A stretch of 64,000 nt of DNA from Mobula birostris (lineage: Eukaryota), in contig NC_092380.1 of NCBI RefSeq assembly GCF_030028105.1, forward strand, positions 70,119,717 to 70,183,716, read 5' to 3'. The translations under genes were made by a program, and so were the position numbers. The notes beneath the pieces were generated by a model that had not been told where the DNA came from, did not search any database, and was given only the letters and a program-made list of their open reading frames with translations. Below, one piece after another: positions 1 to 64,000 of the stretch. Position 1 is the first letter of the stretch. The number at the start of each line of letters is the position of its first letter.

Positions 1-299
1 TGAATAGTAAAGAATATGTCAGAACTGCTACCAATAGTCCTTGGACCTCCAGAAAATAAATAAGTCTGGAAATGGAAAATATAGCAAATCTCAGTTAATA
101 GTAACCAGAAACCCGTTGAAAGTCCTTTTTGATTCACTAAGGTCTTTCAGGGAAGGAAGTACACACAAATTTATTGTGTGTGTTTCACACAAGCATAGAG
201 CAACTCAAATAAGGATCAATTTCACTGTGAAGAAATGACACAGTATCAGCGTTCCCTTGGTGTCACAAGCACGAAAAAATATCCAATCACAAACAAGCA

Positions 300-1190
300 A
301 ATATCTGCAGATGCTGAAAATCCAAGCAACACACACTAAATGCTGGAGGAACTCAGCTGGCCAGGCAGCATTTATGGAAAAGAGTAAACTGTCTACGTTT
401 CAGACTGAGACCCCTCAGCAGGACTGCAGAAAAATAGGTGAGGGGTCAGAAGGTGAGGGGAGGGGTGAATAAAGAGCTGGGAAGTTGATTGCTGAAAGAG
501 ATACAGGGCTGGAGAAGGGGGAATCTAATAGGAGAGGACAGAAGGCTATGGAAGAAAGAAAAGGGAGAGAAGTACCAGAGGGAGGTGAAAGGCAGGCAAG
601 GAATAAGGTGAGAGAGGGAAAAGGGGATAGGGAATGGTGAAGGTGGGGGGGGGGGAGGGCCATAACGGGATGTTCGAGAAATCAATGTTTATGCATTTAG
701 ACTGGAGGCTACCCAGATGGAATATAAGGTGTAACTACTCCAACCAGAGTTTGGCCTCATAGCGACTGTAGAGGAGACCAGAGATTGATGTTAGAATGGA
801 AATGGAAAGTGGAATTAAAATGGGTGGCCACTGGGAGATCCCACTTTTCTGTTGGACAGAGCGTAGGTGCTCGGTGAAGCAGTCTCCCAATCTATATCGG
901 GTCTTACTGACATAGAGGAGGCCACACCAGTAGCACCACACAGTAGATGACCCCAACAGACTCACAGGCGAAGCATCGCCTCATCTGGAACGACCTCTGG
1001 GGCCCTGAAGGGAGGAGGTGTAGGGGCAAGTATAGCACTTGTCCCTCCCCCAAGCTTCTAACTGACTCCTCATCTTTTTTTCCTCCAGTCCTGCTGGAAG
1101 TGTCTAGGCCCAAAACGTCAACTTGTACTCTTTTCCACAGCCTAGCCTGCTGAGTTCCTCCAGCATTTTGTGTGCTTTGCATGAAAAACA
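300..1190. mobile_element. Penelope-like element remnant with inverted terminal arrangement
   Basis: Minus-strand GIY-YIG-like fragments (CFACESVGVIYC; LLYVSKTRYRLGDCFTEHLRSV); 320-430 and 1085-1180 are inverted repeats. Confidence 0.7.
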
Positions 1191-1559
1191 TCCAGTCTTG
1201 TTGTTTCTTTTTAGTGTGGAGGAAAGGGACAAGAGAATATGAAATGACCTAAGGTATATGAAAAGCTCAAGTATCTATAGGCCATCCATAAGATATTAGA
1301 TGCAGACAAGCCTTAGTTATCCATGTGAACTTTACAAGCGAGTAAATTTAAATCAGATGACACCATTGGAGCAACTCCTGAGACCTACACTGACCTTGTA
1401 TTTCTCATGTCTTACTGATCTCCTGGAAAGGGGGTTAAATGTAAACAACGAAACCCAATTCGGTACCTGCCCCTAGTCAATGACCTCGGGAGCACCCAAA
1501 ATCGGGAAGGGAAAACATATAGAAATGTTTCCATACACTTAAAAATATAGAAACCGATA

Positions 1560-2110
1560 TGAGAATCTAACCTGTGACTTAGTGAGAGATTCGCTTTGCC
1601 CTAATCGTGCCTGTAAGTCCCGGAAGTCCATGCAGCAGCCTCGGCATAACCCTCAACCCCGAAGCCTGGATCACTGGATCAGAGCCCCCGTCCCTCGTTT
1701 TACCTGAAAGTCGGAGCAGAGCCAAGAGCGTGACCACCCGGGGTACGAGGCGCGGCGAAAGTTTCCCGGCGCAGGCCATGGCCTCTTAACTTTCCTGCAT
1801 TTCTCCGTGTGAACGCCTATCGTGGGCACTTCCTTTCTTTCACTTTCGGGAGGGCGAGGCGAGGCGCTGCGCCTGAGCAGTACAGTATAGGTGAGGGTAG
1901 AACCTTGCGCCACCATTTTCATCGTCGGCGGGGCGAGAAAGCCGAGGCAACCCGGACATCGATGAGCTTTCATCCCACGGGTCCAGAACACTTAAAACTC
2001 AGGATGCCGTGGGACGCTGTCTGCATTACTGCACATACACTAATGACTGCGCAGCTTCAGAAGACCGACCAGGTCAGAAAGAGCAACAACTCCTGATCAG
2101 CGCCCTCCTC
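1560..2110. promoter_or_regulatory. CpG-island-like promoter region
   Basis: Locally CpG/GC-rich against an AT-rich background; ETS-type CCGGAAGT at about 1620, YY1-like AAAATGGTGGCG on - at about 1908-1919, and TGCGC motifs. Confidence 0.5.
1704..1779 (-). CDS. Probable signal-peptide first exon of the next minus-strand gene (MACAGKLSPRLVPRVVTLLALLRLS-)
   Basis: Kozak context ggccATGG, hydrophobic core VVTLLALL, donor TTTCAG|gtaaaa in phase 1 (76 nt); lies in a CpG-rich segment. Confidence 0.55.
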
Positions 2111-3429
2111 ATTGGAACACAGTATCTCCCATCGCTGCTCCACTCTCATCCGCTCCCTTTCTGTTCCCATTCCCTCCCCTCAATTTCAACTCCCGCCTCC
2201 CCTCTACCTTATGATGTTTTTTAATAATATATTGATTTTTTTCAGCAAACCTAGCAAATCAATTGGTGACGTAAGAGGCTGAGACAGGAATTAAAAAATG
2301 GTAGATTTGTTTTTCTTGTCGTACGGGCTGAGGTACACTGAAAGCACTTGTCTTGCATACCGTCCATACAAATCAATTCATTACAACAGTGCAAGATGAA
2401 GCAAACCGGTGGAGGAGCTCTGCGTCTCACTTGGCATCTGTAAATGAAAGTAGACAGTCGGCGTTCCGGATCGAGACCTATCATCTGGACGGTCCACTTC
2501 CCTCAGCTGATGATGCCTGGTCTGCAGTATTCATCCAACTGGTTGTTTTTCGCTGCAGATACCAGTTTAAATTTGAAGGCTCTTGTGCCTTCATATTTAA
2601 ACTGAGCCCTGGAACCAGGGCCTGGGGGATTTGAAGGGGTGCACAGCAAGCATCACCGGATGAGTCGGATACCTTATTATTTCCAAGTCGCTGAATAGCA
2701 GATTAATGTCGTTTTACTGTAGTGTGCTTATTGGAGCTGTAGGGTCCTGATAGATGTCATGCTGGAGTATTGGAATAAGTGGATAGTGGCAGTATTGGCG
2801 TAATTGATAAAACAACATGCAAGTCATTAAGTCAAGCCTCATCGGTGGGAAGAGAAACAGATTTATCATTCAGGTTGAAGGCCCTTCTTCAATGACCCCA
2901 GTTTTACACCATGGAAGACCTCACCCACTCTCTCTGCAGCTTACCAACCATCTTTCCTTCCTGTTTTCAATGAAAGATCAATATGAAGCATACTTTTGCT
3001 TCTCTTCCACAGATGTCACCTGACCTGTTGAGTATTTCCAGTGTTTTCTGTTTTTATATTAGTTTTCCATTGTCTGCAATTTGGCTTTAATTAAGATTTT
3101 CAGAGATTGTAACTATATTGGTTTTAATTTTCCCAAATTCCCTGGAATCAAGAAAAGTTCCACTGGGTTTGAGAAGCAAAAAAAATCCAACTCCTTATTT
3201 CCAAAAGGGAGAGAGATGCAAAGACATAAACTCTGGGCTAGCTCAACATCTGACACAGGGAAGTTACTAAACGGAGAAGCTATTATTAAAATGTTCTAGC
3301 ACACCCTTAGATAGATGCAGCGATTTTAAGAAAAGTCAGCGTGTTTCTGTGAAGGGAAAATTATGTTCAACTAGTTCATTGATCTCTGGATAATGAGGAA
3401 TTATTTATTTTTATTTCTCTAGAGATACA

Positions 3430-3685
3430 GTGGGGAACAGGCCTTTCTGGCCCACTGAGCTATGCTGACCAGCAATCCGCTGATTTAACCCCTCGCCTAA
3501 TCACAGGACAATTTACAATGAACTATTAACCTACAACCTCTTTGGCTGTAGGAGGAAACTAGAACACCTAGAGGAAACCCATGTGCACTGGGGAAGAATA
3601 TACAAACTTTCTTGCAGAGGACACCGGAATTGAACTCAGAACTCTGATGCCCCAATCTGTAATAGTGCCGCGCTAACTGGAATGC
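3430..3685 (-). mobile_element. tRNA-derived SINE
   Basis: ggaggaaac...gaggaaacccatgtgcac...acaaact...ggaattgaactc pattern, complementary to the SINE at 57.3 kb. Confidence 0.55.
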
Positions 3686-3769
3686 GATTTGATATAAAAT
3701 ATTGTACTTATACTTTCCAGGACACTTTTTAAGTGTTATTATTGAAAATAAAAGATAATGATGCATGTG

Positions 3770-4560
3770 GTTATATTGACTTGGATGGAAGATCGGCTCA
3801 CTAACAGGAAATTGGGTAGACTACGTAATTAGGTTATTTTTCTATTTGGCAAGATACAGAGAGAGGAGTGTTACATGGATTTTTACTGAGGCCTCTGCTT
3901 TTCATATAACAGATGAAGGGACTAAAGGTGTAGTTGCTAAATTTGCTTTTGACACAATGAAAGGCACAAAAAAATTGTAAAGAAGTCAAAAAGAAGCTAT
4001 AAATTGATGCAGATAGATTGTGGTAATTATTAATCTGGCAAATGGAGCATAAAGTTAAAATATTTAAATGTTAGTATGAAAAGAAGCATAATGAGAGATT
4101 GCAGAGCTGAGGGATAAATTACTGGATGTGCATGAATCCCAACCAGTTCATATCCAGTTGCAGGAAATTCTGGAAAGCTTACAGAATATTATTGCTTATT
4201 AATAGAGGAAATTGCATACCAAAGTAGGGAGGTTATGTTTTAGCTAGATGATGCTTTAGTCATCTGGAGTACTTGTACAGTACTGGTCTCATTAATTAAG
4301 GGAATATATTGATATATTGGAAGCAGTTCAGACAAAATTTACTGAACTGATACTGGAATAAGAAGGTTGAAGAAAGGTTAGACAGTCTGAGATAGTATCT
4401 GCTGACACTTACAAGGATGGGGGACTTGATTGAAAGAAAGAAAATCCTGAGGGTGATCATAGGATGAATAGAGGTTTCCTCATATGGAAGAATATAAACT
4501 ATTATATAAATATAAACACAGTTAAAAATAAATGGATGGCTAAATAAAGCTTGTACATGG
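3770..4560 (+). mobile_element. CR1 LINE 3' fragment, highly decayed
   Basis: Decayed CR1 ORF2-like sequence (gctaaatttgc..gacac; tggcaaatggag; cagtactggtctc). Confidence 0.6.
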
Positions 4561-6789
4561 TGGAAATGCTGCTTTATTTTGCATCCCAGGGTGGGAATTC
4601 ACCACTCCCTCAAAGTTCTTCGTGATAAATTCTACTCTATTGCTGCAAATTTTACAAAGTGAAATAATGGGGCCAACATTGTCTTTGACCTCCACCATCA
4701 AACATTAGACAATCTGTCAGTGTCTGTCTCCATTTATCATTAATCTGCCCCAGTCTTTCAATTCCACCACTGCTTCCCTCCCTTACCTGGCACTACCTAC
4801 CTGTCATTTTACACCCCTCAGGTGCACCAATCACTTGGGAGTCCTTTCAGACCACTCCCCTCACCCTCTCCATGCTGAATGTTGGTGTAGGTTTTCCACC
4901 AGAAACGTAGATAATTTCCTTCCTTCCACCGATGCTGCCAAACATGCCAAATTCCTCCAGCAGACTGTATGTTGCTGCACATTCCAGCATCCGCAGTCTC
5001 TTGTTCTTCCAATCTGCCAGTGGGTGTTCACATTGTTTTTGCAATTTAAATGTTTCTTAAAAATATGACTCAAGTCTGGAATTAACAACAATGTTGTATT
5101 TTAAGTATAATTGATGTAAACTTGATTGGATCATTAACTTGTAAGGAAAATGCATGATCTGTTAAAAGAAAACATGAGCATAGTTTATTTTAATGATTAC
5201 CAGATACTTGAAGGGAGCAATGCAAGAAAACCTTTCCCTCCTGCTTCCCATGCATTTGAGCCCCCAGTGAGTTGTAGCTAGAGCTGGTAGTACATCAACA
5301 ATGATTTGCTACTTCAAGGGCCTTTTACCAGAGACTTGCATTCATGTCATACATTCAGCATACCTCCCAAAGTACTTAACAAAGAAATGTTGACACTGCT
5401 TCACATAAAGTAATATTACATCAAACAAACAAGATTTAGGAGGCTTGAAACAGGTTAGAGTGGTGGAGATGTTTAGGGAAAGAATTTCAGATCTCAAGCC
5501 TTACAACTCGGAGGCTCTGAGATCCACAGTTATGAAATGCTTTCTGAGGCCAGTAATGGCATGCAATGCATTAACTACAGCCTCCCAGATAAACTTGACC
5601 CACTTCAATTGACCTTACACTGCCAGAACCTATCTCTTTGGCCTTACATTCATCACTAGAGCATTTCAATGGTAAACACCTACTTTAGACTATTACTTAT
5701 TGATTACAACTCTTTCTTCTGTACTATAAATCCAAACTCACTAATCTCCAAACTCCAAGATCTGAGACACAACACCTTCCTTTACAACTGAAGCCTCAAC
5801 TTCCTGACCAACAGACCACAAGTAGTAAGGATAAGCAGCAACACCTCTGTCATGATCATCCTCAACACTCGCACACCACAGCCCCCTACTGTATCCCCTG
5901 TACACTCATGATGTGGCCAGCTTATGCTCTAACTCCATCTCCTCCATTTATATACAGGCCTTGAACAACAATCCAGTAGCATGCACCACGGTCCGTTTCC
6001 GATCAGAACATCACAAGGTGAAAACAGGCGTCAACCCGTGTGTGTTCAATGTTTACGATCTGTAGAGAGAGAAATAGAGTGATCTGATCCTCATGACGAG
6101 GACCACTTACCTGAGGACGATGCACCTGTTCAAGAATCTCCATCTGCTGCAACACTTCCAGGAACCTATATTAGATTGGGTTGTTTATCTGTCCCACCAC
6201 AATGATATATACCATCGCCTAATAGCTTAGGGCAAGTGACTAAAGAGGCAGAATAATCCTTTCACTTTGCCAGAGCATTCAGGTAGTCTACCCCGACCTC
6301 CATTAGATTTAGTGTTTTTTTTAGTGAGTTCTAATGTTGAAAACATTTCAAAAAAATGAGACTGCTCTTAAAGGGGAATTGGTGAAAAAGGGAGAAATAC
6401 AGAGAGAGAGAGAGAAATTGTTAAAAACAAAGCAAAAGATTGTCATAATGGCAGTTCTTTTGGATGTTCGTGTAAGGGGCATAAGTTACGTGCTATGGGT
6501 AAAATGAACTGAATCACTCAGTATCAGTGACTATAATTTCAATGCAGTTCTATAGGCAAAAAGTACATAGTTTTTCTCTTATTTTCAGGAAAGGGAGAGG
6601 TAGTGGTAGTTAATAGTATTATTCCTATACCATTTCCACATGGGAGGAGTTCACATACTGTACAAGCTTGGATAACAATAAAGTTCAGTTGAGTTTCCTA
6701 CAGACTGACATCCCGGTGAGCTCTGCACTATCCCTCAGTAACAAACACAACAGGTCAGACAGCATCTGGAATTTAGTGAGCAGTTTTTT

Positions 6790-9700
6790 TCTTCTTCTTT
6801 ATTAATCTTTTTATTGATTTGAAGAAAACATATACAGACAAGGGGAGGATTATCTCAAATATATATATCAACAACAATATAAACAAAAGATGAAATAGAT
6901 ACTATCATAATCATACGTAGTAATAAGCAAATATGCAATATATAATAAAAAATGACAACTGATTCTCCTCTTAGCAATTTCTAAAGAGAGGAAAAAAACT
7001 TGAAATTTAAAATGAGGGGGAAAAAACCCACTGCACTAAAAAAAAGGACTGGGCAGTCCATTTGGAGAATACAACCAAGAAAAAAGAAGACTTTCTGATC
7101 GACTCTAAAACTTTGAAAAAAAATAAAGTAATTGGAAGAGTAATAAATCAAATCAAATGAAAATATAAAAGTTCGCCATATTTGCTCAAATTTAACGGAT
7201 GTATCAAATGTCCAACTTCTTATTTTCTCTAAACTTAAACAGGACATAATGGAGAAAAGCCAATAAAAGACAGTAGGTGGATTAGAATCCTTCCACTTCA
7301 ATAAAATGGCTCTCCTGGCCAATAAAGTCGAAAAGGCTATCATACATTGAGTGTAAACAGGAATACTGTATTTCCTGCTTCCAATGGGATAGTCCCAAAA
7401 ATTGCTGTAAGTAAATGAGGTTGTAAATCCAAATCAAAGAATTTTGATAGCATTTTAAAAACATCTCTCCAAGAGTTATCTAGCTTTATAGAAGACCAAG
7501 ACATATGAGTTAAAGTGGCCACCTCAATATTACATCTGTCACAAATAGGATCAATATTGGAAAAAATACGTGCTAGTTTATCCTTTGACATATGAGTCCG
7601 ATGCACTACCTTGAACTGTATCAAGGAATGATGGGCACAAATAGTTGAGTTACTAACAAATGAAAAACATTACTCCATTGATTATCTGAAAATGACTCTT
7701 GAAATTCTGATTCCCAAGCACGTTTAATTTTATCATTAGATATAATTTGTGACTTCAATAACTGTTTATAGATTATAGCTTTCAACCATTTTTGAAATGG
7801 TTTAAACTGAAAGAGAGCATCTGTCAAATTAGGTGGATAAACAGAAGGGTAATTTGGCAACAAACCATGTAAAAAATTCCTAATTTGTAAATATCTAAAA
7901 AAGTGTACATTGGATAAATCATATTTATCCACTAACTGAGAAAAAGACATTAAACAATCCCCTAAAAACAAATCTGAAGAAGTTATTATTCCCTTGGTTT
8001 TCCAAACTAAAAGGGCCTTATCCAAAATCGATGGTTTAAAAAAAATAATTAAGATGGATATTACTAGAAAGAATAAAATTATTTAACTCAAAAAATCTAT
8101 GAAACTGAAACCAAATTCTTAATGTATGTTTAATAATGGGATTAAAATCTTGTCTACTAATCTTAGAAAACTAAAAGGGAAGAGGAGCTCCCAGTAAAGA
8201 AGCCAAAGAGAACCCCTTCACCGAGTTTTCCTCCAAATCCAACCGTGAAGGACATTCATGTATATCTGAGTAGTGAATCCGAAAAGTAATATATCAAATA
8301 TTAATTGCCCAGTAATACATTCTAAAATTTGGCAAAGCCATACCACCATCCTTTTTAAATTTCTGCAATAAGGGTTTACTCAATCTAGGATTTTTATTGT
8401 TCCAAATGTAAGATAAGATTATAAAATCTATTCTGTCAAAGAACATTTTAGGAACAAAGGAACTGCCTGAAATATATATAAGAATTTCGGTAAAACTATC
8501 ATTTTAATAGCATTAATTCGACCTATTAATGATACTGTCATAGGCGACCATTTAGAAAGCGTTTGTTTGGTGTATTCAATTAATGGAAAAAAATTATATT
8601 TATAGAGGTCCTTAAAATTTTTAGTAAATTTAATACCAAGATAGGTAAAGTAATTTTTAGCAATACTAAAAGGTACTTTATGATTTGGATCTGAGTAACT
8701 ATTAATAGGAAATAACTCACTTTCATGTAAATTTAATTTATACCCAGAAAAACTACTGAATTCAGAAAATACAGGTAACATAGAAGGAATAAATTTCTTA
8801 GGATCTGAAATATAAACTAACAGGTCATCTGCACATAATGAAACCTTATGTATTTTGTCCCCTCTCTTAATACTCTGGACAGTATTAGAATCTCTAAGAG
8901 CAATAGCAAGGGGTTCTAAAGCCAAGTTAAATAATAAAGGGCAAAGAGGACATCCCTGCTGAGTACCCCTATATAATCTAAAATAGGGAGATTTTTGATT
9001 ATTAGTTATAACCGCAGCCATAGGGGTATGATAGATCAATTTGATTCTGGAAATAAATCCTGGGCCAAGATTAAATCTTTCCAAAACCTCAAATGAGTAG
9101 GACCACTCCACCCTATCAAAGGCTTTCTCTGCATCAAGAGAAACAGCACATTCAGGTTCTTTAGATGGAGAAGAATGAATAATGTTTAATGATCTTTGAA
9201 TGTTAAAATGTGAATACCTATTTTTAATAAATCCAGTTTGGTCATTGGAAATAACAGTAGGGAAAATACTCTCAAGTCTATTAGCCAAGATCTTCATCTT
9301 TTTTAGGAATTAAGGAGATTGAAGCCTCATAGGAAGTTTTCAGTAGAGTCCCAGAGGATATAGAAGCAGCTAAAATTTGACGTAAATGAGATGTCAGTGT
9401 ATCGGTGAAAGTCATATAAAATTCCACTGTACATTCACCCGGTCCCGGAGCCTTAGCTGATTAAAGAGAGGATATAGTCCTTGCTATTTCCTCTTGTTTA
9501 ATAGGTGCATCTAATGTATTCATATCTTGAATAGAAATTTTAGGTATATTCAATTTTTGCATTAATCTATTCATAAAAGTAATATTGTCTGAAAATTCTC
9601 ATAAAGATTAGAGTAGAAATCCATAAATATCTTATTAATTTCATAAGGATCTACTGTTTCATTTCTATCGGGTCTTTGTATTTTAGGGATCTGTCTTCTA

Positions 9701-11090
9701 GCCATATTTGCTTTTAACTGACCAGCTAATAATTTGCCCGACTTGTCTCTATGTAAATAAAATTGGTGTTTGGATTTAAGAAGTTGGCTGTTCAATGGGA
9801 TAAGTCGAAAGCAAATCATGCTGTGTTTGGAGTTCCACCCTTTCCTTAAAGTGATCTTCATTAGACATTACAGAATAAACCTTTTCTATTTCTTTAATCC
9901 TATTAGTAATCAGTAAAAGTTCTGCCTTAGTTTTTCTTCTTAAACCTACTGAGTATGAAATTATCTGTCCCCTAAGAAAAGCTTTCATCGAATCCTAAAT
10001 AACCAATTTTGACATTCCCTCAGTTGTATTTAATTCAAAAAATAGGGAAATTTGCTCGTTAATAAAATTTACAAAGGTTGAATCTTACAACAATGAAACA
10101 TTAAGTCTCCACTGAGGTACCTGAATATTATCAGAAAACTTCAAAGTTAGTTTCATTGATGCATAATCCAACAACCCAATCACATCATATGCACACTCAG
10201 CAACAGAGGGCACCAATCACGTGTCCAGCAAAATATAATCAATTCTTGAATGTTTGTGGTATACATGTGAAAAAAAGAAAAGTCTTTTTCTTTAGGATTT
10301 TTAAATTTCCAAATATTCACCAAACCGTATTCTAATAAAAAAGAATTAACAGAAGTCGCAGCTTTATTAGGAAGCGACGGATTGGTGGACGAAATGTCAA
10401 TCAACAGATTGAGCCAACAGTTAAAGTCACCTCCCATAATCAACTTATATTCATTTAAATTCGGCAACAGAGGAAATAGCTTCTTAAAAAATTCAGGGCT
10501 ATCTATATTAGGTGCATATACACACACCAAAGCCACCTTTTGACCACATAACAGACCAGTGACAATTAAATATCTTCCAATTAAATCAGAAACTGTATTA
10601 AAATGAAGAAAAGGGATTTTAGAATTAATAAAAATAGATACCCCTCTTATTTTATTTACTGAAAGGGAATGAAATAAGGCTCCCTTCCAAAATAAAAAAA
10701 AACGATTTTCATCCTGCCTGCGGACATGAGTCTCCTGCGCAAAAATAATATCCACATGAAGGGTTTTCAATTTCTTAAAAATCTTTCTGCGCTTAATAGG
10801 TTGGTTTATACCATTTAAATTCCAAGATATTATGTTAATTTTATTAAGATCCATAATAAAAATTTAACTTAAATATTTTATAAAGTAAACTAATGTGCAG
10901 GCATAAACTAAATCTGAAGAAAGGGCGAAGCCTGATTCAATCAGAAAGAAAAGCAAGATGATTGACAAAAAGAACCCCTCAGGAATGCCCAGACAAAAAA
11001 AACTAGTCTAATTTAACTAATCTAACTAATCACTTTCCTCTCCCGGAAACCAAGAAACCATCCAACAGGCGAACGGCATGCTATTCTAGT
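6790..11090 (-). mobile_element. L1/Tx1-type LINE: ORF2 with frameshifts, ORF1 not seen
   Basis: EN (ISWNLNGIN, QETH, YAPN, GGDFN) at 10180-10854; RT ([23 protein letters not shown]) at 8428-9297; 3' ORF pieces to 6981; A-rich tail near 6790-6820. Confidence 0.9.
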
Positions 11091-11289
11091 AATGTTTAAC
11101 CCCTGTGAGCAGTTCTGTGCCCCTTATTTAAATGGCCCTGAAAGAAAAGATATATTTGCACTGGGGAGAGTCCGGAGGAGGTTCATGAGAATATCCTGGA
11201 AGTGAACGAAAGGATTAACGCATGTGGAGCATTTGTTGGCACTAGACCCATACTCACTGGTTTAAATGAATGAGGGGAGAATATTGAAA

Positions 11290-12070
11290 GTCCAAGATAG
11301 AGTGATGTGGATTGTATGTTTCATTAGAGTCATAGGACCCTACAGCATAGAAATTGACTAGATGGGCCAAAGGGTCTATGTCAAAACATTAATCTACCTA
11401 GTCCCATTGAACTGTCCCTGGACTATAGCCCTCCATACCCATCATCCATGTACCTGACCAAATTTCTTCTAGATATTGAAATCAAACCCACATCCACGAC
11501 TTGTGCTGGCAGCTCATTCCACACTCCTACCACCCACTCTGTGAACAAGTTCCCCCTCATGTTCCCTTTAAACATTTAACCTTTCACACTTAACACATGA
11601 CCTCTAGTTGTAGTCTCACCTGTCCTCAGTGGAAAGGGTATGCTTGCATTTATGTTATTTACACCTCTCATAATTTTATATACCTCTATCAAATCTCCCC
11701 TCAATCTTCTACGTTCTAGGGAGCAAAGTTCCATCCTATTCAATCTTTCTGTATAACTCAGGTCCTCTAGTCCTGGAACATCCTTGTAAATTTTCTCTAA
11801 ACTCTTTCAATCTGACTTACATCTTTTCTGTAGGCAGGTAATTAATACCGTACAGAATACTCAAAATCTGGTGTCTGATACAATTTCAACATAACATCCC
11901 AACTTCTGTACTCAAATACATTGATCTATGAAGGTAAATTTGCCAAAAGCTTTCTTTATGACCCTATCTATTAAGGATCTGTATTCCCCAGATTCCTCAG
12001 TTCTACAATACTCCTCAGTGCCCTACTGCTGACTGTATAAAATGTACCCTGGCTACTCCTTCAAAAGTGA
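11290..12070 (-). mobile_element. CR1 LINE 3' fragment
   Basis: Typical CR1 3' sequence read in reverse (ttcccctcatgttccc; ggtcctctagtcctggaacatccttgtaaat). Confidence 0.6.
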
Positions 12071-12600
12071 TGTACCTGACACTGTAGATGTACTGTGGAG
12101 AGCATTCTGACAGGCTGCATCACTGTCTGGTATGGGGGCGGGCGCTACTGCACAGGACCGAAAGAAGCTGCAGAGGGTTGTAAATTTAGTCAGCTCCATC
12201 TTGGGTACTAGCCTACCAGGTACCCAGAACAGCGGTGTCTCAGAAAGGCAGCATCCATTATTAAGGACCTCCAGCACCCAGGGCATGCCCTTTTTCTCTC
12301 TGTTACCATCAGGTAGGAGGTACAGAAGCCTAAAGGCACACATTCAGTGATTCAGGATCAGCTTCTTCCCCTCTGCCATCCAATGCCTAAATGGACATTG
12401 AACCCTTGAATACTACCCCACTTTTTAAATATATATTATTTCTGTTTTTTGCATGATTTTTAATTGATTCAATATATGTATACTGTATTTTCCTTATTTT
12501 TTTCTTCTTCTATATTATATATTGCATTGAACTGCTGCTGATAAATTAACAAATTTCACAACACATGTTGGTGATAATAAACCTGATTCTGATCCTGATT
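12070..12600 (+). mobile_element. Rex/Babar-like LINE 3' end
   Basis: AQDRKKLQRVV, LLPSGRRYRSL and an aataaacctgattctgat tail. Confidence 0.65.
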
Positions 12601-15030
12601 CTTGTTTGCGTTTAATTCCCTCTGCCATTTTTCAACCACTTTTCCAACTGGGCCAAATCCTGCTGCAAAATTTGATAGTCTTCCTCACTTCCCCAATCTT
12701 GACGTCATCCACAAATTTGCTGATCTAGCTTACCATGTTATTATCCAGATCATTGATACAGCTGTCAAACGACAGGGGGACCAGCACCGATCTCTGCAAC
12801 ACACCACTAGTCACTGGCTTCCAGTCAAAGAGGCAACCATCTACTACAACCCTCTGGCTTCCCCCGTTAAGTTAATGTCTAATCTTATTTACTACCTTAT
12901 CTTGAATGCCAAATGACTGAACCTTGTTGCCCAACCTCCCATTTGGGAACTTGTCAAAGGCCTTGCTGAAGTCCCTGTAGACAATATCCACTGACTTGCC
13001 TTCATCAACTTTCCTGGTAACTTCCTCGACAAATCTTATAATTGGTTAAGCACAACATACCACACACAAAGCCGTGTTGACTATCCCTAATCAGTCCCTG
13101 TCTATCCAAATATTTAGATATCCAGTCCCTATAAATAACTTTACCACTACTGATGTCAGGCACACTGGCCTATAATTTCCTGGGTTATACTTGGAGCCTG
13201 TCCTAACAATGCAACAGCATTAGCTTTTCGACAATCCTCCGCCACCCAACTCATGGTAAGATGATTTCAATATCTCCGTTAAGGCCCCTGCAGTTTCGGT
13301 GCTAGTCTCCCACAGGGTCCAAGGGAACACCTTGTCAGGTCTTGGGGATTTATCCAACCTAATTTGCCTTACAGGGTCCATGACCTAACTACCGCTTTTC
13401 TTCACCTCTACTGACTCTCTGTCCATCTTCCAAGAAAATACAGATACAATAAAACCCATTTAAGATCTACTCTCTCTCTTCCGGCTCCACACACAGATTA
13501 CAACTCTGGTCGTCCAGAGGACCAGTTTTGTCCATTGCTATCCTTTTGCTCTTAACATCTGTAGAAGTTCTCAGGAATCTCCTTCTCTTTATTTGCTAGA
13601 GCAACCATGCCTTTTCATAGCCCTCTTGATTTCCTTCTTATGTGTTGTCTTGCATTTCTTGTACTCAATTACCTCATTTATTGTGACCTGCCTATACCTG
13701 CCATGCACCTCCTTTTTCTTAACCAGAACCTTAATATCTCTCAAAACAAGGTTCCCTAAATCTGATATCTATGCTTTTTATTCTGACAGGAGCATACAAA
13801 CTCTATATTCTCAAAATTCACTTATGAAGGCCTCAAACTTATCAAGTACACCTTTGCCAGGAAACAACGTATCCCAATCCACACTTGTCAGATCCTTTCT
13901 GATACCATCAAGATCTTGAACCTCAACATGAGGACCAGATCAAACCTTTTCTATAATTACAACTTACTCTTTTCATGACAAATCTCCAACATCACAACTT
14001 TTAAACAAAGTAAATCTCATTCAATCACTTATCAAAGTATTTGCAAAAGTAATCAGTTCTTCCAGAAAATCAAAATCAGATCCTTTGAATGAAAAATAAA
14101 CATATACATCCAACTGTTTTAAATACCCATACGTTTTGAAACATTTCATTCCTGTGCTGATTCTTCGATCTTGGTTGGTTTTCCATCTCGTTTCTTGGTT
14201 CGTTGGATGAAATAGTGGGTCATCCACAGAATGTCGATTCACAATACTTGCACTCAAAAAACCTGACCAAATCTCTTCATATGATTTAACAGACCCATTA
14301 CTGTTTACACTGTGGATACTACTCTCTACCCATATCATCTCAATATAGTCGTAGCTTCAATAACTCTTTTATCGATATCATCTCTCCTCCATGGGTTTCA
14401 CACTGATGATTGCCTATACGTAGGGTAGAGACACTAACTACTAATTCCACTTTTAACAGTTTTTATCTTTAGTTACTTTCTATAGTTTGCTGCATTTCTG
14501 TCACTTGTCCAAGCCTCGTTAGCAATGCCTAGTTCTCGCATAGCCCTTTCTTCAAGTTCTCTTTTTAAAAATTCGGTAATTCTCATCTTCATCCCTCCAC
14601 AGTTTTCTGACATTACATCTTTGGGCTTAATTAACCTGAGTTACACTTCTGTTTCCTGCAGCAGCCTGTGATCTCTCTACTAATTTGCTCCTCTGAATCC
14701 CACAGACTGTTGGGTGGCCTACAATATAATCCCATTAACTTGGTCATATATTTCTTCTTCCTCAGGTCTACCCATAAGCCTTCACTAGAAAAGCTATCCA
14801 GCCTGTCCTGTATCCTGTACCCAGCAGTATTCTGGGTGACTGTGTCCAGAGTGAAGGATGCCATGAAGATGGGCACTTCCTGGATGCTAAACAGTAGGTA
14901 CTGGAATTGCGGTGCCCATGGCTAATACCCCCCTAACCCCGCAGGATAGGATGGCTGCTGCTATCTGAGGTACATGGTACTGCACATACACCAATTCAAT
15001 AGCCTGAATGAGCAGAAAGGTCCTGAATGA
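12600..15030 (-). mobile_element. CR1 LINE (EN + RT fragments) interrupted at about 13920-14625
   Basis: EN piece LMGLYCRPPNS...QISREI at 14631-14876; post-EN DGIRKDLTSVDWD at about 13.9 kb; RT-like sequence to 12.6 kb. Confidence 0.7.
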
Positions 15031-15034
15031 TAAT

Positions 15035-15700
15035 CCAGACATCCCATCTCTCCCGGAAGTTCCGGGAGTCTCCCGTATATTAATAGCAGCTCCCTGATGC
15101 CCGCAAATTATATACAATATCCCGGAAATGAGAGGGAGAGGGAGAGCGAGAGCGAGAGCAGGAGCAAGAACGAGCATGCTGATTGGTCTCTCTTTGTGCT
15201 AAGTAGGCCTATCAGTTTTCTCTGTGGGCAGGCTTTACTGTCGACCTCTGTCTCTCCATCAGTTCAGTTTCGTGTCCTGCACCGCCATGGCAAAGTGTTA
15301 CAAAAAATGAAAATATAAAATGCACTTCACCTCAGACTACACTAAAGTGTACCCCTGCCTAATAGGGGTCAAAAATAATGACAGTGTTGCTCGCTGCACT
15401 GTTTCCAACAGTGACTTTTCTATTGCCCATGGTGGGTTAAATGACTGTAAAAGATATGTTGAGGTGAGTTTAACAGGTGCCATTCGTTTATTAGCATAGC
15501 TAACGTTATTTAAACTAGCTGGCTAGCTGCTGAGGAGCTACTCCATTGATGTCCTACGTGGTGAGGCCAAACTCCCTGTAGATGTGCTGAAAGTTGTAAT
15601 AGAATTAAAAAATGACTCCATGATAATATATAAGTACATACTGTATTTTACTCTCACATTTTCTGCATATACCCAGTTTACAGATTACAGATTAGACAAA
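15035..15700 (+). mobile_element. hAT-like DNA transposon 5' remnant with a decayed BED-finger first exon (15287-15463)
   Basis: ccgccATG: MAKCYKK*KYKMHFTSDYTKVYPCLIGVKNNDSVARCTVSNSDFSIAHGGLNDCKRYVE|gtgagt. The CxxC...H...H pattern is decayed. Confidence 0.55.
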
Positions 15701-15928
15701 ATCACTAAACAAAGTATTACATAAGACAGTATAATAAGGATACACCTTATGCTTTTATTTCTTTTAGGGACCACAACGTATTACAGAGAGTAATCGCAGG
15801 GAAGGCTGCTCAAGTATTTCACAGTTCTTTTCAGCAGAGCCACATCACAGTACAAGGAAAGTTTGCAAATGAAATAGAAAAGCTATTTGCATTAGCATTG
15901 AGATTGCCAACAAAATGCTCAACAAGGA

Positions 15929-15994
<66 letters not shown>
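15929..15994. repeat. (AT)n(GT)n(AT)n microsatellite
   Basis: Seen directly. Confidence 0.95.
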
Positions 15995-15995
<1 letters not shown>

Positions 15996-16470
15996 GATAG
16001 TTTCAGGGTGGGATGTCTGATAGTCTTTCCCCTGTATGGTACAACCAGGCTGTCCCGGGAAATGATATGCATGGCTTTTCTCATGGAGACATTACCAATG
16101 GGACAGCCTCAGCATTCAAACCTACAGAGGGTGCACTGAGCAAAGTGTCAGCTGAACTGATGCCTGTTCAGCTGGTGGCCTTGCAAAATCGGATGGCCTT
16201 GGACGACGTATTTGCAGTGATAGGTGACAGCTGGGCTGTGATTGGTCAGAAATGCTGCACCTACATCCCCAATGAGTCTGGGAACATTACTCACCTGGCT
16301 GATCGTATCCAGCAGTCAGTAAATAAGATCAGGAAAGTAGGGGTCCAGCTTCATAACTACTACTCCCCAGATGGTTTTTGGAGCACTGGGAGGCTGGTGG
16401 ACTACTCTCACTGGGTAGTAACTGGTTGATTGTTAGTTTTGGGTATTATTGTTATGTTTTGTGTGTAGTA
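15995..16470 (+). mobile_element. Endogenous retroviral env TM-subunit fragment, decayed
   Basis: Fusion-peptide-like LIVFPLYGTTRLSREM, then a frameshift, ISD LQNRMALD, a decayed CX6CC motif (SWAVIGQKCC) and a hydrophobic anchor WVVTG*LLVLGIIVMFCV. Confidence 0.8.
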
Positions 16471-18309
16471 TAGCGAGGCGCCCATGAGGGTTATACAAGC
16501 CTTTGGGCCGAGCATCAGTGTTGTGGCTTTCGATGGGTAGAATGTTGCAGTGTCTTACCTGCTTATTGAAAGCCGCAGGCCTGTGTGGCTCGCTGGCGTA
16601 GAATGGAAGGAGAAACTGAGTTAGTGTTTCAAGCTGATGACTCTCCATCAACACTATAAAATGTTAATGGTAATAAAAAAAATGCAGAGGATGGAAGAGT
16701 AAAGGAAACAAAATGGAGGTTCTATGACAGGGAGAAGGCCAGAAGAGATTGAGTGGTACAATTATTGGCAGATTAACTTGACAGACTGCAGTAGTTTTGA
16801 GATACGAGAAGAGCGAAGCTATGGTAAGAGATACGGGAGTGTTCCTCTGGGGCCAAGGTGCAAAACACAGTACCAACAGTCATACACAGCACTGGAGGCA
16901 GCACACTACCACCGGCTACAACAGGCAACAACACAGCATGAGGTTTAGTGTATGTTACAACTGAGGACACACAGCTCCCCATGTCTGTCCTACCAATAAA
17001 GCAGTGAATCAGACTTGTAGCATTACACGCTACCAATATCCACCAGCGGCTTGCGATTATAAGAAAAATGACTGAGACAATCACTGGCTGTTAGACTGCA
17101 CACTGCCTTCATGCACTGACCCCAATGCCTCTCTATAACAGGCAGCAATATGATCACACCAAATCCAGCCCCTCTGCCAACATGCAACTTGCTGGTGGGG
17201 TAGACTTGCAGTGTCTGAAGTTCCTAGTGTCCAGCAGTGCCTTGCAATCATTAAAAAAAAAGTTAAAAAAAGGCCTTGTGGACCTGCTGCGTTCGAGTGC
17301 ACTGCCATCTTACTGAAAACATGTCTTTATTACCTACTTATGAAATGACCTTGTAAACAGAATATGTTTGTCAAATTGGAGACAAATGCTAATATCAAAC
17401 AATAATTCATTCACAAATGCTAGATGTAATTGTTAGGAGGCAGTCACATTCATATACACAAATTATAATTTCTAGAATTTGAATACATTTCATGAAAATA
17501 TATTTTAAGAGACAATAAAAAATGACATACAATGTACATTCATGCTTTTATTGCCCCACCAGAAATTCATCCAAGATTTTCTCTTCCAATTCTCGTGGTG
17601 CAACCCTCATTTCCTATTCCCATATCTGAATCCAATTTTACTACCAGTTGTTAACCAGCACACAATTCTCAGTGAATGGTATATTTGATCCTTTTCTCAC
17701 CGAAATTTCCAAGTACCAGATGGCCTACCAAATCCCACTACATCATATTTATCAGCAGTTTCCTTGATCTCTCTGTAAAAATGAGAGAACTTCAGGACTT
17801 GCATACAAGCACAGATTATTCAGCTATATTGGGGCCACAGCTTTAGTTGATATGATTCTAAGCTTCGGCTAACACATGAAAGTTTAGACATTTCACATAC
17901 ATACTTGTGTAACAAGGCTCAATAATTTTGCTGCCCAAACTGACATAACATATACATGTAAATCTTAAAAATTATATTAATATACAACATTTATCTATCA
18001 TCTTCAAATGTGTTCACATGCAGATTGTCTAATATTTAATTACTAATGTCTAAAGTGCTTTAAAAAATGAAAACACCTCTCAGTAAACAGTACACATAAT
18101 TCTTTGATGCAATCAAGCTTTCTGGTGTGACAATGCTGGATTGTAGAAATCCCCTTTCTGGTTTATAATAGAAAGTCAGAAAAGGGGTTCTGCATACAAC
18201 AGGGATTGTTACATCCTTGGTACTAAATGGTCTGTGACTGCAATTCTAGTCCATTATACTGAATTCCAACGACCTTAACATTAGTTCTAAAATGTTAAAA
18301 CCTTGTAAT

Positions 18310-18690
18310 AATGAAGGGCTGGAGATGCAAGCAGGCCAGGCAGTGTCTATGGAAAAGAGTAAACAGTACATGTTTCTGGCTGAGACCTTTCATCAAGAGT
18401 GGGGGGAAAAAAGAGATCAGAGTAAAATGGCTGGGGGAGGGGAGGAAAAAGTACAAAGTGGTAGGTGATAGGTGAAACGGAGAGGGGGAGGGGTGAAGTA
18501 AAGAGCTGGGGAGTTGGTTGGTGAAAGAGATAAAGGGCTGGAGAAGGGGAAATCAGATATGAGAGAATAGAAGACCATAGAAGAAAGGGAAGGGGGAGGA
18601 GTACCAGAGGGTGGGGATGGGCAGGTAAGGGGGATAAGGTGAGAGAGGGAAACGGGATTGGGGAATTTCTAAAGGGGGAGGGAGGCAGGA
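18310..18690. mobile_element. Penelope-derived repeat fragment
   Basis: Matches the 330-660 portion of the element at the window start. Confidence 0.6.
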
Positions 18691-19404
18691 AACAATGAAG
18701 GAGGGACAATTACTGTAAGCTTGTAAATCTTTTTTCGAGAATCCTCTTGCCCATGATATTCCTTTAAAACCTTCCAATCCAGGTACTCATCCAAACACTT
18801 AAATGTTTTTATTGTACAAGTATCAGACTGTCCCACAGGTCTCTTTGATACTCTTCCCCTCTCACCTTAAACCTGTGCTCTGTATGTTTTTGATTCCTGT
18901 GTGCATTGCCCCTTCATTCCTCTCAATAGATGCTGCCCAGCTTGCTGAAATCCTCTAGCATTTTGTTGTGTTTCTAGAAAATTTACAAAATTGATCAATG
19001 CATCTGATCCACCTGATTAGCTGGGGCAAAGGGAGGAGAGAGGCATTGTTCCGTAAATGCACTAATAGTAGTCACACTTTCGTGCAAATCGCATAAGAGT
19101 TCAACTTAACTGTAATAAATGATTCAATGGATTTGTCCAGCAGATCGACACAATTACATCATAGTGGCTTAATGTGTCAGATCAGACAACTCCTATTGTA
19201 CACAAGCTCTTGGGACACATCTGCCATCCTCAATTAATTTCTCCTTACACCTACAACTAAATCACTGTCTGCCTCACAATTATGCAACTTTTGTGACTTA
19301 AATAAACAGTACGTTAACTAAACTGGATTAATTTACCAATCAGAATGGTGAATGGATACTGGATGGTAAACTGCAAAAGAACAATGAAGTTGACAGTAAA
19401 TTAT

Positions 19405-19410
19405 TTTATT
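19405..19410 (-). terminator. Candidate poly(A) signal AATAAA downstream of exon G
   Basis: TTTATT on + about 75 nt past the TGA at 19486-19488; the context is AT-rich, so chance occurrence is possible. Confidence 0.35.
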
Positions 19411-19485
19411 CTCAGTTATAATTGAAGTGCAGTCTTCAATTAAAAAGGATTCCATGCTCACTCCTCCAGAAAATACTATATAAAT

Positions 19486-19786
19486 TCAAATTAATATCAA
19501 GTCATACTGTTTCATATGTTCTTCCAAATTAAATTCAATTTGAACTTGGATGTGACATTTATCATTTGCTTTTGATGTATAAGTTAGCTCAGTGGTGAAA
19601 CTGCTAGCATTTTGAAATAGCTTGTTTGTAACAAACTCCTTTTCACAAAAGGATAAGCATCTCTGTACCAGAAGATACGAGCCTCTTCGAGGGCACATCT
19701 TTTAACATCGCAAGAAAGAGTTACTGGTTGACCAATTTTAGGACTTTTTGTGGGGCACTTTATTTCTGAAACCTTCTCCCATACAT
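19486..19786 (-). CDS. Probable last coding exon G: Ig-like domain with a -1 frameshift
   Basis: Acceptor ctctttttcagcag|AT (NAGNAG), phase 1. VWEKVSEIKCPTKSPKIGQPVTLSCDV...IFWYRDAYPF resembles exon F. One more T in the TTTT run near 19646-19649 would join it to ...KCHIQVQIEF...YDLILI*. Confidence 0.65.
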
Positions 19787-20099
19787 CTGCTGAAAAAGAG
19801 AATTTACAATAAATAAATGTGAGAACCTTAAAGGCATTTCAAAAATAAAGACCTATGTGAGTCAATATATATCACTGCACTCCCAAAGGCCTTATCTTAA
19901 TTCTTACAAATTTAAATGTTTACACTAAATCACCATTTGCCACCTGAACTACTGCAGTTGGGTGGATATGGAATATCATCCAGATGAAATATTTGCTGTC
20001 ATGGCATAGAATCATGGAATCATACAGCAGAGGAACAGGGCTTTGTCTCAATTCATCAACACTGACCAAGATGCCGGAAGTTAGACACATCTGCCCACA

Positions 20100-21020
20100 T
20101 TGAATGTATATCCCTGCAACACTATCTAAAAGCCGGACCACACCGCATCCAATTTCTCATCCAGGCAGTGTACGATGTGCTTCCAAGCCCATCAAACCTG
20201 CACACATGGGGCAAGGCAGAGTCATCTGCGTGCCCACTGTGCTCCAAGCGAGGAACCCTGGAGCACATCCTCAGCGGCTGTGCAAGGGCACTTGGTGACG
20301 GACGGTACAGGTGGAGGCATGATCAGGTCCTGAAGACCATCGCTGAAGCCGTCAGCGCAGGAGTTGAGTGGGCGAAGCGGTCCCGACCCTCCAAACAGAC
20401 CATTGCCTTTGTCAGAGCTGGGGAGCAGCCAATACCTGCCAAAAGAACATCTGCAGGCATTCTGACCTCTGCAAGGGACTGGTAGCTGTTGGTGGACCTC
20501 GAAGGGCAGCTGAAGTTCCCCAACCATATCGCAGCCACCACCCTGTGACCAGACATTGTCCTAGGGTCTGAGTCGACTAAGCAAGTGGTGCTGCTGGAGC
20601 TGACAGTCCCATGGGAAGATAGCTTGGAAGAGGCCTTTGAAAGGAAGCTCTCCAAGTACACAGGACTGGTCAGCCACTGTCAGCAGGCTGGATGGAGAGC
20701 GAGGTGTCTCCCAGTGGAGGTTGGTTGTAGGGGATTCGTAGCCCATTCTTTAGTTACAGCCTTCGGCATTTTGGAAATCGAGGGAGAGAGAAAGAGGAGA
20801 GCCATCTGCAGTACCACCGATGCGGCAGAGAGGGCCTCAAAATGGCTGTGGCTCAAAAGGGGGGAGCCATGGAGTCATAAGTAGCTATCCATCTGGACAC
20901 AAGCTGGGGTCTGATCAGCCCCAGCTGGGTCACCTGGAGGAGGTTGTGTGATGTTGAAAGACCCGAAACACCCAATGATTCCAGGATCATCACTGAAGAT
21001 GTATCCAGAAGCATCAATAG
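20100..21020 (+). mobile_element. 3' fragment of a restriction-like-endonuclease LINE (HERO/R2-type)
   Basis: CPLC...LEHILSGC...YRWRHDQVL, PDIV, LLELTVPWE and EVGCRGF; in-frame stops. Confidence 0.75.
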
Positions 21021-22078
21021 ATGTATGTACATAGCTATGTACCTGTTCAAATGTCTTTTAGATGTTATTATTTTATCTGCTCCAACACTTCCTCTGGCAG
21101 CTTATTTGATATACTATGTATCATTCTCTGCCTCAGGTCCCTTGAAAATGTTTCTCCTCTCACACTTAACTTATACTCTCTAATTTTCAATTCCCTTTGG
21201 TGGGAAAAAAGATTTGTGAATTCATCCTAACTATGCCCCATATGATATTAAACACCTCTAAGATCACCTCTGAGTCACTGATACTCCAACAATAAAGTGC
21301 TAGTCTGCTCACCCTCTCCCTATAACTCACCTCAATTCTCAACACAGTGGCTCACATGCCAGTTTACTCATCTTGCCTTGTCAGCATTTCATGATCTGAA
21401 CCACACTCATTCCCTCCATCCCATTCACTAGAGAAGAGACATACAGCAATAAAGGAGTTTGGTTGTTAACGCAGATGTCATGAATATGTATCAGATGAAA
21501 GTGTGGGATGCATGCTTGGCAAGATTCTTTACAACAGAGTCAGTATTCATTGCCTTGTGGAAGAGAAGGGAAGAGATCTTGTTTTAAAATGGAGGCCTAA
21601 AGTGATTACAAGCATGTTCAGGTATGGAAGTTAGCATCAGAATCTACGATAAAAATCCAGTCTAAGTTAGAATATTTGAAAAGTTGACAACATGATGGAG
21701 CCTAAAGGGAAAAGTAGTTCGCCAGAAGGTGCTCAAGTGTCTGTTTGGAGATGACTACTTCATTGATATTTACATATATAATCAGGAGAAACAGCTGGTA
21801 TACAAATGATGTGAGAAATTTAATTTCGTAAAACTTAATCAGATCTATGTTTGGCTGTTTCAGTGTATTCTTGTTATCATCTACAGAACAGAGGAAGTTT
21901 ATTGGATATGGGCACCCAAGAAATGAGGCAGCAATCAGACAGGTCCATTGAAATGGACTGGCAGCTTGTAGACAACAGTTCAAATTCACCATTCCAAATA
22001 CTAATGCTTGTCTCATGTGTAATAATCTAAAATTCTACTTTGCCCCAATAATGGATTTCAAGTAAATGAACACTTTAC

Positions 22079-22120
22079 CTTCACTTGTTGCTTCATTGCT
22101 GTCATTTTCCTTGACAGCAT
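22079..22120 (-). pseudogene. 42-nt micro-exon homolog with defective acceptor (x-AVKENDSNEATSE-)
   Basis: Same intron context and donor (GAAG|gtaaag) as the 45-nt exons, but the acceptor reads cccttaca|AT with the G missing. Confidence 0.45.
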
Positions 22121-22399
22121 TGTAAGGGAAAAATAGTAGTTTAATAAAATGCAACATTTGTCAAACCAAATTAGCCCTTAGAAATTTAAAACACTAATTA
22201 TCTCATCTAACCAGATGTTAAATAACTGTAGCTAGCTATAATTACCTATCCACAGCGATAGGGAAAAAAAAACACACCAGTTCAGCCAATGTGAGACTTG
22301 ATTCGGAGTAAATGGTAAAATTAATATTTTGTTAAGTTTAAAATAAATGATCATTGTATCTATAACATTATTGGAATGTGTCACATGAACACACTAGTA

Positions 22400-23290
22400 T
22401 GGTGTGCTGCTCTCTGTTACAATTGATGGTGAGGTGGTTACTGGGGTGAGGGCCTACAAGCAGCTGAGGCCACACCTGGATGACAGACTTGAGTGGAGCA
22501 CGAACACACAGGCTGTGTCCAAGAAGGGCCAGAGTCGGTTCTACTTCTTGAGGAGATTGAGGTCCTTTGGAGCGTACAGGTTTCTCCTTCACTTCTTCTA
22601 CCAGTCTGTTGTCGCCAGTACGATCTTCTCTGTGGTGATGTGCTAGGACGATGTCATCAACACGGGCAATGCCAGTAGGCTCAATAAACTGTTTAGAAAG
22701 GCTAGCTCTTTCATAGGTGTCCAACTAAACACACTACAGGCTGTCAAAAAGGACACTACAGAAAAGCCTGGAAATTCTGGACAATGATTCTCACCCTCTG
22801 TATGCCACATTGGCTGAACAAAGGAGGACTTTGGGTAATAGACCAAGACAATAGACAATAGACGATAAGTGCAGGAGTAGGCCATTCGGCCCTTTGAGCC
22901 AGCACCGCCATTCACCGTGATCATGGCTGATCATCCACAATCAGTATCCAGTTCCTGCCTTATCCCCATAACCTTTGATTCCACTATCTTTAAGAGCTCT
23001 ATCCATCTCTTTCTTGAAAGCATCCAGAGACTTGGCCTCCACAGCCTTCTGGGGCAGAGCATTCCATACATCCACCAAGACAACCATGCTGCTCCAAAGA
23101 ACGTGATTATAAAGTCATTCTACCTTTGGCCATTAGGCTCTATAATGAGACAGACGACAGCCGGGTAAGTGATGAACCCCTCCTATTAGACTGTTTGAGG
23201 TAACTTTTTCCCTTCTAATATTTATATCTGTGCACTTTTAATGCTGCTCTGACACTGCAATTTCCTTTGGAATCAATAAAGTATCTATAT
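22400..23290 (+). mobile_element. Rex/Babar-like LINE 3' fragment, duplicated with the array (also about 25690-26325, 27590-27835, 29935-30570)
   Basis: YK.L..HLD.RLEWSTNT...KKGQSR.YFLRRLRSF at the same position in each unit. Confidence 0.7.
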
Positions 23291-23313
23291 CTATCTACTA
23301 CAACAGGTTCTCC

Positions 23314-23596
23314 CTGGAAGGCGTAAATTGAATTCTTTCTTTTGAACTTTCTTTCTTTGTGAACCACCTCATATTTGATACAACTCCCATGGTCTGCTTT
23401 TGCTGGTGTAAACATTATGCTTGTAATTGATGAAATCAGACATTCTTCTGCAATCTCACGATGACCTGTTTTTGCGTCTTTCCATCGTTATACCACGTTA
23501 CTTTGATTTTCGCAGGAACACAGCCATTCAAGATGCTAAATGTTGCAGGCGATTTAGCTTGAAGAGTTCTGGATCACTTTTAATATCAGATATCTC
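23314..23596 (-). pseudogene. Decayed Ig C1-like exon H, copy 3
   Basis: EISDIKSDPEL / LNGCVPAKIKVTWYNDGK / MFTPAKADHGSCIKYEVVH, with frameshifts. Confidence 0.6.
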
Positions 23597-24877
23597 CTCT
23601 CAACTTAAACCAATGCTCCCTAGTTTTTCCATACCCTTTGATGGGAAAAAAGATTCATGCATTAGTCCTGACCTTGACCATATGATATTATACACCTCTA
23701 GGATCACCTCTCAGTCTCTGATACACCACAAATAAAATCCTAGCCTGCTCAGTCTCTCCTTATAACTCACCCCCTTGACTCCTAGCAACATTCTCAAAAA
23801 TCTGCTTTGCACTCTTCCTGGCCAATGTTATATTTTCTATAAGAGAGTAAACAAAGCTGTGCACAATACTCCATGTGCAGCATTACCAACATTGTGTACA
23901 ACTGTAATGCAATGCCCCAGCCCTCTACATTCAATGCTCTGATGAAAGGCCATCATGCCAAATACGCCTTCTTATTTACCTATCTACCTGTTATGTTCTC
24001 ATAGAGACATTAAAAATATCACATCCACTCTAAACACACTCATCTGGACTATGCTTCTCCTTTCTAGCTATTCTCAACACAGTGGCTCACATGCCAGTTT
24101 ACTCATCTTGCCTCGTCAGCATTTCATGATCTGAACCACACTCATTCCCTCCATCCCATTCATTAGAGAAGAGACGTACAGTGATAAGGGAGTTTATTTA
24201 TCAATGCAGAAGTCACAAATACACATCAGATGGAAGTGTGGGATGCATGCTTGGCAAGATTCTTGACAACAGAGTCAGTACTTATTTCCTTGTGGAAGAG
24301 AAGGGAAGTGATCTTGTTTTAAATTTGGAGGCCTAAAGTGATTACAAGCATTTTCAGGTCGGGAAGTTGGCACCAGAATCTACCATAAAAATCCAGCCCA
24401 CGTTAGACTATTTGAAGAGTGGACGACATGACAAAGCCACAAGGGAAAAGTAGCTCACCGTTAGGTGCTCAAGTGTTTGTTTGGAGATGACTACTTCACT
24501 GATATTTACTTATACGATCAGGAGAAACAGGAGGTATACAAATTACATGAGAAATTTAGTTTTGTAAAGATTAATCAGATTGTATTTGGCTCTTTCAGTA
24601 TATTTTTGTCATCATCTAAAGAACAGTAGAAATTTACTGGATATGGACACCCAAGAAATGAAGGCAGCAGACTGACAGAGCATTGAAATGGACTGGCAGC
24701 TTGTATACAACAGCTTAAATTCACCATTCCAGATAGCAATGCACATCTCATGTACAATAATATAAGATTCTACTTTGACCCAATAATGTGTTTCAGGTAA
24801 ACCATGTCCAGTTCAGGAACTTCCCAAAATGATTACTTTACCTTTATCTTTTGCTCTACTGCTGCCATTGGTATGTC

Positions 24878-25043
24878 GTGGGAGATGGAAGATCTCCGGC
24901 TATGTGCCCAGAAACCCGAGTGCTTTGGGCAGAGAGCTCGGAAAAAGTGACGCAATGGACTTTTAACATCATAAAATCAGAAAATTGTTTGTTATGTCTC
25001 CCCTCTCGCTGTGAAACAGGGACACCTCTTTTTTCCCTTATTT

Positions 25044-25074
<31 letters not shown>

Positions 25075-25357
25075 CCTGTGGTATATTGAATTAACTGAAC
25101 GAGTAGAACTTGGGGTACTGCAAGTCTGTATCTTTATCGATGCTTTGCTGCAAGCTTGAGTGTTCAGTGGAGGGGGCTGATGATTGTTTTACTGATGGAG
25201 GAGGCTTGTGCTTGAGAGTGGGGAGCTGGGGCGGCTTTGGGGTTCTAACATTTAACTGTCATTCATTCTTTGGGGCACTCCTGTTTTCCTGGATGGTTGA
25301 GGAAAAAAAAGAATTTCAGGATGTAGATTGTATACATTTCTCTGACATTAAACATAC
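24878..25357 (+). mobile_element. ~0.48-kb retroposon-like repeat with (GA)n, inserted in a micro-exon (duplicate at about 29126-29600)
   Basis: Interrupts micro-exon-homologous sequence; ends tgtatacatttctctgacattaaacatacc. Confidence 0.55.
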
Positions 25358-25408
25358 CTTTTGAAAAGGAGGAACTTCTGGAACCTTCCGTACGGGCAGA
25401 GTCAGAGT
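25358..25408 (-). CDS. 51-nt Ser-rich micro-exon
   Basis: Acceptor tttttttaacctacag| and donor AAAG|gtatgt; duplicate of 29601-29651. Confidence 0.5.
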
Positions 25409-26340
25409 CTGTAGGTTAAAAAAATGTAGTTTAAGAAAAGCTGACATTAGTCAAATCAAATTAGCTCTTGAAATTTAAAACATTGATCATTTCACCTAAC
25501 CAGATGTTAAACTGTAACCACCTAGAATTATCTAACCACAGCATTAGGAAAAAAACACACAGTTTCAGTCAATGTGAGGTTTGATATGAAGTAAATGGTT
25601 AAATTAAGATCTTGTTAAGTTTAAAATAAATGATCATTGCATCCATAACAACTTTATTGAAATGTGTCACATGAACACATATGGCTGTGCTGAGGACCTA
25701 CAAGTACCTGGGGGTGCACCTGGATAACAGACTTGAGTGGAGCACCAACACAGAGGCTGTGTTCAAGAAGGGCCAGGGTCCCCTCTACCTCATGAGAAGA
25801 CTAAGCTCCTTTGGAACATGCAGGCCTCCTTTTCTCCTGTTCTAACAGTCTGCTGTCGCCATACAATCTTCTATGTGGTAGTGTGCTGGGGCAATGGCAT
25901 CAACATAGGTGATGCCATCAGGCTCAATGAACTGTTCAGAAAGGCTGGCTCTGTCATAGGAGTCTAACTGGACACACGGGAGGCTGTGGTAGAACAATGG
26001 ACACTATGAAAAATCATGGCAATTCTGGACAATGATTCTCGCCCTCTATATGGCACCTTGGCTGAACAGAGGAGAATTTTTAGTAATAGACTAAGACAAC
26101 TGTTCTGTTACAAGAGTGCTATATAAATTCATTCTACCTTCGGCCATTAGGATCAATAATGAGTCAGCCAGCGGCGGGTAGGTAATGACCCCCTCCTGTT
26201 AGACTGTTTGAGGTAACTTATTTTTTATTTTTTCTATTTCCATTCTAATATTTCTATCTCTGCACTTTTAATGCTACTCTGACACTGTAAATTCCTTTGG
26301 GATCAATTAAGTATCTATATCTATCTACTACAAGATCTCC

Positions 26341-26631
26341 CTTGAAGGTGTAATTTGAATTATTTCTTTTGAACTTTCTTTCTTTCTATGTGAAACATCT
26401 CACATTTGATACAACACCCATGATCTTTTTTTGCTGGAGTAAACTTTATGCTTGTAATTGATAAATTCAGACCATCTTCTGCAATCCCAGGATGACATGT
26501 TTTTGCACCTTTCCATCTTTACATCATGTTACTTAGATTTTTGCAGGAAAATAGCCCTTCATGGAGATGCTAAATGTTGCAGACTTTTTACCTTGAACTA
26601 GTTCGGGATCATTTTTAATATCAGATATCTC
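26341..26631 (-). pseudogene. Decayed Ig C1-like exon H, copy 2
   Basis: EISDIKNDPEL...ATFSISMKGYFPAKI*VT*CKDGK / SIKFTPAKKDHGCCIKCEMFH...KLHLQG; parallels exon F (FNPTARDHGKEFKMQILH...LQLRG). Confidence 0.65.
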
Positions 26632-27233
26632 CTCTCAACTTAATCCTATGCTCTCTTGTTTTCAATTCCCTTTCAAGGGAAAATGATTTGTGCACTCACA
26701 ATGGAGGTCTAAAGCAATTACAGCCATGTTCAGGCATGGAAGATGGCACCAGAATCTACCATGAAAATCTAGCCTAGGTTAGAATATTTGAAGAGTGGAC
26801 CACTGACAGAGCCGAAGGGAAAAGCACATGATCCTTCGACAAATGCTCATATTTCATCGTAAGGTGCCAAAGAGTCTGGAAATGAGTATCCCACTGATTT
26901 TTACTCATCTGATCAGGAGAAATAAGAGGTATACAAATGACAGAAAGAGTTCACTTTTGCAAAGCTTAATCCGATCTGTATTTGGTTCTTTGAGTGTACT
27001 TTTATTATCCAAAGAAATGTGGAAATTTATTCAATTTGGACACCCAGGAAATGAAGGTGGCAGACTGACAGAGAATTGAAATTAGCTGGCGTCTTGTAGG
27101 TAACAGCTCAAATTCACCATTCCAAATACTAATGATTGTCTCATGTGTAATAATGTAAAATTCTACATTGACCTAATGATGGACTTCAAGTAAAACATGT
27201 CCAGTTCAGGAACTTCAAAATTGAACACTTTAC

Positions 27234-27278
27234 CTTTCTTTTTTTCTTTACTGCTGCCATCTTTCTTAGAGGTATGGT
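27234..27278 (-). CDS. 45-nt charged micro-exon (x-HTSKKDGSSKEKKK-)
   Basis: Acceptor ctttcttttttacctacag| and donor AAAG|gtaaag; phase 1-1, open. Confidence 0.7.
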
Positions 27279-29600
27279 CTGTAGGTAAAAAAGAAAGTAG
27301 TTTAAGAAAACCTCAGTTTCGTCAAATCAAATTGGCTCTTGTAAATTTCAAACATTAATTATTTCATCCAACCATATGTTAAACAACTCCAACCACTTAG
27401 AATTATTTATTCATGGCATAGGAAAAAAACGCTCCGTTTCAGGCAATATGAGGTTTAATATGAAGTAATTAGTTAAATTAATATTCTGTTAAGTTTAAAA
27501 TAAATGATCATGTCATCTAAATCAACTTTATTGAAATGTGCCTCATGAACAGACTGGTGCTCTGCATTGCTCCCTGTTACAATTGATGATGAGGACCTAC
27601 AAGTACCTGGCGGTGCACCTGGATAACAGACTTGAGTGGAGTGCCAACACAGCGGCTGTGTCCTGGAAGGGCCAGAGTCACCTCTACCTCTTGAGAAGAC
27701 TAAGGCCCTTTGGAATATGCTGGCATCTCTTTCACCTATTCTAACAGTCTAATGTCACCAGTACAACCTTCCATGCAGTGGTGTGCTGGGACAATGGCAT
27801 CAACACGGATGATGCCAACAGGCTCAATCAACAATAAAATTTAACATTGAATATCTCCTCTCAATGATTCCTAGTTTTTCCATTCCCTTGTTGGGAAAAA
27901 GATTCATACATTCATCCTGACTATGCCCCATATGATATTATACACCTCTTGGATCACCTCTCAGTTTCCAATACACCACAAATGAAGTCCTAACCTGCTC
28001 AGCCTCTCCCTATAACTCACCCCCTTGAGTCCTGGCAACATTCTCATGAATCTGCTTTGCAATCTTTCCAGCCAATGTTATATTTTCTATAAGAGAGTAA
28101 ATAAAGCTGTGCACAATACTCCATGTGCAGCATTACCAACATCTTGTACAAGTGTAATGCAATGCCCTAGCCCTCTACATTCAATGCTCTAATGAAGGGT
28201 ACCATGCCAAATATGCCTTCTTATTCACATATCAACCTGATATGTTCTCATAGAGACATTAAAAATATCACATCCATTCTAACACACTCATCTGGACTAT
28301 GCTTCTCCTTTCTAGCTATTCTCAACACAGTGGCTCACATGCCAGTTTACTCATCTTGACTTGTCAGCATTTCATGATCTGAACCACACTCATTCCCTCC
28401 ATCCCATTCATTAGAGAAGAGCGATACAGTGATAAGGGAGTTTATTTATCAATGCAGAAGTCACAAATACACATCAGATGAAAGCGTAGGATGCATGCTC
28501 GGCAAGATTCTTGACAACAGAGTCAGTACGTATTTCCTTGTGGAAGAGAAAGGAAGTGACCTTGTTTTAAATTGGAGGCCTAAAGTGATTACAAGCATTT
28601 TCACGTCGGGAAGTTGGCACCAGAATCTATCATAAAAATCCAGCCCACGTTAGACTATTTGAAGAGTGGGCGACATGACAAAGCCACAAGGGAAAAGCAG
28701 CTCACTGATAGGTGCTCAAGTGTTTGTTTGGAGATGACAACTTCATTGATATTTACTTAGGCGATCAGGAGAAACAGGAGGTATACAAATGACATGAAAA
28801 ATTTAATTTTGTAAAGATTAATCAGATTGTATTTGGCTCTTTCAGTGTATTCTTGTCATCATCTAAAGATCAGTGGAAATTTACTGGATATGGACACCCA
28901 ACAAATGAAGGCAGCAGACTGACAAGAGCTTTGAAATGGACTGGCAGCTTGTATACAACAGCTTAAATTCACCATTTCAAATACCAATGCACTTCTCATG
29001 TGCAATAATATAAGATTCTACTTTGACCCAATAATGTGTTTCAGGTAAACCATGTCCAGTTCAGGAACTTCCCAAAATGATTACTCTACCTTCATCTTTT
29101 GCTCTACTGCTGCCATTGGTGTGTCGTGGGAGATGGAAGATCTCTGGCTATGTGCCCAGAGACCCGAGCTCTTTGGGCAGAGAGCTCGGAAAAAGTGACG
29201 CAGTGGACTTTTAACATCATAAAATCAGAAAATTGTTTGTTATGTCTCCCCTCTCGCTGTGAAACAGGGACACCTCTTTTTTTCCCTTATTTGGCAGAGA
29301 GAGAGAGAGAGAGAGAGCCTGTGGTATATCGAATTAACTGAACGAGTAGAACTTGGGGTACTGCAAGTCTGTATCTTTATCAATACTTTGCTGCAAGCTT
29401 GAGTGTTCAGTGGAGGGGGCTGATGATTTTTTTGCTGATGGAGGAGGCTTGTGCTTGAGAGTGGGGAGCTGGGGCGGCTTTGGGGTTCTAACATTTAACT
29501 GTCATTCATTCTTTGGGGCACTCCTGTTTTCCTGGATGGTTGAGGAAAAAAAAGAATTTCAGGATGTAGATTGTATACATTTCTCTGACATTAAACGTAC

Positions 29601-29651
29601 CTTTTGAAAAGGAGGAACTTCTGGAACCTTCCGTACGGGCAGAGTCAGAGT
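29601..29651 (-). CDS. 51-nt Ser-rich micro-exon (x-SDSARTEGSRSSSFSK-)
   Basis: Acceptor tttttttaacctacag| and donor AAAG|gtacgt; phase 1-1, open. The donor lies in the 3' end of an inserted repeat. Confidence 0.5.
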
Positions 29652-30583
29652 CTGTAGGTTAAAAAAATGTAGTTTAAGAAAAGCTGACATTAGTCAAATC
29701 AAATTAGCTCTTGAAATTTAAAACGTTGATCATTTCACCTAACCAGATGTTAAACTGTAACCACCTAGAATTATCTATCCACAGCATTAGGAAAAAAACA
29801 CACAGTTTCAGTCAATGTGAGGTTTGATATGAAGTAAATGGTTAAATTAAGATCTTGTTAAGTTTAAAATAAATGATCATTGCATCCATAACAACTTTAT
29901 TGAAATGTGTCACATGAACACATGTGGCTGTGCTGAGGACCTACAAGTACCTGGGGGTGCACCTGGATAACAGACTTGAGTGGAGCACCAACACAGAGGC
30001 TGTGTTCAAGAAGGGCCAGGGTCCCCTCTACCTCATGAGAAGACTAAGCTCCTTTGGAACATGCAGGCCTCCTTTTCTCCTGTTCTAACAGTCTGCTGTC
30101 GCCATACAATCTTCTATGTGGTGGTGTGCTGGGGCAATGGCATCAACATAGGTGATGCCATCAGGCTCAATGAACTGTTCAGAAAGGCTGGCTCTGTCAT
30201 AGGAGTCTAACTGGACACACGGGAGGCTGTGGTAGAACAATGGACACTATGAAAAATCATGGCAATTCTGGACAATGATTCTCGCCCTCTATATGGCACC
30301 TTGGCTGAACGGAGGAGAATTTTTAGTAATAGACTAAGACAACTGTTCTGTTACAAGAGTGCTATATAAATTCATTCTACCTTCGGCCATTAGGATCAAT
30401 AATGAGTCAGCCAGCGGCGGGTAGGTAATGACCCCCTCCTGTTAGACTGTTTGAGGTAACTTATTTTTTATTTTTTCTATTTCCATTCTAATATTTCTAT
30501 CTCTGCACTTTTAATGCTACTCTGACACTGTAAATTCCTTTGGGATCAATTAAGTATCTATATCTATCTACTACAAGATCTCC

Positions 30584-30871
30584 CTTGAAGGTGTAATTTG
30601 AATTATTTCTTTTGAACTTTCTTTCTTTTTACGTGAAACACCTCACATTTGACACAACTGCTATGATTTTTTGCTGGAGTAAACTTTATGCTTGTAATTG
30701 ATAAATTCAGACCATCTTCTGCAATCTCAGGATGACCTGTTTTTGCACCTTTCCATCTTTATATCATGTTACTTTGATTTTCGCAGGAAAATGGCCCTTC
30801 ATGGAGATGCTAAATTTTGCAGGCTTTTTACCTTGAACTGGTTCGGGATCACTTTTAATATCAGATATCTC
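30584..30871 (-). pseudogene. Decayed Ig C1-like exon H, copy 1
   Basis: My translation: EISDIKSDPEP...FSISMKGHFPAKIKVT*YKDGK / IAEDGLNLSITSIKFTPAK / CVKCEVFH. It has stops and frameshifts, and both ends abut repeats. Confidence 0.65.
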
Positions 30872-31461
30872 CTCTCAACTTAAACCTATGCTCTCTTGTT
30901 TTCCATTCCCTTTCAAGGGAAAATGATTTGTGCACTCACAAAGGAGGCCTAAAGCAAATACAAGCATATTCAGGCATGGAAGATGGCACCAGAATCTACC
31001 ATGAAAATCTAGCCTAGGTTAGAATATTTGAAGAGTGGACCACTGACAGAGCCGAAGGGAAAAGCACATGATCCTTCTACAAATGCTCATATTTCACCAT
31101 AAGGTGCCAAAGAGTCTGGAAATGAGTATCCCACTGATCTTTACTCATTTTTACTCATTTACAAATGACAGAAAATGTTCACTTTGCAAAGCTTAATCCG
31201 ATCTGTATTTGGTTTTTTGAGTGTACTTTTATCATCCAAAGAAATGTGGAAATTTATTTGATTTGGGCACCCAGGAAATGAAAGTGGCAGACTGACAGAG
31301 AATTGAAATGGGCTGGCGGCTTGTAGACAACAGCTCAAATTCACCATTCCAAATACTAATGATTGTCTCATGTGTAATAATGTAAAATTCTACATTGACC
31401 TAATGATGGACTTCAAGTAAAACATATCCAGTTCAGGAACTTCCCACAATGAACACTTTAC

Positions 31462-31506
31462 CTTCCTCTTTTTCTTTACTGCTGCCATCTTTCTTAGAGG
31501 TATGGT
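31462..31506 (-). CDS. 45-nt charged micro-exon (x-HTSKKDGSSKEKEE-)
   Basis: Acceptor ctttcttttttacctacag| and donor GAAG|gtaaag; phase 1-1, open. Confidence 0.7.
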
Positions 31507-33216
31507 CTGTAGGTAAAAAAGAAAGTGGTTTAAGAAAACCTCATATTCGTCAAATCAAATTGGCTCTTGTAAATTTCAAACATTAATTATATCATCCAAC
31601 CATATGTTAAACAACTCCAACCACTTAGAATTATTTATTCATGGCATAGTGTAAAGAACTGTGTTGTAATTTATTGGATATGGGCACCCAAGGAATGAAG
31701 GCTGCAGACTGACAGAGCGTTGAAATGGAATGGCAGCTTGTATACAACAGCTCAAATTCACTATTCCAAATACTAATGCTTGTCTCATCTGCAATATAAA
31801 ATTCTACTTTGACCCAATAATGGATTTCAAGTAAAACATGTCCAGTACCATAATTACTTATTTGCATGCTAACTGGCCCCAACATTTTACACAATACTTT
31901 CAACTCTTTATGATATTTAAACTCCTCCTGTCAAAGTATTGTTCCAATCATTTCACCAACTGTGCCAGTTAAAAATTACACATTTCACACTGAAGATTTG
32001 TCATCAAGTTTGATCACACAGCTGCTAAACATCAGCGATACCCCCTCCCACACTCACGCTCCCCCACCCCTCCATTAAACTGCTGTTCTGCAGCAGAAAG
32101 CATCAGCTGAGAGAAATCCTTTCCACAATGATTGGAAGATTTTCTCAGTGACATCGGGTGTATTGGTGCTTCACTGCTTTGTTATTAACTATACATTCCA
32201 GCAAAGAACCCTCTAATAATCATTTGCCACTAGCACACAAAGGAATTTTAACTGCGCACAAATTATTGTCACCCTCTACCTAAGTTGGTAAGTTAAGTAT
32301 ATTTTACCATCGTACATAATCACATTCCCTTTTCTGGTTTCTGACTCAATGATGTGTATTATTTTATTTCTTTTAAACAATAAATAACAAAGAAGACTTG
32401 GTAGCTTATTATCCTTAGAATAGCTTCAGGTTTACTTCCACTTAAAAATTCAGTGCTGTTGTCACTGGACAACAAAATTGCAGTGCAAAATTTTTGCACA
32501 CAATGGTCATTACAAATTAGAGGGAACATTGTGCTCTAGTCCTTTTATTTCTGAAAATCTGTGACATTACCAGCCTCTGTTACTCCCCAGCAATGGGCTA
32601 CACCCAAGCCCTGCACTATTGCACTGGTTAGTTACCTTGTTGATCCAGCACTTTCCAGTGCCAGCCATCAGAGGCACAGTCTGCACACTGTCTCCATAGC
32701 TTCCTCTGCACCCGATCCGTTCACTGAGGCGATCACAGTGCTATTCTCACTGAGATGACAGTTCTAGGCACTCACTATATGAAACTGTGGCCAAGATGCT
32801 ATGCTCTGTGGGATAGCAGCAAATGATATACTGCTGGTCTTATCAGAATACAGAGTGTCAATCTCATTGAAACGTACAAAACTCTTATCTGTTTGGACAG
32901 GGATTAATGTGCAGTTGATGTTTCAACTGACTGATATACTGAGAACAAGGTATCAGTGCCTTAGCAGTTTGGATGTGAGAAAAAAAATTCATCATTCAGA
33001 GCTGTAAGGAAACTATGAAGCCATCTTCAAAGCAGAAATTTAAAGATATTGGAAAATAAAGTCTGTGGGGCCAGTACAGGGATATAATACTGCAATAAAA
33101 AAAGCAAAGCCTGGCATGATCTTATTGATTAGAAAAGCAGCCATGAGAAGCCAAATGGCTTAGCCTACTTCTTATGGTACAATGTGATTGCAGACTTGGT
33201 TAGAATGGGTATTCAC

Positions 33217-33546
33217 CTCTTAATTGCAGAAAGTAACTGGATGTGACAGACTTGCTTGAAGTTTCAGAATGAAGGATTTGCATTTTGAACTCTTTCCCAT
33301 GATCACGAGCAGTTGGGTTAAATGTCCAATGGGATGATCGTGAGTACAAACCACTGGAATCCTTTGTACTTTCTTCAGTGACTATTCCTGCTTGTGATGC
33401 ATCTTCAATTTTACTATCATCTTTGAACCAGAATATCTGATTTCCTTCTGGATAAAATCCATAAGCCGTGCAGGAAAGTTTTAAAGGCTTTCCTATTTCA
33501 GGGCAAGGTGGATCTGCCTTAATTTCTGAGATCTTTGGCAATGAAA
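33217..33546 (-). CDS. Ig-like exon F, copy 6 (type A)
   Basis: Acceptor ttttttatatctag| and donor AGAG|gtgaat; 330 nt, open; nearly identical to copy 1. Confidence 0.8.
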
Positions 33547-34329
33547 CTAGATATAAAAAAGGAAGAAAAATACTTTAAACCAAATATGCAACTTAAAGAA
33601 CATTACAATTTAAACCAAAACTGACAAGCATTTCTTAGTAAGTAGATAAAGACTGAAAACTATTAAAAGCAATGAAAAAAACTATTGTCATGTCTTTCCT
33701 GATTTGGATTATTATTTTATTTCTAATTACTGGATCTCACTGCTTTCTTGTGGGTTCTCAGCTGTTGTTGATTGCTCATTAGTCTCTTGTTAAGCAATTA
33801 GCTTTCATCATCAGGACAGTCATTTTACATTGTTTATATATTTCATTTGGTAGTTAGAAGCACTGGTTATTTGAATCTGTCTTTTGTTAGAATGCTAACA
33901 TTTTAATTAAAAAATAGAATTATTCAGGAGAGTTCTTTAAACTATCCTTTATCCTTTAATTGTGTGAAATACTGTCAAACATCCTTGATAAATATAATCA
34001 TAAGGTGGCTAGTTTTGTTCAAATAGTTTTAGTTTTTACAATCAATAGCAATTTAAAGTTTCACACTTTTTCCTCTTAACTATATCTATGTATTAACTTT
34101 TATTTCTTTACCTACAAATCAATGAATTCACCCATTTTAATTTACTTTCATTTTCTAAGGAATTCTCTGTTCAATCAAATCCACCATGTTCACCTTCCTT
34201 TGCAGTAATACAATTAGCCTGTAGGATTTGTGAAACTTAGCTTGCTGTTTTAGTAAATGGATGCCAAAAAATTACAAGGTATGTCCTAGTACCAACAGTT
34301 ATCATTAGACGTCCATCCTTTATGAATTT

Positions 34330-34987
34330 ATGACTTATTACCTCACCCAATTACTGCTATCTTTGGATTACCAATGATAGATTCAAGTTATTTAACCTCT
34401 TCAGTATGTAGGATGATTGCATTTCTTACTCTAATGGCTAGAAGATCTATTTTGCTGTATTGGAAAGAGATTAACCCTCCTACTGTATTCCACTGGTTTT
34501 CACAAGCTATGGTGTGTTTGAATTTGGAAAAAATTAGAAGTGCAGTTTATGACCCCTGCAATAAATTTGAAAAAACTTGGAGGCCGTTTATTCAGCATTT
34601 TCATTTGATGTAAGTTGACCATTTCCAAACTTGTTTTATCTCTCTGTACTGCTGGTTGAGAGGTGCGGAGTTGTCGACACTAAGGTTTTCTTCTTTCCCA
34701 TTTTTAAGTTGTTAGTACTGCCTAAGTCTTTAGTTTAGTTGACTAATTCTGTTTAGTTTTTTTTGGGATAGGGTTTTTATTTAGTTTTTTTTCTTTTTCA
34801 TGTTTTTTTCCCAGTTTTTTTTTTGCTTTGTATTATTCATTCCTATTCTACACGATTGGGAGTTTTGTCAATTTACATTATATGGTCTTACAATTATTTA
34901 TTTTAACTGTAACAATGTATCTCCTACTATTTGTATTATTGCTATGTTATGTTTTCATTCTATGAAATTAATAAAAAGATTGAAAAA
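34330..34987 (+). mobile_element. L1 3' end insertion with 6-bp TSD GAATTT
   Basis: Absent from the paralogous site at about 53991-53996; ORF piece MARRSILLYWK...LEKIR resembles the L1 ORF2 C-terminus; A-rich tail. Confidence 0.8.
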
Positions 34988-35062
34988 GAATTTCAAATTG
35001 ATTGTAGAAAAAACAAGTTCAGAAACAAAAAAGTAATCTTCTTCTAAAAACGTGTTACTTAC

Positions 35063-35373
35063 TCACTTCACCAGCTACACCAGCTACTCTATTGGCTTTG
35101 ATAAGATCTCATATGCTACTTGGCATGTGTATTTTGTTGCAGTGTCAGCGCTGGTAAGAACAATCTGCAATTTAGCTGTGAAATGATAGAGTTCATCCTG
35201 TCCAATCACTGCATCATTAACTTCAGAATTTTGTTGAATTTCTGAGCCATCTTTGAGCCATTTAACCGTGATATCTCTGGGGTAAAATGCACTTATTTGA
35301 CAGCTTAAATTCATGGGCACTTCTGCAATTAGTTTTGCTGCTTCACACTTTATAGTGCCCAGTTCTGGAGGAG
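35063..35373 (-). pseudogene. Inactivated copy of exon E
   Basis: Acceptor is ttccGG instead of ttccAG; length 311 nt versus 312; in-frame TAG at 35084-35086 from a TAGCTGGTG duplication. Confidence 0.8.
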
Positions 35374-35708
35374 CCGGAAAAGAAAACAAGGTTTGAAACA
35401 TGAGCAGATTTTCAAAAGTTGGGGACTAGATATTGCACCTTCCATAAGTAATTACTTATAGCTTTGAAAACTTTGGAAAAAGACAAAAAATATAATTACT
35501 TAATTTATTAATTTCAGTACAATCCGACCCTATTGATTTAGCTTGTTATATTCTTAAATTATCTCAAATTTTTTCCCTTGTGACATTATTACTACCTTGT
35601 AACAGTAAGAGAAATATGGCATCAAGACAATGCATTCATTAGAGGAGCCTCCAAATGAAATAAGCAATCTGGATCCTTTCTCGTTGGAAGGCTTAGATAA
35701 TAGTATAC

Positions 35709-35933
35709 CTGTAATTCTTAGGGTTATTTCTTTCTCTTGCTTGTCGTTAGTGGAGTGGTGCAGTATGCTACATAAGCACTGCGAGTTCTGGTCTTGCTGC
35801 ATACTTGGCACAATAACTAATACACTAGCAATGCTGTAAGTTTTGTCTTCATGCTCCATTTCACTGATGTGATGCTTTGCATTCAAGTTCATTCTGTTGT
35901 CATCGTGTACGATTGTCGTGGTGTCCAGCTGCA
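35709..35933 (-). pseudogene. Truncated copy of exon D (3' part only)
   Basis: Matches 54695-54919 and keeps the donor. The 5' part and acceptor are replaced by CR1-like sequence from about 35934; the nearby AGs do not give the phase-1 frame. Confidence 0.75.
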
Positions 35934-38247
35934 TATTCCATGTGTGGCACTAACAACATCTTGTATGACTGTAATGCAATGCCCCTTCCTCTTACATCCA
36001 ATGCCCTGCTGAAGGCCAGCATGCCAAATATGTCTTCTTATTCACCTATCCACCCGTCATGTCATGTTCTCAAAGTGACATTAAAAATATCATATCCACT
36101 CATTTGGACTAACCTTCTCCTTTCTAGGTATTCTCAATACAGAGGACCACAGGCCAGTTTACCTGTCTTGCCATGTCAGCATTTCAGTATCTGAACCACA
36201 CTCATTCCCTACCTCCCATTCACTACAGCTGAAACATACAGTGATAAAGGAGTTTGTTTGTTAATGCAGAAGTCACACATGTTTGAAAGACAAATGTGTG
36301 GCCAACATGCTGGGAAAGATTCTTGACACCAGAGTCAGGATTCATCACTTCATGGAAGAAAAGGAAAGTGATTTTGTTTTAAAATTGATTCCTGAAGGGT
36401 ATACATGCATGTTCAGCCATGGAAGCTGGTACCAGAATCATCCATGGAAATCCAGTCCATCTTAGAATACTTGAAGAGTGGGCCACTGACTGAGCAGAAA
36501 GGAAAAGCACATGTTCCTTCTACAACTACTCAACGTTCGCCATAACCTGCCAACGTATCTGGAAATGAGCATCTATTTGACCTGTATTCATCTGATCGGG
36601 AGGCATACAAATAACAGAAAAAAATTAATTTTGTAAAGCTTAATCAGATCTGTATTTTGCTCTTTGCGTGTATTTTGTCATCATGTAAAGAACTGCATTG
36701 AAATTTATTGGATATGGGCACCCACCGAATGAAGGCAGCAGACTGAAAGAGCGTTGAAATGGACTGGCAGCTTGTATACAACAGCTCAAATTCACTGTTC
36801 CAAATACTAATGCTTGTCTCATCTGCAATATAAAATTCTACTTTGACCCAATAATGGATTTCAAATAAAACATGTCCAGTACCATAATTACTTATTTGCA
36901 TGCTAACTGGCCCCAACATTTTACACAATACTTACAACTCTTTATGATATTTAAACTCCTCCTGTAAAAGTATTGTTCCAATCATTTCACCAACTGTGCC
37001 AGTTAAAAATTACACATTTCACACCGAGGATTTGTCATCAAATCTGATCACACAGCTGCTAAACATCAGCGATACCCCCTCCCACACCCATCCTTCCCCA
37101 CCCCGTTAAACTGCTGTTCTGAAGCAGAAAGCATCAGCTGTGAGAAATCCTTTTCACAATGATTGGAAGATTTTCTCAGTGACATCGGGCGTATTGATGC
37201 TTCACTGCTTTGTGATTAACCATATATTCCAGCAAAGAACCCTCTAATAATCATTTGCTACTAGCGCACAAAGGAATTTTAATTGCGCAGAAATTATTTT
37301 CACACTCTACCTCGTTGGTAAGTTAAGTATATTTCACCATCGTACATAATCACATTCCCTTTTCTGGTTTCTGACTCACTGATGTGTATTATTTTATTTC
37401 TTTTAAACAATAAATAACAAACAAGACTTGGCAGCTTACTATCCTTTGAATAGCTTCAGGTTTACTTCCACTTAAAAATTCCTTGCTGATGTCACTGGGC
37501 AAAAAAATTGCACCGCGCAAGATTTTTCAACAGAATAGCCATTACAAATTAGAAGGAACATTGTGTTCTAGTCCTTTTATTTCTGAAAATCTGTAACATT
37601 ACCAGCCTCTGTTACTCCCCAGCAATGGGCTACACCCAAGCCCTGCACCATTGCACTGGTTAGTTACCTTACTTGATCCAACACTTTCCAGTGCCAGCCA
37701 TCAGAGGCACAGTCTGCACACTGTCTCCATGGCTTCCTCTGCACCCGATCTGTGCACTGAGGCGATCACAGTGCTATCCTCACTGAGATGCCAGTTCTAG
37801 GTACTCACTATATGTAACTGTGGCCAAGATGCTATGCTCTGTGGGATAGCAGCAAATGATGTACTGGTGGTCTTATCAGAATACAGAGTGTCAATCTCAC
37901 TGAAATGTACAAAACCCTTATATGTCTGGACAGGGATTAATGTGTAGTTGATGTTTCAATTGGCTGATATACCGAGAACAAGGTATCAGTGTCTTAACAG
38001 TTTGGATATGAGAAAAAAAATCATCATTCAGAGCTGTGAGGAAACTATGAAGCCACCTTCAAGGCAGAATTTGAAAGCTATTGGAAAATAAAGTCTGTGG
38101 GGCCAGTACAGGGATATAACTCTACAATAAAAAAAACAAAGCCTGGCATGATCTTATTGATTAGAAAAGCAGCCATGAGAAGCCAAATGGCTTAGCCTGC
38201 TTCTTATGGTACAATGTGATTGCAGACTTGGTTAGAATGGTATTCAC

Positions 38248-38577
38248 CTCTTAATTGCAGACAGTAACTGGATGTGACAGGCTTGGTTGAAGTTTCAGAA
38301 TGAAGGAATTGCATCTTGAACTCTTTCCCATGATCACGAACAGTTGGTTTAAATGTCCAATGGGCTGATCGTGAGTAAAAACCACTGGAATCCACTGTAC
38401 TTTCTTCAGTGACTATTCCTGCTTGTGAGGCATCTTGAATTTTATTATTATCTTTGAACCAGAATATATGATTTCCTTCTGGAAAAAATCCATAAGCCGT
38501 GCAGGAAAGTGTTACAGGCTTTCCTATTTCAGGGCAAGGTGGATCCGCCTTAATTTCTGAGATCTTTGGCAATGAAA
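38248..38577 (-). CDS. Ig-like exon F, copy 5 (type B)
   Basis: Same splice sites as copy 2; same translation in the ORF track. Confidence 0.8.
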
Positions 38578-40740
38578 CTACACATAAAAAAGGAAGAAAA
38601 ATAGGTTAAACCAAATATGCAACTTAAAGAACATTACAAATTAAACCAAAACTGACACGCATTTCTAAGTCAGTAGTTAAAGTCTGAACCAGACTCCTTC
38701 CCTACCTCCCATTCACTAGAGTTGAAACATACAGTGATAAAGGAGTTTGTTTGTTAATGCAGAAGTCACATATGTTTGAAAGACAAACGTTTGGTAAGCA
38801 TGCTGGGAATGATTCTTGACACCAGAGTCAGAATTCATTACTTCATGGAAGAAAAGGAAAGTGATTTTGTTTTAAAATTGATTCCAGAAGGGTATACATG
38901 CATGTTCAGCCATGGAAGCTGGTACCAGAATCATCCATGGAAATCCAGTCCATCTTAGAATACTTGAAGAGTGGGCCACTGACTGAGCAGAAAGGAAAAG
39001 CACATGTTCCTTCTACAACTACTCAACGTTCGCCATAACCTGCCAACGTATCTGGAAATGAGCATCTATTTGACCTGTATTCATCTGATCGGGAGGCATA
39101 CAAATAACAGAAAAAAATTAATTTTGTAAAGCTTAATCAGATCTGTATTTTGCTCTTTGCGTGTATTTTGTCATCATGTAAAGAACTGCATTGAAATTTA
39201 TTGGATATGGGCACCCACCGAATGAAGGCAGCAGACTGAAAGAGCGTTGAAATGGACTGGCAGCTTGTATACAACAGCTCAAATTCACTGTTCCAAATAC
39301 TAATGCTTGTCTCATCTGCAATATAAAATTCTACTTTGACCCAATAATGGATTTCAAATAAAACATGTCCAGTACCATAATTACTTATTTGCATGCTAAC
39401 TGGCCCCAACATTTTACACAATACTTACAACTCTTTATGATATTTAAACTCCTCCTGTAAAAGTATTGTTCCAATCATTTCACCAACTGTGCCAGTTAAA
39501 AATTACACATTTCACACCGAGGATTTGTCATCAAATCTGATCACACAGCTGCTAAACATCAGCGATACCCCCTCCCACACCCATCCTTCCCCACCCCGTT
39601 AAACTGCTGTTCTGAAGCAGAAAGCATCAGCTGTGAGAAATCCTTTTCACAATGATTGGAAGATTTTCTCAGTGACATCGGGCGTATTGATGCTTCACTG
39701 CTTTGTGATTAACCATATATTCCAGCAAAGAACCCTCTAATAATCATTTGCTACTAGCGCACAAAGGAATTTTAATTGCGCAGAAATTATTTTCACACTC
39801 TACCTCGTTGGTAAGTTAAGTATATTTCACCATCGTACATAATCACATTCCCTTTTCTGGTTTCTGACTCACTGATGTGTATTATTTTATTTCTTTTAAA
39901 CAATAAATAACAAACAAGACTTGGCAGCTTACTATCCTTTGAATAGCTTCAGGTTTACTTCCACTTAAAAATTCCTTGCTGATGTCACTGGGCAAAAAAA
40001 TTGCACCGCGCAAGATTTTTCAACAGAATAGCCATTACAAATTAGAAGGAACATTGTGTTCTAGTCCTTTTATTTCTGAAAATCTGTAACATTACCAGCC
40101 TCTGTTACTCCCCAGCAATGGGCTACACCCAAGCCCTGCACCATTGCACTGGTTAGTTACCTTACTTGATCCAACACTTTCCAGTGCCAGCCATCAGAGG
40201 CACAGTCTGCACACTGTCTCCATGGCTTCCTCTGCACCCGATCTGTGCACTGAGGCGATCACAGTGCTATCCTCACTGAGATGCCAGTTCTAGGTACTCA
40301 CTATATGTAACTGTGGCCAAGATGCTATGCTCTGTGGGATAGCAGCAAATGATGTACTGGTGGTCTTATCAGAATACAGAGTGTCAATCTCATTGAAATG
40401 TACAAAACCCTTATATGTCTGGACAGGGATTAATGTGTAGTTGATGTTTCAATTGGCTGATATACCGAGAACAAGGTATCAGTGTCTTAACAGTTTGGAT
40501 ATGAGAAAAAAAATCATCATTCAGAGCTGTGAGGAAACTATGAAGCCACCTTCAAGGCAGAATTTGAAAGCTATTGGAAAATAAAGTCTGTGGGGCCAGT
40601 ACAGGGATATAACTCTACAATAAAAAAAACAAAGCCTGGCATGATCTTATTGATTAGAAAAGCAGCCATGAGAAGCCAAATGGCTTAGCCTGCTTCTTAT
40701 GGTACAATGTGATTGCAGACTTGGTTAGAATGGTATTCAC

Positions 40741-41070
40741 CTCTTAATTGCAGACAGTAACTGGATGTGACAGGCTTGGTTGAAGTTTCAGAATGAAGGA
40801 ATTGCATCTTGAACTCTTTCCCATGATCACGAACAGTTGGTTTAAATGTCCAATGGGCTGATCGTGAGTAAAAACCACTGGAATCCACTGTACTTTCTTC
40901 AGTGACTATTCCTGCTTGTGAGGCATCTTGAATTTTATTATTATCTTTGAACCAGAATATATGATTTCCTTCTGGAAAAAATCCATAAGCCGTGCAGGAA
41001 AGTGTTACAGGCTTTCCTATTTCAGGGCAAGGTGGATCCGCCTTAATTTCTGAGATCTTTGGCAATGAAA
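40741..41070 (-). CDS. Ig-like exon F, copy 4 (type B)
   Basis: Same splice sites as copy 2; same translation in the ORF track. Confidence 0.8.
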
Positions 41071-43221
41071 CTACACATAAAAAAGGAAGAAAAATAGGTT
41101 AAACCAAATATGCAACTTAAAGAACATTACAAATTAAACCAAAACTGACACGCATTTCTAAGTCAGTAGTTAAAGTCTGATCCAGACTCCTTCCCTACCT
41201 CCCATTCACTAGAGCTGAAACATACAGTGATAAAGGAGTTTGTTTGTTAATGCAGAAGTCACATATGTTTGAAAGACAAACGTTTGGTAAGCATGCTGGG
41301 AATGATTCTTGACACCAGAGTCAGAATTCATTACTTCATGGAAGAAAAGGAAAGTGATTTTGTTTTAAAATTGATTCCAGAAGGGTATACATGCATGTTC
41401 AGCCATGGAAGCTGGTACCAGAATCATCCATGGAAATCCAGTCCATCTTAGAATACTTGAAGAGTGGGCCACTGACTGAGCAGAAAGGAAAAGCACATGA
41501 CCCTTCTACAACTACTTATCGTTCGCCATAACCTGCCGACCTATCTGGAAATGAGCATCTCATTGACCTTTATTCATATGATCAGGAGGCATACAAATAA
41601 CAGAAAAAATTCAATTTTGTAAAGCTTAATCAGATCTGTATTTTGCTCTTTGTGTGTATTTTGTCATCATGTAAAGAACTGCGTTGAAATTTATTGGATA
41701 TGGGCACCCAAGGAATGAAGGCAGCAGACTGACAGAGCGTTGAAATGGAATGGCAGCTTGTATACAACAGCTCAAGTTCACTATTCCAAATACTAATGCT
41801 TGTCTCATCTGCAATATAAAATTCTACTTTGACCCAATAACGGATTTCAAGTAAAACATGTCCAGTACCATAATTACTTATTTGCATGCTAACTGGCCCC
41901 AACATTTTACACAATACTTACAACTCTTTATGATATTTAAACTCCTCCTGTAAAAGTATTGTTCCAATCATTTCACCAACTGTGCCAGTTAAAAATTACA
42001 CATTTCACACCGAGGATTTGTCATCAAATCTGATCACACAGCTGTTAAACATCAGCGATACCCCCTCCCACACCCATCCTTCCCCACCCCGTTAAACTGC
42101 TGTTCTGCAGCAGAAAGCATCAGCTGAGAGAAAGCCTTTCCACAATGATTGAGAAATTTTCTCAGTGACATCGGGCGTATTAGAGCTTCACTGCTTTGTT
42201 ATTAATCATAAATTCCAGCAATAATCTTTTGCTACAAATGCAAAAAGGAATTTTAACTGTGCACAAATTATTGTCACCCTCTACCTCGTTGGTAAGTTAA
42301 GTATATTTCACAATCGTACATAATCACATTCCCTTTTCTGGTTTCTGACTCACTGATGTGTATTATTTTATTTCTTTTAAACAATAAATAACAAACAAGA
42401 CTTGGCAGCTTACTATCCTTTGAATAGCTTCAGGTTTACTTCCACTTAAAAATTCCTTGCTGATGTCACTGGGCAAAAAAATTGCACCGCGCAAGATTTT
42501 TCAACAGAATAGCCATTACAAATTAGAAGGAACATTGTGTTCTAGTCCTTTTCTTTCTGAAAATCTGTAACATTACCAGCCTCTGTTACTCCCCAGCAAT
42601 GGGCTACACCCAAGCCCTGCACCATTGCACTGGTTAGTTACCTTACTTGATCCAACACTTTCCAGTGCCAGCCATCAGAGGCACAGTCTGCACACTGTCT
42701 CCATGGCTTCCTCTGCACCCGATCTGTGCACTGAGGCGATCACAGTGCTATCCTCACTGAGATGCCAGTTCTAGGTACTCACTATATGTAACTGTGGCCA
42801 AGATGCTATACTCTGTGGGATAGCAGCAAATGATGTACTGGTGGTCTTATCAGAATACAGAGTGTCAATCTCATTGAAATGTACAAAACCCTTATATGTC
42901 TGGACAGGGATTAATGTGTAGTTGATGTTTCAATTGGCTGATATACCGAGAACAAGGTATCAGTGTCTTAACAGTTTGGATATGAGAAAAAAAATCATCA
43001 TTCAGAGCTGTGAGGAAACTATGAAGCCACCTTCAAGGCAGAATTTGAAAGCTATTGGAAAATAAAGTCTGTGGGGCCAGTACAGGGATATAACTCTACA
43101 ATAAAAAAAACAAAGCCTGGCATGATCTTATTGATTAGAAAAGCAGCCATGAGAAGCCAAATGGCTTAGCCTGCTTCTTATGGTACAATGTGATTGCAGA
43201 CTTGGTTAGAATGGTATTCAC

Positions 43222-43551
43222 CTCTTAATTGCAGACAGTAACTGGATGTGACAGGCTTGGTTGAAGTTTCAGAATGAAGGAATTGCATCTTGAACTCTTT
43301 CCCATGATCACGAACAGTTGGTTTAAATGTCCAATGGGCTGATCGTGAGTAAAAACCACTGGAATCCACTGTACTTTCTTCAGTGACTATTCCTGCTTGT
43401 GAGGCATCTTGAATTTTATTATTATCTTTGAACCAGAATATATGATTTCCTTCTGGAAAAAATCCATAAGCCGTGCAGGAAAGTGTTACAGGCTTTCCTA
43501 TTTCAGGGCAAGGTGGATCCGCCTTAATTTCTGAGATCTTTGGCAATGAAA
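43222..43551 (-). CDS. Ig-like exon F, copy 3 (type B)
   Basis: Same splice sites as copy 2; same translation in the ORF track. Confidence 0.8.
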
Positions 43552-45702
43552 CTACACATAAAAAAGGAAGAAAAATAGGTTAAACCAAATATGCAACTTA
43601 AAGAACATTACAATTTAAACCAAAACTGACACGCATTTCTAAGTCAGTAGTTAAAGTCTGAACCAGACTCCTTCCCTACCTCCCATTCACTAGAGCTGAA
43701 ACATACAGTGATAAAGGAGTTTGTTTGTTAATGCAGAAGTCACATATGTTTGAAAGACAAACGTTTGGTAAGCATGCTGGGAATGATTCTTGACACCAGA
43801 GTCAGAATTCATTACTTCATGGAAGAAAAGGAAAGTGATTTTGTTTTAAAATTGATTCCAGAAGGGTATACATGCATGTTCAGCCATGGAAGCTGGTACC
43901 AGAATCGTCCATGGAAATCCAGTCCATCTTAGAATACTTGAAGAGTGGGCCACTGACTGAGCAGAAAGGATAAGCACATGACCCTTCTACAACTACTTAT
44001 CGTTCGCCATAACCTGCCGACCTATCTGGAAATGAGCATCTCATTGACCTTTATTCATATGATCAGGAGGCATACAAATAACAGAAAAAATTCAATTTTG
44101 TAAAGCTTAATCAGATCTGTATTTTGCTCTTTGTGTGTATTTTGTCATCATGTAAAGAACTGCGTTGAAATTTATTGGATATGGGCACCCAAGGAATGAA
44201 GGCAGCAGACTGACAGAGCGTTGAAATGGAATGGCAGCTTGTATACAACAGCTCAAGTTCACTATTCCAAATACTAATGCTTGTCTCATCTGCAATATAA
44301 AATTCTACTTTGACCCAATAACGGATTTCAAGTAAAACATGTCCAGTACCATAATTACTTATTTGCATGCTAACTGGCCCCAACATTTTACACAATACTT
44401 ACAACTCTTTATGATATTTAAACTCCTCCTGTAAAAGTATTGTTCCAATCATTTCACCAACTGTGCCAGTTAAAAATTACACATTTCACACCGAGGATTT
44501 GTCATCAAATCTGATCACACAGCTGTTAAGCATCAGCGATACCCCCTCCCACACCCATCCTTCCCCACCCCGTTAAACTGCTGTTCTGCAGCAGAAAGCA
44601 TCAGCTGAGAGAAAGCCTTTCCACAATGATTGAGAAATTTTCTCAGTGACATCGGGCGTATTAGAGCTTCACTGCTTTGTTATTAATCATACATTCCAGC
44701 AATAATCATTTGCTACAAATGCAAAAAGGAATTTTAACTGTGCACAAATTATTGTCACCCTCTACCTCGTTGGTAAGTTAAGTATATTTCACAATCGTAC
44801 ATAATCACATTCCCTTTTCTGGTTTCTGACTCACTGATGTGTATTATTTTATTTCTTTTAAACAATAAATAACAAACAAGACTTGGCAGCTTACTATCCT
44901 TTGAATAGCTTCAGGTTTACTTCCACTTAAAAATTCCTTGCTGATGTCACTGGGCAAAAAAATTGCACCGCGCAAGATTTTTCAACAGAATAGCCATTAC
45001 AAATTAGAGGGAACATTGTGTTCTAGTCCTTTTATTTCTGAAAATCTGTAACATTACCAGCCTCTGTTACTCCCCAGCAATGGGCTACACCCAAGCCCTG
45101 CACCATTGCACTGGTTAGTTACCTTACTTGATCCAACACTTTCCAGTGCCAGCCATCAGAGGCACAGTCTGCACACTGTCTCCATGGCTTCCTCTGCACC
45201 CGATCTGTGCACTGAGGCGATCACAGTGCTATCCTCACTGAGATGCCAGTTCTAGGTACTCACTATATGTAACTGTGGCCAAGATGCTATGCTCTGTGGG
45301 ATAGCAGCAAATGATGTACTGGTGGTCTTATCAGAATACAGAGTGTCAATCTCATTGAAATGTACAAAACCCTTATATGTCTGGACAGGGATTAATGTGT
45401 AGTTGATGTTTCAATTGGCTGATATACCGAGAACAAGGTATCAGTGTCTTAACAGTTTGGATATGAGAAAAAAAATCATCATTCAGAGCTGTGAGGAAAC
45501 TATGAAGCCACCTTCAAGGCAGAATTTGAAAGCTATTGGAAAATAAAGTCTGTGGGGCCAGTACAGCGATATAACTCTGCAATAAAAAAAACAAAGCCTG
45601 GCATGATCTTATTGATTAGAAAAGCAGCCATGAGAAGCCAAATGGCTTAGCCTGCTTCTTATGGTACAATGTGATTGCAGACTTGGTTAGAATGGTATTC
45701 AC

Positions 45703-46032
45703 CTCTTAATTGCAGACAGTAACTGGATGTGACAGGCTTGGTTGAAGTTTCAGAATGAAGGAATTGCATCTTGAACTCTTTCCCATGATCACGAACAGTT
45801 GGTTTAAATGTCCAATGGGCTGATCGTGAGTAAAAACCACTGGAATCCACTGTACTTTCTTCAGTGACTATTCCTGCTTGTGAGGCATCTTGAATTTTAT
45901 TATTATCTTTGAACCAGAATATATGATTTCCTTCTGGAAAAAATCCATAAGCCGTGCAGGAAAGTGTTACAGGCTTTCCTATTTCAGGGCAAGGTGGATC
46001 CGCCTTAATTTCTGAGATCTTTGGCAATGAAA
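45703..46032 (-). CDS. Ig-like exon F, copy 2 (type B)
   Basis: Acceptor ttttttatgtgtag| and donor AGAG|gtgaat; 330 nt, open. Confidence 0.8.
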
Positions 46033-47920
46033 CTACACATAAAAAAGGAAGAAAAATAGGTTAAACCAAATATGCAACTTAAAGAACATTACAATTTAAA
46101 CCAAAACTGACACGCATTTCTAAGTCAGTAGTTAAAGTCTGAACCAGACTCCTTCCCTACCTCCCATTCACTAGAGCTGAAACATACAGTGATAAAGGAG
46201 TTTGTTTGTTAATGCAGAAGTCACATATGTTTGAAAGACAAACGTTTGGTAAGCATGCTGGGAATGATTCTTGACACCAGAGTCAGAATTCATTACTTCA
46301 TGGAAGAAAAGGAAAGTGATTTTGTTTTAAAATTGATTCCAGAAGGGTATACATGCATGTTCAGCCATGGAAGCTGGTACCAGAATCGTCCATGGAAATC
46401 CAGTCCATCTTAGAATACTTGAAGAGTGGGCCACTGACTGAGCAGAAAGGATAAGCACATGACCCTTCTACAACTACTTATCGTTCGCCATAACCTGCCG
46501 ACCTATCTGGAAATGAGCATCTCATTGACCTTTATTCATATGATCAGGAGGCATACAAGTAACAGAAAAAATTCAATTTTGTAAAGCTTAATCAGATCTG
46601 TATTTTGCTCTTTGTGTGTATTTTGTCATCATGTAAAGAACTGCGTTGAAATTTATTGGATATGGGCACCCACCGAATGAAGGCAGCAGACTGACAGAGC
46701 GTTGAAATGGAATGGCAGCTTGTATACAACAGCTCAAGTTCACTATTCCAAATACTAATGCTTGTCTCATCTGCAATATAAAATTCTACTTTGACCCAAT
46801 AACGGATTTCAAGTAAAACATGTCCAGTACCATAATTACTTATTTGCATGCTAACTGGCCCCAACATTTTACACAATACTTACAACTCTTTATGATATTT
46901 AAACTCCTCCTGTAAAAGTATTGTTCCAATCATTTCACCAACTGTGCCAGTTAAAAATTACACATTTCACACCGAGGATTTTTCATCAAATCTGATCACA
47001 CAGCTGTTAAACATCAGCGATACCCCCTCCCACACCCATCCTTCCCCACCCCGTTAAACTGCTGTTCTGCAGCAGAAAGCATCAGCTGAGAGAAAGCCTT
47101 TCCACAATGATTGAGAAATTTTCTCAGTGACATCGGGCGTATTAGAGCTTCACTGCTTTGTTATTAATCATACATTCCAGCAATAATCATTTGCTACAAA
47201 TGCAAAAAGGAATTTTAACTGTGCACAAATTATTGTCACCCTCTACCTCGTTGGTAAGTTAAGTATATTTCACCATCGTACATAATCACATTCCCTTTTC
47301 TGGTTTCTGACTCACTGATGTGTATTATTTTATTTCTTTTAAACAATAAATAACAAACAAGACTTGGCAGCTTACTATCCTTTGAATAGCTTCAGGTTTA
47401 CTTCCACTTAAAAATTCCTTGCTGATGTCACTGGGCAAAAAAATTGCAGCGCGCAAGATTTTTCAACAGAATAGCCATTACAAATTAGAGGGAACATTGT
47501 GTTCTAGTCCTTTTATTTCTGAAAATCTGTAACATTACCAGCCTCTGTTACTCCCCAGCAATGGGCTACACCCAAGCCCTGCACCATTGCACTGGTTAGT
47601 TACCTTACTTGATCCAACACTTTCCGGTGCCAGCCATCAGAGGCACAGTCTGCACACTGTCTCCATGGCTTCCTCTGCACCCGATCTGTGCACTGAGGCG
47701 ATCACAGTGCTATTCTCACTGAGATGCCAGTTCTAGGCACTCACTATATGTAACTGTGGCCAAGATGCTATGCTCTGTGGGATAGCAGCAAATGATGTAC
47801 TGGTGGTCTTATCAGAATACAGAGTGTCAATCTCATTGAAATGTACAAACCTCTTATCTGTTTGGACAAGGATTAATGTGCAGTTGATGTTTCAACTGAC
47901 TGATATACCGAGAACAAGGT

Positions 47921-47933
47921 ATCAGTGTCTTAA
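47921..47933 (+). repeat. 13-bp target-site duplication ATCAGTGTCTTAA (second copy at 52617-52629)
   Basis: Exact direct repeat flanking the whole FAM102A+RTE insertion; single copy at the orthologous position in the other array units. Confidence 0.9.
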
Positions 47934-52616
<4,683 letters not shown>

Positions 52617-52880
52617 ATCAGTGTCTTAACAGTTTGGATAGGAGAAAAAAATTCATCATTCAGAGCTGTGAGGAAACTATGAAGCCATCTTCAAGGCAGA
52701 AATTGAAAGATATTGGAAAATAAAGTCTGTGGGGCCAGTACAGAGATATAACTCTGCAATAAAAAAAACAAAGCCTGGCATGATCTTATTGAATAGAAAA
52801 GCAGCCATGAGAAGCCAAATGGCTTAGCCTGCTTCTTATGGTACAATGTGACTGCAGACTTGGTTAGAATGGGTATTTAC

Positions 52881-53210
52881 CTCTTAATTGCAGAGAGTAA
52901 CTGGATGTGACAGGCTTGCTTGAAGTTTCAGAATGAAGGATTTGCATCTTGAACTCTTTCCCATGATCACGAGCAGTTGGGTTAAATGTCCAATGGGATG
53001 ATCGTGAATACAAACCACTGGAATCCTTTGTACTTTCTTCAGTGACTATTCCTGCTTGTGATGCATCTTCAATTTTACTATCATCTTTGAACCAGAATAT
53101 CTGATTTCCTTCTGGATAAAATCCATAAGCCGTGCAGGAAAGTTTTAAAGGCTTTCCTATTTCAGGGCAAGATGGATCTGCCTTAATTTCTGAGATCTTT
53201 GGCAATGAAA
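52881..53210 (-). CDS. Ig-like exon F, copy 1 (type A)
   Basis: Acceptor ttttttatgtctag|TT and donor AGAG|gtaaat; 330 nt, phase 1-1, open. LSCTAYGFYP...FWFKD; the F-strand Cys position is Met (KEFKMQILH). Confidence 0.85.
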
Positions 53211-54047
53211 CTAGACATAAAAAAGGAAGAAAAATACTTTAAACCAAATATGCAACTTAAAGAACATTACAATTTAAACCAAAACTGACAAGCATTTCTT
53301 AGTAAGTAGTTAAAGACTGAAAACTATTAAAAGCAATGAAAAAAAAAGCTATTGTCATGTCTTTCCTGATTTGGATTATTATTTTATTTCTAATTACTGG
53401 ATCTCACTGCTTTCTTGTGGGTTCTCAGCTGTTGTTGATTGCTCATTATTCTCTTGTTAAGGAATTAGCTTTCATCATCAGGACAGTCATTTTACATTGT
53501 TTATATATTTCATTTAGTAGTTAGAAGCACTGGTTATTTGAATCTGTCTTTTGTTAGAATGCTAACATTTTAATTAAAAAAAAGAATCATTCAGGAGAGT
53601 TCTTTAAACTATCCTTTATCCTTTAATTGCGTGAAATACTGTCAAACATCCTTGAAAAGTATAGTCATAAGGCGGCTAGTTTTGTTCAAATAGTTTTAGT
53701 TTTTACAATCAATAGCAATTTAAAGTTTTATACTTTTTCCTCTTAACTATATCTATGTATTAACTTTTATTTCTTTACCTACAAATCAATGAATTCACCC
53801 ATTTTAATTTACTTTCATTTTCTAAGGAATTCTCTGTTCAATCAAATCCACCATGTTCACCTTCCTTTGCAGTAATACAATTAGCCTGTAGGATTTGTGA
53901 CACTTAGCTTGCTGTCTTAGTAAATGGATGCCAAAAAATTACAAGGTATGTCCTAGTACCAACAGTTATCATTAGGCATCCATCCTTTATGAATTTCAAA
54001 TTGATTGTAGAAAAAACAAGTTCAGAAACAAAAGAAGTGTTACTTAC

Positions 54048-54359
54048 TCACTTCACCAGCTACCCAGTGAGTCTCTGTTGGCCTTGATAAGCTCTCATGT
54101 GCTATTTGGCATGTGTATTTTGTCTCAGTGTCAGCGCTGCTAAGAACAATCTGCAATTTAGCTGTGAAATGATAGAGTTCATCCTGTCCAATCACTGCAT
54201 CATTAACTTCAGAATTTTGTTGAATTTCTGAGCCATCTTTGAGCCATTTAACTGTGATATCTCTGGGGTAAAATGCACTTATTTGACAGCTTAAATTCAC
54301 AGGCACTTCTGCAATTAGTTTTTCTGCTTCACACTTTATAGTGCCTAGTTCTGGAGGAG
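54048..54359 (-). CDS. Ig C1-set exon (exon E)
   Basis: Acceptor ttttcttttccag|CT and donor GTGA|gtaagt; 312 nt, phase 1-1. NLSCQISAFYP...KWLKDG...YTCQIAHESL. Confidence 0.88.
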
Positions 54360-54694
54360 CTGGAAAAGAAAACAAGGTTTTAAACATGAGCAGATTTTCA
54401 AAAGTGGGGGACTAGATATTGCGCTTTCCATACGTAATTACTTATAGCTTTGTAAACTTTGGAAAAAGACATAAAATATAATTACTTAATTTATTAATTT
54501 CAGTACAATCCTACCCTATTGACTTAGCTTGCTATATTCTTAAATTACATCAATTATTTTCCCTTGTAACATTATTACTACCTTGTAACAGTAAGAGAAA
54601 TATGGCATCAAGACAATGCATTCATCAGAGGAGCCTCCAAATGAAATAAGCAATCTGGATCCTTTCTTGTTGCAAGGCTTGGATAATAGTATAC

Positions 54695-55075
54695 CTGTAA
54701 TTCTTAGGGCTATTTCTTTCTCTTGCTTGTCGTTAGTGGAGTGGTGCAGTATGCTACATAAGCACTGCGAGTTCTGGTCTTGCTGTATATTTGGCACAAT
54801 AACTAATACACTAGCAATGCTGTAAGTTTTGTCTTCATGCCCCACTTCACTGATGTAATGCTTTGCCTTCAAATTCATCCTGTTGTCATCGTGTTTGTTT
54901 GTCGTATTGTCCAGCTGCAACCGGACAAGTTCTTCCAAATCTTTATTCTTTCTCTTTTGTTGCCATATAATACTTAATGGTCTTGGTTTAAATCCACTGA
55001 CTGAACAAGACAAAGCCACAGGTTCCTTGTCTTTGATGAGAGGTGGCATCAAAATATTTAAAACCTTAGGTGGCA
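54695..55075 (-). CDS. Ig C1-like exon (exon D)
   Basis: Acceptor ttctcttttttaag|TG and donor ACAG|gtatac; 381 nt, phase 1-1. ALSCSVSGFKP...IIWQ...YSIASVL...CLCSILH. Confidence 0.85.
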
Positions 55076-55224
55076 CTTAAAAAAGAGAAAATGAAAAATT
55101 AATCTCACAAACTGAAATGCAAAGAAAGAAAAAAATACTGAATTGTTTTAAATGCTTAATGACTGTGTCCACCTGATGAAGAACTGTATTCAACATAACT
55201 ATCCACATCATTGACATAAGAGAT

Positions 55225-55395
55225 TCTACTGGTGCTGGAAATCTTGAGCAAAACATGCAAAACGCTGGAGAAGCTCAGCAGGTCAGGCAATATCTACGGA
55301 AGGCAAAACAGCTGACGTTTTGGGCCATGACCCGTCAGTACTCTTCACCATAGTTGCTGCCTGACCTGCTGAGTTCCTCCAGAATTTTGTGTATC
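55225..55395. repeat. Palindromic Penelope-derived short element
   Basis: ctggagaagctcagcaggtcaggca ... tgcctgacctgctgagttcctccag inverted arms. Confidence 0.65.
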
Positions 55396-55493
55396 CACGT
55401 CAATGTCAAATACCATATATGTTAATGAAAGACATTCAAAATGGAACCACAAAAGACAGCAATTAATAATTAAAGAAAATGTTTGCAATTTAC

Positions 55494-55934
55494 CTCCTTT
55501 AACATCTAGTGTCAGTGTCTTAGTTATAGGCTCTTTAAGTGCTTGATGTTGAACTTCGATACTTAACTCAGCCCCATCATCCTGAGAAATATCTGGATAT
55601 ATTCCGACACTGACTTCTACACTACAAATCTTTCGTGTGTTAATTTTGAATTCAGAAATCTGTGGTTTAAAGGATGCATCTTTGTCATCTGACTGAATGA
55701 GGATTTTTGTTTCATTACAATCCGGTCCATTTGTTGATACATACTGACAGCAGTTTTTTTTCCCATCTTTGTTGCTCCAATTCAGAAGCTGACATTTATC
55801 GTTCTGCTTCCTCTTTGCGTAAATCATGATTGTAATCTCATAAGGTCGAAATGAGCTAACCATCCAAGTGACTACGCTTTCTTCAAGATGTTTCAAAACT
55901 TGATATTCACTGCATCCAGTAATTTTTGGAGGAA
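55494..55934 (-). CDS. Divergent Ig-like exon lacking both canonical Cys, with a Cys-rich insert (exon C)
   Basis: Acceptor ttttgttttgactag|TT and donor GGAG|gtaaat; 441 nt, phase 1-1, open. VPPKIT...VVTWMVSSFRPYEI...ELSIEVQHQALKEPITKTLTL aligns by eye with the neighbouring C1-like exons. Confidence 0.78.
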
Positions 55935-56599
55935 CTAGTCAAAACAAAATAAGTAATTAACACTTAACAATGTAAATGTACTTTCTTGCATCCTCAGTTT
56001 TTATTGCCTTTCTGGAATTACAGAAATAAGACACAACTAGTGTAAACAGACAAGGTCAGAATTTCCATTAGTTTGTACCATTATTATTCAGCATATTACG
56101 GCTTAAAATAGGGAAACGAACAAAAATTGATTCCAGTGGAATTAAGAGTATTTTAAAAAATTAAACAATTTGCTTATTCCAAAACACTGGAGGGCTATTT
56201 ATTTATTTATTTATTTAATTTCTTACGTCCAAGGGAGTAAAAATCTTTATGTTGTATCTCCATCACAATGTACAAGCAATGAAGAGGGACAATGTGGGAG
56301 GATATTGCCCTAACATTAAAATTGTATACCTGATTGTTTTGTATACATGCACAGTCAGATAGACAATCAGATCAATGTACAGTCAGATATGCAATCAGAT
56401 CAATGTGTATTGATAAATCTAATTACTGATTTCAGATTTCTGTTAATTGCTTCCGTTGGTGAATTTTAAAGCAGGTTCTTCAAAAAATCTAGGTAGGAAA
56501 AACCTAGAAAATTTATCACTTAGCACAGTTTATTTCTTAAACATGTGAACATATTTTTTTCTCTACCCCCCAAATTCCTCTGCAGATAAAGCATTTCAC

Positions 56600-56830
56600 A
56601 AACAAGAGAAAATCTGCAGATGCTGATAATCCAAGCAACACACACAAAATCGTGGAAAACTCAGCAGGCCAAGCAGCATCCATGGAAAAAGGTAAACAAG
56701 CAATGTTGTGGGCTGAGACCCTTCATCAATCCTGAAGAAGGGTTTCGGGCTGAGACTTTGTCTATTTACTCTTTTCTATAGATGCTGCCTAGCCTGCTGA
56801 ATTCCTCCAGCGTTTTCTGTGTGTTCCTTC
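56600..56830. repeat. Palindromic Penelope-derived short element
   Basis: aactcagcaggccaagcagcatc ... gatgctgcctagcctgctgaatt inverted arms around a cccttca..gaagaaggg centre. Confidence 0.65.
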
Positions 56831-57329
56831 ATGCTCACTTCATGTCAAGAGCAAATTCAGCAAATGAATTGACAAAAAAAAAAGGATAAGAACCCATGAA
56901 ATGGGCCACATTTAGCGGTGCTCCACATTGTGCTATTAAAACAGTGCCCGATGACAGGTGAACCTGGAGGAAATTCAACTAGTTTCCTAGGGTAGAAGCT
57001 TATTGGGGAAATCAATCTACATTATCCAAAAGGAATTTTTGAAAATTGAATGATGTAATTTATTGCATCATAAAAATTAACTGTGCATCAATTCCTAATT
57101 CAAATGTGTTTGAAGGGAAATATAATTATTAAAAAAAATTCAAAATTAAATGGAGATTGCGTCTAGAGTATCAAATTCCATTCAATGGAGAAACACCAAG
57201 CAAGACTTTCTGTTGAACACCAATGGAGGAGTACAATTACTGCAGATTAGCTGTAATCAAAGCAAAAAGATCATCACTTCCCAATTTGGGGAAGAGATAC
57301 AAGAAGCAGTCAAAGAATCAGAACAGCCA

Positions 57330-57610
57330 TGCAAATTCACAGCCAGCAACCCAGGTTCAATGCTAACCTCTGGCACTGCCTGTGTGGAGTTTCCACACTG
57401 GCCATTATGCAGGAATTTTCTCCAGGTGCTTTGGTTTCCTTCCGCATCACCAAAAAAATATGCAGGCCAATAGGTGAATGAAATCTGTGAATTTCTCCAA
57501 GTGTAGGTGAATGGTAGAACTTGGGGGGAGCTAGTGAGAAATTGGGGAAAATAAAATGGGATTTTGTAAACGAGTGTTTGATAGCTGGCATGGACACAGT
57601 GAGCCAACTG
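57330..57610 (+). mobile_element. tRNA-derived SINE
   Basis: B-box-like ccaggttcaatgc followed by tgtgtggagtttcc...ttctccaggtgctttggtttcct. Confidence 0.5.
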
Positions 57611-58622
57611 GCCAGTTTCTTAGCTGCATCTTCTATGACTCAATGCACAAACTGCAACACACCAAAATGATTTCACTGTCTTCATATTACCTGCTCGAAA
57701 TCTCCACCAATAAGCAAGTAGTCCTGCAGCAAACAGGAAACATAACACAAATCCTCCTACAAATGCAGCTCCCACTGCTGCTGTTGAAGCTGATTCAGGC
57801 TCTGAAACTTAGAAAACCAAACCAAAAATATGAGCATTTAGACACACTAATAAACTCATCATCTTGAGACACTTACGAGTTTTTGCAAATTATAAATCAC
57901 CATTCATAAACCCTGTAAAGATTTTCAAGAAATTGAAACCATAATTGTGCAACTTATTTTCACTTTAAGTCATGTTCTGGGAATTCCATTCTGTAGTTTT
58001 GTTATTTTTCATATAATCTGGAATAAGTGGTGGGCTCAGAGTTACCAGCATCCCAACTTTTGACTAAACTTATTTGCAAATGACATCAGTTGCAAGTTGT
58101 GCTGTCGAATATTAAAATAGAAAGATTAAAAACTAGCCCTGGGTAAGGGTGGGGACAGAAGGCTAAAACGATGCCTGCAAACCTGCCTCAATTATTTTTG
58201 GGACATATTGAAAGAATATCTAACCCACTGGTGAAGACAGAGGCAGAAGGGCAGGGCCCTTCTTACTCAACCAAATCAAGTACAGGAAAGATAGACAGTG
58301 GTGTGCAGAAAATGAAATTATACGATAAAGGTCAAAACTAATTACTCAAGGCATGGAAAGAATCAGCAGTTGCAATGGCACAAACAGTTAAATGAGTTAA
58401 TGAGTAAGTAACTAACAGCCAGTCGCCAGGAGTCTCTACAAATCCAAAATGTGCTAGCCTACTGTTTATTTGCAGGCAAGACTCAACTTCTCAGCCAATA
58501 TCTTTATGTGGTGAAATAACAAACAATGAACCTTTGATTTAAATCAGTGGAACATTTTTAAAAAACATTGTTACAAATATTGCTACATAGTATCCCCAAC
58601 TTATTCAAATAATGGAACATAC

Positions 58623-58943
58623 CTTCAACTGTGAGTTTCACCTCTTGTGAAGGTTCGTCTGGAAGGGACTGATGTCTCACTGTACACTTGTATACATTAC
58701 CATCATCATTCGGAGTTGGTTCAATTCTAATATTACTGGAAACATTAAACGTTCCATCATTGTTAGAAACTGCAGCTCCAGTGCAGACATGTCTTTCCAA
58801 TCTCTCAGTTTTCCCTCTGGATATCTTTTCCCAGAAGATTTCATGCTTCTGAGGATAAAATTCCGTAGCGTCACACCGGACAGATTTCTCTGTACCATTC
58901 AGAATGGTAATGTGTTGTGTGGATAGAAGCACCTTTGGCTTAG
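58623..58943 (-). CDS. NCR3LG1-like: Ig C1-set exon (exon C1)
   Basis: Acceptor ttttaatacag|CT and donor GAAG|gtatgt; 321 nt, phase 1-1. RCDATEFYP...FWEK...NNDGTFNVSS...YKCTVRHQSL matches the C1-set pattern and the B7-H6 C domain motif DGTFNVTS. Confidence 0.9.
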
Positions 58944-59324
58944 CTGTATTAAAAGGCAAATCCAACCTTGTCAGATAGGATGGAGTGTATTATCATAAAT
59001 ATCTAAAGCCAAGTCTAAGATATTGCTATGTTTACATAAACAAAATGTACCACTTTCCTTCCTTCAATTATTGCTCCAAAACACAGGATTTCCCTTTACT
59101 ATTACTCCTGAAAGATAATTCACTTGTTCAACATTCAATGCAGTTCCATGCGAGAGTTTTAAGATTATTTATTCCTTCTGATCCAGAGTCTCCAAATAAT
59201 AAATTAACAGACAGTGGAGAGGTACATCGGTAATTCTGCAGAGACTATACGCATTATGGATAGTGTAGACAATTGCCAAAGGATATGGCAGGACATAGAT
59301 CAGTTATAGATATGGGCAGAGAAA

Positions 59325-62014
59325 AGCTTTTACCTGGCCTAATCCACTTAGACCAGACTGGATTTATTCAACAAAGACAAACACAGGACAACATAAGGAG
59401 AACTCTGCACATATTAGAACAGGTTAATAAGAACGAGACAGAGACAATGGTAGTAGGATTGGACGCTGAGAAAGCTTTTGATTCGGTTAGTTGGGCATTC
59501 CTATACAGAGTGTTAGGAAGATTCGGCTTTCAAGAAAAGTTTATTAAAGTAATTCAGACTCTATATGACAGCCCTACAGCCCGAATTAAGATAAATGGGG
59601 ACCTCTCTGACTCCTTCATCTTAGAGAGAGGCACTAGACAGGGATGTCCAATTTCTCCTCTCCTTTTTCCGCTATATATTGAACCGCTTGCCCAACTAAT
59701 AAGACAGAGCGAAATCGTAAAAGGTATCAAGGTGGCAGGAATTGAACAGAAAGTGGCGTTATTCGCAGATGATGTTTTGGTCTATCTGAGTGAACCAGAA
59801 AAATCATTTATAGGTTTGTTTACGCTGTTGGATGACTTTGGGAAAATATCAGGTTATAAAATAAATGTAAAGAAAATGCAGGTTATGTCCCTAAATTATA
59901 CACCATCCAAAAAATTGCAGGATACATACGATCTTAAGTGGGAAGCTAAATCATTAAAATATTTAGGAATAACCCTGCCGAAGGATCTTTCAACACTGTC
60001 ACAGGTAAATTATGGGCCATTAATCTCAGAGATAAAAGCAAATATGCATAGATGGAATCTTATCCCCTTTTTAAGTTTAAATTCAAGGATAAATACTATA
60101 AAAATGAATATTCTTCCTCGGTTATTGTATCTTTTCCGTACTTTACCGGTGGAGGTGGATGATAATCAATTCAGGGAATGGGACGAATGGATTTCCCGCT
60201 TCATTTGGCAAGGAAAGAAACCTAGAATTCGATATAACACCTTACAGTTAGGGAAGGAAGGAGGAGGTATGGTTCTTCCTTGCCTGAGAAATTATTTTTA
60301 TGCCTCACAGATAACCCCTCTGTTATATTGGTGTAATAGGGAATATAAGGCTAGATGGAAGGAAATAGAATTTGGATTAGTTGACAGTTTTCCTCTTCAG
60401 GCCTCAATAGCTGACAAAGGATTGATGGCCCAGTTGGAAAAATTTAAAAACGCTTGGATAAATCTTACATTAAAAGTATGGCAGAAGGTGGTTAATTCAT
60501 GTGGAATTAATAACATGTTAAAACTCTTTAGATGGTGTGCATATGATACCAAATTCCTTCCCAACAGAGGAGATAAAAGATTTGAGCTATGGATAAAGAA
60601 AGGTCTTACAACCTACCTCTCATTTATAGATAAAAGAGTATTACAAAGTTTCCAAATCCTGCAGGACAAACATGGCCTAGAACATAATGACTTTTTTAGG
60701 TACCTTCAAGTACGAAACTATGTTAACCAGAGTTGTAGATATGCAGACCTATCAACAGTAGAATTAGAATTTTTCAAGATTCTGAATTCGGCTTGCAGTT
60801 CAATACCTAGTAAATCAGTTTCTCGATTATATAATGCACTCTCCCATGCTAAAAATGTAAATACACTGTATATTAAAGAGAAGTGGGAGAAAGAAGCGGG
60901 GTTGGTACTTTCAGAGGAGGCTTGGGAGAAAATCTGCAGCTTTCAATGGTCCTCGACTAATTCTTTGACTTGGAGAGAACATTGTTGGAAAAACATTATA
61001 AGATACTTCAAGACCCCATATCAGGAAAAATATAAAGATACAAATGTGATGTGTTGGTGAAGGTGCGGCTCCAAGGAGGCAAATCATTTTCATATTTTTT
61101 GGGATTTCCCTAAATTAAGTCTATTTTGGGAAGGTATTCATAGAACACTAGTTAAGGTACTTAGGTCCCAGATACCTCTGAACTTTGAGACGCTCTATTT
61201 GGGGCATGTATTGTTTCTTGAACAGAAGGAAGATATAAAGTTGCTGCAGGCCCTCTTAGCGGCAAGTAAGAAATCAATCACTAGAAAATGGCTAAATCCA
61301 ATACCACCTACATTAGAAGATTGGTGCGAAATTATCTTGGAAATATTTAAAATGGAAAAGTTGACTTACTCCCTGAGAACTCAAAAAGAAAAATTTTATC
61401 AAATCTGGAATAAATGGATTGAATATATAACCCCAATGCGAGCAGACTTTAGATGACTCTCCTAATGATTTATATTGCTCTTCTCATCAACACAGTAATA
61501 TTGCTAACGTAAGCACCCCTAGTCTAAATGTTTGTTTTTTTTGTTTTCTTTTGGAAAATAGAGAATTAACACAAGTAAAGGGAAAGATTTGGGAAAGGGA
61601 TAAAAAATGAAAAAATTAAGTAAGTAAGTACATAGGGATTGGATAATTATGTCTGCGGGCAGGAGCAAGCATGAACAAATTAGGATATAAACACCTACAA
61701 CGGTTGATACATAGGCTTATATACAACATTTTGGACCAGTGGAAATGGTCCAGAAGGGTTATATGGAAACTATTATTACCATTTTTCTTAACAACTAATT
61801 CCATTACTTAGCCTAATAGGTTAGATTTACCACAGTACATAATTATTTATTTAAATGTTTATTTTCCTTTTATATCATCTCAATGTGTACTTAAGAATGT
61901 ATAAATAATTGTAGTTTTATACATATAAAAAAATGGAAAAGGTTATATGTGTGAAAAAAGTACATGATATTTGTGAATTCCTTATCCAAATAAAAATAAA
62001 ATTTAAAAAAAAAA
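59325..62014 (+). mobile_element. 5'-truncated L1-type LINE nested in a CR1 fragment; 16-bp TSD GATATGGGCAGAGAAA (59309-59324, 62015-62030)
   Basis: RT open for about 580 codons ([31 protein letters not shown]), then C-terminal pieces, 3'UTR and poly(A). Confidence 0.92.
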
Positions 62015-62830
62015 GATATGGGCAGAGAAATGGCAGATAGAGTTTAATACAGCTAAGTAATAAGTTTCACAATTTGGGAACTCAAATATGAAGGGATAGT
62101 ACATTCTTAATGGCAGAATCTTTAACAACATTGATCTACAGAGGGATTTTGTGACCCAAGGCCACAGTCTCTTAAAACGGCACAGGTTGATAGGGTGGTA
62201 AGGAAGTACATGGCACACTTGTCTTTATTAGTTGAGGCATTGAGGTCAAGAGTTGATAAATTACTTTTGCAGCTTTATGAAACTCTGCTTATGCCACATC
62301 TAGAGCACTGCTTCCAGTTCTGGTTGTCCCCATAATAGGAATAGAGTGGAGGGTTTGAAGAGGGTACAGAAGTGGGATGTTGCCTCAGCAAAAGAGCATG
62401 TGCTACAAGGAGAGAATGGACAAACTTGGAGCAACACACAACGTGCTTGGTCAGGCAGCATCTATGAAGGGAAATGGACAGTCGGTGTTTCAGATTAAAA
62501 CCATTCAAATGAACTAGGGTTGCTTTCCCTGGGGTTTCAAGGTGAGGGGAAACCTGATGGAAATTTATAAGATTATGAGAGGCAAAGATAGAATAGACAG
62601 CTAGTATCTTTATCCCAGGGTCAAAGTGCCTAAAGCTGACAGGAGGCAAGTTTAAAGATGACGTGAGCAGCAGGTTTCCTTTCTTTTAATAAAAAGACAT
62701 AGAGCAGTGGGTGCCTGCAATGCACTGCCAGAGGGGGTAGCAGAGGCAGATGTGATAGATGCATTTAAAAAACTCTGAGATAGACACATGAATGTGCAGA
62801 GAGTTGAGGGGTAAGGACATTGTGCAGACA
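62015..62830 (+). mobile_element. CR1 3' fragment (continues 59190-59324)
   Basis: KWQIEFNTAK-like sequence, ctggttgtccccataataggaa, and tggaatgcactgccagag-like 3' motifs. Confidence 0.65.
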
Positions 62831-62960
62831 GAAGGGATTACTTAACTTACTAACTAATTACTAGTTTAATTAGGTTGGCACAACATCATGGGCCAAATGG
62901 CTTGTTCCTATGCTGTGCTGTTCTCTGTTCACAACAGGTAATGTTTTAGAAGTCTCTTAC

Positions 62961-63302
62961 CCAAGACCACAATTTGTGAACTCTTTTCCGCTCTGTCAGG
63001 AGTGACAAGTACAACACAAATGTATTCTCCTGCTTCATTTAATTGGATATTTGGAAGATAAAGTGAAGCATCTCCTTTCTGTAATTCCGTTTCAAATATT
63101 TTGGCTCCATGTCGTCTAGCCACAGCTTGTCCTGCATTAAAGGTGTAGATTTCTTTCCTTTGGGATCCATACAACCACAGAACACCTACATTTGATAAGT
63201 CAAGAAGTGGCGTTCCAAAATCAGTCACTTTACATTCCAAGGTAACGTCCGTATTCAATAATACATCCTTTGGACTTCTAAAAATGGTTATATCCAACGT
63301 TT
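62961..63302 (-). CDS. NCR3LG1-like: Ig V-set exon of an NCR3LG1/B7-H6-like multi-Ig gene (exon V)
   Basis: Acceptor ttttctgtttgcatttag|AA and donor TTGG|gtaaga; 342 nt, phase 1-1, open. TLECKV...VLW...GDASLYLPNIQLNEAGEYICVVLVTP closely resembles the B7-H6 V domain ([26 protein letters not shown], recalled). Confidence 0.88.
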
Positions 63303-64000
63303 CTAAATGCAAACAGAAAAATGAGGTAAGTTTATCTGCAATCACATATTGCAAATAGAAATTAAACAGATCCAAGTTATAGTGCAAGTTATGGCATTTT
63401 TTCTAGCAAACTCACAAGTCAGTAAGTTGTTCAACTCCAGGATCGCAGATTGATTTGTGGACTGAAGTGGATGCTGTATTGTTTGAAATCACAGATTTCA
63501 GATGAGTCACTAAACCTTCAGCAACGTAATATGAAGATACAAAATTCCTCATCAATATTAAATAAGTCCCTCAGCACTACCTTGAACATAAACTTTAGTC
63601 AACATTACTAACATCTCAGGTAGTAAAGGTTAAATAATGGGTTGACCTAAAGTCTGGTTTGTGTGAATGCTGGGTCTCAGGTGTTAGTAACAGTGTATAC
63701 TCTTTAAAAGGTACTTCCTTAATTGTAAAGTGCTCTGGGACATCCTAAAAGCTACTCTTTCATAAAAATCTTTTATTTAAATGGACTGGACCTGTATTAT
63801 TTCCAATACTTGGTTCCAAAGTATTGTCACAGAATGGCTAAATGCAAAATACATCCCTAACTCACTGATGTGCCACACTGTAAATGAGTCATCATTTGGG
63901 AAGGGTTGAGGTGCTTACTCACAGGAAGTTAGGGGGCAATTACCTTAAAAAGGATTGCATAGTGCTGTAATTTCACCACAGGACTGTATTTTGATTTGAT

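Follow-up and report, generated by a model that had tools for sequence, protein, structure and literature searches.

A B7-H6 (NCR3LG1)-like gene of Mobula birostris with a mid-chain transmembrane exon and a putatively cytoplasmic array of Ig-like domains

The minus strand of a 64,000-nucleotide stretch of Mobula birostris DNA (the window) harbors a large gene in which a V-set domain is followed by a C1-set domain and a single transmembrane (TM) segment, the architecture of B7-H6 (NCR3LG1). Based on the matches of its V and C1 exons, the gene is putatively an enlarged relative of B7-H6. As the best explanation of the data as a whole, which we regard as probable, we propose a single gene whose main product would be a type I membrane protein. 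The B7-H6-like V-C1 head would be displayed, presumably for a putative NKp30-like receptor, and 9-10 Ig-like domains plus a linker would lie at the cytoplasmic side of the TM-containing form. Skipping of the symmetric TM exon would instead lead to secretion of the whole chain.

Exon organization of the gene

The gene contains 11 open Ig-type exons, namely V, C1, C, D, E and F1 to F6, all of which are flanked by AG/GT borders, have lengths divisible by three and are in phase 1-1 (Table 1). The exons are arranged as V, C1, TM, C, D, E and F1 to F6, followed by four micro-exons, which are charged, Ser-rich and open and have intact splice borders, and by a last exon that is Ig-like. The first-pass annotation of this DNA had already described the 11 intact Ig exons, the micro-exons and the last Ig-like exon, with GT-AG sites and phase 1-1; the sequence confirms all of these, and the C1/TM/C/D/E/F1 and F>F junctions are present in RNA contigs. 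The full join, previously estimated at about 1,400 residues, is open in both versions, with 1,429 residues including the TM exon and 1,390 residues without it. Exon E is real, but its donor had been placed 9 nt away from position 54048, which is used in RNA.

A search of positions 63303-64000 found no leader exon, which lies beyond the window. Positions 1-19,000 contain no other genes, only LINE and retroviral fragments, and no neighboring genes fall within the window. LINE insertions also sit in introns of the gene, and the 1.8-kb intron between TM and C is repeat-rich. In the terminal exon, a 1-nt frameshift relative to the paralogues truncates the last domain, as revealed by two tblastn frames. 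An assembly error was ruled out as its source, since the gene model of Mobula hypostoma has the same truncated end.

Table 1. Coordinates of the exons, pseudo-exons and an intronic LINE in the window
Feature	Position	Strand	Remarks
V exon, B7-type V-set	62961..63302	-	342 nt, phase 1-1; Pfam V-set; 85% aa identity to Mobula hypostoma P0180
C1 exon, C1-set	58623..58943	-	321 nt; Pfam C1-set; RNA joint 57807>58623 (4 runs)
Transmembrane exon	57691..57807	-	117 nt, 39 aa, phase 1-1; hydropathy and RNA joints
Exon C, divergent Ig-like domain	55494..55934	-	AF2/Foldseek; RNA joints on both sides
Exon D, C1-like Ig domain	54695..55075	-	Pfam C1-set 4.4e-5; RNA joints 55075>55494, 54359>54695
Exon E, canonical C1-set	54048..54359	-	312 nt; Pfam 5.5e-16; RNA joints 53210>54048, 54359>54695
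Exon F1, C1-set-like	52881..53210	-	Pfam C1-set 5.4e-8; RNA joint to E
RTE-type LINE in F1-F2 intron	47921..52629	+	RT ORFs; GC 0.53-0.55; outside the protein
Exon F2, first unit of the ~2.48-kb tandem array	45703..46032	-	330/330 nt identical to F3-F5
Exon F3	43222..43551	-	Intact, identical to F2, F4 and F5
Exon F4	40741..41070	-	Intact, identical to F2, F3 and F5
Exon F5	38248..38577	-	Exact-match RNA contigs in runs X2 and X9
D' pseudo-exon	35709..35934	-	5' half absent; tblastn spans aa 53-128 of D only
E' pseudo-exon	35087..35373	-	Acceptor AG>GG, 25-nt 3' deletion, in-frame stop
Exon F6, F1-type	33217..33546	-	325/330 nt identical to F1; RNA contig in X2
Micro-exon m1	31462..31506	-	45 nt, HTSKKDGSSKEKEE; equals Mobula hypostoma P0180 residues 1236-1250
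Micro-exon m2	29601..29651	-	51 nt, SDSARTEGSRSSSFSK; 100% tblastn match to P0180
Micro-exon m3	27234..27278	-	45 nt; in 4.25-kb duplicate of the m1-m2 unit
Micro-exon m4	25358..25408	-	51 nt
Terminal exon (coding part), last Ig-like domain	19584..19790	-	Stop 19584-19586; frameshift near 19640

Relationship to B7-H6 and to homologues in other vertebrates

Pfam search assigned the V exon to V-set with 27.3 bits (cut-off 26) and the C1 exon to C1-set with 41.2 bits (cut-off 21) and an E-value of 2.2e-10; D, E and F were also assigned to C1-set. Comparison against solved structures, among which PDB 3PV6, 6YJP and 4ZSO are B7-H6, revealed that the V exon matches best to human B7-H6 (E 1.5e-13), and that human B7-H6 chains rank second to fourth for the C1 exon (5e-14), behind one IgG hybrid chain (3.8e-14). 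These matches support the B7-H6/NCR3LG1-like identity that had been proposed for V and C1. Exon C has no Pfam match, yet it is predicted to form an Ig sandwich (AlphaFold2 pLDDT 82, with Ig matches in Foldseek); it lacks the canonical disulfide, contains a disordered insert of ~20 residues and aligns with 19 homologues. Exon D keeps the conserved Cys-Trp-Cys, and the F-strand Cys is absent from F1. The V exon ends with ...SSQIVVLG and lacks the J-like FGxG motif, and none of the exons scanned has a Pfam match to B30.2 (PRY/SPRY).

Human B7-H6 and the ray gene both have an ectodomain of V-set and C1-set followed by a single TM. However, human B7-H6 has 454 residues, whereas the ray gene continues beyond the TM with 9-10 Ig-like domains, a linker of charged micro-exons and a terminal domain that is again Ig-like. 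The tail of human B7-H6 is short, non-Ig and reported to be Gag-like.

A homologue search revealed collinear models in the same order from chimaera to alligator. These homologues consist of a signal, V, C1, TM, an Ig array, a charged linker and a last Ig domain, and the TM sits at the same position (residues ~230-330) in more than 50 clusters at 50% identity. They are found in rays, sharks, chimaera, bichir, coelacanth, lungfish, amphibians and alligator, and those with a post-TM Ig array are automatic gene models throughout this range. By blastp, the window exons align in the same order on P0005, P0017, P0011, P0009, P0180 and P0184. NCBI names the collinear homologues of four tetrapods (axolotl, Bombina, Rhinophrynus and alligator) NCR3LG1, a naming that is automatic. 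The fish and amphibian models labeled “uncharacterized”, “titin-like” or “hemicentin-like” would thereby find their place in the NCR3LG1 family. Full-text literature search found no account of Ig domains arrayed behind the TM of B7-H6; the 2012/2015 papers of Flajnik/Ohta may contain one.

The nearest homologue is LOC134353705 of Mobula hypostoma (XP model P0180, 1,366 residues, “uncharacterized protein”), an automatic model that has no published description. It has the exons in the same order, with six F domains of which four are near-identical, and shares the four micro-exons and the truncated C-terminus, with a per-exon amino-acid identity of 85-99%; the window differs by ~5-15% in V, C1, C and D, and the retrieved isoform lacks exon E. 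From this similarity the window gene appears to be the orthologue of LOC134353705, and the length of that model agrees with the earlier idea of a single giant modular gene. It probably represents a lineage-expanded paralogue among clustered B7-H6 (NCR3LG1)-like genes found outside mammals.

Two further systems resemble the gene in part. In the elasmobranch UrIg2, a non-rearranging V precedes a long series of C1-type domains (PMC12227049, Sci Adv 2025; PDB 9DMX), which are exon-duplicated, near-identical and variable in copy number between species (PMC12227049). This succession of a V and many near-identical C1-type domains from exon duplication is shared with the ray gene. However, UrIg2 has a VJ-type V, a C-terminal TM and exclusively extracellular domains, whereas the ray gene has a B7-type V without the J motif and a TM after the second domain. 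The PDB match of UrIg2 to the C1 exon is weak (1.7e-8), and membership in UrIg/UrIg2 was rejected on account of the V, which is not VJ-type, and the TM after C1. Butyrophilins such as BTN3A1 combine a B7-related V-C ectodomain and a single TM with an intracellular B30.2/PRY-SPRY β-sandwich and small in-frame tail exons. The ray gene has Ig C1-set domains instead of the B30.2/PRY-SPRY module and does not qualify as a butyrophilin, as its tail exons are Ig-like and none of the exons scanned matches B30.2. A cytoplasmic Ig array would nevertheless parallel the butyrophilin arrangement of a V-C ectodomain plus an intracellular module, which might serve as a working analogy for inside-out control.

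The transmembrane exon and the topology of the Ig array

The first-pass annotation had found no hydrophobic exon on the minus strand and described the gene as lacking a transmembrane exon, which is wrong. Between C1 and C, exon 57691-57807 encodes VSEPESASTAAVGAAFVGGFVLCFLFAAGLLAYWWRFRAG, a typical membrane anchor with a Kyte-Doolittle score of 2.37 in a 19-residue window, followed by WWRFR. It is 95% identical to residues 263-301 of Mobula hypostoma P0180, and the RNA joints 57807>58623 and 55934>57691 are present in all four runs. As the exon is symmetric (117 nt, phase 1-1), its skipping keeps the frame.

RNA contigs from four runs of two studies, 1.6-4.1 kb in length, run in frame through C1>TM>C>D>E>F1 at the exact window borders. 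These long contigs differ by 3-6% from the window and match a neighboring paralogue; the micro-exon GNTDKKDVSN of a long contig is that of Mobula LOC134353704. As the variant letters form a mosaic relative to F1/F2/F6 and the micro-exon belongs to the neighboring paralogue, we rejected the long contig as direct evidence for this copy; its source appears to be a neighboring paralogue or a divergent allele rather than the window copy. For the window copy, we infer TM inclusion from the RNA of this paralogue or allele, in addition to the Mobula hypostoma gene model.

Further contigs are identical to the window in F2-type and F6-type exons. Serial F>F splicing is seen at the joint 38577>38248, which goes back 330 with a 45-nt side and 0 mismatches, and a loose end after 38248 matches HTSKKDGSS of m1 (run X2), indicating the splicing of an F2-type exon to a micro-exon. 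F6 is represented by a 178-nt contig with 0 mismatches in run X2; its joint 33546>38248 has only 20 nt on one side and is ambiguous with F>F. Contigs that exactly match the F2-type and F6-type exons reach depths of 100-475. Of the 31-mers of exon F2, 73% are present in run X2 and 57% in X9; F2-type words are present in runs X2, X9 and X7 and absent in X3, X4 and X5. These contigs carry no isoform ratios or number of F exons per molecule.

With the TM exon at mid-chain, the usual topology rules place the Ig array inside the cell, unless the TM exon is skipped. A cytoplasmic position is favored by the basic residues behind the TM and by the lack of another hydrophobic segment. In the post-TM arrays, N-glycosylation sequons occur at an observed-to-expected ratio of 0.97 (0.57 per 100 residues), compared to 1.32 in the V-C1 regions of the same proteins and 1.58 (1.39 per 100 residues) in 24 multi-C1 ectodomains of the classical type, taken from the same hit list. 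Such chance-level sequons fit a cytoplasmic location of the array. On the other hand, the canonical Cys-Trp-Cys shows 95-100% conservation in D and E across ~450 My, as expected of disulfide-bonded secreted or lumenal domains. Cys conservation was discarded as a topology test, as it is ambiguous: the unpaired B-strand Cys of domain F is kept as strongly as the D/E pairs.

C1-set Ig domains are viewed as hallmarks of extracellular adaptive-immune molecules, including Ig, TCR, MHC, tapasin and B7-H6. A B7-H6 family that kept 5-10 C1-set domains behind its anchor for ~450 My would imply either a cytoplasmic use of this fold or an unusual membrane/secreted splice switch, and would reveal the B7-H6 tail before mammals replaced it. 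A broader scenario, which we consider about evenly balanced between right and wrong, is that an ancestral B7-H6 with a cytoplasmic C1-set array persisted from chimaeras to crocodilians, with the TM cassette as a membrane/secreted switch, and that one manta/devil-ray paralogue amplified a single tail domain by very recent duplication of its exon. These would then be the first C1-set domains to function inside the cell.

Alternative explanations and growth of the F array

The main product might instead be a secreted or decoy multi-Ig B7-H6-like protein, from which the TM exon is constitutively or predominantly skipped. Skipping in frame would leave the 1,390-residue chain, which has no C-terminal anchor or GPI-like tail; isoforms lacking exactly this exon are predicted by NCBI for Hemitrygon (X6) and Bombina (X2), and it is likewise absent from the Scyliorhinus torazame model. 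The isoforms of these two species, together with the Cys pairs conserved in D and E, make a secreted form possible, although only via TM-exon skipping. As the main product, however, it is unlikely: every contig bridging C1 and C in the four runs includes the TM, the joints listed include no TM-skipped C1>C joint, the TM is present in nearly all homologue models, and sequons in the array are at chance density, unlike those of classical extracellular Ig arrays. The possibly secreted or decoy protein of the first-pass annotation is not supported as the default product. In another model, a short V-C1-TM B7-H6 gene would be followed by an independent multi-Ig gene, in line with mammalian B7-H6, which ends soon after the TM, and with the 1.8-kb repeat-rich intron that separates TM and C. 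This division, which the earlier annotation had listed as a refutation of its own gene model, is extremely improbable and was ruled out by the joint 55934>57691, an in-frame connection of TM and C present in four runs; moreover, the interval between TM and C yielded no leader or start exon, and all homologue models are collinear.

The membrane protein proposed here also has to be weighed against decay of the window copy, which might be a transcribed pseudogene of the neighboring canonical paralogue with neutral amplification of F. The last domain is truncated by the frameshift, D' and E' are dead, LINEs are inserted in the introns, and the exact F1 variant of the window was not seen in RNA run X2. 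In addition, F1 and F2 differ with a pN of 0.066 and a pS of 0.043, so that purifying selection is not apparent between F types. We nevertheless consider this explanation very unlikely. Every one of the 11 Ig exons is open with intact splice sites, as are the TM exon and the four micro-exons; the F2-type and F6-type exons are expressed with exact matches at the depths given above; and exons F2-F5 are 100% identical (330/330 nt), compared to 97.5-98.8% for their units. Moreover, both the truncated end and the layout with six F exons recur in Mobula hypostoma, indicating that they persisted across the species split.

The F array grew by recent tandem duplication of a ~2.48-kb unit, and a D-E-F block was copied as well, leaving D' and E' as dead exons; the 25 letters absent from E' are present in transcripts, as revealed by comparison with RNA contigs. 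Protein length would vary with F-exon copy number and exon skipping, as the first-pass annotation had anticipated. Such variation is supported by the F>F and F>micro-exon joints, by NCBI-predicted Hemitrygon isoforms that skip 15-residue micro-exons, and by the (E-F)x4 arrangement in Hypanus, and would make the gene a concrete example of protein length tuned by exon copy number.

Exon organization and the transmembrane exon

Searching the window with the exon translations by tblastn and reading the exon borders placed the exon set of the first-pass annotation on the minus strand at 19.5-63.3 kb. Every intact exon has an AG acceptor, a GT donor and a length divisible by three, and is therefore phase 1-1, as had been described. 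Pfam assigned V to the V-set and C1, D, E and F to the C1-set. Exon C has no Pfam match; AlphaFold, given an alignment of 20 sequences, models it as an Ig sandwich with a mean pLDDT of 82 and one disordered insert, and the Foldseek matches of this model are the Ig domains of TCR and SYG-1.

The first-pass annotation had found no transmembrane exon, and here it missed one: a hydrophobicity scan of the minus strand revealed AAFVGGFVLCFLFAAGLLA in the interval from C1 to C, at 57.77 kb. The product of this TM exon, VSEPESASTAAVGAAFVGGFVLCFLFAAGLLAYWWRFRAG, is a standard membrane span with basic residues C-terminal to it. All exons joined form a frame that stays open for 1,429 aa (1,390 aa with the TM exon removed), in agreement with the earlier estimate of ~1,400 aa. 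Two pseudo-exons had rightly been left out: in E' the acceptor is gone (AG>GG), 25 nt are missing and a stop is present, and D' misses its 5' half. The leader exon was not found in the window and lies outside it.

Features of the window (V, C1, C, D, E, all F copies, D', E' and the F-like piece were placed by tblastn)
Feature	Position	Strand	Remarks
V	63.3 kb (62961-63302)	minus	
C1	58.9 kb	minus	
TM exon	57691-57807	minus	117 nt, good splice sites, phase 1-1
C	55.9 kb	minus	
D	55.0 kb	minus	
E	54.3 kb	minus	
F1	53.2 kb (52881-53210)	minus	
F2-F5	46.0 (F2, 45703-46032), 43.5, 41.0, 38.5 kb	minus	protein-identical
D'	35.9 kb	minus	5'-truncated
E'	35.4 kb	minus	
F6	33.5 kb	minus	
Micro-exons m1-m4	31.5, 29.6, 27.3, 25.4 kb	minus	45, 51, 45, 51 nt; Ser-rich, charged
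F-like piece	19.7 kb	minus	
4.25-kb duplication	23611-27430, 27862-31659		
F-like relics	23314-23439, 26384-26631	minus	tblastn E about 0.01-0.02
Short interspersed repeats	55150-55550, 56550-56950		
RTE-type LINE	47921-52629	plus	
ORF preceding it	48325-48678		
Second LINE	59273-61456	plus	
LINE fragments	7000-11000	minus	
Env-TM-like ORF	16013-16429	plus	

No difference separates the F2-F5 exons over their 330 nt, and the ~2.48-kb units that hold them share 97.5-98.8% identity. F1 and F6, which differ at 5 positions, are part of another duplication, that of the D-E-F block (93-97% identical). A comparison of F1 with F2 (pN 0.066, pS 0.043) gives no indication of purifying selection between the two types of F exon. 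The micro-exons sit in a 4.25-kb duplication with copies 95% identical. Each copy also carries one weak F-like relic, which suggests that decayed Ig exons underlie the linker region.

Transcript evidence

The RNA evidence comes from contigs assembled from sequencing runs, which show presence and give no isoform ratios. Of the 31-mers at 52.9-59.0 kb, 8-13% are present in runs of two studies. Contigs of 1.6-4.1 kb over 52950-58949 join 58623/57807, 57691/55934, 55494/55075, 54695/54359 and 54048/53210 in all four runs, corresponding to C1>TM>C>D>E>F1 at the predicted borders; the last joint sets the E donor at 54048. These bridging contigs diverge by 3-6% from the window, their variant letters mix those of F1, F2 and F6 in mosaic fashion, and they carry a single F followed by the micro-exon GNTDKKDVSN, the sequence of Mobula hypostoma LOC134353704, a canonical paralogue. 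Their source is thus the canonical paralogue next to this copy, or a divergent allele, and not this copy itself. For this exact copy, we infer TM inclusion from these contigs together with the Mobula hypostoma model.

For this copy itself, the evidence lies in exact matches to its F array. At 33150-38650, runs X2 and X9 gave F2-type exon contigs, and X2 an F6 contig of 178 nt. A joint 38577>38248 in X9, which goes back 330 (short side 45 nt, 0 mismatch), shows that F exons are joined in series, and a loose end after F5, with the reverse complement ACCATACCTCTAAGAAAGATGGCAGCAG, shows that the HTSKKDGSS micro-exon is also a splice partner. With only 20 nt on one of its sides, the F5>F6 joint is indistinguishable from F>F.

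The F2-exon words reach 73% in X2, 57% in X9 and about 0 in X3, X4 and X5; they are also present in X7, and the split falls within the same studies and both organisms sampled. The split could arise from tissue-specific expression, or from an F array that is polymorphic in presence/absence or in copy number. X2 expresses both the F2-type and the F6-type exon with exact matches, yet gave 0 contigs with the letter that F1 of the window has at 53008; the F1 exon of the window haplotype may be skipped, or that animal may have a different one. Two short interspersed repeats, located in the introns TM-C and C-D, reach an RNA contig depth of 10^4-10^5 with hundreds of chimeric joints; these highly expressed repeat families could distort junction calls in this region.

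Relatives and domain order

When exon E was used as a phmmer query against 1.84 billion representatives, the matches included many long multi-Ig proteins. Comparing each window exon with these by blastp and scanning them for TM segments revealed more than 50 clusters that share one order: a signal peptide, V and C1, then TM (at about aa 230-330), then C, D, E and F, often followed by extra Ig domains, and finally a charged linker and a terminal Ig-like domain. Collinear homologues occur in rays (Hemitrygon, Hypanus, Mobula, Pristis, Narcine, Amblyraja and Leucoraja), sharks and Callorhinchus, in Polypterus, Erpetoichthys, Latimeria and Protopterus, and in frogs, salamanders, a caecilian and Alligator. 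Most are named "uncharacterized"; models of Ambystoma, Bombina, Rhinophrynus and Alligator are named "natural cytotoxicity triggering receptor 3 ligand 1". Consistent with the B7-H6-like identity proposed before, human B7-H6 is the best match of the window V and C1 among solved structures.

The closest relative is Mobula hypostoma LOC134353705 (1,366 aa), whose identity is 95% for C1, TM and C and rises to 99% for the F2-type domain, with the same six F domains, four micro-exons and truncated end (...AYPFVKRSLLQTS.FKMLAVSPLS). The window's last exon has a 1-nt frameshift, read in two tblastn frames; the identical end of LOC134353705 rules out an assembly slip and makes the frameshift a genuine trait that this paralogue shares. 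Unlike the window, where F is repeated, Hypanus LOC132397552 (1,408 aa) repeats the E-F pair four times, so tail-exon amplification took place more than once in the family. The V exon is 85% identical in amino acids to its Mobula orthologue, compared to 95% in C1, TM and C, which would fit fast evolution or polymorphism of a putative receptor-binding domain.

The architecture is already present in public automatic gene models. A full-text search, with incomplete coverage of the closest literature, found no description of Ig domains after the TM of B7-H6, and an earlier description is possible. Particular to this copy is that F is amplified six-fold and serially spliced, that D' and E' are dead, and that the terminal domain is truncated.

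Predicted topology

Orthologues have an N-terminal signal peptide. The single strongly hydrophobic span is followed by basic residues, and the TM scan found no further hydrophobic segment. Given these features, a TM-containing mRNA would yield a type I protein whose V-C1 part is extracellular and whose entire Ig array is cytoplasmic. Among 32 family members, N-glycosylation sequons of the post-TM arrays are at chance (134 observed versus 137.7 expected; 0.57 per 100 aa), compared to an enrichment in the V-C1 part of the same proteins (78 versus 59.2) and a ratio of 1.58 (1.39 per 100 aa) for 24 multi-C1 ectodomains of the classical kind in the same match list. These counts speak for a cytoplasmic array. 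The cysteines and isoforms point the opposite way, towards secretion or a lumenal location: across 19 species, D and E keep their Cys-Trp-Cys triads with 95-100% conservation, and NCBI predicts isoforms in which precisely the TM exon is deleted, one in Hemitrygon (X6, aa 287-324) and one in Bombina (X2, 34 aa). Two observations weaken the cysteine argument: domain F keeps an unpaired B-strand Cys equally well, and domain C is devoid of a Cys pair in every species. With modest confidence, we favour the membrane form with an intracellular Ig scaffold as the main product; a TM-skipped secreted form is plausible as a minor one.

No cellular gene was detected in 1-19,000 of the window; this part holds fragments of LINE endonuclease and RT, as well as an ORF whose CC motif resembles that of retroviral Env-TM. 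The F1-F2 intron holds a near full-length RTE-type LINE, where GC jumps to 0.53-0.55, preceded by an ORF that resembles the N-terminus of an EEIG1/FAM102-type protein. The V-C1 intron holds a 595-aa reverse-transcriptase ORF and an 85-aa ORF of a second, AT-rich LINE, opposite to the gene strand.
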